From Spirochaetia bacterium (lineage in GTDB: Bacteria > Spirochaetota > Spirochaetia > UBA9216): a DNA stretch of 64,000 nucleotides. Below the pieces are notes generated by a model. That model had not been told where the DNA came from. It saw nothing but the letters and a program-made list of their open reading frames with translations, and searched no databases. A program made the position numbers and the translations under genes. The stretch lies in contig OZ223266.1 in NCBI GenBank assembly GCA_965140585.1, forward strand, positions 32,001 through 96,000, written 5' to 3'. Below are positions 1-64,000 of the stretch, in pieces (the first letter of the stretch is position 1; every line of letters starts with the position of its first letter).

Positions 1-1
1 T

Positions 2-688
2 CCCGACTTTCCGGTATACGGCTCGGTGTGTGAAGGGCATGAGGAAGGCTGGAGAATCATAGGCTCGGAGAATATGATGCTCTGGATGGGTCTCTACCCT
101 GAGGAGCTGGGCAGGTTTATCAGCCGGGTAAATGAGTTTAGCCTTGAGCTGACAAAGGCCCAGATTAAGGCCGCCGACGGTATGCTTGACGGTATGGTTA
201 TCTGGGGTGATGTTGCATATGTAAACGGAATGCTGTTTTCTCCTGATTTCTGGAGGCAGCATTTTAAACCGGGAGTGAAGGCAATAATTGATTACTGCCA
301 TTCGAAGAACCTTCCGGTAATATACCACGGCTGCGGCAATGCTTCGGCCATCTACAGGGATTTTATAGAAATGGGGCTTGATGCATATAATCCGCTTGAG
401 GCTAAATCGGGTCTGAATGTCATTGAGCTTAGAAAGCAGTACGGACATGATATGGGTTTCTGCGGAAACATCGACGCACTGAACTGGGGAACCGCTCCGC
501 TTGATCAGCTTAAGGAGGAAGTTCTTACAAAGATGAATGCCGCCAAGGGAGGCGGATACATTGTTCAGTCTGACCATTCCGTACCTGGTAACGTAAGTGC
601 CGAAAGGTATGAATTTGTAGTAGATCTGGTCCGGAAATACGGTGACTATCCTCTGAATCTAGGAGAGTACAATATTACGGAACTGTAA
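2..688 (+). CDS. Uroporphyrinogen decarboxylase (URO-D/MtaA-like) family protein, 5'-partial
   Basis: Frame is open to the window edge. Motifs WGDVAY..LFSP..WR, YHGCG, YNPLE, FCGNID, GGGYIVQSDHSVP. Confidence 0.85.
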   Translation, partial: PDFPVYGSVCEGHEEGWRIIGSENMMLWMGLYPEELGRFISRVNEFSLELTKAQIKAADGMLDGMVIWGDVAYVNGMLFSPDFWRQHFKPGVKAIIDYCHSKNLPVIYHGCGNASAIYRDFIEMGLDAYNPLEAKSGLNVIELRKQYGHDMGFCGNIDALNWGTAPLDQLKEEVLTKMNAAKGGGYIVQSDHSVPGNVSAERYEFVVDLVRKYGDYPLNLGEYNITEL

Positions 689-698
689 GGAGATTAGA

Positions 699-1745
699 AT
701 GACGCATTTGGAACGATTTTATGCAACGATAGAGAGAAAGCCGGTTGATTATCCGGCGAGCTGGCTGGGCCTTCCGGTTCCTGATGCCCATCAATCGCTG
801 CTGGAATATTTTAAAATAAGTGATATTGAAGAGATGACTAAGGCTGTTAATGATGATATTTATCCGGTTGAACTGCCTTACCATTCACCGGCAAGTAATG
901 CGATTTATGCCGCCTTTGACTTTGCGAAGGACTTTGAAACCGACAGGGATGACGATTTTGAGCGGACGCTGACTGCGGCCGGGTTTTTTGAAGATTATTC
1001 CGATCCTTCAAAGATAGACGATTTTGACTGGCCGGTGCCCTCGAAATATATAGATCCTGCTGAATGTACTGCGGCAGTTGAAGCAGCACCTGCGGACAAG
1101 GCAGTGCTCGGGGTCGTGTGGTCTGCTCACTTTCAGGATGCCTGCGCAGCCTTCGGTATGGAAACAGCACTTATGAAGATGGTGCTTGAACCCGAGATGT
1201 TCAGGGTAGTGATAGACCGGATCCTTGATTTCTATCTTGAGGCCAATGAGATTTTCTACAAGGCTACAGAAGGCAAGCTGCATGCCGTACTTATAGGAAA
1301 CGATCTGGGTAGTCAGGAAAGTCTGATGCTGTCGGCTGATATGATTCGTGATTTTGTTCTGCCCGGTACAAGGAAACTGGTTGAGCAGGCTCACCGCTAC
1401 GGGCTTAAGGTTATTCACCATTCCTGCGGATCTATAAGACCGATTATTGATGATTTGATCGAATGCGGCGTAGATGCAGTACATCCTATTCAGGCCCTTG
1501 CAAAAGGAATGGACCCGTATTCGCTTAAGGATGAGTTCGGTGACAGGGTTTCATTCTGCGGCGGAGTAGATGCTCAGTATCTTCTGGTGAAAGGCAATGC
1601 TGATGATGTAGGCAAGAAGGTTGCAGAGCTCAAGACGCTGTTTCCAACAGGGCTTATAATATCACCCAGTCATGAAGCCATACTGCCGGATATTCCACCT
1701 GAAAATATTGATGCGCTTTTTAAGAGCATTAGGCAATCTTTGTAA
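699..1745 (+). CDS. Uroporphyrinogen decarboxylase (URO-D/MtaA-like) family protein
   Basis: FGMETAL, GNDLGSQ..LMLS, HHSCG, VHPIQ, FCGGVDAQ, SPSHE. AAGGAG RBS upstream. Confidence 0.87.
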   Translation: MTHLERFYATIERKPVDYPASWLGLPVPDAHQSLLEYFKISDIEEMTKAVNDDIYPVELPYHSPASNAIYAAFDFAKDFETDRDDDFERTLTAAGFFEDYSDPSKIDDFDWPVPSKYIDPAECTAAVEAAPADKAVLGVVWSAHFQDACAAFGMETALMKMVLEPEMFRVVIDRILDFYLEANEIFYKATEGKLHAVLIGNDLGSQESLMLSADMIRDFVLPGTRKLVEQAHRYGLKVIHHSCGSIRPIIDDLIECGVDAVHPIQALAKGMDPYSLKDEFGDRVSFCGGVDAQYLLVKGNADDVGKKVAELKTLFPTGLIISPSHEAILPDIPPENIDALFKSIRQSL

Positions 1746-1810
1746 AGAATTCAAATGAATTTCGGCTGATTCTTGTTAACTTGCATGCTTAACAGGTGTA
1801 TTATAGTTCT

Positions 1811-2755
1811 ATGATTTTTGTTGCAGTAATACTTTTTATCATTTTGCTTGATGCATCAATAATGTTTTATTTTATCCATGCGCTTCTGCTGAAATCCCGC
1901 AGAAAATATGAGTATTTCAGAGAGTACGGTATTTCACGGGGGCAGTACAGCAGAAGCATGGCAGCGGCTATTGAGGAAACCTGGATTAAGTTCCGGATAA
2001 AATCCCCTTTCGGCTACCTTCTTGACGGTAATGCATACCCCGCACCCGGTTTTCACGGCAGGGGGGGCAAGAAAACCATTATTTTTTGTCACGGTATAAA
2101 CTGGAGCCGCTGGGGAATGGTCAAATACATCAAACCATTTCTGAGCTCAGGCTGGAATATTATTATCTATGATAACCGGGCGCACGGACTGAGTGAGGGG
2201 AAATATCCTTCATACGGCTACTTTGAGAAGCATGATCTGAAAACAATTTGTGATTATTCGAGAAGTATTTTCCCCGATACTGAAATTGCCGGCGTTTTCG
2301 GAGAGTCTATGGGAGCGGCAACCGTCCTTCAGTATGCAAAGATTGCCGAGAATCTGAACTTTATAATTGCAGACTGTCCATACTCTTCGCTGGTTGAAGA
2401 GCTTGAGTATCAGCTGCATAGGTATTATATACCGAAATTTTACCATCGTTTCATGCTATACCGCATGAGAATTGCCACAAGGCTTATGGCTCATTTTGAT
2501 ATAGATACGGTAAGGCCTGATGAGGATATCATGGAAACAGATGTTCCTCTGCTGCTTATTCATGGAAAAAGCGACCGCTACGTTCCGAGTTCAATGTCAA
2601 TTGCCATGTACAAAAAAAGAAAAGACCAGTACCGGACTGAACTTTTTCTGGTCGATAAAGCCCGCCATGTCAAAAGCGTAATGGTTGCCCGTGAAAAGTA
2701 TTATGACAGGCTTAAGGAATTTATCAACAGCATAAGTCCTGATTTAATTGACTGA
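1811..2755 (+). CDS. Membrane-anchored alpha/beta hydrolase (YqkD-like)
   Basis: N-terminal TM helix, FCHG, DNRAHG, nucleophile elbow GESMG, IHGKSD..VP and catalytic His (ARHV). ATG at 1811 preferred over GTG at 1796. Confidence 0.85.
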   Translation: MIFVAVILFIILLDASIMFYFIHALLLKSRRKYEYFREYGISRGQYSRSMAAAIEETWIKFRIKSPFGYLLDGNAYPAPGFHGRGGKKTIIFCHGINWSRWGMVKYIKPFLSSGWNIIIYDNRAHGLSEGKYPSYGYFEKHDLKTICDYSRSIFPDTEIAGVFGESMGAATVLQYAKIAENLNFIIADCPYSSLVEELEYQLHRYYIPKFYHRFMLYRMRIATRLMAHFDIDTVRPDEDIMETDVPLLLIHGKSDRYVPSSMSIAMYKKRKDQYRTELFLVDKARHVKSVMVAREKYYDRLKEFINSISPDLID

Positions 2756-3824
2756 ATCCGGCAGGCTTACTCTGAAAATTACGCTTCCATGATTAGTGTT
2801 GAATGCTGTTATTCTGCCATTGTGTTTTTCTACAATAGTTTTAGTGATGTTTAAGCCGAGGCTGTTGCCTTTCTTCTTCTATACTGCGTTGTTTTCGGTC
2901 TCGATTATTACAGAGCTGCTGTTTTTATAAATTTTAAGATTCACACCAATGCTCTCATCGCTGTGAATGAGTGCATTTGAAATAAGGTTGTTGAAAACCC
3001 TTGTCATCAGTTCTCTGTCTGCGGTGAGAGTTTCGGGGGCGTTATCAAGGTTAATGTTAAGGTTTATCATTTCCTGAAGCGCTTCCGCTGCAAAACGGTT
3101 GTATAGATCCTCGCAGAAGGGGATAAGGGGGAAGGTTTCCCTCTATAACTGCGTCAAGCTGACTTCGAAGGGCGGTTACAGGTGATTTAAGGTCATGGGT
3201 AATATCGGCAAGCCATCTCTGCTGAATAAGTTCATCCTTTACAAGCTGTGCAGAGGAACGGCTTATCTGAAATGAAAGAAGTATTGATATGATTACCGAT
3301 AAAATCAGAGAAATAGTGACACCTGTAAGGAAGGATGAAGTAAAGATTTTATCAAAAAAACTGGTGTAGTCAAAACCTATCAACGGCGTTAAAAGGCTTG
3401 AGCAGTATCCCGCAATTTTCCCGTCAACAATTATCGGGTTAATGCTTTTTATGGCAGAAGATTCAGGATTTTTATTTAGTTCATAATTGATCAATTTCCT
3501 GATTATGCCGCTGTAGTCTTTAGTGTTCTCCGGTCTCATCTGTGCGGTGGTATCCCAGCTGAAAACCTTTTCCTTTTCTGCATCCCAGAGTTCAAGTTTT
3601 ATCAGCTGCTCCATCTCTGTTTTTTCCTCTCTGAAAAGATTCCGGTTTTTATTTTCAGAGAAATATTCCGAAAGAAGTGCAGATGCTTCCGTTGACTGCC
3701 TGTGAGCCCAGGCGCCGGAGATGTTAATAAATCCCCTGGTTGTGCTGAAACTTATCAAGAAAACTATGAACAGATTAAGTACTAGAAAGCTCAGCATAAT
3801 TTTTGTCTGCAGCGTTTTCATCAT
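2744..3824 (-). pseudogene. Degraded sensor histidine kinase
   Basis: Two TM helices and HisKA box WLADITHDLKSP in 3057..3824. N-box RVFNNLISNA in another frame (2879..3070). G2-like GNSLGLNITKTIVEKHNG lies further downstream after a stop. HAMP region appears deleted. Confidence 0.8.
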
Positions 3825-3839
3825 TATTTTTATATTCCA

Positions 3840-3886
3840 TATCCTCAAGTTGTTCAAACTGCATCTGTTTGAACAACTTGAGGATA
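3840..3886. repeat. Perfect 20-bp inverted repeat with 7-nt loop
   Basis: TATCCTCAAGTTGTTCAAAC-TGCATCT-GTTTGAACAACTTGAGGATA read directly. Confidence 0.9.
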
Positions 3887-4022
3887 CACATAAAAAACAC
3901 AATATCAACAAAAACAGGACATTGGCCGCCGCGATTATTACATTGTTTACAATCAATTTACTATCAGTTAACTGGCGGTCTGCTAAGTCAAAGTATATTT
4001 AAAAAACTAACGGAGAGTGAAA

Positions 4023-4169
4023 ATGTATACTATTGCTGCTGTTGAAGATAATGATGCTATCCGCGAAGCGGTTGTGTCCTACCTGAATCTTGAAGAGTGT
4101 TCCGCAGTTGAATTTCCCTGCTGCACCGGCGTTATTGAACATCTTAACTCAAATAATGTTAAGAATTAA
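4023..4169 (+). pseudogene. Truncated response regulator (receiver N-terminus only)
   Basis: Manual translation MYTIAAVEDNDAIREAVVSYLNLE...NVKN* after a GGAG RBS. It ends before the phospho-Asp and is divergent from the HK remnant. Confidence 0.7.
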
Positions 4170-4379
4170 TGTACTGCTTCGCCGTACAAACAGGAAGCTC
4201 GTTTCTTCCGGGGCATGAGCTTTTCGTGGATAGAAACCTTAAGATGTTACGGTTACTGCTTCTGCGGCACGCCATCAGCCGACTGATTCGGGAAAGTCCT
4301 TCATCTTTCAATCAAAAAATCTTCAATAACGAACCACATAGCCTCCATATACTCCACATATAAAGACCAGATCCTGTAG

Positions 4380-4610
4380 AGGAAAAGACTGTCTATTTTA
4401 CTTGCATTGATTCTGGTTGTCCGCGCGGGGGCTTTTGCCGATGTTGACCTCAACGGAGAATTTATGTTCGGTGTAACAAACCTTGGTGCACTTTGTATTA
4501 GTGCGGGTTTTGTTTTAGCCGGCGGTGATGATATTTTAACTATTATCTATGGGAACAACGGAACAGTTGCCGGAAATGGTGCATCCCTCTTCTTTGATAT
4601 AGACTATTAA
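4380..4610 (+). pseudogene. Collapsed outer-membrane protein remnant
   Basis: In-frame (AGG)KRLSILLALILVVRAGAFA signal peptide, then DVDLNGEF, joined to a beta-strand C-terminus ending in an aromatic residue (ASLFFDIDY*), followed by a terminator. Confidence 0.5.
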
Positions 4611-4633
4611 GCAATCTTACCGATTAGTTGATG

Positions 4634-4660
4634 GGGCCTTCCTTATGGGGGTCCTTTTTT
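4634..4660 (+). terminator. Rho-independent terminator
   Basis: GGGCCTTCC-TTAT-GGGGGTCCT stem (with G-U pairs) followed by a T-run. Confidence 0.7.
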
Positions 4661-4667
4661 ATTAGAA

Positions 4668-4717
4668 TCTCAATTTGAAATTTCAATATGTAATGCAATA
4701 TGAAATGTAAATTGAAA
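4668..4717. promoter_or_regulatory. Putative upstream activator sites for the PrpR-type sigma54 activator
   Basis: Four tandem imperfect TTTCA-N3-TGAAA-like palindromes (TCTCAATTTGAAA, TTTCAATATGTAA, ATGCAATATGAAA, ATGTAAATTGAAA) about 110-160 bp upstream of the -24 box. Confidence 0.55.
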
Positions 4718-4824
4718 ATAAATTTTTAAAAATCGTATCAAGTAATTTCCCCTGAAAAAATTATAAAAGTATAAATCCCCATATAGCAATAAAATAAAAG
4801 TACATGAAATTTTCTTTTAGTTAC

Positions 4825-4840
4825 TGGCACGGTATTTGCA
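4825..4840 (+). promoter_or_regulatory. Sigma54 (-24/-12) promoter
   Basis: TGGCAC-GGTAT-TTGCA is an exact match to the TGGCAC-N5-TTGC consensus, 48 bp before the first operon gene. A sigma54 activator is encoded at the operon end. Confidence 0.88.
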
Positions 4841-4888
4841 ATAAGAACAATACTAATTTAATAGTTTATCTATGGAAGGTGCTATACA

Positions 4889-5767
4889 GTGAATGTAGGG
4901 TTTATAGGCTTTGGTGAAGCAGCATATTATGTTTCTATGGGTCTGAAGGATGAAGGCGTATCCGGAATTGTTGCTTACGATGCAATGCTGGAGCATCCTG
5001 TTGCCGGAAAGAAAATAAAACAAAGAGCACAGGAAAGCCGGGTTAAACTGCTTGTTTCTCCGGCAGATACGGTAGATACGACCGATTTCCTTTTTGTCGC
5101 AGTCCCTGCTGTGAATGCTCAGGATGTATGCAATGAAATTACTCCATTTCTAAAAGCAGGGCAGCTGTATATTGATGTGAGCGCTTCGACACCTAAAGTT
5201 AAAGAATCATTTGAAAAAATGGTAGAGAAATCGGGCGCACTATACGTGGATGCCGCTATGCTTGGTTCTCTTCCTCTGAACAGGCATAAGGTTCCCATAA
5301 CAGCCAGCGGAATCGGCGCTGAAAAATTCAAGGAAATAATGTCCAAGAAGGGTATGAATATCACCTGTGTCGGTTCTCAGGCTGGATCAGCCTCGGCAAT
5401 CAAGCTTATACGAAGTGTTTTCATGAAAGGTATTGCAGCACTCATGCTTGAAATGCTTGAAGGTGCTTATAGGTATGATGTGATCGATGAAGTTGTTTCT
5501 TCTCTCAGTGCATCTATGGATGGTATATCATTTGAAAGTCATTTAAAAAGACTTATTACGGGAACAGCTGTCCATGCAAAGAGGCGAGCCGAAGAATTGA
5601 ACGGCTCGGTTCAAATGCTGATGGATCGGAATGTAGATAATGAAATGGTTAAGGCATCAAAATATAAACATGAATATCTTGCCGAATGTCTATCAGGCGA
5701 ACAGGCGAAGGATGAGTATGAAGACATCCATTCAGTACTTGCTGCCATGAAGACAAAGCCGCAGTAA
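4889..5767 (+). CDS. NAD(P)-dependent oxidoreductase, 6PGDH/3-hydroxyisobutyrate DH-like with DUF1932-type C-terminus
   Basis: GFIGFGEAA Rossmann motif, YVDAAMLG, ASAIKLIRSVFMKG, HAKRRAEE. Confidence 0.82.
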   Translation: MNVGFIGFGEAAYYVSMGLKDEGVSGIVAYDAMLEHPVAGKKIKQRAQESRVKLLVSPADTVDTTDFLFVAVPAVNAQDVCNEITPFLKAGQLYIDVSASTPKVKESFEKMVEKSGALYVDAAMLGSLPLNRHKVPITASGIGAEKFKEIMSKKGMNITCVGSQAGSASAIKLIRSVFMKGIAALMLEMLEGAYRYDVIDEVVSSLSASMDGISFESHLKRLITGTAVHAKRRAEELNGSVQMLMDRNVDNEMVKASKYKHEYLAECLSGEQAKDEYEDIHSVLAAMKTKPQ

Positions 5768-5778
5768 AAGGAGAGCTT

Positions 5779-6480
5779 ATGCCGGTTGGTAAACGAATTT
5801 ATTTAAAGAGGGATCTGCCTGATCCTGAATTGGTAGCACAATTTAACAGCATACCTGCTTCAAATTGTGCAGATGTTATGGAAAGATCATGTGCTATGAA
5901 TCCCCGGATCCGGCTTATGAGCAGTCCGTCCAGACAGTGTATTGCAGGACCGGCCTTCACTGTCAAGGCAAGGGCCGGAGACAATCTTCTTATCCATGCG
6001 GCTCTAAATCTTGTAAGTGAAGGTGATATGCTGGTTATTTCAAATGAAGGTGATCAGACCCGTTCACTTATTGGTGAGGTTATGCTTGCTTATCTCTTTT
6101 ATACAAAGAAAATTGCCGGTATTATACTTGACGGCCCGATACGGGATATCGATGAAGTCCACAGCTGGAATTTTCCAATATATGCTACCGGCACAACCCC
6201 GGGCGGACCTTATAAGGAAGGTCCGGGTGAGATAAATGTTCCAATCTCCTGCGGAGAAATCAGTGTAAATCCCGGAGATATTATTCTGACTGATCCGGAT
6301 GGTGTTATTGTGATTCCAAGAAAGGATGCAGAAGTAACTCTGGAGAAGGCAAAAGCTTTCCAGGTTCAGGATGAGAAAAAACTGGCTGCAGCTAAAGACG
6401 GAACTGCAAACAGAGAATGGGTTGGAAAGCTGCTTGATGAAAAAGGTTTTGAACTGATAGACGAAGTCTATCATCCGTGA
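5779..6480 (+). CDS. RraA-family / HMG-CHA-type class II aldolase
   Basis: AGPAFTV..GDNL, GEVM, DGPIRD, GPYKEGPGEINVPI, VNPGDII..DPDGV. Confidence 0.87.
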   Translation: MPVGKRIYLKRDLPDPELVAQFNSIPASNCADVMERSCAMNPRIRLMSSPSRQCIAGPAFTVKARAGDNLLIHAALNLVSEGDMLVISNEGDQTRSLIGEVMLAYLFYTKKIAGIILDGPIRDIDEVHSWNFPIYATGTTPGGPYKEGPGEINVPISCGEISVNPGDIILTDPDGVIVIPRKDAEVTLEKAKAFQVQDEKKLAAAKDGTANREWVGKLLDEKGFELIDEVYHP

Positions 6481-6525
6481 AGGTATCAAAATAAAAATTA
6501 AAATAAAAACTATGGAGGTTTTTTA

Positions 6526-7515
6526 ATGAAAAGGATTTTATCATTTTTACTGATCCTTACAGTAAGTGTCGCCCTGATGGTAAGCTGTTCTGCTAAGTCG
6601 GATAAGACTTCAGCGGAAACCACAACGGAAAAAGCGATAAGCGCTGCAGAAAACTGGCCCGAGCAGCCGATCAATATCCTGGTACCGGCTAAAGCAGGAG
6701 GTGGTTCTGATATTATAACAAGAATCATAACAAAATATATTACTCAGGAAACCGGACAGGCTGTTGTCGTAACCAATGTTACCGGGTTATCAGGTTATGA
6801 ACTGGTTCGAAAACAGGAGCCGAATGGATATAATTATGTTTTCGGAATCACTGGTTTGCTCATCTCGGCAGCCCAGGGGCAGCTTGAATTTGGACATGAA
6901 GCATTTGACGCGGCTTTTACGCCGGGTATGGATTCTTCAAATGGTATCCTTGTTCGCGGAGATTCTCCGTATAAGACTCTTAAAGATCTTTTTGATGCGA
7001 TTGAAAAAGATCCGGAAAGCGTAACAGGCGGTATCTCTATGACCGGTTACCCCTATCTTTGTAGTCTCGCTATAGAAGATGCTCTTGATATCGACATGTA
7101 TTGCATTGATGCTGGAAATACATCAGAAAGATCGGTTGCACTCTTGGGCGGTCAGGTAGATTTTATCATTTCAGGTATGGCTGCTATTACCGGATATCTT
7201 GATTCGGGTGATTTTCGATATCTCGCAATTACTGCAGAAGAAAGAAATAAATTCCTTCCCGATGTTCCTACTTTCAAAGAAAGCGGGTATGATTTCGCTT
7301 TTGTAGATCAGGGTGGATATCTTCTCGCTCCTAAGGGTACGGATCCTGCTATTCTCGAGAAATTCAACAAATTATTTTATGAGAAGATTCAGACTAACCC
7401 TGATTATCAGAAGGAAATGTCCAAATTTGGTATGATTGATGTAAAATATACACCAGATGAGCTGAAAGTTGAATTGGATCACGCAGCAGAAGTATTTAAG
7501 AAATACCTGCAATAA
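6526..7515 (+). CDS. tctC: Tripartite tricarboxylate transporter substrate-binding lipoprotein (Bug/TctC)
   Basis: Lipobox LMVSC, WPEQPINILVPAKAGGGSD, PDVPTFKESG, APKGT. Confidence 0.9.
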   Translation: MKRILSFLLILTVSVALMVSCSAKSDKTSAETTTEKAISAAENWPEQPINILVPAKAGGGSDIITRIITKYITQETGQAVVVTNVTGLSGYELVRKQEPNGYNYVFGITGLLISAAQGQLEFGHEAFDAAFTPGMDSSNGILVRGDSPYKTLKDLFDAIEKDPESVTGGISMTGYPYLCSLAIEDALDIDMYCIDAGNTSERSVALLGGQVDFIISGMAAITGYLDSGDFRYLAITAEERNKFLPDVPTFKESGYDFAFVDQGGYLLAPKGTDPAILEKFNKLFYEKIQTNPDYQKEMSKFGMIDVKYTPDELKVELDHAAEVFKKYLQ

Positions 7516-7538
7516 AATAATTTTAAGGGATTTTTGAG

Positions 7539-8090
7539 ATGAAAAGCAAAATTGATAGTTTATTTTATAAGCTGGAAATTTATTTTTCTGCTTATCGGCT
7601 GATAGCACTCGGAATTATAATCGCATTGGTATCTCTTTTCATGTTGAATGAAACATCAGATTATGTTCAAAACGGAGGGCTTAATGTCGTCGATAATGCT
7701 GCTTTTGCTCCGCGCCTGATATTTAGCATTCTTTTTTTACTTGGGATTCTGATTTTTATTCAGGAATTGTTAAGGAATAAAGTCTTGCGAAAAGAGATAC
7801 TTAGCAGCGCCGTGGCAAAAGAAATAGTTGCAGGTAATCAAAAATCCCTGATTGTTCTGGGCAGTATATTGTTATTTATACTGCTCATGACTCAAATCGG
7901 CTTTATTTTGTCTTCAATAATTTATTTGATCTCTAATATGATCATAATGAATTCGAAGGAATCGAGAAATGTGAAAATGTACGCAATAATTGCAGTTATA
8001 GTTGCAGTTATAGTTTATTTTTGTTTTAAAGAATTTATCTATGTAAACCTGCCAATCGGGGCATTGTTTAAAGCAGTGTTGGGGAGATAA
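7539..8090 (+). CDS. tctB: Tripartite tricarboxylate transporter small permease
   Basis: Multiple TM helices, FAPRL and C-terminal VNLPIG. Lies between tctC and tctA. Confidence 0.85.
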   Translation: MKSKIDSLFYKLEIYFSAYRLIALGIIIALVSLFMLNETSDYVQNGGLNVVDNAAFAPRLIFSILFLLGILIFIQELLRNKVLRKEILSSAVAKEIVAGNQKSLIVLGSILLFILLMTQIGFILSSIIYLISNMIIMNSKESRNVKMYAIIAVIVAVIVYFCFKEFIYVNLPIGALFKAVLGR

Positions 8091-8091
8091 T

Positions 8092-9597
8092 ATGTTAGTT
8101 TCAACATTTTTAGGTTTAATGACACCGTTAAATATTACCCTGATGGTAGTTGGTGTAATCGTCGGTATTCTCTTTGGCGCAATTCCCGGATTGAGTTCAA
8201 CCATGGCGATCGCGTTGTTCCTGCCCGTCACCTTTGCGCTAGATGTGACAAGTGCCTTTGCACTTCTTATTGCCCTGTATATAGGCGGTGTTTCCGGGGG
8301 ATTGATTTCAGCTATTCTTATTAATATTCCCGGTTCGGCAATGTCGATAGCCACGACGTATGACGGTTCGCCAATGGCTGTAAAAGGTCATGCCCACAGG
8401 GCACTCGGAATAGGTATCGTTTTCTCAACACTTGGTACTATCGTGAGCCTCATTGTCCTTATTGCCGCTGCTCCTCCTCTTTCAAAGCTTACGATAAAGA
8501 TGAGTTCCTATGATTTCTTTGCGCTGACCCTGCTGTCGTTAACATTGATATCAGGAGTCTCCGGTAAGAATATGCTGCTTGGTTTATTATCCGGATTCAT
8601 GGGGCTTGCCATTGCGATGGTTGGTATCGCACCAATTGATGGAACGCCGCGTTTCACCTTCGGTGAAGTACAGCTGCTTAATGGATTTTCCCTGTTGCCA
8701 TCGGTTATTGGGTTATTTGCCGTAACTGAGATAATGAAGGCTGTCAGCAACGCTGATAAAAAATCGGAAGTAAAGGCTAAACCCGAAAAGGTCAGAGGCT
8801 TTGGGTTCTCTCTCCGGGAGTTTTTTGCTCAGGCAAAGAATTTTGTGATATCTTCTGTCATTGGAATAGTAATTGGATTTCTGCCGGGTATGGGTGGTTC
8901 CCTGGCTAACCAGGTTGCTTACGCGGCGGTGCAGAAGAACTCTAAGTACCCTGAGAAATTCGGAACTGGCATAATGGATGGTATAGTTGCATCGGAGACT
9001 TCGAATAACGCTTCCATAGGAGGCGCAATGATTCCCCTGCTTACGCTTGGTATTCCAGGTGATGGACCGACTGCGATGCTGCTCGGCGCATTTATGATCC
9101 ACGGGATTGTTCCAGGACCGCTTCTGTTTAAAACAAGCGGTTCGCTGGTAAATACAATCTTTGTAGCGTTGATTATATGTACTATTATTATGTTTTTCAT
9201 AGAATATTTCGGCTTACGGCTGTTTGTAAAGGCGTTGAATGTTCCAAAAGGCATACTCCTTCCGATTATACTGGTGCTATGCATTGTCGGTTCATATGCA
9301 AACAACAATAACATGTTTGATGTATGGACATTGCTGCTATTCGGTGTATTCGGTTTTTTGTTGTTTAAGATTGGAATACCAAGAGCACCGTTGGTTCTTG
9401 GCTTTGTTCTGGGGCCGTCAGTCGAAACAAATTTGCGGCGTGCAGTTCAGCACAGCCGGGGATCCATCATCCCTTTTCTGACCAGGCCCGTATGTGTAAC
9501 TTTGCTTACTCTGTGCCTTCTTATCATAGTTTTTGCATTTGTTTCTCAAATAAGGGCAGGTCGGGCAGAGAAGCGTGCAGCAGCTGCCGGAGAATGA
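8092..9597 (+). CDS. tctA: Tripartite tricarboxylate transporter large permease
   Basis: GAIPGL, ILINIPG, ETSNNA..GGAMIPLLTLGIPG. Confidence 0.93.
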   Translation: MLVSTFLGLMTPLNITLMVVGVIVGILFGAIPGLSSTMAIALFLPVTFALDVTSAFALLIALYIGGVSGGLISAILINIPGSAMSIATTYDGSPMAVKGHAHRALGIGIVFSTLGTIVSLIVLIAAAPPLSKLTIKMSSYDFFALTLLSLTLISGVSGKNMLLGLLSGFMGLAIAMVGIAPIDGTPRFTFGEVQLLNGFSLLPSVIGLFAVTEIMKAVSNADKKSEVKAKPEKVRGFGFSLREFFAQAKNFVISSVIGIVIGFLPGMGGSLANQVAYAAVQKNSKYPEKFGTGIMDGIVASETSNNASIGGAMIPLLTLGIPGDGPTAMLLGAFMIHGIVPGPLLFKTSGSLVNTIFVALIICTIIMFFIEYFGLRLFVKALNVPKGILLPIILVLCIVGSYANNNNMFDVWTLLLFGVFGFLLFKIGIPRAPLVLGFVLGPSVETNLRRAVQHSRGSIIPFLTRPVCVTLLTLCLLIIVFAFVSQIRAGRAEKRAAAAGE

Positions 9598-10415
9598 TTA
9601 TGGATATCACGGAAATTACAAAATTAACCAATAAGCGTCTTGCAGAACCATGGATTATAATGACAAAACCCTTCCATGTTGTAGGTAATATATATTTTGT
9701 TGGAACTTCCTGGGTATCATGTTTTCTTATTGAAACGGAAGAGGGCTTGATTTTAATTGATTGCGCTATGCAGGAAACAGCTTACCAGCTTATTGATGCC
9801 ATTCATCAGGTTGGGTTAAACCCGGGGAATATTAAGAAACTGTTTATTTCCCATGGTCATTTCGACCATTGCGGAGCAGCCCGAATTATTCAGGAAATGA
9901 CCGGTTGTGAGATTTGGCTCGGAAAAGACGATGAGTTCTTTTTCACAGAAAGACGGGATCTGATTCATTTTGAGCACACTGTTCCTGACTTTAAAATTAC
10001 CAATACCTATGATTATGATTCAGAATTTAATTTCGGAGGGACAATAATAAAGCCATTTCACTGCCCGGGGCATACTCCGGGTACAACCAGCTTTTTTATT
10101 GAAACCCAGAATGAAGGTAAAAATCTTACATGCGCAATGCATGGCGGGCTAGGCATTAATGGGATAAGTAAGCCTGAATTGATTGAAAACCGGCTGCCTG
10201 TGTCTCTTCATGATGATTACAGAAGGCAGCTTGAAGAAATGATGGAGAAGCATGTAGATATTGTTCTGCCTTCTCATGTAGGGCATGCTGTAGATTATGA
10301 TTTTCTGGGCCTTGGCTATGATACTTCCAGAGGCAGTGAAAAGTTTATTGATACGAATGCCTGGAGTAGAATGCTTTCATCCAAGCTGAAGCAGTTTGAG
10401 GAGAACTGCTGCTGA
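9594..10415 (+). CDS. Cytoplasmic MBL-fold metallo-hydrolase resembling subclass B3 beta-lactamases
   Basis: PFHVVGNIYFVG, SHGHFDH (HxHxDH), PGHTPG, LPSH. ATG overlaps the tctA stop (ATGA). No signal peptide. Confidence 0.85.
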   Translation: MIMDITEITKLTNKRLAEPWIIMTKPFHVVGNIYFVGTSWVSCFLIETEEGLILIDCAMQETAYQLIDAIHQVGLNPGNIKKLFISHGHFDHCGAARIIQEMTGCEIWLGKDDEFFFTERRDLIHFEHTVPDFKITNTYDYDSEFNFGGTIIKPFHCPGHTPGTTSFFIETQNEGKNLTCAMHGGLGINGISKPELIENRLPVSLHDDYRRQLEEMMEKHVDIVLPSHVGHAVDYDFLGLGYDTSRGSEKFIDTNAWSRMLSSKLKQFEENCC

Positions 10416-10436
10416 TTTAGAATTACTGGAAAAACT

Positions 10437-11573
10437 ATGTTTGACTTACTTATCAAAAACGGAAATCTATTGATATCCGGACAAGATTCGCCTGGAAACA
10501 GCGATATCGGGATCTCAGGGAATAAGATTGTCAGAATTGGAAAAATCTCTGCAACTGAATCAAATCACGTAATTGATGCTTCAGATTGTATAGTCAGTCC
10601 AGGCCTTATCGATTTTCATTTACATCTGGCTCCGCTTGCTGAAATAGGAGTATGCGGAGAGGCTGCATGTTTTCCGTCTGGTGTAACAACGGTTGTAGAC
10701 TGCGGTAGTGCAGGGGCCGGAACTTATGCCGGGCACAGACCGGCAATAGCCGCCAGTTCTCTAAACGTTTTTACCTTTATGCATGTCTGTTCAGCCGGGC
10801 TTGCTACAGGCCGCTATCTGGAAAATCCGGACCCGAAGTACTATGACCTTGAAAAAATTAAAGAATATTTTGAAAAGTGGGGAAGCCGGGAGCTTATTGG
10901 TCTTAAAATCAGGCAGGGCAAAGAGATAGTCGGTTCTCTTGGTCTTGAGCCGCTTAAGAAAACTATTAGGCTTGCTGAAGAACTAAATGTTCCCGTAATG
11001 GTTCATTGCTCAAATCCGCCGGGTTCAATGGATGATATCCTCAACCTGTTGAGAAAGGGTGATATTTTTACACATGCCTTTCAGGACAAGGGCAGCAGCA
11101 TTCTCGGTACGGACGGACGGATATCTGAATCTGCTAAATCCGCAAGGGAGCGGGGTGTTATTTTCGATGTAGCAAATGCGAATATTCATTTCTCATTCGA
11201 GGTTGCAAGGCAGGCCATTTCAGAAGGATTTCTTCCGGATACCATCAGTACTGATTTAACCACCAGAAGCTTATATCTTCGTCCGAACGTTTTTAATTTA
11301 TTGCACGTCCTGTCAAAATACATAAGCCTTGGATTATCTGTCAGGCAGGTTTTTGATATGTGTACTGTGAACCCCGCAAAAATAATCGGAAAAGCCGGAG
11401 TTACGGCTTCCCTGAAAGAAGGCGCTGCTGCCGATATAGCGGTTATTCGTAATATAAAAAAGGATGTCATTTTTGGAGATAGAACTGGAAACACACTGAA
11501 GGGGAATTCGTTTCTAAAAACCATGGCTACAATAAAGGATGGAAAACTTGTCTATCGTGACCAGGAATTCTAA
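10437..11573 (+). CDS. Amidohydrolase/deacetylase, dihydroorotase-like (EF_0837/Atu3266-type)
   Basis: PGLIDFHLH, GVTTVVDCGSAG, GLKIR, MVH, THAF, DTISTD. Confidence 0.85.
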   Translation: MFDLLIKNGNLLISGQDSPGNSDIGISGNKIVRIGKISATESNHVIDASDCIVSPGLIDFHLHLAPLAEIGVCGEAACFPSGVTTVVDCGSAGAGTYAGHRPAIAASSLNVFTFMHVCSAGLATGRYLENPDPKYYDLEKIKEYFEKWGSRELIGLKIRQGKEIVGSLGLEPLKKTIRLAEELNVPVMVHCSNPPGSMDDILNLLRKGDIFTHAFQDKGSSILGTDGRISESAKSARERGVIFDVANANIHFSFEVARQAISEGFLPDTISTDLTTRSLYLRPNVFNLLHVLSKYISLGLSVRQVFDMCTVNPAKIIGKAGVTASLKEGAAADIAVIRNIKKDVIFGDRTGNTLKGNSFLKTMATIKDGKLVYRDQEF

Positions 11574-11623
11574 AAACAATAAACAAATAATTAGTTAACA
11601 GTGAATACCATAAGGAGAACGGC

Positions 11624-13462
11624 ATGAGTAAAAAGCCGAAACTGGTGTCAACTCTGGACTACACCATTAGAATAGGTGGAGAAGGAGGAGATGGAGTTAT
11701 AAGCTGCGGTGAACTTCTTGCACAGGCTGCTGCACGTACGGAATTTCATGTTTTTACTTTTATTACCTATCCGTCAGAAATGAGGGGCGGATTTTCCATG
11801 ATTCAGATAAGGTTGAGGGATATAACAATTTATTCCATGGGAAGCAGTGTGGATTGTCTGCTTGTCTTCAATCAGGAGGCACTTCAAAATACCCGATCGG
11901 TACTCAGGGAAGGTGGAGTTCTGATATATGATCCGGACACGGTTGATGTAAGTGATATGAAAGACTGTCAGCTCAAACCCGTTCCATTTACTGCTCTTGC
12001 CCGGGAGACCAATGGGGTTGTTCTTGGTAAGAACGTGGTTGCTCTTGGTACGCTGGGCAGCGTCCTGGGAATTGATAAAAATTTACTTCAGGATTTGCTG
12101 AAAGAAAAATTCGGGAAAAAGGGTGCTGGTGTTATAGAAAAGAACAATAAAGCCCTTCAGGCTGGAATGGATGCGGCAGCCAGAATTGATATGCCGGTAA
12201 ATTTCAGAATTACAGACCTGAAACCTGCCGGTGAAGATTATATGTTTATTAGCGGTAATCAGGCTGTGGCCCTCGGTGCTATTGCTGCCGGCTGCAGGTT
12301 TACAGCCGGATATCCGATAACCCCTTCTACATCAATTTTTGAAACCCTAACCAGACTTATGCCGCTTGTCGGCGGCAGGGCTATTCAGATGGAGGATGAG
12401 ATCGCTGCTATCAGTGCTGTGATTGGAGCTTCATTCGCCGGCGAAAAGGTTATTATACCAACCTCCGGACCGGGGCTGATGCTTATGACAGAGCAGCTTA
12501 GTCTTGCATCGATGATCGAAGTTCCGATGGTGCTTGTAGATGTACAGCGCGCCGGGCCTTCTACAGGTCTTCCTACAAAAACTGAACAGTCAGACCTTAA
12601 GTTTGCTGTTTATGGTGCGGCCGGGGACAGTCCAAGAATTATCATGGCGCCAACCACAGTGGAAGATACTTTCTATCAAACTATCAGGGCTTTTAATCTG
12701 TCAGAAAGATATCAGATTCCGGTAATTCTGCTTCTTGATCAGTCCATAGGATACCGGAAAGCAACTGTTAAAATGCCTAACTTTGATCAGATCAAAGAAC
12801 TTGATCAGATGGAGTGCTTTAAAAGTCTGCGTATTCCTCATGCCAATAAAATAGATCTCAGGCGAAGAAGGGAACCCGACTCAAATGATCTTGAAGATTA
12901 TAAGCGGTATCTTGATACCCCGGATGGAGTCAGTCCTATTGCAAGACCAGGTACTCCCGGAGGTCAGTATCTTGCTACCGGTCTGGAGCATGATGAATAC
13001 GGGCATACCGATCAATCACCACTTAATCATCAGAAAATGAGCCTTAAGAGATTCAGGAAGATGGAGGCAATCTCCAAAGAGTTTGAAAAAAACCCGATAG
13101 AGTTTTACGGCGATCCTGACGCAACAATTGGGGTTATTGGCTGGGGATCTACCGAGGGGGCTATCCGTGAAGCCAGATACATGGCTGAAAATAACGGTAT
13201 TAAAATTCGTCACCTCCATCCGCATACTATAAGTCCTCTTCCCCACAGGCAAATCTCCCTGTTTCTGGCAAGGCTGGATCATCTTATTGTAGTAGAAGAA
13301 AATCTTACCGGACAATTTACAAATTATCTTAAAGCCAAGTTCAGGATTAATCCTCAGAATATACGTAAATGTCAGGGTATACCTCTGACCGCAGAAGAAA
13401 TTTATGAAGGAATTGAAAAGGTAGCGAGGTTGGACAATGATGAACACAGTAAATTCTTTTAA
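11624..13462 (+). CDS. korA: 2-oxoacid:ferredoxin oxidoreductase alpha subunit (gamma-alpha fusion)
   Basis: GGEGGDG, SEMRGG, AGYPITPST, EDEIAA, TSGPG, QRAGPSTGLPTK. Confidence 0.92.
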   Translation: MSKKPKLVSTLDYTIRIGGEGGDGVISCGELLAQAAARTEFHVFTFITYPSEMRGGFSMIQIRLRDITIYSMGSSVDCLLVFNQEALQNTRSVLREGGVLIYDPDTVDVSDMKDCQLKPVPFTALARETNGVVLGKNVVALGTLGSVLGIDKNLLQDLLKEKFGKKGAGVIEKNNKALQAGMDAAARIDMPVNFRITDLKPAGEDYMFISGNQAVALGAIAAGCRFTAGYPITPSTSIFETLTRLMPLVGGRAIQMEDEIAAISAVIGASFAGEKVIIPTSGPGLMLMTEQLSLASMIEVPMVLVDVQRAGPSTGLPTKTEQSDLKFAVYGAAGDSPRIIMAPTTVEDTFYQTIRAFNLSERYQIPVILLLDQSIGYRKATVKMPNFDQIKELDQMECFKSLRIPHANKIDLRRRREPDSNDLEDYKRYLDTPDGVSPIARPGTPGGQYLATGLEHDEYGHTDQSPLNHQKMSLKRFRKMEAISKEFEKNPIEFYGDPDATIGVIGWGSTEGAIREARYMAENNGIKIRHLHPHTISPLPHRQISLFLARLDHLIVVEENLTGQFTNYLKAKFRINPQNIRKCQGIPLTAEEIYEGIEKVARLDNDEHSKFF

Positions 13463-14297
13463 CAGGGAAGGGGTTAAGCCGGTATGGTGTCCGGGCTGCG
13501 GTGATTATGGCGTGCTTACGGCCCTTAAAAAGTCACTTGCCGAGCTGCAGCTTTCGCCTGAAGAAATCATGGTGATATCGGGTATAGGATGTTCTGGGCG
13601 GTTTTCTCACTACCTTAATACTTACAGCCTTCACGGTACTCACGGCAGGGCTCTTCCGACAGCTTGCGGGGCAAAGGCTGCCAGTCCGGAAATGACCGTG
13701 CTTGCAGTAGGCGGTGATGGAGACGGTTTGTCGATCGGCGGAGGCCATATAAGTCATACTGCAAGAAGGAATGCAAACATCACTTATCTTCTTTTAGATA
13801 ATCATATTTACGGACTCACAAAGGGGCAGACATCTCCAACTACTCCTGTCGGCTATCAGGGGAAAACCTCTCCGTATGGAGTGACAGAAGAAGAGCTGAA
13901 CCCGATACCGGTTTTTCTTACATATGGTGCTTCATTTGTAGCCCGGGGGCACAGTTTTGATATTAAGCAGCTTACACATCTCATTACAGAGGGGATAAAG
14001 CATCCCGGATTTTCAATTATCTATGTTCATTCGCCCTGTGTGACTCACCCTTCACTCGAATGGAAGAAGCTTAAAGAAAAGATCTGCAGTCTTCCTGAAG
14101 GATTTCCTGTTCAGGATATTATGACCGCCATGCCCTATGCTTTTTTAAAGGATAAGCTTTATACAGGAATATTCTACCAGGTCAGAAAGCCGACTTTGGA
14201 AGAGCGGCTGGTGGAGGTTCAGGAACGGGCTCTTGAAAGGCAGAAGGGCGAGGGGCTTGATGTTTCAGTCAGACATATTATGAACAGGTTCCGATGA
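13437..14297 (+). CDS. korB: 2-oxoacid:ferredoxin oxidoreductase beta subunit
   Basis: WCPGCGD, SGIGCS, HGRA, TPP motif GGDGD..DN, YGLTKGQTSP, SPCV. Confidence 0.92.
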   Translation: MMNTVNSFNREGVKPVWCPGCGDYGVLTALKKSLAELQLSPEEIMVISGIGCSGRFSHYLNTYSLHGTHGRALPTACGAKAASPEMTVLAVGGDGDGLSIGGGHISHTARRNANITYLLLDNHIYGLTKGQTSPTTPVGYQGKTSPYGVTEEELNPIPVFLTYGASFVARGHSFDIKQLTHLITEGIKHPGFSIIYVHSPCVTHPSLEWKKLKEKICSLPEGFPVQDIMTAMPYAFLKDKLYTGIFYQVRKPTLEERLVEVQERALERQKGEGLDVSVRHIMNRFR

Positions 14298-14364
14298 TTT
14301 CGCAACGAAACAATATTGAGAACTTAAATTTATTCTTAACAGATTTTTATACAGGAGCGATTGT

Positions 14365-15732
14365 ATGAATACAGTTGAATATATTGCCGGATATATAGAA
14401 AGAGCTAGAAAAGCTCAGAAGGAATTTGAGGCCTGGTCGCAAGGGCAGGTGGATGAGGCCGTAAGGCTGATTGCAAAAGTGGTATATGATAATGCTGAAT
14501 ATCTTGCAGGGATGGCAGTAGCTGAAACCGAAATGGGAAATGTTCCTGATAAAATTCTAAAAAACAGAGGAAAGGCCGGTATAATCTGGAACAGTCTCAA
14601 AGGAAAAAAATCAAGAGGCATAATTAAGAGGGATGCGCAAACGGGAATTACTGAAATTGCAAAACCTGTCGGAGTAATTGCTGCAATTACTCCTTGTACA
14701 AACCCTGTTGTTACCCCGATGTGTAATGCAATGTTTGCGCTGAAGGGTGGAAACGCAGTGGTTATCACTCCCCATCATCGCTCATATAAAACAAGTGAAG
14801 AAACTGTCAGGCTTATAAATGAAGAACTGCAGAAGATTGGTGCTCCTGAAAATCTTGTTCAGATTGTTGATCATCAGTCCAGGGAAAATACCCGGGAGCT
14901 TATCTCTGCGGCAGATACTGTTGTGGCGACCGGGGGAATGAGTATGGTCAAGGCTGCATACAGCAGCGGAAAGCCGGCCCTTGGCGTTGGCGCGGGAAAT
15001 GTGCAGTGCATCATAGACCGGGATGTTGATTTCAGTGAAATGGTTCCAAAGATTGTTAACGGCAGAAGTTTCGACTATGGAATTATATGTTCGGGAGAGC
15101 AGACTGTAATTGTTCACGAAGAGGACCTGGATGCCGTCATGGAAGAGTTTAGAAAAAACAGCGGATATGTTGTTTTTGATGAACAGGAAGTTGGCTCCTT
15201 CCGGAAGGCTATATTCCCAAACGGTAAAATGAATCCTGATCTTGTTGGTCAGTCAACAGCAAGGGTGGCAGAACTGGCAGGTACTGAAATTCCTGAAGAT
15301 ACCAGAGTAATTCTGCTTAAAGCCGCCGGAGCGGGAAGAGAAGACTTTCTTTCCAAGGAAAAAATGTGCCCGGTGCTTTCAATTTATACATATAAAAATT
15401 TTGATGAAGCAATAGATATTGCAGAAGCAAATCTGGAATATGAAGGAGCCGGCCATTCTGTTTCGCTGCACAGCCACAGTGAAGAACATATTGAAGCGGC
15501 CGCTCTTAGGCTGAAGGCAAGTAGGTTTGTAATTAATCAGCCCTCTTCAACCAGCGCAGGCGGGAGCTGGTATAACGGTTTTTCTCCGACAACGACTCTG
15601 GGCTGCGGTTCGTGGGGGAATAACAGTATTTCTGAGAATCTGACATATACTCATATGATCAATGTTTCAAGAATCGGATATTTTATGAAAGATGCGGAAA
15701 TACCTTCAGAGGATATCCTTTGGAATAGTTAA
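14365..15732 (+). CDS. sucD: CoA-acylating aldehyde dehydrogenase, succinate-semialdehyde dehydrogenase (clostridial SucD-like)
   Basis: PCTNP..TPM.NAMFALK, ATGG, GVGAGN, FDYGIICSGEQ, EKMCP, TLGCGSWGNNSISEN. Confidence 0.8.
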   Translation: MNTVEYIAGYIERARKAQKEFEAWSQGQVDEAVRLIAKVVYDNAEYLAGMAVAETEMGNVPDKILKNRGKAGIIWNSLKGKKSRGIIKRDAQTGITEIAKPVGVIAAITPCTNPVVTPMCNAMFALKGGNAVVITPHHRSYKTSEETVRLINEELQKIGAPENLVQIVDHQSRENTRELISAADTVVATGGMSMVKAAYSSGKPALGVGAGNVQCIIDRDVDFSEMVPKIVNGRSFDYGIICSGEQTVIVHEEDLDAVMEEFRKNSGYVVFDEQEVGSFRKAIFPNGKMNPDLVGQSTARVAELAGTEIPEDTRVILLKAAGAGREDFLSKEKMCPVLSIYTYKNFDEAIDIAEANLEYEGAGHSVSLHSHSEEHIEAAALRLKASRFVINQPSSTSAGGSWYNGFSPTTTLGCGSWGNNSISENLTYTHMINVSRIGYFMKDAEIPSEDILWNS

Positions 15733-15754
15733 AAATGCTAAGTTCATTTATTAT

Positions 15755-15782
15755 AAAGGCCGGGGTGATCCGGCCTTTTTTT
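15755..15782. terminator. Rho-independent terminator between convergent genes
   Basis: AAAGGCCGG-GGTGAT-CCGGCCTTTTTTT. Confidence 0.85.
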
Positions 15783-15794
15783 ATTCATGTGACA

Positions 15795-17720
15795 TCAGAT
15801 TTCTGAATTAAAAAGTTTTTCTTTTCTCCATAAAGTAGTAATGCTTATTCCAAGTATTGCGGCCGCCATTTCCCTGTTCCCTTTTGTCTGCTGCAGAACT
15901 TCAAGAATCAGTTTCTTTTCCATTGTTTTGAGCAGGCCTTCGGTTTGAGGCGTCGCATCTGAAATTGATTTTAGAAAGTCTGTTTTAAAGCTGTCTAAGC
16001 CTTGACTCGACTTTGCAGGCTGTTCGATAATATCTTCTCTTGAAGAAATTAATTCCGAAATAAGTTTTTCATCAATCTGATTTTTATTATTAAGAACATT
16101 TGCTCTTTCGGTAACATTCTTCAGCTGCCTTACGTTGCCGGGCCATGAATAGTTAGAGATGTATTTTTCAGCTTTTTCTGTTAGAAAATTGTAGTTTTGA
16201 AGATAATGGCTGAATAAGGCCGGAATATCTTCTTTTCTTTCCCTTAACGGGGGAATTTTCAGCTCGAGCACACAAATCCTGTAATATAAATCCTCTCTGA
16301 AATTGTTGTTTTTTACTTCTTCATAAAGATCTTTATTACATGCTGCAATTATTCTGATGTCGATAGGCACTATTCTGTTATCGCCTATTCGTGTTATCTC
16401 TTTTTCCTGAAGAACTCTCAGTAGTTTGGCCTGTACATCCGGTGGTATTTCTGTAATTTCATCCAGAAAAACCGTACCCCTATGAGCCTGTTCGAAGACC
16501 CCTGCTTTTCCTCCGGTTTTAGCTCCTGTAAAGGCTCCTTCAGCATATCCGAACAGTTCACTTTCGAGGATGCTTTTGGGAAGAGCTGCGCAGTTGATTG
16601 CAATAAAGGGGTTAAGCTTTCGTATGCTGTCGTTATGGATGCTTTGAGCAAACATCTCTTTTCCGGTTCCTGTTTCACCGGTAAGCAGGATTGTACTTTC
16701 TGTTTTAGCGTATAGCTTGGCAGTGTCGATAGTCTTATGGATTGTCTTTGATTCTCCAATTATATTTGAGAAGTTTATTTTTGCGTAATGACCTCTGCCT
16801 ATCTGCTTCTTTCTGATCTTTGAATCAATAATCTGTATATTGGTTTCTTCCTGTATCGATATGACGGCTCCGTTGATCTGATTATTGATGATTATAGGCA
16901 GACAGCTGTATACCAGCGAGAGCCTGTTGATTGTAATAAGCTCATCATAAACTGGTTTTCCTGACTGAATGGTTTTTTGTATATTGGTTGTGTTTATTAA
17001 AGTCTCTATATAAGTTTTCTCTTCTTCGGCCTCACGCTGCAGCAGTGCTTTAGCTATTTTGTTGATATTCAGAATTTTCCCCGAGTTATCAATACCAATA
17101 ATCCCTTCAGAGGTGCTGTCCAGTAATGTTGAAATTAAACTGTACTGTTTTTCCCTTTCCTCTTCGACATATAGACTGTACAGAGCTTCGTCAATTGCAA
17201 GCTCAACTTCCGATTCATCAGGATAAATGGAATAGAAGGGCATGTTGTTGCTGATGCAGATTTCCCTTAATTGAAAACCTCCGATAAATGCTTCTGCGCC
17301 GATTTCTCTGGCTTTTGTAAAGGCATCTTTGAATTCTCTTGCATCATCAACCTGAAACACCAGAAGTGATTCGTTCATTATGGAATTAAACTTATTAGCA
17401 ATATTGCAGAATTGTGAAAAACCTATTGCGGCAACCTTGTTATAACTTGTACTTGTCTTTCTGACAGCCAGGAAAAAACTAAGAAAACTGTGTCTGATAT
17501 CGATGATTGGCATATCAAGATTTTCTCTAAGCAGTGCCGCGCTTCCTCCCCGGCAGACAAGAACTTTTGTTCCGTTTTTCTGACATTCCTTAGCTTTTTC
17601 AAGAGCCGTATGAGTGGTTAGTTCATAAACAGGTATTCCGGATATCTGCAGCTTATTTAATACATATTCACAACTTTGAGACATACCAGGGGTAGTTGAA
17701 AATATGACTATTTTATTCAT
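15795..17720 (-). CDS. Sigma54-dependent transcriptional activator, PrpR type (PrpR_N-PAS-AAA-Fis HTH)
   Basis: VCRGGSA N-terminal motif, GETGTGKE, ESELFGY..GAFTGA, FLDE, WPGNVRQL, C-terminal HTH. Confidence 0.92.
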   Translation of the reverse strand: MNKIVIFSTTPGMSQSCEYVLNKLQISGIPVYELTTHTALEKAKECQKNGTKVLVCRGGSAALLRENLDMPIIDIRHSFLSFFLAVRKTSTSYNKVAAIGFSQFCNIANKFNSIMNESLLVFQVDDAREFKDAFTKAREIGAEAFIGGFQLREICISNNMPFYSIYPDESEVELAIDEALYSLYVEEEREKQYSLISTLLDSTSEGIIGIDNSGKILNINKIAKALLQREAEEEKTYIETLINTTNIQKTIQSGKPVYDELITINRLSLVYSCLPIIINNQINGAVISIQEETNIQIIDSKIRKKQIGRGHYAKINFSNIIGESKTIHKTIDTAKLYAKTESTILLTGETGTGKEMFAQSIHNDSIRKLNPFIAINCAALPKSILESELFGYAEGAFTGAKTGGKAGVFEQAHRGTVFLDEITEIPPDVQAKLLRVLQEKEITRIGDNRIVPIDIRIIAACNKDLYEEVKNNNFREDLYYRICVLELKIPPLRERKEDIPALFSHYLQNYNFLTEKAEKYISNYSWPGNVRQLKNVTERANVLNNKNQIDEKLISELISSREDIIEQPAKSSQGLDSFKTDFLKSISDATPQTEGLLKTMEKKLILEVLQQTKGNREMAAAILGISITTLWRKEKLFNSEI

Positions 17721-17824
17721 CCTGTTATCCTTTAAAGCAATAAGTAGTAGTTTATCTCAATTTTCAGGATTTATAAATCAGTAATTAAATTTGTTCACAT
17801 CTGAATAAAGCGGTAGTATAGTTG

Positions 17825-17853
17825 TGATGTCGGTTGTTCAACAACTGACATCA
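17825..17853. promoter_or_regulatory. Palindromic GntR/FadR-type operator
   Basis: TGATGTCGGTTGTT-C-AACAACTGACATCA (14-bp arms, 1 mismatch) with core GTTGT-N3-ACAAC, upstream of a FadR-family gene. Confidence 0.6.
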
Positions 17854-17937
17854 TATAAGCAATAATATTTTATAAAAGAACATATTTGGGAAAGCCGCTT
17901 TAAGAATCTGAATGTGGGAAACTAAGTATATAAACAA

Positions 17938-18432
17938 ATGATGGAAAAGATTATCAATAATGTCTGGAACCCCGGTTCAAAGATTCCGTTAGAGAATGAG
18001 TTATGTATAAATCTTGGTGTCTGCAGACATACAATCCGGGCTGTTCTAAACAAGCTGAATGCCCTGGGACTTTTTGAAACGAATCATGATGAAGGTGCTT
18101 TTGTTAAGAAACTTGAACCGTCACGTCAATATATCTTAACTCTCTTGTTTCTGTTGTTTTCTTGGGAAAGCATAAATATCGAACAATTATGGAATTCCGA
18201 AAAGGTATTGAAGTTGAAGCAATATGGCTGGTTGCAAAATGTTACTGAAGAAAATATTGCTGAGCTTCAGCTAATTGAAGATGAATTAACAAAGAACAAA
18301 GATTATATTGAAAGTTATGCAGAATATGATATTGACTTCCATGTGGCAATTTCAAAAGCTTCAAAAAATCAAATGTTCTTGCAGACCATGAATATTATTA
18401 AGGTAATACTTTCTGCTCAGCTGCATGAGTAA
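17938..18432 (+). pseudogene. Degraded FadR/GntR-family regulator
   Basis: wHTH GSKIPLENELC..GVCRHTIR and FCD motif DIDFHVAI..ASKN. The middle is scrambled and both ends are truncated. Confidence 0.75.
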
Positions 18433-18491
18433 GCATTTAAGCTTGGTAATAGACAAACTAGAAAAATAAGTAAATTTCTTTATCCGAATCA

Positions 18492-18730
18492 ATGGAGGAA
18501 GAATCACGTGAGCTACTGGAACGTCTCAATGCAAAAATAGATCCTAAGGAAAAAGTCAAAGATCTTGGGAATGGTCAGCAGAAGATGATTGAAATAGCGA
18601 AGGCTCTTTCAGTTGATACACAGGTTATCGTTTTTGATGAACTCACAAGATCTCTTACAAATAAAGAAATCGAAGAACTCTTCAGGCTGATAAGGTTTCT
18701 GAAGGAGAATGATGTAAGCATTTTTTATCT
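18492..18730 (+). pseudogene. Internal fragment of an RbsA-type sugar ABC ATPase
   Basis: LGNGQQKMIEIAKALS..VIVFDELTRSL. No Walker A. Fused in frame to the next remnant. Confidence 0.75.
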
Positions 18731-18736
18731 TAACCC

Positions 18737-19617
18737 GGCTGGTAATAAAACCCTTCTTACTGATATAGATGAGCAGAAACTGGCTGAAGGTAGAGAAAAA
18801 CTTTTGTCTGTATCCGGTTAAAAGAAGAAAATGGGCTTAATTCAAAGGCAGAGGCTGAGGGGTCGCCTTTGATCTGATTGAAACAAGTACTGATATTAAA
18901 AAAGCAGCTGACAGAGCCTTCATGGTAATAGAATTTATCGTTGAGAAAGTTGAGGCTAAACAGGAACTCTTTGCTAACCTTGATGCGATACTTCCTCTTG
19001 ATGTTTCAATTTAAAGCAATACAAGCGAGCTGAGAATTACCGATATAAGTACGAAATGTATATATCCGGAGCGTGCTGTTACAACTCATTTATGGCTTTC
19101 TGCATATCTTGTTCCGCTTGTCGACGTTATTATGGGAGACCGGGCTGATATTGCTGTTGCCGAGAAAGTTCGTGATGAATTGATAAAATGGAAGAAGTCT
19201 CCGGTCTTTTTCTGGCGGGATCTTTCAGGACAGCTTGCAAACAGGGTTTTTCAGGTTATAATAAGGGAATCGATAGATATAGTGGCCAGCGGACTTGCAA
19301 TGGCAGTGGATGTTGATACCGCTATTGCAGCAGGCATGCCTATGAGATTTCCGGTGCGGGAGCCTATTATGCATCTTGATGCAATAGGTACAGATCTCGG
19401 GCTTTCTGTTCAGCAGACAGTGCTCCCCGGTATTAATGCCGATAGACAGCCCAGCTCATACATCAGTGATATGGTTGAACGCGGAGATCTGGGAGCCGGT
19501 ACCGGTAAAGGTTTTTATGACTGGAGTCAGAGAAGCATAGATGATGATATAAAAAAACGCGGCCTGTTTATAATAGAAGCAGTTAAAATTACTGATAAAC
19601 TGAATAATCAGATATAG
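18737..19617 (+). pseudogene. 3-hydroxyacyl-CoA dehydrogenase-family remnant
   Basis: AGNKTLLTDID, VIEFIVEKVEAKQELF, in-frame TAA at 19012 before SNTS, GQLANR, LGAGTGKGFYDW. Confidence 0.8.
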
Positions 19618-19629
19618 CGGAGGCGGCAG

Positions 19630-20706
19630 ATGAAACAGTATTTTGCTTTGGGTTCATACACTGAACCTATTTTATTCGGCACCGGAGAGGTCTACCAGGG
19701 GCAGGGAAAAGGAATTACTATCTGCTCCTTTGAAAATGGTAAAATTGAAATAGTTAAAGAGATCGAAATCCGCAATCCTTCTTTTCTTTGTATCGATGAA
19801 AAAAATAAAAAGATATACGCAGTAAATGAAATGAAAGAATACCTTGGTGAAGAAGGCGGCGGCCTTACGCAGCTTTCCTATGCTGATGATTTTTCCATGT
19901 CGGTTGAAGGTTCATGGAATACAGGCGGAAAAGATCCCTGTCATCTTGAGATTTCACCTGACTCCAGTTTTATCGCTATATCAAATTTTGCAAGCGGTTC
20001 AGTTACTTTTTTTTCGCTTGAACATGAAGGTAATGTAACGGCTGACAGCAGGGCGATCTTTCAGCATAGCGGAAGCAGCATTCACCCTGTTAGACAGACA
20101 AGGCCTCATGCCCACAGCTGTATATTCAGCCGGGGGAATAATATGCTTTATGTTCCTGATTTAGGTCTGGATAAGGTCGTTGCGTATAAAATTGAAGATA
20201 GTATGATTTCGATGGATGAAACGAAGCTCATTGAAGTTGCCGCCGGCAGCGGGCCCCGTTACGGAGAGTTCACTAAGGACGGGAAGCATTTCTACCTTAT
20301 TAACGAAATCAGTTCCCGGATTATTCATTATACATGTGAAAACGGCACTCTAAATTTTAGACAGGTTGTTGAAACGCTCCCGGATGATTTTAAAGGTGAC
20401 AACATCTGTTCCGATCTCCATCTTACACCGGATGGAACAAAACTTTATGCTTCCAACAGAGGTCATGACAGTATTGTAAGCTATGAGATCAACAGTTCCG
20501 GTGAACTTACTCTGACAGGCAGAACACCCTGCGGAGGTAAAACTCCCAGGAATTTTGCAGTAGATCCGGCCGGAACTCATCTTCTGGTTGGTAACCAGGA
20601 CAGTGATTTGATTACCGTATTCAGAATTACTTCTGACGGGCAGCTTGAAAAATTGATTGATTGGGATACGGGTTCACCTGTCTGCATCAAGTTTTTTAAT
20701 CCATAG
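19630..20706 (+). CDS. pgl: 6-phosphogluconolactonase / beta-propeller lactonase
   Basis: GSYT, NPSFL, PCH, PHAH, PDLGLD, GSGPR, SNRGHDSI, GKTPRNF. Confidence 0.88.
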   Translation: MKQYFALGSYTEPILFGTGEVYQGQGKGITICSFENGKIEIVKEIEIRNPSFLCIDEKNKKIYAVNEMKEYLGEEGGGLTQLSYADDFSMSVEGSWNTGGKDPCHLEISPDSSFIAISNFASGSVTFFSLEHEGNVTADSRAIFQHSGSSIHPVRQTRPHAHSCIFSRGNNMLYVPDLGLDKVVAYKIEDSMISMDETKLIEVAAGSGPRYGEFTKDGKHFYLINEISSRIIHYTCENGTLNFRQVVETLPDDFKGDNICSDLHLTPDGTKLYASNRGHDSIVSYEINSSGELTLTGRTPCGGKTPRNFAVDPAGTHLLVGNQDSDLITVFRITSDGQLEKLIDWDTGSPVCIKFFNP

Positions 20707-20730
20707 AAATCCTATAACAAGGAGAAAAAT

Positions 20731-21497
20731 ATGCTTAAACTCAAAACTACGGGTAAATACGATTTAATTTGCCAGGCTAGTATAGGTGTGCGCATCACCC
20801 CTGCAGACAGACTTCCGGTTCATACAAGCCGGATGTTTCAGATGCAGTCAACCAGTGCCGAAAGCAATGTTCTAAATGTCTCTGCAGCACTTGGGCTTCG
20901 GACCAAGGGGCTGACTGCCTTTGTTAAGGACAGTCCGGTTTCCCGGTTTGTCAAAAGTGAGCTGCGTTTCCGCAATGTGGAATTTGAAGGACCTGAGGTA
21001 GAGTAGGACGGGCCCTGGGGAGTGAGGCCCCAGTTTAATATTGCCGACACCGGCTACGGTTTACGAGGGCCCCGGGTCTGGAACGACAGAGCCGGTGAAG
21101 TAGGAAGAACTTTAAATATCAAAGATTTTGATACAAAGAAAAATTTTCAGGAGGAAGGTGTAAAAATTCTTCATCTTTCAGGGCCTATTGCTGCAATGAG
21201 TACCGAAACTACTGAGTTCTGTCTCGAACTTGCGAGAGCAGCCGGAAAAAGCGGTACTCTTATTTCCTTTGATTTTAATTTCAGAGCTTCGTTCTGAAAG
21301 GGCCGGAAGCCGGCGGTGACGGCTTTGTTGCCGGACTTCTTTATGCTATTCTTAGAAACTGGAGTGAAGATGAGTGGATGCAGTTCGGCTTGGCTACCGG
21401 CGTTCTTGCCGCGTCAGTTCTGGATGATTACGGAACTCCGGCTGATGAAGAGCAGGTCTGGAGCATATACAAGGGCAATGCCAGGGTAAAGAGGTGA
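20731..21497 (+). pseudogene. kdgK: PfkB-family 2-keto-3-deoxygluconate kinase-like, disrupted
   Basis: SAESNV, in-frame TAG at 21004, DFNFRASF then TGA at 21295. After a frameshift/deletion comes GGDGFVAGLLY...GNARVKR*. Confidence 0.8.
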
Positions 21498-21500
21498 TTT

Positions 21501-22955
21501 ATGAAAAAAGCTGATATTGGTCTTATCGGTCTCGCTGTTATGGGTGAGAATCTGGTGATGAATATGGAATCAAAGGGATTCACCGCCGTAGTTTATAATC
21601 GTACCACAAGTAAGGTTGATGACTTTGTTAACGGCAGGGCCAGGGGGAAAAACATTATTGGAACACATAGTCTTTCCGAGCTGGCAGATAATCTTGCAAA
21701 ACCCAGGAAAGTAATGATGATGGTTAAGGCCGGTAAGCCGGTTGATGAACTTATAGACCAGCTTCTGGAAGTCGTTGAACCGGGTGATATTATCATTGAC
21801 GGAGGCAACAGCCACTTTTCCGACACAATCAGAAGAACCGAATATGTAGAAAGTAAGGGGCTTTATTATATAGGAAGCGGTGTTTCAGGCGGTGAAGAGG
21901 GTGCTTTAAAGGGTCCGAGCATAATGCCCGGCGGCAGCCCGTCGGCCTGGCCGTCAGTTAAGCCCCTCCTTCAGGCAATTTCTGCAAAAGTAGAAGACGG
22001 GTCGCCATGCTGCGACTGGGTCGGTGAAAACGGGGCCGGTCATTTTGTAAAGATGGTTCATAACGGTATTGAGTACGGTGATATGCAGATAATCTGCGAG
22101 GCCTATCAGCTTATGAAAGACCTGCTTGGAATGAGTGCCGATGAGATGCATGAGGTGTTTAAGCAGTGGAATGAAACTGAACTTGACAGCTACCTCATCG
22201 AAATAACCCGCGATATTCTTGCATACAAGGATACTGACGGAAAACCTATAGTAGATAAAATACTTGATACGGCAGGGCAGAAGGGAACAGGTAAGTGGAC
22301 CGGTATTACAGCGCTTGATGAAGGCGTTCCCCTGACGCTGATTGGTGAGAGTGTTTTCAGCCGCTGCCTGTCGGCTATCAAGGATGAGCGTGTTAAAGCT
22401 GCACAGGAGTATTCTGGAAAGCAGAAATCAGTATTCAGCGGTGACCGGAAGCAGTTTATTGCTGATATTAAAAGTGCACTGTATGCGTCGAAGATTATTT
22501 CATACGCTCAGGGTTACAGTCTTATGAGAACAGCTGCTGCCACATACAAATGGAACCTCAATTACGGCGGCATTGCTCTCATGTGGCGGGGCGGATGTAT
22601 AATAAGGTCTGTATTTCTGGGTAAGATTAAAGAGGCCTTCGACAGTAATCCGGAACTTACAAACCTTCTGCTTGATCCCTACTTTAAGGGAGTGATGGAA
22701 TCGCTTCTTGAACCATGGCGCAGGGTTGTTTCCCAGGCTGTGCTTTGCGGTGTTCCGGTGCCTGCATTTGCAGCGGCCTTGTCCTACTTTGACGGTTATA
22801 CATGTGAACGTCTCCCTGCAAATCTGCTTCAGGCACAGAGGGATTATTTCGGCGCCCATACCTACGAAAGGCTTGATGAAGTACGGGGAAAGTTTTTTCA
22901 TACAAACTGGACCGGGCACGGCGGAAGCACCTCTGCTTCCACATACAATGTTTAA
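21501..22955 (+). CDS. gndA: 6-phosphogluconate dehydrogenase, decarboxylating (NADP+)
   Basis: IGLIGLAVMG, GVSGGEEGA, KMVHNGIEY, QKGTGKW, QAQRDYFGAHTY. Confidence 0.97.
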   Translation: MKKADIGLIGLAVMGENLVMNMESKGFTAVVYNRTTSKVDDFVNGRARGKNIIGTHSLSELADNLAKPRKVMMMVKAGKPVDELIDQLLEVVEPGDIIIDGGNSHFSDTIRRTEYVESKGLYYIGSGVSGGEEGALKGPSIMPGGSPSAWPSVKPLLQAISAKVEDGSPCCDWVGENGAGHFVKMVHNGIEYGDMQIICEAYQLMKDLLGMSADEMHEVFKQWNETELDSYLIEITRDILAYKDTDGKPIVDKILDTAGQKGTGKWTGITALDEGVPLTLIGESVFSRCLSAIKDERVKAAQEYSGKQKSVFSGDRKQFIADIKSALYASKIISYAQGYSLMRTAAATYKWNLNYGGIALMWRGGCIIRSVFLGKIKEAFDSNPELTNLLLDPYFKGVMESLLEPWRRVVSQAVLCGVPVPAFAAALSYFDGYTCERLPANLLQAQRDYFGAHTYERLDEVRGKFFHTNWTGHGGSTSASTYNV

Positions 22956-22959
22956 CGTT

Positions 22960-24201
22960 ATGACAAATACAGAAATCAAAAATCAAATTGAGTTATTTCT
23001 TGCATCGCAGGGAGAACTCAAAAGAGTTCTCCTTGTAGGGCCGGATTTTACCCGTTATTTTTCAAATGCGGGGTATATATGCAACTATGCCTACCACTGG
23101 CTTGTAGAGCGGGGCTGTGAAGTAAAAATACTTGAAGCCCTTGGAACCCATGTTGCAATGACTGAAGAAGAACTCAGTGAAATGTACGGAGATATTCCAC
23201 ACTCCTGTTTTGTAGTTCATGACTGGAGAAATGATGTTGAAACCATCGGTGAGGTGCCCGCTACTTTTTTAAGTGAGGTTACCGACGGAATCTGGACTGA
23301 AGGCATATCGGTACAGGTTAACAGGCTTGTCCTTGACCCCTCGTTTGACCTGATACTTTCTGTAGGACAGGTCGTTCCGCATGAAGTAATAGGTATGGCA
23401 AACCATGCGAAAAATCTCTTTGTCGGGGTCGGCGGAGCAGACATGATCAATAAGAGCCATATGGTCGGGGCGGTATACGGAATGGAAAAGATGATGGGCA
23501 AGGATTTTACCCCGGTACGGAAGGTATTTGACTATGCCCTTGATAAGTTTCTGTCCGAACTTCCGATATGGTTTGCTCTCACAGTTTGTACTGCACCGGA
23601 GGGTGATATTGAAACTCATGGTTTTTTCATAGGCAACACCAGAAAAGTTCTGGAAGACGCGGTAGCTCTGTCGCAGGAGAAGAATATTGATTTCGTTGAT
23701 CACGGCATACAGAAATGTGTTGTATATCTTGATCCGAAAGAGTTTAAAAGCACCTGGCTTGGAAACAAGAGTATATACCGTACCCGCATGGCCATTGCCG
23801 ATGGGGGCGAACTGCTGGTTCTTGCCCCCGGAGTTGATAGGTTCGGTGAGGATCCGCAGAATGATGAGCTTATCAGAAAATATGGATACCGGGGGCGTGT
23901 ACATACCCTGGAAGAGTTCAAGAACAACAGCGATCTTGCAGGGAACGCCGGAGTTGCCGCCCATCTTATACACGGTTCATCCGATGAGAGGTTTTCAATT
24001 ACCTACGCGGTGAAGAATATAACCGAGAAGGAAATTGATGATATCGGATTTAAAAGTACATCCTATGATGAGATGGTTAAAATCTATAATCCGGAAAAAC
24101 TTGTCTACGGCTATAACAAAATGCCCGATGGTGAAGTTATTTACTTCATTCCAAACCCGGCTTTGGGGCTGTGGATTAACCGGGAGAAGTTTGAGGGTTG
24201 A
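22960..24201 (+). CDS. LarA (lactate racemase)-family nickel-pincer enzyme, likely sugar-acid 2-epimerase (gluconate/mannonate type)
   Basis: PDFTR, ALGTH, HDWR, VVPHEVIG..NHAK, STWLGNK...TRMAIADGG. Sugar-acid context. The upstream ORF extension overlapping gnd was ignored. Confidence 0.8.
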   Translation: MTNTEIKNQIELFLASQGELKRVLLVGPDFTRYFSNAGYICNYAYHWLVERGCEVKILEALGTHVAMTEEELSEMYGDIPHSCFVVHDWRNDVETIGEVPATFLSEVTDGIWTEGISVQVNRLVLDPSFDLILSVGQVVPHEVIGMANHAKNLFVGVGGADMINKSHMVGAVYGMEKMMGKDFTPVRKVFDYALDKFLSELPIWFALTVCTAPEGDIETHGFFIGNTRKVLEDAVALSQEKNIDFVDHGIQKCVVYLDPKEFKSTWLGNKSIYRTRMAIADGGELLVLAPGVDRFGEDPQNDELIRKYGYRGRVHTLEEFKNNSDLAGNAGVAAHLIHGSSDERFSITYAVKNITEKEIDDIGFKSTSYDEMVKIYNPEKLVYGYNKMPDGEVIYFIPNPALGLWINREKFEG

Positions 24202-24203
24202 AA

Positions 24204-24250
24204 ATTATCTTTGAATATTCGGAGTGTCAATCCGGATTTTCAAGGATAAA
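24204..24250. repeat. 47-bp direct repeat, copy 1 (imperfectly palindromic)
   Basis: ATTATCTTTGAATATTCGGAGTGTCAATCCGGATTTTCAAGGATAAA, 44/47 identical to 29365..29411. Confidence 0.9.
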
Positions 24251-24288
24251 TCTGTTTGCTGGCGATTGTATAAACTCAAATAAAAAAA

Positions 24289-24317
24289 TTGACAGCTGGC
24301 TTCTTTTCCTGTACCTT
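24289..24317 (+). promoter_or_regulatory. Putative sigma70 promoter
   Basis: TTGACA-N17-TACCTT upstream of the Moco-type RNA leader. Confidence 0.55.
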
Positions 24318-24361
24318 GTTTGCAAGTTCCTGAGAACTATCAATACATGATTATTTAATTC

Positions 24362-24470
24362 GGCTCCGAGCACTCTTATCCTAAAAACTGTAAACCTTAC
24401 AGTTCATTCAGGGATATTGTGCCGATAGGGTTCTGCCGGAAACAGCAGAGCCTCCCGTATTGGAAAGGAG
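24362..24470 (+). ncRNA. Moco RNA motif (molybdenum-cofactor riboswitch candidate, P3-containing)
   Basis: CTCCGAG...CCTAA...AGGGT...GAAA...GCCTCCC...TGGAAAGGAG pattern. P1 CTCC/GGAG pairs with the RBS. P2 GCAC/GTGC plus TATCCT/AGGGATA. P3 AACTGTAA/TTACAGTT. P4 GGGTTCTGC/GCAGAGCCT with a GAAA tetraloop. Confidence 0.82.
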
Positions 24471-24477
24471 AGAAAGA

Positions 24478-25587
24478 ATGTGCCTCAAAAAAAGAATTAT
24501 ATTAATTCTATTAATCACATTTTTGCCAATGACGATGCTGTCCGCCGCAGGGCAGCAGGAAACCACGACCGCTGATGAAGCAGTATCCGAAACACGAACT
24601 GTGACCGACATGAAAGGCAATGAAATAATTCTGCCTGTTCAGGGTACCAGATATGCTGTCCTCGGAGGACCAATAAGCCTCACACCCTACCTTTTTGGTG
24701 TTCAGGAAGATGTAATTGCTGTAACCAAAGGTCCCCAGAAGATGCGGATGATGCAGATTATGGATCCCGGCATAGTTAATAAACCGGCTCCACGTACCAC
24801 AAATGGAAATGTTAATGTTGAAGAACTTCTTATGTCCGATCCGGACTGTGTTATCAGTTTTGAAGTTGACGGTCAGATTGTAGTTGATCACACAGATATT
24901 CCGGTTATTTTTCTTACCGGTTCGATGGGCGACGGTTTTGAAGAAATTAAAAACGAAGTTCGTTTTTTCGGCGGAGTATTTCAGAATGCAGAAAAGGCTG
25001 AAGAGTACTGCAGTTACATGGACAGTACCCTGGCACTGATTGATGAAAGGCTGAAAGATATCAAGGAAGCAGATTTTCGCTCCGTTTATCTTGGTGAAGG
25101 ACTTAAGCATCTTGATATTCTAGGCGGCGATACCTTCATGAATGAATGGCTTAATGCTGCTCATTGTAAGAATGCATCCTTTGATATTCTTACTGCTGAA
25201 GGAAAAGAGGGTGATCTTCATTCAGGATTCCGTGAGATTTCGATGGAACAGGTTCTTGCTTCCGACCCTGAAATAATTATTATCAATGAAGGCAAACCTG
25301 AAGACTTAACACAGGATCCCAGGTGGAATGAGATAACCGCAGTAAAGGATGGCCGCGTATTTATGGCTCCCAGCGGACTCTTTGTATGGAGCCGTCCGTC
25401 AATCGAATCCGCAGTTCTGTATCCTCTGTGGATAGCCTTTCAGGTTTACCCGGAATATTTTGCAGACCTTTCTCTAGAAGATGAGTTCACAAAGTTCTAT
25501 AACGAAATGTTTAACTTTAATATTGAGCCCGAGGTTGTTAAAGCCGTAATTTCAGGTGCCTTCAGTTCAAACTTCAATCCTTTTTAG
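24478..25587 (+). CDS. Type II ABC transporter substrate-binding protein (Fe-siderophore/cobalamin/MolA class)
   Basis: Signal peptide ...AAGQQE, TVTDMKG, NVEELLMSDPD, SMEQVLASDPE, AVKDGRVF. Confidence 0.87.
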   Translation: MCLKKRIILILLITFLPMTMLSAAGQQETTTADEAVSETRTVTDMKGNEIILPVQGTRYAVLGGPISLTPYLFGVQEDVIAVTKGPQKMRMMQIMDPGIVNKPAPRTTNGNVNVEELLMSDPDCVISFEVDGQIVVDHTDIPVIFLTGSMGDGFEEIKNEVRFFGGVFQNAEKAEEYCSYMDSTLALIDERLKDIKEADFRSVYLGEGLKHLDILGGDTFMNEWLNAAHCKNASFDILTAEGKEGDLHSGFREISMEQVLASDPEIIIINEGKPEDLTQDPRWNEITAVKDGRVFMAPSGLFVWSRPSIESAVLYPLWIAFQVYPEYFADLSLEDEFTKFYNEMFNFNIEPEVVKAVISGAFSSNFNPF

Positions 25588-25595
25588 GCATTAAT

Positions 25596-26633
25596 GTGGA
25601 TAAACTGTTAAAAAAGGAAAAATGGGGAGTATTGCATTACAGGCAGATAATTATTATTTCGTCTTTAGTATTGTTTGCCGTAATTCTGACCGCTCTTTGC
25701 CTCGGGCGGTACAGAATATCCCCGCCTGAAGTTTTTAAAATTCTACTATATAAACCCTTTGCTTCTGAGCCATCGTGGTCTAAAAATGTAGAGACTGTTA
25801 TCTTTCAGGTAAGGCTGCCCAGAATTATAGCAGGCTTTCTTGTCGGAGCAGGGCTTTCCCTTGCAGGGGCCAGTCTGCAGTCGATGTTTAAAAACCCGCT
25901 GGTTTCCTCACAGATCCTCGGCGTGGCCTCCGGAGCCGGTTTCGGCGCCGCAATTGCAATCCTTCTGTTTGAAAGCATAATAATCACGCAGATATCATCC
26001 TTTGTTTTCGGCCTTGCAGCAGTTGGGTTGACATGGCTCTTAAGCCGCAGAAAATCTGTAACTCCAGTCATACTGCTTGTCCTATCCGGTGTGGTTGTCG
26101 GCAGTTTATTCTCCTCTATGACATCAATGGTGAAATATCTTGCCGATCCGATGAACAAGATGCCGGCAATTGTATTCTGGCTGCTGGGGTCTCTTAATCA
26201 TGTTAATGTAAATGAGCTGCGACTTCTGGGGCCTGTAATGATAGTTTCGGGCGGGATGCTGCTTCTTATCAGGTGGCGTTTGAATATTCTTACAATGGGT
26301 GATGAATCCGCTAAAGCTCTTGGGGTGAATACAGAGCAGCTGAAGGTTATAGTCATAATATGCTCTACTTTGCTAACTGCTTCATCTGTCTGCCTTTGCG
26401 GAATAATCGGTTGGGTGGGTCTGGTCATTCCCCATATAGGAAGGCTGATTGCCGGCCCGGATAACCGAAGACTGCTGCCGATTTGTGTTCTTGTGGGCGG
26501 GGCTTTCATGATCATTGTGGATACCATAGCAAGGACTGCGACCGAGACTGAGATTCCGCTTGGTGTGCTTACGTCTGTAATAGGTGCTCCAATCTTTTCA
26601 ACATTATTGCTGAGAAAGGAGACAGGATGGTAG
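25596..26633 (+). CDS. FecCD/BtuC/MolB-family ABC permease
   Basis: VRLPRI, FKNPLVS..LGVASGAGFG, GDESAKALG, GWVGLVIPH, EIPLG. Confidence 0.9.
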   Translation: MDKLLKKEKWGVLHYRQIIIISSLVLFAVILTALCLGRYRISPPEVFKILLYKPFASEPSWSKNVETVIFQVRLPRIIAGFLVGAGLSLAGASLQSMFKNPLVSSQILGVASGAGFGAAIAILLFESIIITQISSFVFGLAAVGLTWLLSRRKSVTPVILLVLSGVVVGSLFSSMTSMVKYLADPMNKMPAIVFWLLGSLNHVNVNELRLLGPVMIVSGGMLLLIRWRLNILTMGDESAKALGVNTEQLKVIVIICSTLLTASSVCLCGIIGWVGLVIPHIGRLIAGPDNRRLLPICVLVGGAFMIIVDTIARTATETEIPLGVLTSVIGAPIFSTLLLRKETGW

Positions 26634-27436
26634 GAACATCTGAAGCAGTCAGGATAAGTGTTCAGAACCTGACTTTTAACTATGGGGACAAAGCGGCTGA
26701 TGTTTTCAGGGATGTCAGCTTTGATATTATTGAGGGGGATGTTATATCCCTTCTGGGCCCGAACGGCACAGGGAAATCGACACTGCTGAAATGTATTGCC
26801 GGTGTTCTTGATTCGCATGGACGTATTTTTCTTGACGGAAAGGATGTTGATGAAATGCATCATAATGCAATTGCTGCAAAGATTGCCTATGTACCGCAGA
26901 CCCAGGTTTCACCCTTTCCATATCCTGTTAAAGAGATAGTAATGATGGGCCGGGCATCCCACCTTGGTCTTTTTTCATCTCCCGGCATGCATGATGAAGA
27001 TATCTGCAATGAAGCTATGAAGCGGGTAGGGATTGAATATCTTGCAGACCGCCCCTGTACAAGAATAAGCGGTGGTGAGTGGCAGCTGGTTCTGATAGCC
27101 CGGGCAATTGCTCAGGAGTCGGGAATCCTGCTTCTTGATGAACCCACCTCTCACCTGGATCTTGGGAATCAGATGAGAATTCTTGAAACTATAAATAGTC
27201 TATCAGTAGCAGGCTTCACAATTATGGTAGCTACTCATTTTCCTGATCATGCTCTGCTTACTTCAAACAGGGCTGCCATTCTTAAAGACGGTCGGCTCTC
27301 GGATTTATTGGAACCTGAGAAAATAATCACGGAAGATATGATTGCAAGGACATATGGTGTTGATGTAAAGATAATTCAGCATGAAAGTCTTGGTAAAAGA
27401 AAAATGATTGTACCAATGTTAAAGGAGAAAGTATGA
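26627..27436 (+). CDS. ABC transporter ATP-binding subunit
   Basis: GPNGTGKS, ISGGE, LLLDEPTSHLD, ATHFPDH (MolC-like THxPxH). Confidence 0.92.
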   Translation: MVGTSEAVRISVQNLTFNYGDKAADVFRDVSFDIIEGDVISLLGPNGTGKSTLLKCIAGVLDSHGRIFLDGKDVDEMHHNAIAAKIAYVPQTQVSPFPYPVKEIVMMGRASHLGLFSSPGMHDEDICNEAMKRVGIEYLADRPCTRISGGEWQLVLIARAIAQESGILLLDEPTSHLDLGNQMRILETINSLSVAGFTIMVATHFPDHALLTSNRAAILKDGRLSDLLEPEKIITEDMIARTYGVDVKIIQHESLGKRKMIVPMLKEKV

Positions 27437-28197
27437 TAGTTGATAAAATAATAGAGCAGGCGACAGAAAGAGCACTTAAAGGCGGCCAGACTTTGAAACG
27501 GCTGGTAGTAGGTGTCAAATATCTCGGGGTTGAGCTTTCAGACGGAAGCTGCGGATTGGCATTCCGCTTTGATCCGGATCCCTTCCATTTTATTGCAAAG
27601 AAATCCGGATCAGATGAGTATGATAAACTTCCCCTTACGACCCTTATAGGTTTTGCCGCCGATAACAGATCGCTTTTAAGATCCGGTATTGGAATTGCCG
27701 TAATTAACGCGCTTACTCCGTGGGAAGAAATGCAGAGCCCGGAAAAGAAGGATTCTGCCGAGGCTGCCGGAATAAAAGATGGTGATGTAGTCGGTATGGT
27801 CGGGTTTTTTCCGCCGCTGGTAAAGATGCTTGAAAAAAGAGATGTTGATCTACGTGTTTTTGAACGCTCAGTTCATCAGCCTCATCCTTATCTCTACCCT
27901 GACTGGGCTGAGCACAGACTCCTGCCCGAATGTGATGTTGTCATACTTACCGGAACCTCCTGTATTAATGGGACAATTGATCAGCTTCTTGACTACTGCT
28001 CAAATGCAAGACAGGTAAGCGTTACCGGACCCTCCACTCCCATGTATCCGAAAGCCTTTGCCGGTACGAATGCTACAATACTTGCCGGGGCAAAATATAA
28101 GGAAGATGAGAAAGAAGAGTTATTCAAGGCATTATCGCTTGGTTACTGCGGTTCAGAGACTCTTAACTATATGGATAAGTTTGCCTGGCGGCTGTAG
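27433..28197 (+). CDS. DUF364-family protein (enolase-N-like plus Rossmann-like)
   Basis: GIAVINAL, VGMVGFF.PL, VFER, LLPECDVVILTGTSCINGTIDQLL, TGPSTP. Confidence 0.82.
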   Translation: MIVDKIIEQATERALKGGQTLKRLVVGVKYLGVELSDGSCGLAFRFDPDPFHFIAKKSGSDEYDKLPLTTLIGFAADNRSLLRSGIGIAVINALTPWEEMQSPEKKDSAEAAGIKDGDVVGMVGFFPPLVKMLEKRDVDLRVFERSVHQPHPYLYPDWAEHRLLPECDVVILTGTSCINGTIDQLLDYCSNARQVSVTGPSTPMYPKAFAGTNATILAGAKYKEDEKEELFKALSLGYCGSETLNYMDKFAWRL

Positions 28198-28238
28198 ATC
28201 TTACGAAGTATCATTATTTACTTGCAAAAACAATTATT

Positions 28239-29357
28239 TCAGGGTTGTAGTATACTAATTATTTCCTGAAGAGGGCAGGCTTCAATTATACCGGTTAAAG
28301 GAAATTGTTCCTTAACGGGGTAGATGATGTACAACTTTTCAAGTGAAAGATCGTTTATTGCAATATGCATCGATTTTGTTGTTTTAGGTGCTTCAGAAAA
28401 TTTAAATTCCAGACCGATTTTCTTTCCGTCTTTTTGGAGAAATAAATCAATTTCTGCGCCGCTGTATGTCGACCAGAAATTCGGAACAACGCTCGGTGAA
28501 GTCTTGAGAACCTGTTCCATGGCAAAGCCTTCCCATGAGGCGCGCCAAGGGCCGGATGGCTTAGAAGTGTATTCTTGTCGTTGATTCCCAGTAAGTGATG
28601 CAGCAATCCTGAGTCGGTAAAATAGATTTAGGTGATTTTACCTGACGTTTTTTTAAATTTTCAAACCAGGATTGAAGAGGTCTAATCATGTATGTCGCGC
28701 TTAGTATATCAATATACTATCTGATGGTTTTATCGCTCATACCCATTGAGCCTGCAAGCTGTGAACTGTTAAGCAGCTGACCATTGCTGTGAGCAAGCAT
28801 AGTCCAGAAACGCCGAAGGGCTGTAGATGGAATAATAATTCCCAGCTGCGGAATATCCCTTTCAAGAAAGGTCCGGATGAATCCCTCTCTCCAGGACAGG
28901 CTGTCCTCTTCTGTTTTGGAAAGAAAAGACAGCGGGAATCCGCCTCACAGCCAAAGTTGTTCTAAACTGCCTGTTCCTGTTTCAGATAAGTTGAGACCAT
29001 GCAGATCAATGAATTCAATTCTGCCGGCAAGTGATTCTGAAGTCCTTTTAACAAGTGAAGGAGAGGCTCTTCCTATAATCAGAAATCTTCCATTCTCAGC
29101 TGTTTTGTCAGCCAGTACTCTATCTGTATTTCATCTATAATAATCAGTCCGTGGAGATTTGAAAGATAAAGTTCCGGATTCTGCATTTTATCCATGTCTG
29201 TAGGTGATTCCAGATCCAGAAAATGTGATTCGACCTGCTGTGCGATTTCTCTGGCCAGTGTAGTTTTTCCGAACTGACGCGGGCCCAGCAGCGCTGTGAT
29301 TCTGGATCTTTTTAATGCCCGATAACTCTGCTCCTTATATGCAGTCCGCTCAATCAT
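28239..29357 (-). pseudogene. AAA_14/DUF4143 ATPase, multiply frameshifted
   Basis: GPRQFGKTT and IIIDEIQ at the 5' end. GAEIDL...GLEFKFSEAP at the 3' end. The middle is spread over several frames. Confidence 0.85.
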
Positions 29358-29364
29358 ATCTAAT

Positions 29365-29411
29365 ATTATCTTTGAATATTCGGAGTGTTGATCCGGATTT
29401 TCAAGAATAAA
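29365..29411. repeat. 47-bp direct repeat, copy 2
   Basis: ATTATCTTTGAATATTCGGAGTGTTGATCCGGATTTTCAAGAATAAA, immediately upstream of the AAA ATPase start. Confidence 0.9.
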
Positions 29412-29429
29412 CATGGCGATGTATTGAAT

Positions 29430-30148
29430 CTATCCTTCAACAGCATTATACAAGCCATCAATATCAAGAATATTGATGGTATTTTTTTAATTTCAACGAA
29501 ACCTTCAGATTCAAGGCTATGCAATTCCTTGCTCAAGGCCGATCGTGAAAGATTGAGATAATTTGCCATTGTTTCCATGTTGTATGAAAAATGATAGGTT
29601 ACAGACTTCCGTTTATTTGCAATCTGGATTAGAAAAAGGCATATACGGTCTCTGGCTTTCTGATACTTTAAAATATAGCCGTGATATATGAAATATTCAG
29701 ATTTCATTCCGAAATATTTGAGTACGGCATCTTTTAGGGGGCTTAGAATATCCATAAGTTCAACAAATTTTCTGCCCGGGATACTGATGATGGTTGCGTC
29801 CTTTTCAACCTTGATTAGTGCGGTAAGTCTGCTTCCTGTTACTGTTTCAAGGCATCCGAAAATTTCACCCTCGGCAAAAATATGATGAATAAGTTCTCTT
29901 CCGTCCGGAGTATACTGGACAGATTTTAAAATACCTTCCTGAATAAGCAGAATATTTTCAACAGCTTCATTCTCACTTAGAAGCGTAGTTTTCTGTGAAA
30001 CCTGATGTTTGATCATGTGTGGTTGAAGATAGAAGATAACTGTGTCGAGTATGTCCTTTTGCAGTTCAGAGAATAGCTCGAAGTTTTCAAATCTGCAGTT
30101 GACAAGCATCTTTATCTCCGGGAAATGACAATGTATTTCAGATGACAT
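29430..30148 (-). CDS. Crp/Fnr-family transcriptional regulator (1-nt deletion in an A7 run near the C-terminus)
   Basis: cNMP-like domain (GILKS..GRELI..GEIFG) and HTH MANYLNLSRSALSKEL. Adding one A at 29482-29488 restores KKNTINILDIDGLYNAVEG* ending at 29430. Confidence 0.82.
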
Positions 30149-30276
30149 TTTTATCTTATTTATTTCAAGAATCTCTGAATTTAAGATAAGTGTTGTCTTA
30201 GCATTAACAGCCCTACAAACGATACTATCCTAAAATCCTTCTAAAATCAAATTATTCTCAATCTAAGGAGATATAA

Positions 30277-31029
30277 ATGGCGACAAAAACAAAATTTGTT
30301 GGCTGGCCAAATTTTGAAGAGATGAAAGAAATTTTCAAGGAACATTTCATTATAGAAAGACGTGAAGACGGTGTTGTTCTTGTTCAGATGCATACACAGG
30401 GAGAATCCCAGCTCTGGAGTATGGAGCTTCATGATGCGATAGGAAAGATGTGGAGATTTCTCGGAACAGACAGAGAAACTGAATGTATTATTTTTACCGG
30501 AACCGGTGAAAACTGGATCAGTGTCTTTGAACCTGAGAGCTGGGCTCCGGAAAAGACAGATCCCGAAGGTACGCGTTATGATCATATGTTTATCGACGGA
30601 CGCAGAATGCTGATTGCACTTGTTCAGGATGTTGAAGTCCCCACCATCGGTGCTCTTGTAGGCAGGGGAGGACATTCTGAACTTGCCCTTATGTGCGACA
30701 TATGTATTATGGCTGAAGATTCTGTAATTTCTGATCCTCACTATATAAGCGGTATAGTTCCGGGCGATGGAATTCACAGCTGCTTTTTTGAGCTAATGGG
30801 CACAAGGTGTGCAGTGTATGCAATGTTCATGAATCAGATGATGGATGCATATACATGCCTTGAGTACAGGATGGTAAGTGAGGTTGTTCCCAGAGACAAA
30901 ATTATAGATCGTGCATACGAAATAGCAGATGTCATTATGGCTCAGCACAGGACAATACGAAGACTTACAACGCAGGTAGCAAGAAGACCCTGGAAACAGA
31001 ACCCTCATATCAAATTGAAATTGAAGTGA
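30277..31029 (+). CDS. Crotonase (enoyl-CoA hydratase) superfamily protein, beta-diketone-hydrolase-like; C-terminus probably lost
   Basis: IIFTGTG, VPTIGAL.G.G.HSELALMCD, DPH...IVPGDG. After RRPWKQ the sequence runs into HtpG coding DNA. Confidence 0.75.
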   Translation: MATKTKFVGWPNFEEMKEIFKEHFIIERREDGVVLVQMHTQGESQLWSMELHDAIGKMWRFLGTDRETECIIFTGTGENWISVFEPESWAPEKTDPEGTRYDHMFIDGRRMLIALVQDVEVPTIGALVGRGGHSELALMCDICIMAEDSVISDPHYISGIVPGDGIHSCFFELMGTRCAVYAMFMNQMMDAYTCLEYRMVSEVVPRDKIIDRAYEIADVIMAQHRTIRRLTTQVARRPWKQNPHIKLKLK

Positions 31030-32663
31030 ATATAAAAAACTCTACCCTAACAATATCTGATAACGGCCTTGGCCTGGATTCTGATGAAGTAAATCGTTAT
31101 ATTAATCAGATTGCCTTTTCCGGGGCTTCCGATTTCCTTAATAAATTTAAAGAATGTCCGGATGAACAGCAGGTAATAGGACACTTCGGCCTTGGGTTCT
31201 ATTCATCATTCATGGTCGCAGATAAAGTGAGTATAAACAGTCTCTCATATAAAGATAATTCAGAAGGAATCTTTTGGGAATGTGACACCAGTATGAACTA
31301 TTCAATGAAAAAAGGTTCACGGTGCTGGACAGGAACCGATGTGATTCTACATCTTTCACCTTCATCTGAATATCTAAACCCTGTGCTGCTTGAAAAAACA
31401 GTAAAAAAATATTTCCGATTTTTCCCCGTACCTATTTGTATTAATTATATCAGCGAAACCGATGATAAATATCATGAATACGGAAGCCGGGTAATTAATG
31501 ATATTGAACCCCTGTGGAACAGAAAACCGGAATATTGTTCAAGAGATGATTATTTGAATTTCTATCAGACTGTATTTGGAAAAAGTTCAAATCCTGTCCT
31601 CTGGATTCACTTGTATAAACCCGATATCGGCGTACGGGGGATCGTTTATTTCAGAGACAGAGATAGTATGGAAAGATCGCTTGATGGAACCATGCTCCTG
31701 TATAGTAATCAAGTCTTCATAAATGATTCGGCAAAGGGCATTATCCCTGAGTTTCTGTTTTTTCAGGATGGAATAATCGACTGTCAGAATATACCCCTGA
31801 TAGTCTCAAGAACTGATCTGCAGCAGGATGAATCCGTTTCCGTAATTGCAAAATATATAACAGAGCAAATTGCTTTTAAAATCTACGCTACCTTCGAGCA
31901 GGAAAGAGATTATTATGAACGCATATGGGAAGATCTAAATCCTTTTATTAAATTCAGCTGTCTAAAGGATAAGTATTTCAGCAGCTTTGCAGATAAAGCT
32001 GTTCTGTTTAAAAATCTTTCAGGTAAATATCTAAGCTTAAATGAATATCCGGAAGATAAAATCTATTACGTTTCAGATGAAATACAGCAATCGCATTATA
32101 TAAGCATATTCAGGACTGCCGGAATTGAGGCTCTGTACATGACTCATGTAGTTGATCAGCCTTATATTCAAAAGAAAGAGCTTAAGAATGAAAAGCTTAA
32201 ATTTTCCCGCATCGATACAGATTTTTTTGAAATCCTTGAAGATAAATCCACCTCACTGAATCCTGATGATAGAGATAAGCTCGAAAATATATTTTCAGAA
32301 ATCAGTGAAAAGCATAATCTAAGTTTAAAAATAATATATTTAAAGATCAATACTGTCTCTTCCCTGATAATAACCGATGAAGAAGTTCGGAGAATAAAAA
32401 GTACACTTGAACTATATGCTGCGAAAGGTGTGGATGTCTCAAAAATGGGTATGGATCCAAAGCAGATGAAAGACTCTTTATTACTGAATCTTAATAATTC
32501 AGTTGTTCGTTATATTCTTGATTGTGATGATGTTGAACTGTCTAAGGAGCTGAGTCGGCATCTTTTTGATCTTGCACGCCTGGCCCAGGAAACTCTTGAA
32601 GCTTCAGATATGGATGAGTTTATAAAGCGCAGTAACCGATTTATGGAAATACTTACAAAATAA
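31000..32663 (+). pseudogene. htpG: HtpG (Hsp90) lacking its N-terminal ATP-binding segment
   Basis: ISDNGLG, IGHFGLGFYSSFMVADKV, GTDVILH, IPLIVSR. The N-terminal FLRELISNA motif is absent. Confidence 0.82.
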
Positions 32664-32676
32664 GGAAGAAGAAAAT

Positions 32677-33225
32677 ATGAAAGATAAGGTAATATTCACT
32701 GCCGCCCTGACCGGGGCTGTGACACCTAAGGAAAAGAATCCTAATATACTCTTAACACCGGATGAATAGCAAAAGATGCTTATGAATGCTGGCAGGCAGG
32801 CGCAGCGGTTGTTTATATCCATATGCGTGATGAAAACGGTATAGGAACTATGGATGCTGACAGGTTTGAACAAACGGCAAAGTTGATAAGAGAGCGCTAT
32901 GATGTAGTTGTCAATATGACGACTTCAGGCGACCACCGGGCTTCTGATGCTCAGCGTATGCTGCATATCGATAGATTGGCTCCTGAAATAGCCTCATTTG
33001 ACGCAGGATCTTATAACTGGATGCCTTCAGGAGTCTTTATGAATTCTCCTCAGTTTCTGGAAAAACTCGGGAAGCTGATGATTGAAAAAAAGTAAAGCCT
33101 GAAATTGAGGTATTTGACAGCGGTATGATGGATATTGCCAATTATTATGTAGAGAAGGGGATTCTTCAGGGTTCTTTGCATTTTCAGTTTGTCCTGGGAT
33201 TTCTTGGGGCGCAGCGGTGAACGAC
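32677..33225 (+). pseudogene. Beta-keto acid cleavage enzyme (BKACE/Kce, DUF849), frameshifted and truncated
   Basis: MKDKVIFTAALTGAVTPKEKNP, AGAAVVYIHMRD, NMTTSG, PEIASFDAGS, KPEIEVFD spread over three frames. Confidence 0.8.
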
Positions 33226-33289
33226 AGCATGTATATTGTTGTTCCATCATTTGCTGCACAGTACGGATTTAATCCCGGTGTTTTAAGTT

Positions 33290-33588
33290 CCCTGGGAACT
33301 CTGGGCGGTATTATAGGGCTTATGCTGATGGCGTCGCTTACAGCAGATTTGTTTGGAACTTAATATCTCAATATTAACTATGGTTTTGTTTACATTGCAT
33401 ATCCTTTTGCAGGGCTAATAAGCCCCAGGCTCGCTGCTTATGCAAGCGATAGGAATAATGGCGATTTTTCTTTTGCTTTTCTAATGGTTGGGTCTATCGC
33501 CGTTATTGGATTGCTTCTGTCTGTCATTATAAGCGTAAATCAGAAGGAAAAGAATAAAAAATTAACAGGTGTAAAAAATGAGTGCTAA
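33290..33588 (+). pseudogene. C-terminal remnant of an OFA-like MFS transporter
   Basis: Manual translation LTADLFGT*YLNINYGFVYIAY..AGLISPRLA..DFSFAF. Confidence 0.6.
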
Positions 33589-34530
33589 AAATATTTTCGT
33601 AATAAATAATGGATCTACTTCCTGTAAAATTGCTTTGTTTGAAGATAAAAAACTTAAGGTTCAAGAAGAACTGTTTATTGATTCAGATTCGATCCGAGGT
33701 ATGAAGCTTGTTATTGATCAGCTGGATATGCGGACGGCGTTGGTAAAGGATTTTCTTGAGAAGGAGAATATTGATTCTTCAACATTTGATATTATTGTGA
33801 CCAGAGGCGGGACTATTCCTCCAAGTAAGGCCGGGGCGTATGCAGTGAATGCTCTTATGCTTAACACCCTCCGGTATGCTCCCATGGCCCAGCATGCAAG
33901 CTGGCTTTCCTGCATGATCGGAATGGAACTGGCAAGACCATTTAGAACACCGGTAATTATCTACGATGCCCCAGGCTCAGATGAATTTGATCCGAAAGCA
34001 AAAATTACCGGTCTGCCCGAGGTTACAATAGTGCCGGTAAGTCATGTGCTTAACATCAGGAAGGTTGCACGGGAAGTTGCTGAACGGCTGAAGCTGCCAT
34101 ACGAAGACGGCAATTTTATCGTTGCCCATCTTGGCGGCGGGATATCAATAAATATTCATAAGCAGGGCAGGATTGTGGACTCTGTCTATGATGATATGGG
34201 GCCGATGTCTCCCCAGCGTGCCGGAAGAATTCCAACCCGGTTTATGACTAAACTCTGCTACAGCGGAAAATTCACAGAAGCGGAGATGAAAAGACATCAG
34301 GCTGGCGAGGGCGGTTTAACCGCCTGGTTCGGTACCCAGGATTTGAGAAAAATTGAGAAACTGATTGATGATGGTAATGAAACGGCAAAGCTTGTATATG
34401 AGGCCATGACCTACCAGATCGCAAAGGGGATTGGAGAGCTCGCTCCGGTTGTAAACGGAAAAATTGATGCTGTTATTCTAACCGGAGGATGCGCCTGGAG
34501 CGAAAAGTTCACAAAACAGATTGCCGAAAG
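33578..34530 (+). pseudogene. buk: Butyrate kinase, C-terminus deleted and fused in frame to ptb
   Basis: INNGSTSCK, TRGG, HAS, HVLN, VAHLGGGIS, ILTGG. The conserved PGE.E C-terminus is missing. Confidence 0.8.
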
Positions 34531-35181
34531 TGCTCATGTTCTTGAGGGCGTATTCGATTCTGCCGGACATGGGATAGTTTATCCTGTTTTGATCGGGGAC
34601 AGTTTAGAAATAAAAGCTTTGATGAACAGGCTTGGATATTCAAATGAGCTCTGCCGAATTGTTGATTGTCCTGATGATAAACAACAGAGTGAAAAAGCGG
34701 TTGAACTGATAAACTCCGGTGAAGGTGATTTTTTGATGAAAGGACTTGTAGAAACAATAGATTTCTTGAAATCCGTCGTTAATAAGTCAAATAATCTTAC
34801 AACCGGTCAGGTAATGTCTCATAGGGCATTTGGTGAGTTTCCGGGATATCCCAAGTTTCTGGGACTGTCAGATGGAGTAAAGCAGGAGGACTTAACGGAT
34901 GTGAACTGGTAGGCCCGATTGCCTACGACCTGGCGTTGAGTTGTGAAGCCGCCGATATTAAGGGATATGAATGTGAACACAGCGGCAACTTTGATGCTCT
35001 GATTGTTCCTGATATTATCACCGGTAATTCGCTTGGAAAATGCTGGGGCCTGGTTCTCGGAGGTGAAATGTGCGGAATGCTTGTTGGCGCAAAGATCCCG
35101 ATTGCCTTATCGACCCGAAGCGCAAGCAAGGTTGATAAGTTCCGATCATTGGCACTATGTGCTGCGACATGTGGCGATTAG
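34531..35181 (+). pseudogene. Phosphate butyryltransferase (PTA/PTB) remnant with internal deletion
   Basis: PVLIGD, LMKGLVET, LSDG, then a frame switch to GPIAYDLA, LIVPDIITGN.LGK, GAKIPIALSTR. Confidence 0.78.
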
Positions 35182-35187
35182 TAAACT

Positions 35188-35466
35188 CTACAACTCATAT
35201 ATTTCCAGTGGAAGCTCATCAGGGTCTTTGAAAAAGGTAAATCTCCTGCCGGTATACTCATCAATGCGTATACTTTCAACCACGATACCGTTTTCAATCA
35301 GATATGCTGATGTTTCTTCCACAGATTCAACCACAAATGCCAGATGACGTAATCCCCTTGCCTCCGGATAACTCGGCCGTGCCGGTGGGTCGGGAAAAGA
35401 AAACAATTCTATACGGGTATTGTCCGGCAGTTTAAGATCCAGCTTGTATGAAGTCCTTTCAGCATA
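35188..35466 (-). pseudogene. VOC/glyoxalase (YaeR-like), 5'-truncated
   Basis: SYKLDL..IELFSFPDPPARPSYPEARGLRHLAF..FFKDPDELPLEIYE. No start codon, and the first His-bearing strand is missing. Confidence 0.78.
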
Positions 35467-35475
35467 TTAATTCCT

Positions 35476-36686
35476 TTATGCGGGTTTTTCAGTGAGCCAG
35501 AGGGGTAAATGTTTATGTTCGATACCGTTGCGGCTTAAATCAATCGGGTCCATACTTAAAACAAATTTGGGATAGTTATCCTCTATAATTTCGAGCGGCC
35601 TGAACTCCCTTTCTATTGTCTCGGGTGATGAAAGCAGATAACAAACCTGTATATATATCCTTGAATTGTTTTTTTCAGCAACAAAATCAATTTCATAATT
35701 TCCGATGTATCCGACAGTAATAGTGTAATGTCTTCTTCTAAGTTCTATATAGACAATGTTTTCCAGCAGAGAGCCTATATCCTGTGTTTTTCTGCGAGGT
35801 ACGGTATTCCTGAGTCCGTGATCATTAACGAATATCTTCTCGTTAATCTCAAGAATTCTTCTGTCTCTCAGATCATGGCGTTTTACATGATGGATTACAA
35901 AACAGGATTCCAGATATGAAGCGTAGTTCTGAGTGGTTTCCACTCCTACTGCTATTTTTTGAGATTTACAGTAATCAGCTATACGTTTAGCGGTGAAAAG
36001 GTTGCTGATATTATCAAAAAAGTAATAAATAATTTTTTCAAGAAGTGCTGTATTACGGATGGAATATCTTTCAATGATGTCTTTAAGCACAATGGTATTA
36101 TGGATAGAATCGATAATCTGTATTTTAACAGTTTCTTCGTCTGCGATATGATAAAGTACCGGCAATCCTCCATAGATTAGATAATTTTGGAAAATCTCCT
36201 GAGCGTGTTTTTGCCCGGTGATTGACAGGTGCTCATTATATGAAAAAGGTAGAATTTCCAATTGAACATACCTTCCGCTTAGCCTTGTTGCAAGTTCCCC
36301 CGAAAGTAATTCTGAATTTGCCCCTGTTATATAAATGTCCCAGTCTTTCTCTTTGTGGGGGCTGCTATTACCTTTTCCCATTCGCTGATATTCTGGATTT
36401 CATCAATCAGCAGGAATTTGTATCCGGATAAAGCCTGAAAGGGCTTTAATTTTTCTACTAAGTCTTTGTGGTCTGTTAATTCGATATTCTCAAGTGAGTC
36501 ACATTCCAGGAAAATACAGTTCTCAACTGCAACGACGCTGCTTTCGATAACGAAATCAGCCCATTGTCGTAAGATTGTACTTTTTCCGGTTCGTCTCATC
36601 CCTGTGATAACTTTAATAACCGGAGTTTTTATCCAGGATTTGAGTTGATTAAAGTAATCAGTACGGATTATTTCTGTTTCTTTCAT
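35476..36686 (-). pseudogene. AAA_14/DUF4143 ATPase with a single frameshift near 36360
   Basis: GMRRTGKS and LIDEIQ in 36327..36686. ITGANSELLSGE, GGLP and EIDFVAE in 35476..36381. The shift falls in a G5 run and could be a sequencing indel. Confidence 0.8.
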
Positions 36687-36925
36687 ACAGAAACAATTTT
36701 AACATATATGTTCTATTTTCCCCATACAGAAAATATTTCTACAGACAATACACAAATTTTGTTCACAGAATTCACACATTTAGAAATTATATTATGTACA
36801 TAATACTATTTAACCTGGTAACAGGTTCACTTCCCCCGTAGAAGGGATTTGGACAAGTGGTCTTTCCATGGGTATTTTTTTGCTATTTCGATTATTTGAA
36901 TTAGATAAGGTAGATAGATTAAGTA

Positions 36926-37480
36926 TTATCCCAGGATTCTTCTGGTCATTTCTTCGAGAGGAATATCATTGATGCCAAGGCTTGCTTGAATGAAAACACC
37001 GTCAAGGCAGGCAAGGATCAGTTCAGCAAGTATATCCTTGTCGGGGTCGTCCTCCACAAGTCGTCCAAGACCTTCTTTTACAGCCTTTTTCCAGTCGAGG
37101 TATATTTCACGGACTCTTTCCGCGGCCGCATCATTCCCTGAAATCCCGTCATAAATCAGATAAAGGTGGAGCCTTCCTCTTTTGCTGGCCCTTGTCAGAA
37201 GGCTGTATACAGCCTGAAGTATCTTTTCGGGCGGCAGGCCTCCCTTCATGGCTCCGACCCATCTTATGATGTCCTCGGTGAGCCTTCGCATGTGCCTTGT
37301 TGTAATTTCAAATATGAGTTCAGACTTGGTTGGATAGTAGTAATAGAGCGTCCCCTTGCTTATACCGCTTTCTTTTGCAATGTCAGAGAGGCTTGTATTC
37401 TCGGCCCCCTGCCGGATAATGAGATGAGCAGCAGCGCTGATGATTTTTTCACGGGTTTTTGCCGAGTCGGCATTCTTCAT
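36926..37480 (-). CDS. TetR/AcrR-family transcriptional regulator
   Basis: TSLSDIAKESGISKGTLYYYYPTKSEL HTH. Confidence 0.9.
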   Translation of the reverse strand: MKNADSAKTREKIISAAAHLIIRQGAENTSLSDIAKESGISKGTLYYYYPTKSELIFEITTRHMRRLTEDIIRWVGAMKGGLPPEKILQAVYSLLTRASKRGRLHLYLIYDGISGNDAAAERVREIYLDWKKAVKEGLGRLVEDDPDKDILAELILACLDGVFIQASLGINDIPLEEMTRRILG

Positions 37481-37570
37481 TTTACCCAAGGTACTTTCTC
37501 CATGTCTGAGCTGTGCACACATTATAACGCTTTTGGAGGTAAGCGTGAATCGTTTTTTTTATTTTGGGTA

Positions 37571-38371
37571 TCAGGAGCTTGTAATCTTGCCTATGCTGCC
37601 CGGATCGTTTTGTCTGATTATCTCCGGAATCTGCCCTGCCGCGGCCATTTTATCATCCTTGAACAAAAGAACCCCCAAAATTCCCTCAATTGCGGAAATC
37701 TGCTCGGCAGCGGGCTTAAGGTCTTCTGATGTTTTTACCAGATTGGCAGCTGCTGTAGCTGTTGCATCCGCGAGTGAGCCGCTTTTTGATATGACAGTTG
37801 CAAGATCGCAGTTCCCTATACTTGCAGAATGCCCCATTAGTGATGATGATGAACAGACTGAGACCGGAAGGTCAGCGGATGGTATTTTAAGTGCGAGATT
37901 TTTAAAAGGTGAGCGGGGGCCTGAAAACAGACTAATGATGATTGATTCAGGTTCATTTGCAACGGCAACGGGAACTTCCGCCGTCTGTATGAATATATCG
38001 CCGCCGTTTTCAATAATGACCTCCTTGAGGCCGCTTGCTGAATGCTTTTGAAATACAGCTTCAGCTGCCATCTGGGCTATGGTTCCGGCCACTGCCGCCA
38101 TTGGACCGACACCTGCATGTTTAGCAGCCGCTGCCATTCTTTTTGCGGCTTCAGGCGCATCCGGAGAGGCCTCCACAGGTGAAAATGAGGATAGAAAGAT
38201 ACGGTCGGTTTTAATATATTCTTCAAGATCCTCTCTGAGCCCGGTTATTATGCTGCTGAGTTCGTTGTACAATTTTTCCGTATGTTCTGTCTGCAGCGTT
38301 CCTGTCTGTCCGAATCTGAGTGATATACGGTATGATGCATCCCTGAACCTGAAGGTTCTGAATTCTCTCAT
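37571..38371 (-). CDS. UPF0280 family (ApbE-like; MA1715 homolog)
   Basis: GVGPMAAVAG, IIENGGDI, CSSS..GHS.S.G..D, ADATATA..N. Confidence 0.87.
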   Translation of the reverse strand: MREFRTFRFRDASYRISLRFGQTGTLQTEHTEKLYNELSSIITGLREDLEEYIKTDRIFLSSFSPVEASPDAPEAAKRMAAAAKHAGVGPMAAVAGTIAQMAAEAVFQKHSASGLKEVIIENGGDIFIQTAEVPVAVANEPESIIISLFSGPRSPFKNLALKIPSADLPVSVCSSSSLMGHSASIGNCDLATVISKSGSLADATATAAANLVKTSEDLKPAAEQISAIEGILGVLLFKDDKMAAAGQIPEIIRQNDPGSIGKITSS

Positions 38372-38373
38372 CT

Positions 38374-38799
38374 TTAGAATATAGAACTGCAGGCTCCGAA
38401 GGGACAGTTTCGTATGCAGCTCAGGCACTCAATGCATTTATCGCGATGAAAATCAATCGCTCTTGAACGATCCTGTACCACATACAGGGCTCCGGTGGGG
38501 CAGTGGGGAACACAGTTTCCGCATCCGGTACACTTGTCCTTATCCCATAGAAGACTGTTTTCGGTGAGGTTGATTTCAACATTGCATGAGCGGATGAACT
38601 CAAAACCCTGGTCTATCTGGTCCTCGGTTCCTTTCACATCAATTGCAATGTAGCCTTCTTCATTCGGTGTAACTCTTGCCCGGTAAATGTTAATTTCAAG
38701 GTCGTATTTTCTAATAAGGCCGGTAATTATCGGCTGACCGGATACAAACTTCGGAAAGCTCAGTATTACTCTTCTGGTTATTTCTCCGGCTGTGCTCAT
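38374..38799 (-). CDS. NIL-domain ferredoxin (MA1822-like Fe-S subunit of aspartate-semialdehyde sulfurtransferase)
   Basis: NIL domain (INIYRA) plus two CxxCxxCxxxCP motifs. Confidence 0.87.
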   Translation of the reverse strand: MSTAGEITRRVILSFPKFVSGQPIITGLIRKYDLEINIYRARVTPNEEGYIAIDVKGTEDQIDQGFEFIRSCNVEINLTENSLLWDKDKCTGCGNCVPHCPTGALYVVQDRSRAIDFHRDKCIECLSCIRNCPFGACSSIF

Positions 38800-39992
38800 T
38801 TCTTCTCTCCCTGTGCTCTGACATCCAGTGGGCTCATCCCCTGATTCACCGGCAGCTGCCTGAAGGGCTTGCTGAGATTGAAGTCTCCCTTACGAATTTC
38901 CTCTTTCAGAAGTTCGGCAATCTTGAGTGCTTTTGAATATGAGGACATTGAGCCGGTTGCAACCTTCTTTCCGTTTAAATCAACGGTTCCGCTTCTAAGG
39001 TCGGCATATGACAGTCTTCCAAGTATGTCTCCGCGCCTTTCAGGATATGATGATGAATAGTCAATTACTTCGGCAAATATTTCGCTGTCGCGTACACAGC
39101 ACTGCCTGAGAACTTCCTTATCAAGTACAGGAATCGGAATCCCCACTCCGAGAGCGAGTGATACTCCATAGCCCTTGAGGCTGACGCCCCTGACGAACTC
39201 TGGATTCATCTCCTTCATGTTTCCGGTAAGAGCCAGAGTTCCGGCACCCTCCATGGGAACACCGTTTTCCCCTCTCTGGCAGGATGAAGCGTGCTGGGTC
39301 CCCTCAGAGTACACGTGTCCGTGAGCGCCTGCAAGCCAGATGCTTGTACCCACTCCGATTGTCCGGTAGAGAGGGTCGTTAAGCAGCGGTGAAAGCTGTC
39401 CGGCCGAGCAGTATGTAAGGTTTTTCATGTTCGGTCTAAGCTCACCCAGATATGTATAAATGGGCTTGTCGGAACAATTGATTGCCACATTGTAGTTCTG
39501 GTAGCAGTTCCGGGGATTAGTCATTATAGCCTGGTTAAGATCATCTATTGTGAAATATGTTCTTATCTCTTTAAGCGGATATTCATCAGTCCCGTAACTG
39601 AGTGCAAACAGCTGAAGCTCCTCACCTGCCACAAGTTTTTCAATAACGTGGCCTCCGCCGTAGAAAAAGTCGCCGGGATAGTACATGTTTGCAGGATCGT
39701 TGTGCCGAAGCTGGGTTGCCCCGAGGTATACATCAACTGCTGCAATACCTGCATATGCCATGACATCATCAATCCAGACTTCAGTCATACGCATCTTCGG
39801 CTTTGAGTGTCCGAAGTTTAGAAAACACCCTGAAGAGCACATCGGTCCGAATGTTGCTGTGGTAACTACATCTATTTCAGCAGCGGCCTCATCAAGACCC
39901 TTTCTGTCGACGTAGTCCATAACTTCATCTGCCGTAAGGACTACCGCCTTTCCCGACTCTATTCTTTGGTTGATCTCATCGTATGTTTTCAT
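38796..39992 (-). CDS. Homocysteine biosynthesis enzyme (DUF39/MA1821-like L-aspartate semialdehyde sulfurtransferase), without CBS domains
   Basis: DVVTTATFGPMCSSG, YGGGHVIE, NPRNCYQNY, SAGQLSPLLNDP, EGTQH. Confidence 0.9.
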   Translation of the reverse strand: MKTYDEINQRIESGKAVVLTADEVMDYVDRKGLDEAAAEIDVVTTATFGPMCSSGCFLNFGHSKPKMRMTEVWIDDVMAYAGIAAVDVYLGATQLRHNDPANMYYPGDFFYGGGHVIEKLVAGEELQLFALSYGTDEYPLKEIRTYFTIDDLNQAIMTNPRNCYQNYNVAINCSDKPIYTYLGELRPNMKNLTYCSAGQLSPLLNDPLYRTIGVGTSIWLAGAHGHVYSEGTQHASSCQRGENGVPMEGAGTLALTGNMKEMNPEFVRGVSLKGYGVSLALGVGIPIPVLDKEVLRQCCVRDSEIFAEVIDYSSSYPERRGDILGRLSYADLRSGTVDLNGKKVATGSMSSYSKALKIAELLKEEIRKGDFNLSKPFRQLPVNQGMSPLDVRAQGEKK

Positions 39993-40082
39993 GAATCTGA
40001 GCGTAAACCATTGTATTATTTATTTCAAGAGATGCCCGAAAATGCTTGCAATTAAGCGCTAAAAAATACAAAATATAATTGT

Positions 40083-40487
40083 ATGATCGGTTTGAAAGCG
40101 GACGGCACTCCGTATAAAGTACTGGTAGTTGATGACTCTCTTTTTGTGCAGAACCAGATAAAGAAACTGCTGGAAGCTGAAGGATTTGAGGTTATCGGAG
40201 TTGCCTCACACGGCAAGGAAGCTGTTGAGAAATATGAAGCCTTTTTTCCTGATATCGATCTTGTCACAATGGATATTACAATGCCGGGCATGCACGGAGT
40301 TGAAGCTCTGAAGGAAATCCGTAAAATCAATCCGGAAGCCTGCGTGGTTATTGTAAGTGCACTGGGAAAGAGCGATCTTATGAAGGAAGCCTTCCTCAAT
40401 GGAGCCGTACACTACATTGTAAAACCGCTTAAGCGGGAAGAAATGATAAAAACCCTTACCTATGCCCTGGGGACCATGGTCAGCTGA
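40083..40487 (+). CDS. cheY: Stand-alone response regulator, CheY-like
   Basis: VLVVDDS, TMDITMP, VSALG, IVKP. Spirochaete-like GLKADGTPY N-terminus. Confidence 0.8.
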   Translation: MIGLKADGTPYKVLVVDDSLFVQNQIKKLLEAEGFEVIGVASHGKEAVEKYEAFFPDIDLVTMDITMPGMHGVEALKEIRKINPEACVVIVSALGKSDLMKEAFLNGAVHYIVKPLKREEMIKTLTYALGTMVS

Positions 40488-40507
40488 AAATAAGATTCTT
40501 GAAGTTA

Positions 40508-41758
40508 TTATTTATCTGATGATTTTTTATACTTCTCAAGTCTTCCGGAAACCTCCGGACTGCAGACAACGGTTATTTCAACTCCCTCATCCTGATGCTT
40601 TTCTTCAATAATCTCGCTGTTCTCATGCAGATAGGCTGCGGCCCTGTAGTCTGAAAATGGAATTACAAACACGCTTTTTTCCCTTGTTTCGGCCACAATT
40701 GCGTCAATCTCAGCAAGTAGATTTTCTATACCTGTTTTTTCCTTTACAGAACAGTTCACCGTTTTTTCTGACTGTCCGCTGATCCTGTTCAGCCCGAACA
40801 TAAAGGCTTCGTCGTCAATATCGAGCAGATCCATCTTGTTAAAGACAGTTATCATCCGTTTGTCTTTTGCCCCTATCTCGGCAAGAGTCTTGACTGTAGT
40901 TTCAAAATGGTTTGCGGCCTCCGGATCCGATGCGTCGACTACGTTTATCAGAAGGTCTGCGAGCACCGCCTCTTCCAAGGTTGAATGAAAGGCCTGAACC
41001 AGTTTATGAGGCAGATCTCTTATAAAACCGACAGTATCGGTCAGGGTTATAACCGTACCAGACGGCAGCTGAACCATCCTTGTCGTAGGGTCAAGTGTAG
41101 CAAAGAGAAGATCCTCGGAATAGGCATCGGAACCGCTTAACAGATTGAGCATAGAAGATTTTCCGGCATTGGTATAACCGACTATACAGGCTGAAAATAC
41201 TCCCGCTCCCGTACGTCTTGACCGCCGGACTGCGCGCTGCTTTTCAATTTGCGTCAGTTCTCGTTTCATCTTTGCTATCCGGTTAAGAACAATCCTCCGG
41301 TCAACTTCAAGCTGGGTTTCACCCTCTCCCCTGGTTCCGCGCGTGCCTCCGCGCTGCCGAGACAGGTGGGTCCATGCCCGGGTGAGGCGTGGCAGAGAAT
41401 ATTCAAGACGGGCAAGTCCTGTCTGAAGGCTTGCCTCCCTGGTGACAGCCCGCTGTGAGAATATTTCAAGAATTACTTCCTGTCTGTCTATCACACAGAG
41501 ACCGGAAGCCTTTTCCCAGTTTCGCTGCTGAGACGGCGAAAGGGCCATATTGAAAACTATAATATCGGCTTCATTGTCTTCGCAGTATTCCAGAATTTCA
41601 GCAGCCTTTCCCGAACCTATCAGCCATGCGGGATGTCTTGTAGTGTCGGAGACTGTAATGCTGTCAAAGACGTCCATACCGATGGTTGTGACCATCTCAC
41701 TCAGTTCCGCAATGAGGCTGTCGCTGCCTTTTTCTCCGATTATTACTGCTTTTTCCAT
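40508..41758 (-). CDS. hflX: GTPase HflX
   Basis: GEGETQLEVDRR, GYTNAGKS, LFATLDPT, DTVGF, NKMD. Confidence 0.95.
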   Translation of the reverse strand: MEKAVIIGEKGSDSLIAELSEMVTTIGMDVFDSITVSDTTRHPAWLIGSGKAAEILEYCEDNEADIIVFNMALSPSQQRNWEKASGLCVIDRQEVILEIFSQRAVTREASLQTGLARLEYSLPRLTRAWTHLSRQRGGTRGTRGEGETQLEVDRRIVLNRIAKMKRELTQIEKQRAVRRSRRTGAGVFSACIVGYTNAGKSSMLNLLSGSDAYSEDLLFATLDPTTRMVQLPSGTVITLTDTVGFIRDLPHKLVQAFHSTLEEAVLADLLINVVDASDPEAANHFETTVKTLAEIGAKDKRMITVFNKMDLLDIDDEAFMFGLNRISGQSEKTVNCSVKEKTGIENLLAEIDAIVAETREKSVFVIPFSDYRAAAYLHENSEIIEEKHQDEGVEITVVCSPEVSGRLEKYKKSSDK

Positions 41759-42987
41759 TTACTCTCTATCTTTTTAAAGTAGCTGCTTATCATGTCTTCT
41801 TCAAACTCTTCATTTGTACTGTATGTCCTGCCGAATACCGGTTCCCAAAGGTTGATATCCTCCATGCACATGTAAAAAAAGACTGAGTCATGCCAGGGTT
41901 TCAGTGCTTCATAGGCAAAGCGGAACATCTCTTCCTTGACCTCAAAGGGGTATGAAAACTTTCCTGCAATCTCTGTCATAGGCATCTGCAGTATCTTGCT
42001 TTTAAACATCCTGCGTTTGAGTTCGCGCATCACCGGTTTGATAAAAGTCAGTGTCCCCATTGAAACCATGGAGACATCATCAGCATTGAAGCGTTTAAGC
42101 AGTTCGCTGAAGATATAACTGTACCCTTCCTGCCAGCCTTTGTACATCACCATTGGATGAAAGTGAAAGCCGACAAGACCGCCGGCAGCAGAAACGGCCT
42201 CGGCAGCGGCAAGCCGCCTTTCAAGCGAGGCAGCAAGATGCTCCTCTTTATCTATGATGATTTCCGGATTAAGACTCCATGTTGTCACCACATTAGGCGG
42301 AATCCTGTTTCCTCGCAGGTAATCAATATTATCCGATTTTGATTTAAGTTCCAGAATCACATTCGGGTTTGTTTCGGCAAAGTCAAACAGATGCTCCATC
42401 ATTCCTTCATGGTTTCCCCACATCAGGGAATCCGATGACTGGCCTGTGCCGATGTGGTAGCGCTGATCAGGTGAAAGAGAATCACTTATAATAGAAAGTT
42501 TCTGTTTTAAGTCGGTGTGAAACTTTATTTCCCTCGTATGGTAGAAGGTCTGAATACTGCAGTAGCTGCAGTCAAATCCGCAGTTCATTACGGCATCTAG
42601 TGTTCGGAGGTTGCAGCATCTGGTTTTTTCAGAGGCAACTGGGCAGGTTCCCATAATAGGGTTTTCAGCAGGTGTCTCTGAAAGTATTGATCTCCGTTTC
42701 TCCGGTCGATACCCTGAATCGAAGCTTTCATACTGCTTATCAGACTTCTTCAGTATATCCCACCCGGTAATAAGGCTGTTCATTAAATGCTTCCGCAGAT
42801 CTTTGCCTTTTAGTTTTGAGGTTTCTTCTGCCGGCCAGAACGAAGCTATATCTCCTTCATCCCAGCGTCTGAGGTCGTCTGCAATTTCTGCGAGCTTCTT
42901 TTTATCCTGAAAACTGAATCGATACTGTGCTGCTTTTTCGTTGATGAATTTTATATCTTCATCTGTAAGCAGGCTTAAATCACGCAT
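41743..42987 (-). CDS. Spore-photoproduct-lyase-like radical SAM protein
   Basis: CGFDCSYC, GTGQSSDSL, LELKSKS, WSLNP, GFHFHP, YMCME. Confidence 0.82.
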   Translation of the reverse strand: MRDLSLLTDEDIKFINEKAAQYRFSFQDKKKLAEIADDLRRWDEGDIASFWPAEETSKLKGKDLRKHLMNSLITGWDILKKSDKQYESFDSGYRPEKRRSILSETPAENPIMGTCPVASEKTRCCNLRTLDAVMNCGFDCSYCSIQTFYHTREIKFHTDLKQKLSIISDSLSPDQRYHIGTGQSSDSLMWGNHEGMMEHLFDFAETNPNVILELKSKSDNIDYLRGNRIPPNVVTTWSLNPEIIIDKEEHLAASLERRLAAAEAVSAAGGLVGFHFHPMVMYKGWQEGYSYIFSELLKRFNADDVSMVSMGTLTFIKPVMRELKRRMFKSKILQMPMTEIAGKFSYPFEVKEEMFRFAYEALKPWHDSVFFYMCMEDINLWEPVFGRTYSTNEEFEEDMISSYFKKIESKWKKQ

Positions 42988-43250
42988 TTAACCCCGTCAA
43001 GTGACTGCAGTTCTGCATACATCTTCTGCATTGTTTCCTTGTCGCCTAGAGTCACATCAACCCTGTAGCTAGAGTACTTTCCTCCGCTGCTTGGTTTGCT
43101 GTTCCATCCGCTGTGAGGAATTGAATACTTGTCCAGAACTTTTCCGAACCTGTCGAAAGCTGATTTATCGCAGTCATGAGCCATGCAGATTATCTTCAGC
43201 TGAAATGATACAGGAAAAAGAATTTCCTGCTTTTGCTGTTGTAAATCCAT
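42975..43250 (-). CDS. DUF493 / YbeD-like protein
   Basis: FPVSFQLKII, KPSSGGKYSS, MYAEL...GVKCVI. Confidence 0.82.
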   Translation of the reverse strand: MDLQQQKQEILFPVSFQLKIICMAHDCDKSAFDRFGKVLDKYSIPHSGWNSKPSSGGKYSSYRVDVTLGDKETMQKMYAELQSLDGVKCVI

Positions 43251-43302
43251 AGTTCACTGAGTATCATGAATAGGCTTATAGATCAAGTGAAGGAGGCTTC
43301 AT

Positions 43303-44073
43303 GTGTTCATAGATTTACGTGAAGACTGGTTTGAGACCGAAGAATTCTGGGAAAGGTACCGCCCTCTGATGTTCGATCCTGACAGGATGGCTGATACAGA
43401 GGAGGAAGCCGACGGCATTGCAGTTCTGGCCGGCCTTAAATCCGGAAGCAGAATCCTTGATCTCTGCTGCGGGGAAGGGCGGCATGACCTGGTGTTTGCC
43501 GAAAGAGGGTATTCAGTAACCGGGGTTGATATTACAAAGCCCTACCTGAAACGTGCGCGGGCCGCAGCAGACAAAGCAGGGCTTGAAGTTGAATACGTTG
43601 AGCAGGATGTGCGCAGCTTTAAGCGGCCGGAAAGTTACGATTTTGCACTCAATTTCTTCACATCCTTCGGTTACTTTGATGATGAAGAGGATGATCTTCA
43701 GATGTGCAGGAATGTATGCGAATCGCTGGTTCCCGGCGGTCAGTTTCTCATCGACACCATCGGAAAAGAAACTACAGCCCTGCATTTTAAGAACTCCGAA
43801 TGGTTTCAGCGTGACGGCTATCATATCATGCTTCAGTACCGGATAACAGATGGCTGGACTCATCTTGAAAACCGCTGGATCTTTGTTTCCGATTCACATG
43901 AACAGCCCTCGGAGCTTAATGAAATAATATTCAGGCACCGTCTGTATTCGGCAAAGGAAATGGCTCTTATGCTGGCGGAAGCCGGTTTTTCAGAAGTCAG
44001 ATTTTTCGGGGCGCTGGACGGAAGGCCCTATGATCATAAAGCACAGCGAATGTTAGTATTAGCAGTGAGGTAA
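43303..44073 (+). CDS. Class I SAM-dependent methyltransferase
   Basis: ILDLCCGEGRH, GVDIT, DVR, FTSFGYF, LVPGG. Confidence 0.9.
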   Translation: MFIDLREDWFETEEFWERYRPLMFDPDRMADTEEEADGIAVLAGLKSGSRILDLCCGEGRHDLVFAERGYSVTGVDITKPYLKRARAAADKAGLEVEYVEQDVRSFKRPESYDFALNFFTSFGYFDDEEDDLQMCRNVCESLVPGGQFLIDTIGKETTALHFKNSEWFQRDGYHIMLQYRITDGWTHLENRWIFVSDSHEQPSELNEIIFRHRLYSAKEMALMLAEAGFSEVRFFGALDGRPYDHKAQRMLVLAVR

Positions 44074-44116
44074 TAATTGCAGATTAAACAATATTCTGCT
44101 AATATCGATCTTAGGG

Positions 44117-45910
44117 ATGAAAAACTTCGTAAATAAGGGTCTTCCGGTAGTTTTTCCGTCACTGTTAATGCTGCTTTTACTGGGCTCATGTGTACCCCAT
44201 GTTCATAAACATACGGCTCAAAAAGGCATAATAGACCTTAGAACCGAAGCAGAGCTTGAATCAACTATAATTGAGCTGGAAGGAAGCTGGGCATTCTTCT
44301 GGGAAGAGTTCTGTAGTACAGAAAATTTCTCAAACTATGCACCTGAAAACGCTGATGAGTTTATCGGTGTACCGGGATACTGGAATCCGCATATAAGAGG
44401 CACCGGAGTTTACTCTGTCAGGCTTCTTCTCCCTGAAAACCGCCCCGCAAATCTTTGCCTTAAGCTTTCAAATGTTCTGCAGAGCTACACAGTTTTTGTG
44501 AACGGCGAAGAAGTTTTCTTGGCGGGAAGGCCCTCCACCGATCCTGAAAGTTTTGAAGGAGAATCTCTTCCCGCCATGATACCGCTGCCGGAAACAGGAG
44601 ATACACTTGATCTGGTTTTCAATGTTTCAAGCTGGACTGATATATTCGGCGGTCTGAACCGGGACATATTCTTCGGAAATTTCTATACTCTGAATAAGTT
44701 CAGAGAAAAGCACCTTGCCCTTGATGCCGTTATATTCGGAGCCGTGATAATAATCGGTATATACCATCTTGCAATTTTTCTGATGAATTCAACTCAGCAT
44801 CTGAGGCTGCCTTATCTATTTCTGGGGATAGTCTTTATACTTATAGCCCTGTTTATCGGCTGTAAGGATGAGCTGCTTTTTAAGAGCATATTTGAGAACT
44901 TTAGCTCAAGTACCCGTACCAGATTCATTTATTCTGCTCTGGTCTTATCCATCCCGATGTTTTTCTGCTATCTGTATTTTTCTTTCCCGGTTATGTTTTT
45001 CCGGAAAGTTTTACTGATCGTAATAGGCGTTTCCGCTGTAGGATGGCTGCCTATACTTTTTACTAAACCTCAGTTTTTTACCAGACTCCTGGTGCCGCTT
45101 GAAGCCTTCAGTATTATTGTAATTCTGTACACGATATTTGCCATTGTTACCCGCTCGGTGCAGAAGCTTGATTTTCTATCCATTGCCTATCTGTTTGGAT
45201 ACCTGATGCTTGTGACAGCCACAATACTTGGAATGTTTGACAATCAGCTGCTTGTTCCGCCTAACAGTCCGCATATAATGTTTCTTGTATTTACCATCTA
45301 CCAGACATTTCTGCAGGCTTATAATACCTCATCTGCATATACAAAAATCAACAAGTTAAGTGATGCCTTTCTTGCGATGGAGAAGGAGACTGAAAAACTC
45401 TACGACCTCTCCTATGTTGATCCGCTTACCGAGCTTGCAAACCGTAGGTATCTCAACGAATACATGCAGAAACTCTGGGACCGCAACAGGCTTACCGAGG
45501 TTTCTTTCGGAATGATGATGATCGATATCGATTATTTCAAACTGTATAACGATCGTTACGGACACATGGCTGGAGATGAATGTCTGAAGGCTGTAGCTTC
45601 CGCATTAAGCGACTCTCTCAACCGGCGCGGCGATCTTATTGCCCGTTACGGCGGAGAGGAATTTGTAGCTGTTATACCGAACTGTGAAATAGCCGAGCTT
45701 GAGAGAATAGCTGAACGTCTGCGCGAGAATATCGAGGATCTCGGAATAGAGCATATAGATTCTGAATGTTCGGAATCCGTCACAGTAAGCGCAGGCATTA
45801 CAACTGCCGTTCCTTCATCTGAAATGAAGTGGTATGACATTCTGCATATCGCAGATACCGCTTTGTATTCAGCAAAGCGGAAGGGGCGAAACCGGGTAGA
45901 AAAGAGCTGA
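44117..45910 (+). CDS. Membrane diguanylate cyclase with 7TM-DISM-like sensor
   Basis: Extracytoplasmic LEGSWAFFW/VPGYWN domain, about 7 TM helices, DPLT.LANRR, DIDYFK.YND.YGH, RYGGEEF with RxxD I-site (RRGD). Confidence 0.9.
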   Translation: MKNFVNKGLPVVFPSLLMLLLLGSCVPHVHKHTAQKGIIDLRTEAELESTIIELEGSWAFFWEEFCSTENFSNYAPENADEFIGVPGYWNPHIRGTGVYSVRLLLPENRPANLCLKLSNVLQSYTVFVNGEEVFLAGRPSTDPESFEGESLPAMIPLPETGDTLDLVFNVSSWTDIFGGLNRDIFFGNFYTLNKFREKHLALDAVIFGAVIIIGIYHLAIFLMNSTQHLRLPYLFLGIVFILIALFIGCKDELLFKSIFENFSSSTRTRFIYSALVLSIPMFFCYLYFSFPVMFFRKVLLIVIGVSAVGWLPILFTKPQFFTRLLVPLEAFSIIVILYTIFAIVTRSVQKLDFLSIAYLFGYLMLVTATILGMFDNQLLVPPNSPHIMFLVFTIYQTFLQAYNTSSAYTKINKLSDAFLAMEKETEKLYDLSYVDPLTELANRRYLNEYMQKLWDRNRLTEVSFGMMMIDIDYFKLYNDRYGHMAGDECLKAVASALSDSLNRRGDLIARYGGEEFVAVIPNCEIAELERIAERLRENIEDLGIEHIDSECSESVTVSAGITTAVPSSEMKWYDILHIADTALYSAKRKGRNRVEKS

Positions 45911-45918
45911 ACCGATAT

Positions 45919-45946
45919 AAAAAAGGCAGCCTGTAAAGACTGCCTT
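45919..45946 (-). terminator. Rho-independent terminator (probably bidirectional)
   Basis: AAGGCAG..CTGCCTT stem with an A-run on the + strand, between convergent genes. Confidence 0.7.
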
Positions 45947-45968
45947 GACGGGAAATAGGGAATATAAT

Positions 45969-47408
45969 TTAAAAAGGAAACTGCATATCTGTTTTCTCAA
46001 TCGTGACCCATTTTACGTCCGACAGTTCTTCAAGCGAATATCTGCCGCCTTCACGGCCCTGGCCGCTCCATTTACATCCGCCGAACGGACAGGTTGCATC
46101 AGCATCAACTGACGATGCACCTACGTGAACCATTCCGGCTTCGAGGCCTTCAGATAAATACAAAGCTTTCTGTATATCTTTTGTCAGCACCGCTGAAGAT
46201 AATCCGTATGTTGTGTCATTTGCAACCTCAAGTGCTTCTTTTTCATTCTCAACCGCAATTATTGATGCAACGGGGCCGAAGGTTTCTTCATAGAAAATAT
46301 CCATCTCCTTAGTTACCCCGCCGAGGACAGTAGGCTGATAGACTCTGCCTTCAAATTTACCGCCGCTTAGGAGTTTTGCTCCCTTTGCAACCGCATCCTT
46401 AACCAGGCGATCAACTTTCTGCACAGCCTTGTCATTTATGAGCGGGCCAACAACTGTCTGCTGGGCTTTCGGATCTCCGTATGGGATTGAGGCAGCCTTC
46501 TTTGCAAGCCTTGCACTGAATTCTTCAATTATATCTTTCTCTACTATTATCCTTCCAACACACATGCATATCTGTCCCTGATGCATGAATGTACCGAACG
46601 CTGCAGTATTTACTGCGTAATTAATATCAGTATCCTTGAGTATAATTAAAGGATTTTTACCACCGAGTTCAAGGGTGTAGCCTTTTAGGTTTTCAGCTGC
46701 CTTCATCGCAACATGGCGCCCGGTATTTGTTTCTCCGGTAATGGTAATAAAGGAACTCCGGCTGTCTTCGATCAGCGCATCACCAAGTACACTGCCGGGA
46801 CCGGTAAGAATGTTCAGTACACCGGCTGGTAAGCCGGCTTTTTCAAAGATTTCACCGATTTTAAGACCAAGTACTGGTGTTTCACTTGCGGGCTTGAATA
46901 CCACAGTATTACCGGTTGCCAGGGAATAGGCTATTTTATACATTGAAAGAATGAGTGGGAAATTCCAGGGAGAAATTGCGACAACGGTTCCCTTGGGACT
47001 TAGAATAGAATAAGAAAGTTTTCCGGGATTTGAATGGAAGGTTTCACCAAGTATGTTTTTACAGTCGCCGCCTGCAGTGTAAAGCAGGTCGATTGTCTGT
47101 GAAATTTCAAACATGCTCTTGCCGAAGGTTCCGCCGCCCTCTTCGGTTAGAACCGCGGCAAAATCCATCATACTTTCAGAGAGTATTCCGGCTGCCTTGA
47201 ACAGAACTTCCGCCCGCTTGGCCGGAGCTGTTGATTCCCAGACTTTTCGTGCCGAATAAGCTGCCCCCAGTGCTCTGTCTGCGTCTTCTTTTCCGCCTTT
47301 AGGGACTTTTGCATACAGTTCACCTGTGTATGGATTAAAATCATCAAATGTCTGTCCTGAAGCTGCATCTTCCCATTTACCATTGATATAAAGTTTATAA
47401 GTGTTCAT
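45969..47408 (-). CDS. Aldehyde dehydrogenase (benzaldehyde/vanillin dehydrogenase-like)
   Basis: SPWNFP, KPAS, LELGGKNP, FMHQGQICM, EETFGP, PFGG.K.SG.GR.GG. Confidence 0.88.
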   Translation of the reverse strand: MNTYKLYINGKWEDAASGQTFDDFNPYTGELYAKVPKGGKEDADRALGAAYSARKVWESTAPAKRAEVLFKAAGILSESMMDFAAVLTEEGGGTFGKSMFEISQTIDLLYTAGGDCKNILGETFHSNPGKLSYSILSPKGTVVAISPWNFPLILSMYKIAYSLATGNTVVFKPASETPVLGLKIGEIFEKAGLPAGVLNILTGPGSVLGDALIEDSRSSFITITGETNTGRHVAMKAAENLKGYTLELGGKNPLIILKDTDINYAVNTAAFGTFMHQGQICMCVGRIIVEKDIIEEFSARLAKKAASIPYGDPKAQQTVVGPLINDKAVQKVDRLVKDAVAKGAKLLSGGKFEGRVYQPTVLGGVTKEMDIFYEETFGPVASIIAVENEKEALEVANDTTYGLSSAVLTKDIQKALYLSEGLEAGMVHVGASSVDADATCPFGGCKWSGQGREGGRYSLEELSDVKWVTIEKTDMQFPF

Positions 47409-47429
47409 TTTTTTCTCCGTAGAATCTTT

Positions 47430-48527
47430 TTATTTCTGCACAAGTACAGGTTTTATAACCAATCCTTTTTCCATATCTTCAACCGCCTTGTTTATTTCCT
47501 CAAAGGGGTAGAATTTTATCAGCTTGTCATAAGGGAAATTTCCCTGCCTGTTGAGTTCTATCAGTCGCGGAATGAAAAGATCGGGTACTGCATCACCTTC
47601 TATGATTCCTTTCACAGTTCTGCCGTTCATTATCAGATCCATATTAAGATTAACCTCTGTTCCGGGGGCAACAACGCCTACAAGTCCTGCAACTCCAAGC
47701 AGGGGAAGCACATCAGTCGTCTGTCTGAATACCGCCGGATTTCCAATACATTCAAGACTGAAATTCGGTCCGCCGTCCGTGATTCTGATTATCTCCTGTA
47801 CGGGGTCCGTTTCTGCAGGATTAACGGTATGGGTAGCTCCGAATTCTTTTGCAAGCTCAAGTCTTCCGGGTTTTATATCAACGGCTATGATTGTTGTGCA
47901 TCCCATTACTTTTGCCGCCATTATTGCACTCATTCCCACAGTCCCGGTTCCGAATACCGCAATTGAGTCTCCGGGGGAGGGCTTAAGAGCATTCATTACA
48001 GCGCCTGCGCCGGTCATCACTCCGCATCCAAGTGGCCCCATGATTTCAAGAGGTACATCATTGGGTACTTTGACCACATTTTTTTCAAGAGCAAGGGCAT
48101 GACTTGCAAAAGATGACTGTCCAAAGAAGTTTCCATGAATGGTTTTTCCGTTTTTACTGAGATAAGTAGAACCGTCGTTTCGTACCCCGCCGAAATTCAG
48201 CCTCAGGAAGTCACTGCAGTACGGATCCCTACCTGATTTGCAGGCATCACATACTCCGCAGCTTAACCAGGCTAGTGCCACATGATCACCGGGTTTTACT
48301 TTTGAGACTTTTGACCCGATCTTCTCAACTACACCGGAGCCCTCATGTCCAAGCACTCCCGGAAGCGGATAGGGAATATACTGGTTTCTTGCTGAAAGAT
48401 CTGTATGACAGATTCCGGTTGTTTTAATTTTTACAAGTACTTCATAATCACCGGGGTCTTCCATCTGAACAGTTTCAATGATGAAGTCACTGCCTGCTTC
48501 ATAGGTAACTGCTGCTTTAATATCCAT
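47430..48527 (-). CDS. Zn-dependent aryl-alcohol dehydrogenase (XylB/AreB-like)
   Basis: GICHTD, GHEG, CGVCDAC..C, FFGQSSFA, PLGCGVMTGAG, GIIEGD. Confidence 0.88.
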   Translation of the reverse strand: MDIKAAVTYEAGSDFIIETVQMEDPGDYEVLVKIKTTGICHTDLSARNQYIPYPLPGVLGHEGSGVVEKIGSKVSKVKPGDHVALAWLSCGVCDACKSGRDPYCSDFLRLNFGGVRNDGSTYLSKNGKTIHGNFFGQSSFASHALALEKNVVKVPNDVPLEIMGPLGCGVMTGAGAVMNALKPSPGDSIAVFGTGTVGMSAIMAAKVMGCTTIIAVDIKPGRLELAKEFGATHTVNPAETDPVQEIIRITDGGPNFSLECIGNPAVFRQTTDVLPLLGVAGLVGVVAPGTEVNLNMDLIMNGRTVKGIIEGDAVPDLFIPRLIELNRQGNFPYDKLIKFYPFEEINKAVEDMEKGLVIKPVLVQK

Positions 48528-48539
48528 TAACTTTCTCCT

Positions 48540-49724
48540 TTACTGTGCTGCTGCCGGTTTTTTTCCGGATTTCAGATTTTTTGATATACCCCATGCAAGA
48601 GCGGCAAGTCCCATGACCGCGAAGAGTATTGCACCGCTTATAAAGGCAAACTTATTCACATCTTCGCTCATCAGCGCAGATACCGGAGTGATGACATATG
48701 GGCATAGGAATGAACCGAGGTTCTGGCCCATTACAACGATTGACATTGCCAGCGGTACGGCTACAGGACTTACAGAAGTTGATGTGCCCACCATTACGCT
48801 TGCGAATACCGTTGTGATTGAACAGCCGTATAAGAGGCTTCCGATGTAGACAAGCAGAATATTCGGTGAGAAGGCAATGATAAGAAAAGCTGCCGTACCC
48901 ATGAAAAGGCCGATAGCAAGTGACGCATTCTTTGCTGACTGCGCTATCTTTCCGTAAAACAAACCCATAAGAAAACCGCCTACAGCAAATATCATTGTTG
49001 CCTGGCCGGCCTGTGCTGCTGTCCCGAGCTCATGGGCAGTTATGAAGAAGGCCATGTAGGTTGCAAGTATCATTCCGCCTATGAAAAAGATCATCATAGT
49101 TACTGCCCAGCCGATTGCCGCAGATGTAAGTTTTGGTTTTTCTGCCGATGCGGCTGCACCGGATTTAATGGGTTTGATTGCAGGAAGAAATGCTGCAACA
49201 CAGATAAACGATATTACTGAAATCAGATGAACATAAAAGGTTATGTTCCAGCCGGCCATTGCAAGGTATCCGCTTACAAATACCATCACGGCACAACCCA
49301 GCATCTGGGCTGATGAAAGATGTCCCATAACAAAAGATCTTTCATCACCTTCAAAGTTAGCCGCTACAAGTGCTGATGACAGCACCTGAACAGTTCCTAT
49401 TCCGATTCCGAGAACAGCCCTTAATATTAGAATCGCTGAGAATGAATTCAGGAATGCCGGGATTGTACCTCCGGCCAGAAAACACAGTATACCGAAGAGC
49501 ACCAGTGTTTTCATTGAAATATATTCCTGAAGCTTACCGATAATCGGATTAACAATAATTATTACAATACAAGGAAGTGTTATAAGCAGCTGAATGGAGG
49601 TCTGACTGATTCCGCTGAAATGTTTTCCAATTTCCGAAAGCCCGCTTGCTATTCCCATTACACCCATCATGAGAATCGCAAAACTGAAAATTGCGATTTT
49701 TACCTTTGTTTTAGAAGTCTCCAT
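48540..49724 (-). CDS. MFS transporter
   Basis: About 12 hydrophobic segments, LRAVLGIGIG, ER..VMG. Confidence 0.87.
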   Translation of the reverse strand: METSKTKVKIAIFSFAILMMGVMGIASGLSEIGKHFSGISQTSIQLLITLPCIVIIIVNPIIGKLQEYISMKTLVLFGILCFLAGGTIPAFLNSFSAILILRAVLGIGIGTVQVLSSALVAANFEGDERSFVMGHLSSAQMLGCAVMVFVSGYLAMAGWNITFYVHLISVISFICVAAFLPAIKPIKSGAAASAEKPKLTSAAIGWAVTMMIFFIGGMILATYMAFFITAHELGTAAQAGQATMIFAVGGFLMGLFYGKIAQSAKNASLAIGLFMGTAAFLIIAFSPNILLVYIGSLLYGCSITTVFASVMVGTSTSVSPVAVPLAMSIVVMGQNLGSFLCPYVITPVSALMSEDVNKFAFISGAILFAVMGLAALAWGISKNLKSGKKPAAAQ

Positions 49725-49816
49725 ATAATTCCTTCTGAAAATGAGATTTAAAGGCCTTTATGAGGATATTCTAAATGGTAAAATTCTGGTTGAGTATTAT
49801 ACGAAAGTAGAATTTT

Positions 49817-50932
49817 TCAGGAGTTATGGCCGGACAGTATCTTCTGAATCAGGGAGGCACGGTTGCTTACCTCCATCTTGTTGAAGATATTCTGAAGGTG
49901 CTTTTTTACAGTAACTTCGCTGATAAACAGTTCTTTTGCGATTTGTGAATTGCTCAGGCCTTTGATAACCTGATTAACTACTTCAGTTTCACGTGTGCTT
50001 AGTCTGTAGGATTCTGAAATACTTATGTTATCCTGTGCTGCAAGCTTCGCTGTCTCATTGAAGTTGATCAGTATAAAATCTCCCCTTTTCTGTAGATCAT
50101 TATTTTCAATAAAATCCGAGCGGACAGAAAAGGTGGAAGTCCCGTTTTTAAAAATTCTCTTTCTGGGCAGAATCAGATCAGGATTATGTTTGACGCTTAG
50201 TTCATCAAGCATTTCAGAGTAATCCCTGACTACCTGCGGATGAATGTCGTTAAAACCCTTTATCTCAAAGGAATCTGTCCGAAGCCGTTTGCAGAGCTGC
50301 ATCGCCCTGCTGTTCATGTGAATAAGCCTTTTGGATGAATCAAGCAGCATCAGCCCGCTGTTCAGATTATCTTCAATCATCCGTAAAAGGCTGTTGTTGT
50401 TTTCCATTTCTGCTTTCATTCTATTCATTTCAACAGCCTGGATCATAAAGGGTGTTATTTCTTTTGCGGTAGTGATTTCTTCTTCTGTGAAATTACCGCT
50501 TTCCTTTGATTTTGTGAGCAGAATTTTCCCGAGTAGTTCCTTGCCGGATTTTAATGAAACAATCAGCTTGTAATGTATTTTCTGCGGAGAAAGGAAGTCC
50601 GAATAATACTCACTGCGTTCACAGCCTGAGTAATCAACATTTTCCACTAATTCGATATCGATTAAGTTATGTTTCTGCAGTCCCATCAAATCAAGAGGGT
50701 CAAAACGGTGGTAATAGCTTTTATAGTCTTTGTTGTACTGCTCATCCATATTGGCTTTCAGTACATCGGTGAAATGTTCGCTGTCTTCCTTCTGGAAATA
50801 GATGGAACTCTCGCCCCCGAAGTTTTTATTGTACAGATCCAGGATTTTCTGATTCACACAGCCGCTGTTGTTTGATATTTTAGCGGTATCTATAACATCG
50901 AGAATATCTTTTAGAGGGAGGCTTTCGGTCAT
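49817..50932 (-). CDS. LuxR-family regulator with N-terminal sensor domains
   Basis: C-terminal LSTRETEV..GLSNSQIAKELFISEVTVKKHL. Start placed at MTESL, which has an AGGA RBS. Confidence 0.85.
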   Translation of the reverse strand: MTESLPLKDILDVIDTAKISNNSGCVNQKILDLYNKNFGGESSIYFQKEDSEHFTDVLKANMDEQYNKDYKSYYHRFDPLDLMGLQKHNLIDIELVENVDYSGCERSEYYSDFLSPQKIHYKLIVSLKSGKELLGKILLTKSKESGNFTEEEITTAKEITPFMIQAVEMNRMKAEMENNNSLLRMIEDNLNSGLMLLDSSKRLIHMNSRAMQLCKRLRTDSFEIKGFNDIHPQVVRDYSEMLDELSVKHNPDLILPRKRIFKNGTSTFSVRSDFIENNDLQKRGDFILINFNETAKLAAQDNISISESYRLSTRETEVVNQVIKGLSNSQIAKELFISEVTVKKHLQNIFNKMEVSNRASLIQKILSGHNS

Positions 50933-51044
50933 TTGACTATTCCTGCTCCAGTTAAATTTCAGAATCAGGCAAGATGTCAGTATCTCAGAATATAATGGGC
51001 ATGATCCGCTGTCAAGCTTTTTATCGAATGTATTCGATTGGCGG

Positions 51045-51083
51045 TCCATCCTGTATCGTCGGATGGCGACGATACAGGATGGA
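51045..51083 (-). terminator. Perfect 17-bp inverted repeat downstream of the MCP gene (terminator-like, no clear U-tract)
   Basis: TCCATCCTGTATCGTCG-GATGG-CGACGATACAGGATGGA. Confidence 0.6.
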
Positions 51084-51115
51084 TTTAATATTTATCACCT
51101 AAAGAATTCAGAGAC

Positions 51116-53068
51116 TTAAAATTCTTCGAAAAGCATGTCTGTGTCATCTTCATTTATCTGATTAACCTTTTTCACAGGTGTGATTTTTACGGGGACTGCC
51201 AGTCTTGCTGTTTGATTATCCTTCTGCCCTGCAGTGTTATCATTTAATGATTTATCAACTTCTGGCGATTTCTTCCCCGCTGCATTATTTCTAATTTTAA
51301 AGAATGATATTAGTTTCCCAAGGTTTTCAGCCTGAGTATACAGTTCTTCGGCCATAGCAAGAGACTCTTCCGCTGAGGCTGCATTAGACTGAATAACCTG
51401 GTCCAGCTGCATTATGACAGTACTTATCTGCTGTGCTCCTGTTGACTGCTCAAGACTGGTGGCTGATATTTCCTGGACAAGATCGGCGGTCTTTCTTATA
51501 TTTGGAATCATTTCAGAAATTACTGCTCCTGCATGTTCAGCCTTCTTAACACTTTCATTTGCTATTTCAAATATCTCTGTTGAGGCCTTCTGGCTGTTGG
51601 CCGCAAGTTTGCCAACTTCGGCAGCTACAACGGCAAAACCTTTTCCATATTCTCCCGCCCTGGCAGCTTCTATTGCCGCGTTAAGAGAGAGCAGGTTTGT
51701 CTGTCTTGCTATTTCATCAATTACTTTTATTTTCTCAGCAATATTTCTCATCGCCTCAACTGTTTCGCTTACAGCCAAACCTCCGGCATCCGCATCTTCA
51801 GCGGCCTGAGCTCCAATTCTTTCAGTCTGATATGCATTGTCTTTGTTCTGGTCGATTGAACTGCTGATTTCCTCAATCGATGATGAGACTTCTTCTGATA
51901 TTGATGCCTGCTCGGTGGCTCCCTGTGACAGCTGTTCTGATGTAGACGTCAGCTGTGAGCTTCCCCTTGATACAATTTCAGATGCTTCCATTACTTCTAG
52001 AACTATTTCATTGAGCTTTTTTATCAGGTCATTAAAAGAGCCGGCAAGCTCTCCTGTTTCATCCTTCCTTTTAAGCATACGTTCGTCAAAATCAATTTTA
52101 AGATCACCTTCTGAAAGAAGATTTGCATATCCTGCCGTAATCCGTATCGGTGAGACTATCGAACGTGAAATTAGAAAAATAACTATAAATCCGATTACAA
52201 AACAGAACGCGGTTATTATTATACTGAGCCGGAGAAGTTTTGTTATCACACTGAATATATCTGCATCTTCCGCAGTTACTCCGATTATCCAGCCTGATTC
52301 TGCGCTCTCCTTATAAATATTGGTCTTACTTTCTCCCTTGAATTTTTAATGTATAGTCCCTGTCTTATTGCTGACGATCTCTCTGCCGAAATCATATGTT
52401 TTAAGATCAAATTTGAGCAGCTGTGTTTTATCGGGATATCCAATCATTATACCGTCAGAATCGCTTAAGAAGGCATATCCTGTAGACCCTATTTTGACTG
52501 AATCAAGGTAGTTGGTATTGAAGTATGTCTGATCAATTACTGCAAAGAATACTGCAGTTATTTTTCCATCGATTATGATGGGGGTTGCCGTACCGAAAAC
52601 CGGATTTTCTGTAACCTTGCTCATAATGACTGCCCCTGCAGCTGTCTTTCCCTGCATAGCGAGTTTAAAATAATCCCTGTCAGCAATCGAAACTTTGTTT
52701 ATAAGAGCCTCATTGTCACTGGCAATAATCATTCCGCTGATGTCTGCAATCCCCAGGCTTTCATACTCCTCTCTTCCTTTTTTAATCTTATTCAGTTCTA
52801 AAACAGCACGGCTGAACAATTCATCTGTTCTGCCCTCTATGAATTCTGTAAATATTGTGTTTGTACTGAAAATGGACACATCATTTTTTGATTTAACATA
52901 GTATGAATCCAGATCCCGCAGAAGCATATCTGCAACCTGATTCATTTCACTCTCAATAATACGCCTGATTTCACCCTTGAAATTTGAGTATAGAATTAAT
53001 GAGATGGCGGACATGCCTATAATCAGAATAAGACTGGTAGGAATTAGTATCTTTTCTTTGAGTTTCAT
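51116..53068 (-). pseudogene. dCache-HAMP methyl-accepting chemotaxis protein with one in-frame TAA at 52346-52348
   Basis: Both ORFs share a frame (GTIH*KFKGESK..SGWIIG). Motifs [29 protein letters not shown] and C-terminal pentapeptide-like LFEEF. Confidence 0.85.
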
Positions 53069-53368
53069 CTTTATATTCTCCCTGTTGAAAATCTGTTGTA
53101 AAAAGTAATGCTTGACTGTTGCTAAACATCAGCGAGACTTTAATCACTTTTGATAGCTATGGTAAATTCTATGATTTAGTTTCGGGAAAGCAAGAAAAAA
53201 TTATTTTTTCCAAGTTTTGTGTTTAATTATAATATCAGAAAGATAGTCTGTACGATGCATATCTATTGTGCAATTCCACATGAAACATGCTTTTATAGCC
53301 ATTGATGACTCAATAATTTCTCATAGATTAATACTCCGGCTTGATAACAGTCTCTTTTTATGAGATTA

Positions 53369-53516
53369 TACACTGTACATTTCAATGGAAGCGAGGTGTA
53401 AATCCTCCGCGGACCCGCCACTGTAATTGGCATTAGTCCCGTCTATACCACTGTGCGCAAGCATGGGAAGGTTCGGGATATCCGGATATGCCATAAGTCA
53501 GGAAACATTGGTGTAA
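53369..53516 (+). ncRNA. Cobalamin riboswitch
   Basis: GGAA, T-loop hairpin GAGGTGTAAATCCTC, CCCGCCACTGTAA, CCACTG...GGGAAG and B12-box AAGTCAGGAAAC. Lies upstream of btu genes. Confidence 0.9.
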
Positions 53517-53624
53517 CACCCAACTTTATTATTTGGCTTCGAGGACTGAGCCGGATTTACCTGATACTATTTTTCGTATAACTAGTAAGGTATTCTCCGC
53601 TTTTCCTTTGAAAAGGAGAAACAA

Positions 53625-54140
53625 ATGAAACAGAAAAAACTATTTAAGACACTAGCAATGCTGCTTGCCCTTTCCGTGATCATTCTTTCATCAACCGGGT
53701 GCAGCGATGTCCTGGGCTTTTTAACCGAACCTTCCCTGATAGGGGAATGGGATGCCGGTTATGGCACTACCTGGACTTTCAGCTCTGATTCTACTTTTGC
53801 CGAGGATGATTCCAGTGCCTTCGACTGGGATTACAGCGGCGATATCGTCAAGTACAGCAATATCACATACAATGATGAATCTGAGAATCCGGATGATGCG
53901 GATAATTACGGGTACCTCCTGATTAAGTATACAGCTCACTTAGAATCCTCTTATGTGGATACTTACTCGGTTATCCGATGGTATAACCTGCAGACCGTAG
54001 ATGGAGTAACAACTGTACAGTACTCTGAAGGGTTTAAGTTCGGTGCAGATAAAATAACCGATCCTGATGAAGCTCTTGCAACTATTACAGAAGCGAATGG
54101 GTACTTCAGTATTTTCTCTACCCTGACTCTTTCAGAGTAA
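53625..54140 (+). CDS. Hypothetical acidic lipoprotein
   Basis: Basic N-terminus, hydrophobic stretch and lipobox-like STGC. Mature part is Tyr/Asp-rich and beta-strand-like (LIGEW start). AAGGAG RBS. Confidence 0.78.
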   Translation: MKQKKLFKTLAMLLALSVIILSSTGCSDVLGFLTEPSLIGEWDAGYGTTWTFSSDSTFAEDDSSAFDWDYSGDIVKYSNITYNDESENPDDADNYGYLLIKYTAHLESSYVDTYSVIRWYNLQTVDGVTTVQYSEGFKFGADKITDPDEALATITEANGYFSIFSTLTLSE

Positions 54141-54152
54141 CGGGTTCTGATT

Positions 54153-55178
54153 ATGCCGGTAACAAAAAAACAATTTTTTAATTTTTTCCGCTTTATTGTT
54201 CCGGTTTTCTTGCTTGTATTTACTTCAGGATGCGGGGGCTATCCGGATGGTCCTTACAGCCCTGATACAGATGATGCAGCATCAGGTCCCTGGGAAGAGG
54301 TTCTGGCAGGTGATTCCGGGTATCCGGACAATGTTTATCTGACCGCGGTGCTTGACTGGGAATTCGGACAGGTAGGGGAAGTCAGAGTCTCCGATTCTCC
54401 TGATTATTACAATTCAGAAAGGTATCCGCTTGACAGCACTGCGGAAGGAGCCTGCGGCCCTCCTGAGGGTTCTGTAGCCGTTTGGAGTTCAAAAGCTGAT
54501 ATGACAGTTCTTGGTGAAGGCGGCTGGGGAATTTGGCAGTTTGATGCCGACTGGGTTATTGTTGACGGCGAGGGAGATGATTTTGTGACATTCTCAAATC
54601 ACAACCTTCTAAGCGGTGTCGCCGACGGTTCATGGAATGAGCTTGCATATGTATGGGTTGCTGAAACTTACGATCCTGATAATCCGGAAGGTACTGTCTG
54701 GTATAAAAGTTCGGCTGAAACATATGTTGTTAATACTTCTCCCGGAACAATAAATGATAACTACGACTGGTCTGAGGTTTCAGGTCTGCATGGAAACAAT
54801 CACACCTGGGCAAATTTCAGAGATGAGATAGAGGCTGAAGAGCTTGATTCCAATGAGCGCTATCAGGAGGTAACTGATTCTGAAGGGAATCAGGTATATG
54901 TATCACGTTACTTCAGTCCGAATCCGGATGATCCCGGGTATGAGTCTTATCCATATATAGGCGGTGATTATTTTGATCTGGCTGATTTTTATACTGTCAA
55001 TGAGTCAAACTCGTCATGGCCTGATGGTGAATCTTCCTGGCCGTCCAATGGTAAAATGCGGTACATTCGTTTTGAAGATGCTCCCGAGGCCCTAGACGGT
55101 CAGGACTGTAGGCCAGTCTGGATGACAGGTGCCAGGATAATGGCGGCAATGGGGATTAATGTTGAAGAAGCTCCCTGA
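54153..55178 (+). CDS. Surface lipoprotein with a BtuH-like domain
   Basis: Lipobox TSGC. Pattern VLGEGG..WQF...IVDGEGDDF.TFSN...ELAYVWVA...GGDYFDL...YIRF.D recalls BtuH-type domains (recognised from memory, not aligned). Confidence 0.55.
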   Translation: MPVTKKQFFNFFRFIVPVFLLVFTSGCGGYPDGPYSPDTDDAASGPWEEVLAGDSGYPDNVYLTAVLDWEFGQVGEVRVSDSPDYYNSERYPLDSTAEGACGPPEGSVAVWSSKADMTVLGEGGWGIWQFDADWVIVDGEGDDFVTFSNHNLLSGVADGSWNELAYVWVAETYDPDNPEGTVWYKSSAETYVVNTSPGTINDNYDWSEVSGLHGNNHTWANFRDEIEAEELDSNERYQEVTDSEGNQVYVSRYFSPNPDDPGYESYPYIGGDYFDLADFYTVNESNSSWPDGESSWPSNGKMRYIRFEDAPEALDGQDCRPVWMTGARIMAAMGINVEEAP

Positions 55179-57189
55179 TTTTATTTTTATTCTGATCCTT
55201 TTCACCTTATCGCTATCTCATCTGTTCGCCCAGGATGATCAAGCCATTGGATACGAAATATCCGCTGATGATACCTATACATATGAGGGTGAGGTCGTCA
55301 TTGAAGACAGCGCTGTCGACGAGGAAAAGCTCATTACTCCAGGTCAGGTTTCTGTAATTGACCGCGAAGACATTGAAACAAGCGGAGCCCGAACTGTTGC
55401 CGAGGCTGTTGAGCAGGTGCCGGGAGTTGTAATTGCCAAACAGGGCGGGGTGCTTGAACCGGTTAAGATAAGCATCAGGGGCAGCACCGACGCACAGGTA
55501 CTTATCCTTATTGATGGCAAACCCTCAGCTTCGGTCTGGAGCGGTGCCTCCGACCTCGGCGGAATCCGGCTTGAAAATGTCGAACGCATTGAAGTGATAC
55601 GCGGAGCCGGAGCAGCTATGTACGGCGACGGTGCATTCAGCGGAGTAATCAACATAATCACCAGAGAGCCTGAAAAAAAGCATTTAACAGCTGAGGCTTC
55701 TTACGGCTACGGTGCCTGGAATACGCATCTGCTTAATGCCTTAATATCCGGCCCTTTGTTCGGCGAAAGCGGTTTCGATGTATCCATATCCGGCGGCGGA
55801 TTGTATACCGGCGGAAACTATGAATACAGTTCGCAGGAAGGCAGTTTAGTACGTGAGAATAACAGCGGCTGGAGCGCCGGAGGATCCGGAGTTTTTAACT
55901 GGGTAGAACCTGAAGAGTCTATGATTTCAGTCTCTGCCGATACAGTATTTGACTATACGAACCGCGGAGTTCCGGGAATCTCAGAGTTCCTGACGCCTGA
56001 AGCAGAAATTACAGAGCGCACTGCCGGTATCTCACTTAATGGAACTCTGGACACCGAAGCTTCCGGGGCTTTTTTCATTTCTGCATCCCTTGATAATCTG
56101 TACAGCAACTATATCAATCCTGAAGATGATGTAAATAACATCAACGACAATACTTCGATAGCCTCTGAATTCTCCTGGCAGATTTTTCAGGAAACAGGAG
56201 CACTTCTTCTGGATTATAAGGCAGGCCTGAAATATTCATTCGATTACCTGTATTCGAACGCCCTCTCCGACAGTACACTCTCTGCAGTTGACGGTAATGC
56301 CTCGCAGCACTCGGGCAGCAGCTGGCTTAATCTAACCGCTGAATACGGCAGTTTCGATCTGATTCCTGCGGTTCGATATGATTTTGATTACAGCACGTAT
56401 GCAGGATACGGCGATATCTTCAACAATTTCTTCTCATGGTCTGCGGCAGCCGGATATTCGCCATTCAGGACTGAAACCGCTGAAGGTCCGCTTTATCTAA
56501 AACTGAATGCTGGTACCGGATACAACAGTCCGTCTTTCCGTGATCTTTTCTGGCCCTCCGGCTCATTCGCTTCCGGTAATCCCGATCTGGAACCCGAAAC
56601 AAGCTTCAGCTGGGATGCGGGACTGTATCTTAATCTGGATGAATCAGGATTAAGTCTTGAAGCTGTATTCTTTCATTCCGATCTTGAGAACCTTATACAG
56701 TGGATGCCGTCCGCGGGCGGTATCTGGCGTCCCCGTAATATCGGGCTTGCAGAAAATTACGGAATAGAGACCTCTGCGTCATGGCTGTACGAACCAGTTA
56801 TCATTCCGATCCTTTTTGATCTGACTGCAGCCTACAGCTGGCTGAACTGTGTAGATGCAGATGAGACCTCGGTAAATCTCGGTAAACAGCTTGCCTACCG
56901 GCCCGGGCATACAGCCGATATTTCACTGCGCCTGACTGATGAATTCGATGATACTCTCGAGATCGGCGGATCATTTATCAGCTACAGGTATACGAATAAT
57001 TCAAACACAAAGGCTCTTGATGCAGCCTTTATCCTGTCGGCAGCCCTGAATGTTAATATCGGAGAGAGTTTCAGGCTTTCGGCAATTGCGGACAACATTA
57101 CAAATATCGAATATATCGACCGGCTCGGCTATCCCGTGCCCGGATTTGAATGGACCATAAAGGGTAAATACTACTATGAAAATAAATAG
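55159..57189 (+). CDS. btuB: TonB-dependent receptor, BtuB-like
   Basis: Plug motifs VSVIDREDIE, ISIRGS, LILIDG, VERIEVIRG...YG...GVINIIT. GNPDLEPE and GYPVPG. Behind a cobalamin riboswitch. Confidence 0.87.
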   Translation: MLKKLPDFIFILILFTLSLSHLFAQDDQAIGYEISADDTYTYEGEVVIEDSAVDEEKLITPGQVSVIDREDIETSGARTVAEAVEQVPGVVIAKQGGVLEPVKISIRGSTDAQVLILIDGKPSASVWSGASDLGGIRLENVERIEVIRGAGAAMYGDGAFSGVINIITREPEKKHLTAEASYGYGAWNTHLLNALISGPLFGESGFDVSISGGGLYTGGNYEYSSQEGSLVRENNSGWSAGGSGVFNWVEPEESMISVSADTVFDYTNRGVPGISEFLTPEAEITERTAGISLNGTLDTEASGAFFISASLDNLYSNYINPEDDVNNINDNTSIASEFSWQIFQETGALLLDYKAGLKYSFDYLYSNALSDSTLSAVDGNASQHSGSSWLNLTAEYGSFDLIPAVRYDFDYSTYAGYGDIFNNFFSWSAAAGYSPFRTETAEGPLYLKLNAGTGYNSPSFRDLFWPSGSFASGNPDLEPETSFSWDAGLYLNLDESGLSLEAVFFHSDLENLIQWMPSAGGIWRPRNIGLAENYGIETSASWLYEPVIIPILFDLTAAYSWLNCVDADETSVNLGKQLAYRPGHTADISLRLTDEFDDTLEIGGSFISYRYTNNSNTKALDAAFILSAALNVNIGESFRLSAIADNITNIEYIDRLGYPVPGFEWTIKGKYYYENK

Positions 57190-58657
57190 ATCCGGAGCTG
57201 GAATCAGCTGCGTAGGAGCGATTATATCTGCATTGATTTTGTTAATCACCTTATCCTGTACGCCTGTTTATGATACCGAATATCAGGCTTTTTTTGCAGC
57301 AGATGTTCAAAGATGCCTCTATATACTGAACGGCTCGGCTGAAAATCTGAGCGGACTGGATCTTGATGAAGGTGAAATATATAACTCACTGCAGACTGTC
57401 GGATACTATAACAGCAGCAGTGCCGTTCCCAATGACATCTATCAGTATGGCGGAAGACTCTATGTAATTCTGTCAGGTCAGAATTCCATTGAAGCATATG
57501 ATGCCGGTGAATCCGCCGATGATCAGCTTCTGGACTACCTGACTGATTACAGGCATTATTTTAAAAACGGCTACAATCCGATGTATTTCATACCTGTTGA
57601 CGGAACCTCATGGGTTTTTGTTTCCGGATACAAGACTGATGAAGTACAGCTTGTTAACCTTGATGATACTGAGACTGGCTACAGTTTTACCGCCTGCTTT
57701 GAAGAGGTTGATGATTCTTCATTTACACATTCCGAAATCCAGACAACGCCGACTATAAAAAATGCAACAGGCGATAATAAAAAACGGGGCTCTACATCAG
57801 GCTCTGTTTATATCGACGGAAGTACAGGCTGGCTCTATGTTACCAATGTCCGCTATGATGCGGGAATCCTGCTGACCGAAGGTGATACCCTTGCAGAGTA
57901 CAGCGGAAGCAATGTTCAGGCGCCGGGAGAGTTCCGTGAAGCTACATTAAGTATCTTCAGTTTCAACGCTTCGGCACTTACCGACGGAGCTTCTGAATCT
58001 TCGATAAACCTTCAGCTGGTGTCGGAAGTAAATCTTGAGGATTTTTATTATAGCGCTGCCGGTGGTCAGTACTTTCCGGGAAACGGACTTAACCCCCAGT
58101 CTTCATTTATTCACAACGGCCTGCTGAGCATAGTCTGCACCGGAACCAACGGCGGTTCTGTATCTTATTTCTCAGACTCTGAATACCTGCCGTACCTGTC
58201 CGGCTCAACAACCGTGCGGTATGAGGTCGGCGCTGAAAAACCCGGCACCAATCCCGACGACGGTGTAATTCTTGTCCTTGATTTAAGCAGTCCGGAAGTT
58301 CCTGTCTATGCGGGGCATCTGGATATCGGTGGTTCACCGGTAATGTTCCGGGAATCCGTTGATGAATCGGGACAGACAGTCTACCTTGCCGGGGTAGGGG
58401 GGATTCAGTCTTTTAAATACGGAAACGGTTTTTCCAGCTTTTCAGTGCTTCATTCATCCGATAACATGATAATCGAAGCTGAGAATTCCGCATATGACTA
58501 TTATTCAGGTCTGAGTTATGATGAGAATGATGATCTACTTTATATCAGTTTTTTCAGTGAAGACAAAATAGTGGCTGTAACCCCGCAGGGAGTCTCTGCG
58601 GGTTCATGGATTTCCGGGGATGGACCCGGTGCTTTATTAATATATAACAAAGAATAA
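57176..58657 (+). CDS. Beta-propeller surface lipoprotein, BtuG/YncE-like
   Basis: Lipobox TLSC. Blade-like motifs LYILNG, PND....RLYVI.SG.NSI, NP..F, LYVTN, NPQ, GDGPG. Directly after btuB. Confidence 0.6.
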   Translation: MKINRSGAGISCVGAIISALILLITLSCTPVYDTEYQAFFAADVQRCLYILNGSAENLSGLDLDEGEIYNSLQTVGYYNSSSAVPNDIYQYGGRLYVILSGQNSIEAYDAGESADDQLLDYLTDYRHYFKNGYNPMYFIPVDGTSWVFVSGYKTDEVQLVNLDDTETGYSFTACFEEVDDSSFTHSEIQTTPTIKNATGDNKKRGSTSGSVYIDGSTGWLYVTNVRYDAGILLTEGDTLAEYSGSNVQAPGEFREATLSIFSFNASALTDGASESSINLQLVSEVNLEDFYYSAAGGQYFPGNGLNPQSSFIHNGLLSIVCTGTNGGSVSYFSDSEYLPYLSGSTTVRYEVGAEKPGTNPDDGVILVLDLSSPEVPVYAGHLDIGGSPVMFRESVDESGQTVYLAGVGGIQSFKYGNGFSSFSVLHSSDNMIIEAENSAYDYYSGLSYDENDDLLYISFFSEDKIVAVTPQGVSAGSWISGDGPGALLIYNKE

Positions 58658-58659
58658 TA

Positions 58660-59570
58660 ATGGAGAACATCCTGATGCTGAAAAATAAAACCATTGTCAT
58701 TTTCATCCTTCTTACTATTCTGCCTTTTACAGCTTTCGCCGGTGGCGTCAAAGAAGAGACTACCTTAATGGACAGCCGGTCTGAAACTGAGGCAGGCCCT
58801 GCAGCTGATTCTTCCGGGACTCTCAGGGTCGTTTCTCTGGGCCCTAACATAACTGAAACTATCTTTGCTCTTGGCAAGGGAGATCTTCTTGTCGGAAGGA
58901 CTGATTACTGTGACTACCCTCCAGAGGCATTGAGTATTCAGTCAATAGGCTCAATTCAGGAACCGAATACCGAAATGATAATAGCCCTTGAACCCGATCT
59001 TGCTATTGCCTCTACTCACGGCTCAAAAGCGGCGGGAAACCTTCTGCAGCAGGCCGGTATTGATGTAAGATTTTACTACGCCCTGAAGAATTTGAGGGGC
59101 TTTATGATATAATCGGTAAAATAGGTGCAGACCTTGGAGCTGAAGATTCTGCTGAAAAGCTCATAACCGAATTAGAGGGCAGGTATGACGCCCTTGCTGC
59201 CGGTGTTAAATTGATGGACTCTCATCCTGATGTTTATTATGTTGTCGGCTTCGGTGAAGGCGGCGACTGGACAGCTGGAGGAGACACCTTTATAGGGAAG
59301 ATGATTGAATCGGCAGGCGGAAATAATATAGCTGCAGATGTTTCAGGCTGGTCCTTTTCGCTTGAAGTACTTCTTGAGCGGGATCCTCAAATAATCATAA
59401 TTCCGCTTGGAATGAAAGAATCTTTCTGCGGCTACGGGGTATATTCGCAGCTGACTGCGGTACAGGATGGAAGAGTTTTTGAGCTTGATGAAGACATTAT
59501 TACACGGCAGGGGCCAAGGCTTATTGACGGGCTTGAGTCGCTTCATAATCTGTTTACCTCGGTTCAGTAA
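58660..59570 (+). CDS. btuF: Cobalamin ABC transporter substrate-binding protein (1-nt deletion near 59080)
   Basis: RVVSLGPNITE, VGRTDYCDYP, WTAGGDTFI, AVQDGRV, RQGPRL. The two ORFs join with a single base. Confidence 0.82.
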
Positions 59571-59597
59571 GATTGATTTTAATCCGGAGCTTCGCTG

Positions 59598-60618
59598 ATG
59601 TCTAAAAGAACCGCCGTTGTTATTCTGCCTTTTCTTCTGCTTATCTTCCTCATTCCGTTTTCGGCATCATGGGGTGCCGCTGATGTGGGATTTTTAACTG
59701 CGCTTAAAGCTATACTGAACAAAGCCGGAATCACTTCGTTTGATATCCCGCGTTCGGCACTTCTCATTCTTTTTTCAGTCAGGCTTCCCCGTGTACTGCT
59801 CGCAGCATTTGCGGGAGCGGGACTGGCAGCATCCGGTGTTGTCTTTCAGGCGGTATTCCGTAATCCGCTTGCCGAACCATATCTTCTGGGAATCTCTTCC
59901 GGGGCTTCACTCGGTGCTACTGTTGCAATAATATCCGGAGCAGGAATCCTCACTGCCGGCATAGGTATAATATCCGTTTCCGCTTTTATCGGTTCGGTTC
60001 TTACAGTATTTCTCGTTTTCGCTCTGGCCGGAAACCGCCGTGGAGATTTCGGTAAAATGCTTTTGGGAGGCATAGCTATCGGATATATCTTTCAGGCCGG
60101 AATTTCGTTTATGATGATGCTCAACCGCAGTGAGATAGACAGTATTGTAATGTGGATGATGGGAAGTTTTACATCAGCCGGATGGCAGAAGGTAATTCTC
60201 TGCGGCTCTGTTGTCCTTGTCTGCGGCGGCTTTCTTCTGGTCAACTCAAGAAAGCTCAATATAATGTCTCTCGGCAGCACCGAGGCTCACTCCCTGGGGG
60301 TCGATCCTCAGAGTACAGGAGCCTTCTTTCTTATAATAAGCTGTCTTATAATTGCAGCAATAGTTTCAGTATCAGGAATAATCGGATTTATCGGTCTTAT
60401 CGTTTCCCCATCTTATGCGGATGCTTACAGGCCCTGAACACAGCCGCCTGCTTCCAGCTTCCGCAGCTGGGGGAGCCTGCCTTTTGATCCTCTCCGACCT
60501 GGCAGCAAGAATGCTTCTGATACCACAGGAGATTCCCGTCGGAGTCATTACAGCAATTCTGGGAGGCCCCTTCTTCCTTTACATGCTGCGTAAAAGCAGA
60601 AAGGCGGCTGCCTTGTGA
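59598..60618 (+). CDS. btuC: Cobalamin ABC transporter permease (1-nt insertion near 60405)
   Basis: VRLPRV, FRNPLAEPY.LG.SSGA. Removing one T restores GFIGLIVPHLMR. EIPVG. Confidence 0.82.
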
Positions 60619-61407
60619 TTCTTAATGCGGCTGATGCGGTTTACAGCTATCCTGAGGGCTTTTCTTTGGGGCCTGTTAATTTCTCGGCGGGTGAGGGCTG
60701 TTTCATGGTTATTCTGGGCCCCAATGGTTCCGGAAAATCAACTCTCTTTTCACTGCTCAACGGTCTGATAAAACTTTCCTCGGGAAGTATAAAGGCGGGG
60801 CCGCGTAGTATTTCTGCCATTATTCCGGCCGAGAGAGCAAGGCTTATTGGGAATGATCCCTCAGACGAGTGCAGGGGACTTTGATTATACAGTCCGTGAA
60901 ATGGTGATGATGGGACGCTATCCTTACCAGAGACTTTTCAGTCCTCCCTCGGATGAGGATAACCTGGTTGTAGACAGGGTTCTGGACCAGCTTGATATGA
61001 GTATGCTGTCAGGCCGCTCGGTCCGCCATCTTAGCGGCGGTGAGTATCAGCGTGTACTGCTCGGCCGGGTTCTGGCTCAGCAGACTGACATTCTTCTGCT
61101 TGATGAACCGGGCAACCATCTTGATTTAAAGCATCAGCTGAAAATGCTCGGCTACCTTCGTACAATTGCCGATTCTGGAAAGACTGTGGTTGCTGTGCTG
61201 CACGATCTTAACCAGGCAATGCACTATGCCGATTTCGGAATCATGCTCAAGCAGGGAAAGACTGTAGTCAGCGGTAAGCCCTCCGAATTTATAACTCCTG
61301 CCCTTGTTCATGAGGTTTATGATACCAGGGTAAGTGAATATTTCTGCCCTGAAAACGGCGACCGGATTATCGGTCCGGCATCTGCTGGAGCTTCGGACAA
61401 TGAATAG
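60615..61407 (+). CDS. btuD: Cobalamin ABC transporter ATPase (1-nt insertion near 60850)
   Basis: GPNGSGKS in the first ORF. Removing one G restores LIGMIPQ. LSGGE, LLLDEP, LHDLN. Confidence 0.82.
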
Positions 61408-62185
61408 AACAGCAAAGTATAATTTTGATTCCTTTACTTTCACAGTAGATGTTGATGATGACTCCTGCCGTACTGTTTTCAGCAGAAGCGTTCCGGTCAT
61501 CTCAACTGCTGTTCTGGGCGGTGGAATGAGCTCAGCTTCATCGGTACTTAATATGAAGGTTAGGCAGAACTTTCTCGGACTCGAAACAGACTTTGTTGAG
61601 CCGGCTGAAAGTATAAGACTCTCTGCCTTGGAATATGGACTTCCCGCACCCTGTATCGGAATGATGACCGCCGCCTCAATGAACAGTTATTGTGATGCTC
61701 TGATTCAAGAGCAGGAGGTACGTGTTTTCTGCTGTCTTACCGCGGGGTTTTCAAATGCTCTGGCCGCCGGTGACAAAGCTTCATTTCTGCCGGAGTTTCT
61801 TGCTGAAAAACATTCCTGTAAACAATCTGAAATTAAGCCGGGTACTATCAATATCATAGCCGGGACTAATATTCCGCTTGCTCCGCAGGCAGCCTGTGAG
61901 GCCTTGATGATATGCAGTGAAGCCAAGACTGCCCTCATTCACGAACGCGGAATAAAAAGTACAGTTTCTGAAATGTATGCCACCGGAACAGGTACCGATT
62001 CAATCCTAGTTTTTTCTGCACCTGCAGCGGCATTTGGCGGTCCGGAAGGTTTCGGCAGCGAAGGAGAAAAATACTGCGGAAAGCATACAAAACTCGGTGA
62101 ACTTTTTGCCCGTGCGGTCCGGCAGGCTCTTGGCGGCTCAATTGATATTCTAAGCTCAGCAGGATTCGTGGTTACTGAAGTATAA
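61400..62185 (+). CDS. cbiZ: Adenosylcobinamide amidohydrolase CbiZ
   Basis: STAVLGGG, GMMTAA, TAGFSNA, PGTINI, EAK, ATGTGTD, GKHTKLGE. Confidence 0.9.
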   Translation: MNRTAKYNFDSFTFTVDVDDDSCRTVFSRSVPVISTAVLGGGMSSASSVLNMKVRQNFLGLETDFVEPAESIRLSALEYGLPAPCIGMMTAASMNSYCDALIQEQEVRVFCCLTAGFSNALAAGDKASFLPEFLAEKHSCKQSEIKPGTINIIAGTNIPLAPQAACEALMICSEAKTALIHERGIKSTVSEMYATGTGTDSILVFSAPAAAFGGPEGFGSEGEKYCGKHTKLGELFARAVRQALGGSIDILSSAGFVVTEV

Positions 62186-63157
62186 CGGGTTTTTCTGTTT
62201 TAATTCTTCTATCTTTTGTTCAGTCTGTTTCAGATGCGCGATGTAGTTCTGAGACTCAGGGTTTAAAGGCCGGTGATTAAGCGACTTCAGAAGTTTTGTA
62301 TAGCCGTCCAGAAACTCAAGGTATTGCGGAGTAAAAACAGAATTTATAAATCTTGAAAGAATGTACTCAACAGCTTCATCTGAAGGGTGGCAAAGATCTT
62401 TGGCATACCAGCGGTAGTCGCGAAGTTCATCCATCATAATCTCGTATGATGGAAAATACCATGAGCCTTCCGAATCATTTTTCACCGCTTCATCTATTGC
62501 GCAGCGCAGGACGGCCTTGCTCAGTGAATTTTCAGCAGGCTTATCACGCAGATGTCTTACGGGGCTCAGTGTCCATATGATGCGGATACCCGGATTCAGT
62601 TTGCGCAGTTTGCTGATTATAGACCGCATATTTTCTGACGCCTCATCAACGCTGAACATTTCCCGGGCAAAGGTTCCGGCGGATTGCTTGTGGCAGTTAT
62701 TCACAATCATACCGGTTTTTAAGTGCCTGTAAACAGCTGCTGTTCCCGCGGTTATTATAATGGCTTCAGCGCTTTCAAGAAATCTCCTGCATTGAGTAAG
62801 CGCTCTGTTGAGCATACCGCTGAATATTTCTGCATCTTCGCCATAGATTAGAGAGTGAAACATGTAGTGATAATATATTCCATCCCTTTCCAGAAGATCG
62901 GAAGGCTTTATCTCGCGGGATTCAATAACCAGTGCAAATGCAGTTTTCATGGCCGCAGGGTTGTAGATATTTCCAAAAGGGGTTATCTGCACGTTCAGAT
63001 TGGCAGTATGGAGTTCGTGGTACAGATAGTCAGCAAAACATGAGCCGGAGAACATTATGCCCCTGCCTTCAAGCCTCCATTCCGGCGGCTTGAAGTTTAC
63101 TGCGGAGATCTTTCTTCCTGTAAAATCATCAGAGTTTTTATATGAGAGAGAAATCAT
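62156..63157 (-). CDS. GSCFA-domain protein (SGNH-like)
   Basis: GSCFA, PFGNIYNP, TAGTA, NCHK, TLSPVRH, NSLSK, YFPSYEIMMDELRDYR.Y..D..HP. Confidence 0.88.
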   Translation of the reverse strand: MISLSYKNSDDFTGRKISAVNFKPPEWRLEGRGIMFSGSCFADYLYHELHTANLNVQITPFGNIYNPAAMKTAFALVIESREIKPSDLLERDGIYYHYMFHSLIYGEDAEIFSGMLNRALTQCRRFLESAEAIIITAGTAAVYRHLKTGMIVNNCHKQSAGTFAREMFSVDEASENMRSIISKLRKLNPGIRIIWTLSPVRHLRDKPAENSLSKAVLRCAIDEAVKNDSEGSWYFPSYEIMMDELRDYRWYAKDLCHPSDEAVEYILSRFINSVFTPQYLEFLDGYTKLLKSLNHRPLNPESQNYIAHLKQTEQKIEELKQKNPLYFSNHESC

Positions 63158-64000
63158 AGTTGAAATCAGTCTCCTTGTCTCCCGGGGTTTCACGGCTGAA
63201 ATCATAAAAGGATGAGCAGCCCTTCTGTTCAGGAAGCGAAAGCACTTCCTGCGGAAAAATACAGGACAGAAAGCCTGGTTGGTCATGAACTGAATAATCT
63301 ATATCCTGCTGTGCCGGTGTTGCTACAGTAAAGAATTTACCCCGGCTGTCGTTGATGCTTCCTTCGACAGAAACCGAGGCTCTGGTTGCAAGCAGGAAGG
63401 GCTTTCCCCTTCTGTATATCTCAGCTTTTAACGGCCAGTGCTTCAGTGCTTCAGTTACTGCTTCATGATCAAGCTCAAGCCAGAGCTGAACCTTATCTGC
63501 TCCTGCTTTTTTAAGCTGTTCAGCAGCGTAGCTGTTTGCCGCAGCCAGCGGAAATCCGGAACTGATAGATATCTCCGGTTCAGGAACCCCTTCAGTATTA
63601 ATTCCGCCTTCTGTAATCCCGGCTTCCTTTAGAAGATTTATATGCGCTATGGATGAAATTCTGAATCTTCTGATACCCTTGCGGTAGGCTTCAATGATTT
63701 CTTCTTTCAGATCGGCAAGCCGGGCCTCGGGACAGAAGAATGGCAGAAGCAGTTCTTCTCCGCTTTTTGCTGCCTGCGTTAAATCTGCTGCCTTGATGAA
63801 ATCTGAAAGCCCTGTGTTCCGAACTCTGTTGCCGGGGTTGTAAACAGTCTGCTCCTGCTGTGCCTCCGGGGTTATACTGATTCTCCGCAATTCTTCTTTT
63901 TTTCTCTGATCATTATTAAAATCTTCAAGCCAGCTGCTGCCGTCCTTCGATTCAAGAAGCGGAGATATCTGTTCAGCAGCCCATTCCCAGAAGCCCCGGC
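63138..64000 (-). CDS. C-terminal part of a probable U32 peptidase-family protein (5' end outside window)
   Basis: PL..ANSYA, GA..V...LELD, EIY..G.P.LL.TR, DSRG resemble U32 C-terminal regions. Confidence 0.5.
   Translation of the reverse strand, partial: RGFWEWAAEQISPLLESKDGSSWLEDFNNDQRKKEELRRISITPEAQQEQTVYNPGNRVRNTGLSDFIKAADLTQAAKSGEELLLPFFCPEARLADLKEEIIEAYRKGIRRFRISSIAHINLLKEAGITEGGINTEGVPEPEISISSGFPLAAANSYAAEQLKKAGADKVQLWLELDHEAVTEALKHWPLKAEIYRRGKPFLLATRASVSVEGSINDSRGKFFTVATPAQQDIDYSVHDQPGFLSCIFPQEVLSLPEQKGCSSFYDFSRETPGDKETDFNYDFSLI

Follow-up and report, generated by a model that had tools for sequence, protein, structure and literature searches.

An intact, selected sigma-54 operon in a decaying spirochaete genome combines a putative carboxylate-breakdown cassette with two added enzymes that would lead to succinyl-CoA

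Introduction

To our knowledge, the only in vitro activity established for any cog3964 enzyme is that of Atu3266, which reportedly hydrolyzes esters of the acetyl-(R)-mandelate type and acts on neither dihydroorotate nor adenine. The DUF1932-type and 2-Hacid_dh dehydrogenase families both include reductases of glyoxylate, hydroxypyruvate, tartronate semialdehyde and succinate semialdehyde. HMG/CHA aldolase carries out both aldol cleavage and oxaloacetate decarboxylation, each via a pyruvate enolate (PMC5065237). Lys70 and Ser243 of Clostridium kluyveri SucD are the ligands of the distal carboxylate and bind the succinyl moiety (PMC10249356), and two-subunit 2-oxoacid:ferredoxin oxidoreductases (OFORs) with fused domains in the order III-I-II include broad-specificity enzymes that accept pyruvate, 2-oxobutyrate, glyoxylate and 2-oxoadipate (PMC13768988).

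The operon described here lies in a 64-kb stretch of spirochaete DNA, the whole of which is referred to as the window. It is a composite of a cassette that is widespread but uncharacterized and an addition at its 3' end. Literature and database searches found no described pathway matching it, in agreement with an earlier sequence-only reading of the locus, and structure and cluster searches found no characterized close homolog of its amidohydrolase, its DUF1932 dehydrogenase or its RraA subfamily. Our preferred reading, which we hold tentatively and at a little short of an even chance, is a sigma-54 catabolic operon for the uptake, hydrolysis, oxidation and C–C cleavage of a lactonized or esterified hydroxy-tricarboxylate, the product of which would here be carried on to succinyl-CoA.

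Results and Discussion

Architecture and regulation of the operon

The ten co-oriented genes encode, in order, a DUF1932 dehydrogenase, an RraA-type lyase, TctCBA, a B3-like metallo-beta-lactamase-fold (MBL) hydrolase, a cog3964 amidohydrolase, a KorAB-type OFOR and a SucD-like reductase, and are followed by a terminator and a convergent PrpR_N/sigma-54 activator (Table 1). The promoter, upstream sites, genes, terminator and regulator listed in the sequence-only reading were all recovered in place, and the ten genes and the regulator are intact members of the families it had named, as judged from Pfam, NCBIfam and the translations. One gene model was corrected: the MBL gene is present and intact, but does not start at 9492, and the more upstream of its two candidate start codons, an ATG at position 9594, shares bases with the stop codon of tctA (ATGA).

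Table 1. Features of the operon and its borders, in window positions
Position	Strand	Feature	Evidence or remark
4633..4655	+	Intrinsic terminator-like hairpin and T-run	Ends decayed upstream unit, insulates operon
4668..4712	.	Putative upstream activating region: imperfect palindromes 4668-4680 and 4681-4693, extra repeat copy 4696-4712	Conserved motif
4825..4840	+	Sigma-54 (-24/-12) promoter TGGCACGGTATTTGCA	Exact match; identical in L001
4889..5767	+	NAD(P)-dependent dehydrogenase, NAD_binding_2 + DUF1932, 292 aa, GTG start	Pfam; dN/dS 0.054
5779..6480	+	RraA-like class II (metal-dependent) pyruvate aldolase / beta-keto-acid decarboxylase family, 233 aa	Pfam 139.5 bits
6526..7515	+	TctC substrate-binding protein	Pfam; probable lipoprotein signal (..MVSC) in translation
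7539..8090	+	TctB small membrane subunit	Pfam 62 bits
8092..9597	+	TctA large membrane subunit	Pfam 473.6 bits
9594..10415	+	Cytoplasmic B3-like MBL-fold hydrolase	Start 9594 or 9600
10437..11573	+	cog3964 / EF_0837-type binuclear metallo-amidohydrolase, 378 aa	NCBIfam PRK12394 391.7 bits vs 442
11624..13462	+	OFOR alpha, KorA type, domains III-I-II fused	TIGR03710 628 bits
13437..14297	+	OFOR beta, TPP and [4Fe-4S] binding, KorB type	TIGR02177 272.9 bits
14365..15732	+	CoA-acylating succinate-semialdehyde dehydrogenase / succinyl-CoA reductase, SucD-like, 455 aa	8cei E 2.6e-160
15755..15778	+	Intrinsic terminator: 10-bp stem, 6 GC pairs, T-run	Operon end
15795..17720	-	Sigma-54 enhancer-binding activator, convergent	PrpR_N sensor, PAS, AAA+ (Sigma54_activat), Fis-type HTH (HTH_8) by Pfam

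The promoter is the sole exact -24/-12 match in the window and lies 48 nt 5' of the GTG start of the first gene. With one mismatch or fewer allowed, the pattern occurs twice in the window against 2.22 expected, a count that is not above chance, and the promoter call therefore carries weight because of its position and conservation. Of 16 related loci with a PrpR-like gene, 14 have the element directly 5' of the gene that opens the cassette; L003 carries a variant of it and L017 has no strict match. The two adjacent palindromes upstream are of the TTTCA-N3-TGAAA type and belong to a conserved motif, TTTCA-N3-7-TGAAA, at least one site of which was found between -250 and -40 at all 15 related sigma-54 promoters, and at least two at 13 of them, as opposed to a background of about 10–12% (368 of 3000 random windows and 307 of 3000 shuffles). 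The activator contains GAFTGA in its translation and scores 335 bits against the PrpR model TIGR02329 (cut-off 499), and is therefore not a PrpR equivalog. It would act at the palindromes, ~130–160 bp 5' of the promoter, and would switch the operon on most likely upon binding a carboxylate ligand.

Selection on the operon and decay of its flanks

The closest relative, a Spirochaetia MAG (L001), served as the reference for dN/dS and for flank decay. All 11 genes of the operon and regulator gave dN/dS values of 0.017–0.105. The flanks, in contrast, show deletions and frameshifts in their genes relative to L001: a histidine kinase is split across two frames and lacks residues 310–347, a response regulator retains only residues 1–48, 107–130 and 217–236, a 349-aa gene only residues 14–49 and 297–349 and an ABC ATPase only residues 132–200, and a GntR gene is frameshifted. 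The proposal that an operon kept intact beside pseudogenes is under selection is thus supported, and the selection is purifying.

A widespread cassette and its hydrolases

To place the operon among its relatives, neighborhoods centered on the amidohydrolase were taken from one genome scan (the best 80 of 381 relatives), a sample that covers hydrolase-bearing loci and is silent on how often RraA and the dehydrogenase occur apart from the hydrolase. Cassette counts were made on the 44 loci in which the amidohydrolase is flanked on either side by 6 kb or more. RraA was present in 36 of these, every time with a dehydrogenase, and a di-/tricarboxylate transporter (TTT, CitMHS or DASS) in 43, with TctA in 37; the regulators are either sigma-54/PrpR-like or of the LysR type. 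The cassette is spread over Spirochaetes, Bacillota, Synergistetes and Fusobacteria and is also carried by a plasmid of Pantoea agglomerans, where a hydroxyacid dehydrogenase, RraA, DASS, the hydrolase and a sigma-54 regulator lie together. The closest structures to the window TctC are BugD and other TTT binding proteins (~1e-28 or weaker).

The sequence-only reading stands in part. Its gene identities, sigma-54/UAS architecture, terminator, SucD call, selection and absence of a matching pathway hold. The ten genes do not form one conserved pathway: KorAB and SucD accompany the cassette in only one of the best 80 of 381 related loci, L001, besides the window; we therefore regard them as a lineage-specific extension. 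The MBL gene follows window-type TctA directly in 10 of 12 loci but was found in just 10 of the 44 full-flank loci, and most cassettes do without it. It is an accessory gene, and the "two hydrolyses" are accordingly not a core feature. The MBL protein retains HxHxDH, H160 and H228, has no signal peptide in its translation, and scores 149.8 bits against the NCBIfam B3 model (cut-off 240).

The amidohydrolase keeps all ligands of a binuclear site (H61, H63, K157, H190, H213 and D273, invariant in 24 sequences), and its predicted structure (pLDDT 91) is most similar in fold to 8je0/8wzy, followed by 2ogj and 2ics. It falls within the dihydroorotase, hydantoinase and allantoinase branch of its superfamily, and its closest structure was deposited as "Amidase" and "A novel amidohydrolase", so that hydrolysis of a C–N bond has to be considered: the substrate could be an acidic amino acid in N-acylated or N-carbamoylated form or as a cyclic amide or ureide, along the lines of dihydroorotate, hydantoin-propionate, pyroglutamate or an opine lactam, and the cassette would then serve amino-acid fermenters, as many hosts are (Acidaminococcus, Acidaminobacter, Fusobacterium, Peptoniphilus, C. 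symbiosum and Synergistaceae). We judge this quite improbable, given that no aminotransferase, ammonia-lyase or amino-acid dehydrogenase recurs among the best 80 of 381 loci, that the invariable partners, a hydroxyacid-type dehydrogenase and RraA, need a hydroxy- or oxo-acid rather than an amino acid, and that the reported activity of Atu3266 is on esters.

The dehydrogenase and the order of steps

DUF1932 was found in 16 of the 44 loci and 2-Hacid_dh in 24, and both in only two. In the 2-Hacid_dh tree, one clade sits exactly at the DUF1932 position (L011–L019, none with DUF1932), and in a second clade, adjacent to RraA or the hydrolase, only 1 of 18 rows has DUF1932 in its locus. Where one family gives way to a D-2-hydroxyacid dehydrogenase, a redox step between a hydroxyacid and an oxoacid is indicated. 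We propose that this step precedes the lyase, but the dehydrogenase could also act after it, because both families also contain aldehyde and oxoacid reductases. RraA would in that case cleave a 4-hydroxy-2-oxoacid to pyruvate and glyoxylate, tartronate semialdehyde or succinate semialdehyde, and the dehydrogenase would reduce the aldehyde to glycolate, glycerate or 4-hydroxybutyrate to balance fermentation redox, a scheme resembling GarL/GarR. In keeping with this, the DUF1932 protein has a beta-hydroxyacid dehydrogenase fold, with weak matches to models of HIBADH, tartronate-semialdehyde reductase and L-threonate dehydrogenase and to the structure of 2-hydroxymethylglutarate dehydrogenase, one Atlas cluster was automatically named a tartronate semialdehyde reductase family, and glyoxylate reductases (2dbq, 5aov), a type of enzyme that occurs in both families, are as close to the 2-Hacid_dh representative as phosphoglycerate dehydrogenases are. 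All DUF1932 matches to named reductases are far under the NCBIfam cut-offs, however. The structures nearest to the protein (3qsg, 4ezb and 1i36) have no assigned function. Hydrolysis by itself would need to yield the 4-hydroxy-2-oxoacid, the shared clusters of the best 80 of 381 loci contain no recurrent glycerate kinase or other gene for a following step, and in the window the reductase would face competition from SucD for its aldehyde; we consider a lyase-first order distinctly unlikely.

KorAB and SucD

KorA and KorB both exceed their family cut-offs (482.75 and 261.9 bits, respectively), and the CPGCGD, GIGC and GDG motifs of KorB are visible in the translation. The closest structure to KorA is the Magnetococcus 2-oxoglutarate:ferredoxin oxidoreductase (OGOR; 6n2n, E 2.2e-127), whereas 2-oxoglutarate-specific NCBIfam models fall below cut-off (268.5 versus 579). 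2-Oxoglutarate is thus not proven as the substrate, since OFORs of like domain order include the broad-specificity enzymes described above.

It is very improbable, in our estimation, that korAB and sucD are genes of central metabolism brought to their place behind the cassette by rearrangement, with no role in its pathway and expressed by read-through from the sigma-54 promoter or from an unrecognized one. Such an origin would suit a genome that is rearranging and losing genes, their restriction to the window and L001 (best 80 of 381 relatives), the ordinary spirochaetal enzymes that are the nearest homologs of KorA after L001 (70–74% identical), and the different gene order in L002 and L003, where PrpR is co-oriented and no MBL gene follows TctA. 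Against it, the gaps to neighboring genes are tight (50 and 67 nt, with an RBS in each), a scan of the window found no terminator or second sigma-54 promoter separating korAB and sucD from the rest, the sole operon terminator lies 3' of sucD, and the arrangement is kept in L001 over ~12% nucleotide divergence at dN/dS of 0.017–0.051, KorA (0.031) and KorB (0.017) having the lowest values in the operon. Their product logic also fits the aconitase/IDH context of sister lineages. The ten genes are probably co-transcribed.

Proposed route

The preferred reading has two layers. The first, comprising the transporter (TctCBA here), the cog3964 hydrolase, one NAD(P) dehydrogenase and the RraA-type metal-dependent C–C lyase, with the cytoplasmic MBL hydrolase in some loci including the window, would import a hydroxy di-/tricarboxylic acid in a hydrolyzable form (as a lactone or O-acyl ester, less likely as an amide), which the amidohydrolase, with or without the MBL protein, would open. 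The dehydrogenase would next give a 2-oxoacid by oxidizing the (D-)2-hydroxy group thus released (in acids of the malate type, this group counts as a 3-hydroxy group as well), and RraA would then break the C3–C4 or C3–carboxyl bond via a metal-stabilized enolate, by aldol cleavage or beta-decarboxylation, giving pyruvate or 2-oxoglutarate. In the second layer, found in this lineage only and probably part of the cassette transcript, KorAB would convert the 2-oxoacid, most likely 2-oxoglutarate, to succinyl-CoA while reducing ferredoxin, and SucD would connect succinyl-CoA to succinate semialdehyde, serving as an NADPH sink or letting an aldehyde product enter.

The transporters (TTT, CitMHS and DASS), the PrpR_N sensor and the neighboring genes together suggest a tricarboxylate. 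In the spirochaete loci L002 and L003 the cassette lies among CitXG, CitE/F/C (citrate lyase), aconitase and monomeric IDH genes, the IDH gene of L003 having its own sigma-54-like promoter with a UAS-like site, and L005 has a second sigma-54 unit, with genes for a MatC/CitMHS carrier and for an aconitase-family enzyme resembling LeuCD. Citrate, aconitase or IDH neighbors are confined to 2–3 loci and could reflect coincidental clustering, and with ordinary isocitrate as the acid released, a separate dehydrogenase and RraA would be redundant with IDH.

Comparison with known systems

The sequence-only reading had a split route, which would resemble the aldolase and acylating-dehydrogenase pair DmpG/DmpF. 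Spelled out, RraA would be a genuine aldolase with a 4-hydroxy-2-oxoacid as its substrate, for example 4-hydroxy-2-oxoheptanedioate, pyruvate would go to the OFOR (acetyl-CoA) and succinate semialdehyde to SucD (succinyl-CoA), and the DUF1932 dehydrogenase would make the 2-oxo group beforehand or reduce surplus aldehyde. The aldolase-like active site of RraA, the apparent specificity of SucD for C4 carboxy-acyl and carboxy-aldehyde compounds, and the yield of two CoA thioesters able to provide ATP all accord with it. So does the presence beside the cassette, in 3 of the best 80 of 381 loci, of a DmpG-like (HMGL-like) aldolase (PRK08195, 220 bits versus 229) with its own 2-Hacid_dh clade, which shows that pyruvate aldolases with a partner dehydrogenase are recruited to the system. 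We nevertheless regard the split route as unlikely: SucD and KorAB are missing from 79 of the best 80 of 381 loci, so the core pathway cannot depend on them, the cassette has no hydratase or other enzyme that makes a 4-hydroxy-2-oxoacid, KorA is nearest to OGOR and not PFOR, and we know of no natural hydrolyzable precursor of 4-hydroxy-2-oxoheptanedioate in anoxic habitats. A serial route from 2-oxoglutarate to succinyl-CoA, joined in either direction to succinate semialdehyde, as in the preferred reading, suits at least as well the context given by the aconitase, IDH and citrate lyase neighbors in L002 and L003.

At the level of single enzymes, the SucD-like protein matches C. kluyveri SucD (8CEI) over its full length (537 bits) and shares K66, K70, T112, C242, S243, H364 and T395 with it (T365 is Ser), including both succinyl-binding ligands, so that its assignment as an acylating dehydrogenase is strong. 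The RraA protein (227 bits against PRK06201, cut-off 231; E 3.4e-25 against 3noj) aligns R122/D123 with the catalytic Arg123/Asp124 pair of HMG/CHA aldolase and retains the equivalents of Asn71, His75 and Lys147, 76 columns being at least 95% conserved among 39 sequences.

Gene content and integrity of the operon

The arrangement originally read from the sequence, ten intact and co-oriented genes followed by a terminator and a convergent PrpR-type activator, was recovered by Pfam and NCBIfam searches, translation and a hairpin search, and all ten operon genes are open. No Rfam family or riboswitch reached its gathering score between positions 3900 and 18500.

Positions and assignments of the operon genes, the activator and the terminator-like hairpins
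Feature	Position	Strand	Basis
DUF1932 dehydrogenase	4889-5767	+	NAD_binding_2 and DUF1932
RraA-like protein	5779-6480	+	139.5 bits
TctC	6526-7515	+	PF03401, 94.8 bits, above Pfam gathering score
TctB	7539-8090	+	PF07331, 62.1 bits, above Pfam gathering score
TctA	8092-9597	+	PF01970, 473.6 bits, above Pfam gathering score
MBL-fold hydrolase	9594 or 9600 to 10415	+	nearest subclass B3, under B3 cut-off
cog3964/EF_0837-type amidohydrolase	10437-11573	+	PRK12394, 391.7 bits
OFOR alpha (KorA)	11624-13462	+	TIGR03710, over cut-off
OFOR beta (KorB)	13437-14297	+	TIGR02177, over cut-off
Acylating aldehyde dehydrogenase (SucD-like)	14365-15732	+	537 bits to C. kluyveri SucD
Activator	15795-17720	-, convergent	PrpR_N-PAS-AAA+-HTH
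Terminator-like hairpin	4633-4655
Terminator-like hairpin	15755-15778

The closest related locus (L001, from a Spirochaetia MAG) is collinear with the window over 2029-18731 and is 88.4% identical to it over 4479-18429, where the alignment has just 37 gap columns. Between the two loci the 11 proteins show 89-98% identity, at dN/dS values of 0.017-0.105. Beside the operon, at 2747-4650 and 17791-18821, lie decayed genes for a histidine kinase, an OmpR-type response regulator, a 349-aa protein, an ABC ATPase and a GntR/FCD regulator. Each of them is intact in L001, and in the window each is either split or frameshifted or survives only as remnants. The upstream losses relative to L001, as computed from alignment coordinates, amount to 115, 111, 188, 260 and 773 bp. 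Sequencing error was ruled out as the origin of these flanking pseudogenes because the differences from L001 include deletions of 111-773 bp, not frameshifts alone. An operon that is intact among genuinely decaying neighbors is therefore under selection, which bears out what the sequence-only reading had suggested.

Further fragmentary genes were noted at 19132-19617, 31026-32663, 33578-34912, 51116-53068, 58660-59570 and 59598-61407. Among them, a 3-hydroxyacyl-CoA dehydrogenase is represented by its C-terminal half alone, Hsp90 and an acetate-kinase-family ORF are partial, the dCache and MCP portions of a chemoreceptor fall in separate ORFs, a gene for a Peripla_BP_2 binding protein is split, and FecCD and ABC genes are truncated. 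Such scattered fragments suggest genome-wide pseudogenisation, or possibly assembly errors. At 53625-62185 a gene for a TonB-dependent receptor (Plug domain) adjoins FecCD/ABC/Peripla_BP_2 and CbiZ genes in what looks like a partly broken uptake cluster of the corrinoid or iron-chelate type, unusual in a spirochaete-like genome. Genes for a 7-bladed lactonase-family protein and 6-phosphogluconate dehydrogenase (oxidative pentose-phosphate steps) lie at 19630-22955, downstream of the decayed GntR gene, and a gene for HcyBio (sulfur-incorporation homocysteine biosynthesis) is followed by a NIL-ferredoxin gene at 38374-39992.

A recurrent cassette with a lineage-specific extension

From a scan of one genome per species with an alignment of amidohydrolase homologues (A1), we kept the best 80 of 381 relatives. 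Partners were counted by tblastn, with the window proteins and representatives of recurrent partners, in the 44 loci whose flanks extend 6 kb or more to either side of the amidohydrolase. The sample is centered on the hydrolase, and the counts therefore describe hydrolase-bearing loci as opposed to pairs of RraA and dehydrogenase without one. Antisense ORF clusters c10, c14 and c18 are ORF-calling artefacts and were excluded from all counts.

Among these full-flank loci from the best 80 of 381, a di-/tricarboxylate carrier of some kind (TTT, CitMHS, DASS or an unnamed membrane protein) was found in 43 of 44, TctA itself in 37 and RraA in 36. The DUF1932 dehydrogenase was present in 16 and a D-2-hydroxyacid dehydrogenase in 24; 38 loci had one or the other and two had both, and a dehydrogenase accompanied RraA in every one of the 36 RraA-bearing loci. 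A PrpR-like regulator was encoded in 15 of the 44 and a LysR regulator in 24. The MBL gene was detected in 10, and KorA, KorB and SucD in one each, always L001. The same picture was obtained over all 80 loci. The operon is thus a composite of a recurrent cassette (carboxylate transporter, cog3964 hydrolase, dehydrogenase and RraA lyase) and a lineage-specific korAB-sucD extension. The distribution of the MBL gene and of korAB-sucD does not support the earlier proposal in so far as it treats the ten genes as one conserved pathway.

The exchange of dehydrogenases was resolved further in a tree of 35 2-Hacid_dh proteins, which fell into three groups. Members of clade 1 (L011-L019) occupy the position of DUF1932, between PrpR and RraA genes, and DUF1932 is present in none of their loci. 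Clade 2, from gut Clostridia, adjoins RraA or the hydrolase, with one of 18 rows in a locus with DUF1932. Clade 3 has a DmpG-like aldolase as its partner and occurs beside DUF1932 in L005 and L007. The MBL gene is linked to one transporter type: in 10 of 12 loci (best 80 of 381) a TctA at least 60% identical to that of the window is followed by an MBL at least 46% identical, L002 and L003 being the exceptions; L014 carries both TTT types. In four loci (L063, L064, L067 and L071) RraA is lacking and the unit is minimal, with LysR, CitMHS, MBL and hydrolase. A database protein of 279 aa (P0120), with Amidohydro_1 and Lactamase_B domains and 81% identity to half of the window amidohydrolase, may represent either a fused gene or a wrongly called junction between neighboring MBL and hydrolase genes. 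On a Pantoea agglomerans plasmid (NZ_CP083808, 240640-246952; L082 5849-12161) a hydroxyacid dehydrogenase, RraA, a DASS symporter, a metallo-dependent hydrolase and a sigma-54 regulator are annotated together. The more distantly related cog3964 genes of Klebsiella, Rhizobium and Thermomicrobium stand in other contexts, that of Klebsiella with DgaE and KDGP aldolase.

Sigma-54 promoter, operator motif and activator

The window's sole exact match to the sigma-54 consensus (-24 GG/-12 GC, TGGCAC-N5-TTGCW) is TGGCACGGTATTTGCA at 4825-4840, 48 nt 5' of the start codon. Sigma-54-like patterns with at most one mismatch occur twice in the window against 2.22 expected, a count not above chance; the weight of the assignment rests on comparison with related loci. 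The second such match, TGGAACCCATGTTGCA at 23142-23157, has one mismatch, lies within a LarA-like (Lar_N) ORF and is probably a chance match.

Among the best 80 of 381 relatives, a PrpR-like gene flanks the cassette in 16 loci (L001-L007, L009, L011-L015 and L017-L019), and in 14 of these TGGCAY-N5-YTGCH is found directly upstream of the first cassette gene. L003 has a variant of the element, L017 has no strict match to it upstream of the cassette, and L015 and L018 carry a second such promoter before their own tctC. The inverted repeat TTTCA-N3-7-TGAAA, with at most one mismatch, is present between -250 and -40 at 15 of 15 promoters, usually as two sites approximately 20 bp apart, compared with 368 of 3000 random windows and 307 of 3000 shuffles. 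In the window, putative UAS occupy 4668-4680 and 4681-4693, and another repeat copy extends to 4712. A consensus promoter with UAS-like palindromes, as described from the sequence, is accordingly well founded, the element being exact and the motif present at all 15 promoters against roughly 10-12% of controls.

The activator has the features of a sigma-54 enhancer-binding protein, with PF00158 (Sigma54_activat) at 228 bits, HTH_8 at 41.9 bits and GAFTGA in its translation. It scored under the PrpR equivalog cut-offs (TIGR02329, 335 bits versus 499.2; NF011953, 319 versus 703) and shares with PrpR only the PrpR_N domain (88.8 bits). The protein is thus a regulator of the PrpR_N type rather than PrpR proper. 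No rpoN gene was identified within the 64-kb window.

Hydrolases and transporter

The binuclear site of the amidohydrolase (H61, H63, K157, H190, H213 and D273, that is HxH, a carboxylated Lys, two His and an Asp) is invariant, and its predicted model has a pLDDT of 91. The protein is under the equivalog cut-offs (391.7 versus 442; 227.6 versus 432). Its best folds are 8je0 and 8wzy (36% and 32% identity), both of which carry no title beyond "A novel amidohydrolase", followed by 2ogj and 2ics; therefore no function can be transferred to the hydrolase.

The start of the MBL gene is at 9594 or 9600 and not at 9492; the ATG at 9594 overlaps the tctA stop codon. With this corrected start the protein has no signal peptide and is therefore cytoplasmic. 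The zinc ligands are present as SHGHFDH (HxHxDH), and H87, D91, H92, H160 and H228 are conserved. Assignment as a subclass B3 beta-lactamase was rejected because the protein lacks a signal peptide and falls under the cut-off of the B3 model (NF033105, 149.8 bits versus 240); it should not be filed as a beta-lactamase.

TctC, TctB and TctA are encoded together, as in a complete TTT. TctC is probably lipid-anchored, judging from its N-terminus in the translation. No close TctC structure with a bound ligand was found, and since the protein is only distantly related to those with an assigned ligand, no ligand can be transferred to it.

RraA lyase and dehydrogenase

R122 and D123 of the RraA protein align to Arg123 and Asp124 of the Pseudomonas putida HMG/CHA aldolase (3noj), and both reach 95% conservation or more across 39 sequences; the equivalents of Asn71, His75 and Lys147 of that aldolase are also conserved. 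In the published description of the aldolase, Arg123 stabilizes the pyruvate enolate, the metal is bound by Asp124 and Glu199, and decarboxylation of oxaloacetate is a further activity of the enzyme (PMC5065237). The window protein scored under the LigK/PcmE equivalog cut-offs (TIGR02798, 114.4 versus 304.5; NF006731, 128.2 versus 179), and its best model was the uncharacterised subfamily PRK06201 (227 versus 231). For the DUF1932 dehydrogenase no function could be derived, as the nearest PDB structures are uncharacterised and the ESM Atlas names are generic only.

KorAB and SucD

Both OFOR subunits exceeded their general cut-offs (TIGR03710, 628.4 bits versus 482.75; TIGR02177, 272.9 versus 261.9), while the OGOR-specific models scored under theirs (268.5 versus 579; 197 versus 364). 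The best structure for KorA is the Magnetococcus marinus OGOR 6n2n (E 2.2e-127), and its nearest spirochaetal homologues are 70-74% identical; JGI names homologues as 2-oxoglutarate enzymes. Archaeal enzymes of this architecture take many 2-oxoacids and can be of broad specificity (PMC13768988).

SucD matches C. kluyveri SucD (8cei) over its full length (537 bits, E 2.6e-160), with K66, K70, T112, C242, S243, H364 and T395 conserved and T365 replaced by Ser. Cys242 and His364 are catalytic and Lys70 and Ser243 are carboxylate ligands in the structural report (PMC10249356). By these catalytic and carboxylate-ligand residues, the operon SucD qualifies as a predicted CoA-acylating succinate-semialdehyde dehydrogenase. 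No 4-hydroxybutyrate dehydrogenase, CoA-transferase or dehydratase gene was identified in the operon or in the rest of the 64-kb window.

A proposed pathway and its alternatives

The gene surroundings of several relatives bear on the substrate. In L002 and L003, Spirochaetia loci with hydrolases 73-75% identical to that of the window, the cassette lies among genes for CitXG, CitE/CitF/CitC, aconitase and a monomeric isocitrate dehydrogenase (L003 2529-4837; L002 15540-20935), and the isocitrate dehydrogenase gene of L003 has its own sigma-54-like promoter and UAS-like site. Beside the cassette of L005 (12445-17585), another PrpR-like gene and sigma-54 promoter (14475) stand ahead of genes for a MatC/CitMHS carrier and a two-subunit, LeuCD-like enzyme of the aconitase family. 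Taken with the PrpR_N sensor and the types of transporter, this context points to a tricarboxylate or related hydroxy-polycarboxylate, and it makes 2-oxoglutarate, the expected substrate of KorAB, a plausible end product.

In the pathway that we envisage, a hydroxy di-/tricarboxylic acid would be imported as a lactone or O-acyl ester, which the amidohydrolase, with or without the MBL, would hydrolyse. The freed hydroxyl would be oxidized to a 2-oxoacid in an NAD(P)-dependent step, and RraA would then cleave a C-C bond via an enolate, by beta-decarboxylation or aldol cleavage, to give 2-oxoglutarate or pyruvate. In this lineage, KorAB would convert the 2-oxoacid to succinyl-CoA, which SucD would link with succinate semialdehyde. 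Hydrolysis of a C-N substrate is a rival for the first chemical step. For the middle steps, a lyase acting first and a reductase second, as in GarL/GarR, would employ the same pair of enzymes. We favor oxidation of a hydroxyacid followed by cleavage because the dehydrogenase is swapped for a D-2-hydroxyacid dehydrogenase and always accompanies RraA; a malate-type hydroxyl, alpha to one carboxylate and beta to another, would suit both dehydrogenase families.

The last steps can also be drawn as in the sequence-only reading, with the 2-oxoacid going to OFOR and an aldehyde from aldol cleavage going to SucD, to which the SucD residues would be suited. An argument for the pathway envisaged here is that the cassette, which nearly always occurs without korAB-sucD, is self-contained if its products are central 2-oxoacids. 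It may also be that korAB-sucD are unrelated hitch-hikers, to which their confinement to the window and L001 would correspond; the fit of the expected product to the aconitase and isocitrate dehydrogenase context would speak for a connection. A route through aldarates or uronates of the FlDet type was set aside because neither a dehydratase nor a cycloisomerase is recurrent in the loci (best 80 of 381).

In its most specific form our reading is tentative, and we consider it possible but rather unlikely to be correct in full: the carboxylate transporter, the cog3964 hydrolase, the interchangeable DUF1932/D-2-hydroxyacid dehydrogenase and the RraA-type lyase may constitute a hitherto unrecognised pathway by which anaerobes break down hydroxy-tricarboxylates (of the isocitrate, hydroxycitrate or homoisocitrate type) that plants or hosts supply as lactones or O-acyl esters, with the dehydrogenase and an RraA-fold beta-decarboxylase/aldolase in place of the usual, single oxidative decarboxylase of the isocitrate dehydrogenase type.

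Novelty and significance

The impression that this gene combination is not a described pathway agrees with our search of the openly searchable literature, which returned no description of the cassette or of a matching pathway. Likewise, the main text of a study of Clostridiales sigma-54 regulons (PMC6615313) mentions no tricarboxylate, amidohydrolase, RraA or TctA. Every family has been described before, and control of this kind is usual in catabolic operons that depend on sigma-54. The novelty lies in the gene combination and its wide occurrence, in the non-orthologous exchange of dehydrogenases, in the operator motif and in the connection to OGOR and SucD, which is specific to this lineage.

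Three families without an assigned physiological function (DUF1932, PRK06201 RraA and cog3964) form one tightly co-occurring, strongly selected unit, and if the proposal is true they would gain their first physiological roles, and a new sigma-54 regulon and operator would be common to Spirochaetes, gut and rumen Bacillota, Synergistetes, Fusobacteria and Pantoea. The hosts include many gut, rumen and sediment anaerobes as well as the genetically tractable Pantoea, and with the regulator, promoter and operator motif now defined by comparison the substrate question is directly testable. The cassette may reveal the use by anaerobes of abundant, overlooked plant or host carboxylates. The korAB-sucD extension appears to be a clear case in which a catabolic cassette has been tied into energy metabolism based on ferredoxin and CoA, within a genome otherwise marked by gene loss.

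Comparison with known systems

Like PrpR-prpBCDE of Salmonella and E. coli, the operon has a sigma-54 promoter and an enhancer-binding protein with a PrpR_N sensor; the archetypal PrpR sensor responds to the tricarboxylate 2-methylcitrate. It differs in that its targets are unrelated to prpBCDE, its regulator has an extra PAS segment and is under the PrpR equivalog cut-off, and its TTTCA..TGAAA motif is defined purely by comparison. The three-component transporter architecture is that of TctCBA citrate uptake and other TTT (BugD, AdpC and the terephthalate-binding protein), but TctC is distant from any with a known ligand (best BugD, 7.2e-28). The hydrolase shares its fold and binuclear site with Atu3266 and EF_0837 of cog3964, whose structures 2ogj and 2ics rank with 8je0 as its top matches in both sequence and fold, although at only 26-32% identity (Foldseek) and with distant members in unrelated contexts. 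Atu3266, the 2ogj protein, is reported to hydrolyse acetyl-(R)-mandelate-type esters.

KorAB resembles the Magnetococcus marinus OGOR in its two-subunit alpha-beta organization with domain III at the alpha N-terminus. SucD is similar over its full length, and in its catalytic and carboxylate residues, to the enzyme of succinate/4-hydroxybutyrate fermentation in C. kluyveri, but is here joined to an OFOR and to a catabolic cassette of the sigma-54 type.

FlDet, an RraA-family 2-keto-3-deoxy-aldarate dehydratase/decarboxylase of the oxidative alginate route in Flavobacterium, shows that an RraA fold can decarboxylate 2-oxo-dicarboxylates in a route ending in 2-oxoglutarate (PMC8563752). It is set apart by its aerobic host and by its partner enzyme, an alpha-ketoglutarate semialdehyde dehydrogenase that depends on NAD, and there are no aldarate dehydratase or uronate genes in the operon.

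A further parallel is LigI-LigJ-LigK of protocatechuate 4,5-cleavage and gallate degradation in Sphingobium and Pseudomonas. LigI and LigJ belong to the Amidohydro_2 family, whereas the hydrolase here is of the Amidohydro_1/cog3964 type; there is no hydratase, a dehydrogenase is the obligatory partner, the cassette hosts are anaerobes without ring-cleavage genes, and RraA is far under the LigK equivalog cut-offs. What the two have in common is the opening of a di-/tricarboxylate lactone by the amidohydrolase superfamily, as proposed for the cassette, and a final RraA-fold enzyme, in the Lig pathway the Mg-dependent HMG/CHA aldolase that yields pyruvate and oxaloacetate, whose catalytic Arg-Asp pair is shared by the protein described here.

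Follow-up and report, generated by a model that had tools for sequence, protein, structure and literature searches.

What does an operon import when its genes belong to families routinely annotated as iron-siderophore transporters and its leader resembles a sensor of the molybdenum or tungsten cofactor, and what is a DUF364 protein doing at its end? Such an operon occupies positions 24,289 to 28,197 of the window, the whole 64,000-nucleotide stretch of Spirochaetia DNA that was analyzed. We consider it probable, with moderate confidence, that the locus encodes a riboswitch-repressed importer of the MolABC type (type II) for tungstate and molybdate, the DUF364 protein presumably acting in the cytoplasm on the metal brought in.

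The Rfam model of the Moco RNA motif (RF01055) matched positions 24352–24486 on the plus strand over its full length (model positions 1–135) with 62.0 bits (E 1.7e-12), a significant score against the gathering threshold of 36 bits, and bore out the Moco RNA leader proposed by the first-pass annotation. The Rfam alignment contains the helices P1, P2, P4, and P5 and a GNRA-type P4 loop, and a free-energy fold of the leader also gave P2 and P4 as expected. P1 pairs the 5' strand CUCC (24364–24367) with GGAG (24467–24470), the P4 loop reads GGAAAC, and the 3' terminus is UGGAAAGGAG; the CTCC/GGAG pairing, the GAAA-type P4, this terminus, and a 7-nt spacing to the ATG had all been recognized earlier. 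The P3 hairpin of the same annotation did not hold, however. The P3 columns of the model are deleted in the alignment, and the perfect hairpin at 24388–24402 is, according to both alignment and folding, a 12-nt hairpin-forming insertion within the terminal loop of P2; the fold has only one hairpin in the interval from P1 to P4. Because the supposed P3 is this insertion, the leader belongs to the P3-less class of Moco RNAs, and the argument for molybdenum over tungsten, which had rested on the absent stem, falls with it.

In the available text of Regulski 2008, P3-less Moco RNAs are linked to tungsten-cofactor genes. That rule is a correlation of 2008 rather than a measured specificity, a caveat on the tungsten reading, and we infer the ligand of the RNA studied here from class membership. 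The GGAG at 24467–24470 (plus strand; Rfam alignment and sequence) is at once the 3' strand of P1 and the Shine–Dalgarno (SD) sequence, so placed that it may serve as the expression platform of a translational OFF switch, and the ATG of the first gene at 24478 lies 7 nt 3' of it. The ORF lister had chosen a TTG at 24460, which falls within the aptamer, and the ATG was taken instead. A weak candidate promoter can be read from the sequence at 24289–24317 on the plus strand (TTGACA, a spacer of 17 nt, and a weak –10 element TACCTT). The TTGACA at 24289 was not among the results of the promoter scan, which required at least four of six matches in each hexamer, and neither the promoter nor the terminator scan rose clearly above the shuffled background.

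The four genes, all on the plus strand, showed in Pfam the domains earlier ascribed to them. They encode a MolA-like periplasmic substrate-binding protein of 369 aa (24478–25587; Peripla_BP_2, 74.4 bits), with an N-terminal signal peptide and without a lipobox; a MolB-like type II (FecCD) permease of 345 aa (25596–26633; FecCD, 291 bits); a MolC-like ABC ATPase of 269 aa (26627–27436; ABC_tran); and a cytoplasmic DUF4213+DUF364 protein of 254 aa (27433–28197; PF04016, 118.2 bits with a cut-off of 23, and PF13938, 45.9 bits with a cut-off of 23.5). The permease and ATPase genes overlap by 7 nt and the ATPase and DUF364 genes by 4 nt.

Comparisons against the PDB showed the kinship of the three transporter parts to MolA, MolB, and MolC of Haemophilus influenzae. 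The permease matched MolB best (2nq2_A, HI1471; 244.8 bits), 79 bits ahead of the next structure (166.2 bits), with 131 bits for BtuC. A separate cobalamin-riboswitch locus lies elsewhere in the window, and the FecCD gene following that riboswitch, used as a control, had no preference for MolB (HmuU 131, BhuU 125, and MolB 124 bits). The best match of the ATPase was MolC (2nq2_C, HI1470; 139.9 bits), its lead over unrelated ABC ATPases being only about 10 bits. For the binding protein alone, MolA (HI_1472) ranked third (2.8e-15), behind 4ovk and 4pag. On a profile of its family, MolA was the best characterized relative (190 bits, 5e-55), with at most 120 bits for nickel and iron binders, and at most 77 for binders of siderophores, haem, and B12 (BtuF 66), in keeping with membership in the MolA subgroup of class III; two solved structures of unknown ligand, 4ovk and 4hn9, outranked MolA in this profile, which counts against the MolABC-like reading.

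The host is no auxotroph for the cofactor. It carries moaA, moaC, two moeA, and a MoaB/Mog-type gene behind another Moco RNA, where tupABC also sits (tupABC-moeA-moaA-moaC), and it has one modA and eight AOR-family (AFOR_N) genes. Altogether there are six Moco RNAs, and one of the other five precedes a second MolB-like importer. P3 is absent in five of the six, including one before a ferredoxin and AOR pair, AOR being a tungsten enzyme. Sister operons behind P3-less Moco RNAs also encode lipoproteins with the Oxidored_molyb fold, which binds molybdopterin; of three such proteins inspected, two have no Cys other than that of the lipobox.

The arrangement recurs in other genomes. Among 80 DUF364 loci examined, 21 have a Moco RNA upstream on the same strand, and 39 of the 80 genomes contain a Moco RNA anywhere. 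The co-occurrence of Moco RNA, type II ABC importer, and DUF364, for which the first-pass annotation had proposed a survey, proved real: the full order of RNA, binding protein, FecCD permease, ATPase, and DUF364 was found at 10 of the 80 loci (10 of the 21), in at least three phyla. Outside close kin, the binding proteins of these modules are only 19–29% identical to ours, and the cargo could therefore differ between clades. We also collected the 80 permease loci nearest to the host permease, detecting Moco RNAs with an nhmmer profile followed by Rfam confirmation. An upstream Moco RNA was confirmed at 17 of them; two nhmmer matches, one in locus L145 and one upstream in locus L138, lacked Rfam confirmation and were dropped. 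DUF364 is present at only 14 of these 80 loci, and the coupling is not obligatory. A Spirochaetales DUF364 protein 60% identical to the host's has no importer adjoining, and at one locus (L090) the gene stands behind a Moco RNA beside a type I BPD_transp_1 ABC transporter. Other DUF364 neighbors include MobA and MoCF_biosynth genes (L062) and a QRPTase-fold gene (L070). In the literature searched, no paper reports a FecCD-type importer and DUF364 behind a Moco RNA; supplements, among them the alignments and gene tables of Regulski 2008, may list cases.

The DUF364 gene is single copy in the host genome. In a tree of the family, the importer-linked proteins, the host's among them, share the same side of a branch with good support, and one Cys is nearly invariant in the alignment. 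Its PDB matches were 3npg (72 bits) and 3l5o (Dhaf4260; 51.5 bits). Of the pocket residues Gly129, Glu148, Thr174, Asp180, and Thr182 of Dhaf4260, the Gly, the Glu, and both Thr appear to be kept and Asp180 to be replaced by Asn, according to a pairwise alignment with a hand-derived numbering offset. Flavin- or pterin-like ligands have been predicted for this pocket and chelator synthesis proposed (Miller 2010), and published work places DUF364 with mod genes and with genes for tungstate transporters. The sole characterized member, Orf5 of Streptomyces, is a methyl-azetidinecarboxylate synthase, a cyclase that makes an azetidine amino acid from a SAM derivative. A role as cytoplasmic acceptor or processing enzyme is plausible.

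These observations suggest the following mechanism. The P3-less RNA, whose class is a proposed sensor of the tungsten cofactor, would act as a translational OFF switch. Ample cofactor would let P1 form and mask the GGAG of the first gene, whereas a shortage would leave the operon open to translation. The products of the first three genes would then assemble into a FecCD-fold importer of the MolABC type that carries tungstate into the cytoplasm from the periplasm and probably does the same for molybdate, working beside the TupABC and ModA-type systems of the host. The DUF4213/DUF364 protein, presumably made in step with the ATPase, may bind or activate the imported metal or deliver it for insertion into molybdopterin by a MoeA-dependent step. 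An extra route of tungstate uptake, rather than cofactor salvage, is the most likely function. The lability of Moco and Tuco reportedly rules out routine in-line probing with these ligands.

Bulky ligands, typically chelates, are the usual cargo of type II importers, and this counts against a free oxyanion here. It agrees better with an alternative that we rate as unlikely, in which the importer carries bound tungsten or molybdenum, as a thio-metalate or a metallophore complex, and DUF364 frees the metal or makes a chelator from a SAM-derived building block. The operon includes no exporter or other chelator-biosynthesis gene, although the proposal of chelator synthesis (Miller 2010), the azetidine-forming activity on a SAM derivative, and the nearly invariant Cys would all suit such a role. 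The adenosyl-type pocket that the protein seems to retain points the same way; together with the cyclase precedent, it may be a better match for an enzyme that works on an organic molecule than for a chaperone of oxyanions, an argument against our main reading. The nearest characterized relative takes free oxyanion, MolBC-A taking up molybdate in vivo and MolA binding molybdate and tungstate, yet the affinity of MolA for the oxyanions is low (Rice 2014, in the portion available), which weakens the free-oxyanion reading and favors a bound metal. The presence of DUF364 beside a type I transporter at L090 and, according to published work, with mod genes and genes for tungstate transporters argues against the bound-metal alternative.

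That the cargo is an intact or partial pterin cofactor or a tungsten-organic complex, processed by an adenosyl-cofactor-dependent DUF364 enzyme, seems to us decidedly improbable; if true, it would be the first salvage route for a W/Mo cofactor or metallophore, parallel to B12 salvage, and the Cys-poor Oxidored_molyb-fold lipoproteins would be extracellular pterin binders. Salvage strictly of the pterin cofactor or its precursor (MPT, cPMP, Moco, or Tuco), in which DUF364 would accept or process the imported molecule as a counterpart to B12 uptake by BtuCDF, we regard as more doubtful still. The same lipoproteins and the flavin- or pterin-like ligands predicted for the pocket (Miller 2010) speak for it, and repression at high cofactor suits salvage and metal uptake equally well. 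All three transporter parts, however, have MolABC as their nearest characterized relative and lie a long way from BtuF and BtuC, and DUF364 also pairs with the type I transporter of L090. The first-pass annotation had linked salvage to a host lacking moaA and moaC, and the argument loses this premise because the host has moaA, moaC, moeA, and tupABC and makes its own molybdopterin. Molybdopterin-type cofactors are also very oxygen-labile, and we know of no case of them serving as free environmental nutrients; both points weigh against salvage. Among the three cargoes first proposed, the oxyanion is thus favored by the MolABC kinship, and the metallophore complex and the intact pterin cofactor are less so. 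Finally, a plain type II importer of iron-siderophore, haem, or B12 with an incidental RNA match is very improbable: the Pfam families are generic (Peripla_BP_2, FecCD) and the top NCBIfam entries are models for BtuC, FecC, and a corrinoid ATPase, but all these NCBIfam scores lie far under their curated cut-offs (BtuC 222 versus 461), binders of such ligands fall well below MolA on the family profile, the RNA match is strong and its P1 includes the SD of the first gene, and the same RNA precedes relatives of the transporter in many genomes.

Together with dozens of similar loci, this one suggests that MolABC-type (type II) importers belong regularly to the P3-less Moco-RNA regulon of anaerobes and that one DUF364 subfamily is tied to them; the routine iron-siderophore annotation of such operons is corrected accordingly. 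DUF364 would gain a concrete setting, the handling of metal between uptake and cofactor insertion. According to a 2025 paper, it is unclear how cells distinguish tungsten from molybdenum; TupABC, WtpABC, and ModABC are the only transporters mentioned in its introduction. MolABC and Moco riboswitches have already been published, as has a loose association of DUF364 with Mo/W/Fe/V transporters, and nothing known is overturned.

Compared with the P3-less "Tuco" subclass, as far as the available text of Regulski 2008 describes it, our leader is alike in the GAAA-type P4 loop, the absence of P3, and the full-length match above threshold, and it shares the SD within P1 with the E. coli moaA leader; it differs from the P3-less RNAs described there by the 12-nt hairpin insertion at the tip of P2. 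Among the controlled gene classes named in the available text of that paper, FecCD-type importers accompanied by DUF364 do not appear. With Dhaf4260 (3L5O) and 3NPG, the DUF364 protein has in common the two-domain DUF4213+DUF364 architecture, and of the pocket proposed for Dhaf4260 it appears to retain the loop rich in Gly, the acidic residue that follows strand 2, and the positions occupied by Thr. Streptomyces Orf5 is another member of the family; the gene studied here adjoins a metal importer instead of lying in a natural-product cluster.

Among transporters, TupABC, WtpABC, and ModABC have the same presumed cargo and, in the case of the host tupABC, the same kind of Moco RNA control, but they are type I systems built from BPD_transp_1 and PBP_like_2 or SBP_bac_11, in contrast to FecCD and Peripla_BP_2 here. 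BtuCDF is likewise a type II importer under a cofactor-sensing riboswitch and offers an analogy for the regulatory logic, although it is far in sequence (BtuC 131 versus MolB 245 bits; BtuF 66 versus MolA 190). The closest parallel in architecture is the molybdate/tungstate importer MolABC of Haemophilus influenzae (MolA HI1472, MolB HI1471, MolC HI1470), with the same three parts and, according to the available text of Rice 2014, the same position as a second uptake route parallel to a classical oxyanion ABC system. The operon studied here differs in its P3-less Moco RNA leader and its DUF364 gene and in its host, a tungsten-rich anaerobe-type genome with the eight AOR-family genes; and where the available text of Rice 2014 gives the factor coupling molybdate to mol transcription as unknown, a Moco RNA stands before the genes.

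A Rfam scan of the whole window returned two matches above threshold, the Moco RNA motif (RF01055) and a cobalamin riboswitch. The Moco RNA lies at 24352–24486 on the forward strand, spans model positions 1–135 and scores 62.0 bits against a gathering score of 36 (E = 1.7e-12), so that the covariance model bears out the Moco RNA leader proposed by the first-pass annotation. In the Rfam alignment, the 5′ strand CUCC of P1 pairs with GGAG at 24467–24470; together with the GAAA-type P4 (loop GGAAAC) and the 3′ end UGGAAAGGAG, this agrees with the earlier description. The GGAG is the Shine–Dalgarno sequence of the first gene, which is therefore contained in P1, and the start codon, ATG at 24478, follows 7 nt downstream, as had been read from the sequence. 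The start preferred by the ORF lister, TTG at 24460, falls inside the aptamer.

The hairpin previously taken for P3 turned out to be something else. The P3 hairpin of the model is deleted in the alignment, and the perfect hairpin at 24388–24402 is inserted into the tip of P2. A free-energy fold recovered P2 with its hairpin extension as well as P4, and a script found one hairpin only between P1 and P4. Given the deleted P3 columns, the hairpin in the P2 tip and the single hairpin between P1 and P4, the RNA belongs to the P3-less subclass of RF01055. Regulski (2008) describes a correlation of tungsten-cofactor genes with P3-less RNAs and, for the Moco RNA of Escherichia coli, repression of translation when the cofactor is made.

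Pfam confirmed all four domains of the gene order recognized at first pass: a binding protein (Peripla_BP_2, 24478–25587), a permease (FecCD, 25596–26633), an ATPase (ABC_tran, 26627–27436) and a DUF4213+DUF364 protein belonging to PF04016 (27433–28197), all on the forward strand. Overlaps of 7 and 4 nt among the last three genes suggest that these are translationally coupled. No NCBIfam model matched the four proteins at its cut-off (BtuC 222 against 461), and the DUF364 protein had no NCBIfam match. The binding protein begins with a signal peptide and lacks a lipobox, and a TonB-dependent receptor is encoded elsewhere in the window, from which the host appears to have two membranes.

The flanks of the operon look unrelated to it. 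Upstream is a sugar-acid cluster (19630–24201) encoding a 7-bladed lactonase, a 6-phosphogluconate dehydrogenase and an enzyme of the nickel-pincer (LarA) type, putatively a hexonate epimerase, which scores 607 bits with NF052594 (cut-off 500). Just 3′ of the operon are AAA_14/DUF4143 ATPase gene fragments (28239–29414, reverse strand), with a longer copy at 35476–36381 on the same strand, and a Crp/Fnr-type regulator is also found downstream.

Among all solved structures, the permease scored highest with HI1471, the MolB of Haemophilus influenzae (2nq2_A, 244.8 bits), followed by a haem permease (166 bits) and BtuC (131); the ATPase ranked HI1470 (MolC) first at 139.9 bits, by a small margin. 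A single-sequence search of the structures with the binding protein listed 4ovk and 4pag and then HI_1472 (MolA, 2.8e-15). With a profile of 20 binding proteins (that of the window, that of the second Moco-RNA-led importer of the host, L008, and 18 taken from the survey of DUF364 loci), the scores were 231 bits for 4ovk, 218 for 4hn9, 190 for MolA (5e-55) and 162 for 4pag, compared with about 120 for Ni/Fe binders and at most 77 for siderophore, haem and B12 binders (BtuF 66). Among these, MolA is, judged by sequence, the closest characterized relative of the binding protein. The FecCD gene behind the cobalamin riboswitch, used as a control, showed no preference (HmuU 131, BhuU 125 and MolB 124). 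The locus of this control gene, 53329–62185, consists of the riboswitch (53329–53528, 76 bits) followed by a TonB-dependent receptor, Peripla_BP_2, FecCD, ABC_tran and CbiZ. Its Peripla_BP_2 is split in two ORFs, the FecCD is short (profile positions 1–248 of 311) and the ABC_tran is partial, and the whole resembles a frameshift-damaged locus for B12/cobinamide salvage.

To place the operon among its relatives, we examined the closest 80 of 589 permease relatives (43–61% identity), many of them from methanogens, Desulfobacula, Syntrophomonas and Chloroflexi. DUF364 was encoded on the same strand in 14 of the 80 loci and on the opposite strand in 3 more. An nhmmer profile of known Moco RNAs matched 19 loci, and Rfam confirmed an upstream Moco RNA in 17 of these; in 11 control loci that were negative by nhmmer it detected no copy. 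Moco RNA and DUF364 occurred together in 5 of the 80, and other neighbors included homologues of AOR, MoeA, MoaA and TupA. By these counts, the RNA, the importer and DUF364 are often, though not obligatorily, linked. In a Chloroflexi MAG, tandem Moco RNAs (L121:2881–3314; 59 and 46 bits) precede a MolB-like importer that has a DUF364 gene on either side. In a set of 30 host relatives, one same-family genome has a close binding-protein orthologue (69% identity) with the RNA directly upstream, and the same-genus genome (99% complete) gave no binding-protein match at E ≤ 1e-20; the distribution is patchy.

Starting from DUF364, an 18-protein alignment yielded 412 relatives in one-genome-per-species contigs, of which the best 80 were examined. 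The nearest relatives of the window DUF364 share 51–77% identity with it, and their one named source is a Spirochaetales MAG. RF01055 is present in 39 of the 80 genomes (29 of 40 and 10 of 40), and by coordinate mapping and direct cmscan, 21 of the 80 loci have a Moco RNA on the same strand as DUF364 and 0.1–5.8 kb ahead of it. Of these 21 loci, 10 share the order of the window operon: RNA, Peripla_BP_2, FecCD, ATPase and DUF364. These 10 come from Spirochaetales, Peptococcales, two Atribacterota, Alkalibaculum, Clostridiaceae and other Bacillota, and include L051, where the ATPase was not recovered by the ORF caller. The upstream RNA matches are all 116–128 nt long and cover the full model; P3 is absent in all three printed alignments, and the hairpin script found one hairpin in 13 of 13 copies with anchors, 11 copies being without them.

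The other loci with an upstream RNA vary in layout. A shortened form is found twice, with identical DUF364 proteins (L036 and L038). Five Clostridia loci (L033, L028, L032, L035 and L034) have a second layout, in which the Moco RNA is followed by FMN_bind, Oxidored_molyb, DUF364, an FmdE-like protein, Oxidored_molyb, FecCD, ATPase and a Peripla_BP_2 binding protein; the domains of L033 come from Pfam and the other four loci were matched to its proteins by phmmer, with L034 cut by the contig end and FmdE not recovered in L035. Two loci carry an ABC_cobalt and phosphodiesterase set, one is cut after two Oxidored_molyb genes and one (L090) has the Moco RNA, DUF364, a DUF364-like gene and a type I (BPD_transp_1) ABC pair. 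This last locus, from a Thermodesulfobacteriota MAG, contains four Moco RNAs in 10 kb (L090:2960–12382), of which one precedes an Alginate_exp-type outer-membrane channel and another lies immediately ahead of DUF364. In a quick maximum-likelihood tree built from 77 DUF364 sequences with SH-aLRT support, a branch supported at 95% sets apart all 24 importer-linked proteins with the first layout, together with 9 others, and those of the second layout make up a separate clade (100% support).

Of all 80 loci, 28 have FecCD genes next to DUF364. In 15 of the loci other than the 21, we ran Pfam on 48 neighbors. NifX-like Nitro_FeMo-Co proteins are encoded near DUF364, in two loci (L024 and L052) with ParA/NUBPL P-loop Fe-S ATPases beside them, a MobA-like and MoCF_biosynth pair accompanies a second DUF364 in L062, and a QRPTase-fold gene, which we take to resemble ModD, is near DUF364 in L070. 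In a Spirochaetales MAG (L012), a DUF364 60% identical to that of the window adjoins ZIP and Na/H-exchanger genes, with GTP cyclohydrolase I near and neither importer nor Moco RNA in the locus. Miller (2010) noted that transporters for Fe, W, V and Mo occur in DUF364 neighborhoods, and a 2024 preprint reports co-fitness with nifH for a Methanococcus mod operon that includes DUF364, with polar effects possible. In a pairwise alignment with the numbering offset set by hand, the window protein retains, of the pocket proposed for the solved Dhaf4260 (3L5O), the Gly-rich loop, the acidic residue that follows strand 2 and the Thr positions, and has Asn at Asp180. The only characterized family member, Streptomyces Orf5, cyclizes methylated SAM. 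The kept pocket positions and this activity argue that DUF364 is probably an enzyme binding an adenosyl compound rather than a passive carrier.

The host genome (4.85 Mb, 10 contigs, 98.5% complete) contains six RF01055 matches. Downstream of them are the window operon; tupABC-like genes with two moeA, moaA, moaC and a MoaB/Mog-type gene; ferredoxin and aldehyde:ferredoxin oxidoreductase; SBP_bac_8, an Oxidored_molyb-domain protein and a fused permease (L007, G000:C9:526400-535600); SBP_bac_11 and then a second Peripla_BP_2-FecCD-ABC_tran importer (L008, G000:C1:58300-66000); and an NAD-type aldehyde dehydrogenase (L009, G000:C7:202000-210800). Five of the six RNAs are without P3, and the tup/moa leader alone has it, with a 45-nt insertion. 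In the genome as a whole, AFOR_N is represented by eight genes, PF00384 by three, and modA and DUF364 by one each. With moa, moe, tup, modA and the eight AFOR_N genes, the host makes its own molybdopterin, is a heavy tungsten user, has classical oxyanion transporters and is not a cofactor auxotroph. Salvage of the intact cofactor, raised at first pass along with the question of whether hosts lack moaA or moaC, has lost its main supports and is unlikely: moaA, moaC and two moeA are all present.

Three of these host loci deserve separate mention. The permease of L008 also ranks MolB first (225.6 against 173.8 bits), and the first gene there encodes a 440-aa SBP_bac_11 (ModA-fold) protein with no evident signal peptide and a 180-aa N-terminus without domain assignment; it may be a cytoplasmic oxyanion binder in the place of DUF364. 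In L009, the aldehyde dehydrogenase gene (7103–8551, reverse strand) is directly 3′ of a P3-less RNA, which could be a switch shutting off a tungsten-free enzyme when the tungsten cofactor, and hence AOR, is available. Oxidored_molyb-fold lipoproteins stand behind P3-less RNAs in transporter operons in L007 and in L033 (2282–3412 and 4655–5152). Sulfite-oxidase-type enzymes need a Mo-ligand Cys; the lipobox Cys is the sole Cys in the L007 and the small L033 lipoproteins, which therefore lack such a ligand, and the large L033 protein has two.

The preferred reading is import of the metal oxyanion. At high levels of tungsten cofactor, P1 would close and translation of the operon would be blocked; at low levels, an extra tungstate/molybdate importer would be made, with DUF364, the fourth product, handling the metal in the cytoplasm. 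Searches of the main texts of the literature turned up no description of a recurrent module in which a P3-less Moco RNA, a MolABC-type importer and a dedicated DUF364 subfamily are combined. Tup, Wtp and Mod are the only W/Mo transporters that a 2025 paper on tungsten names in its introduction, and the paper describes the discrimination between W and Mo as unexplained. In H. influenzae, the type II importer MolBC-A provides low-affinity molybdate uptake in vivo beside ModABC, and MolA binds both molybdate and tungstate (Rice 2014). The window transporter, which sequence comparisons place with MolABC, would be expected to work alike.
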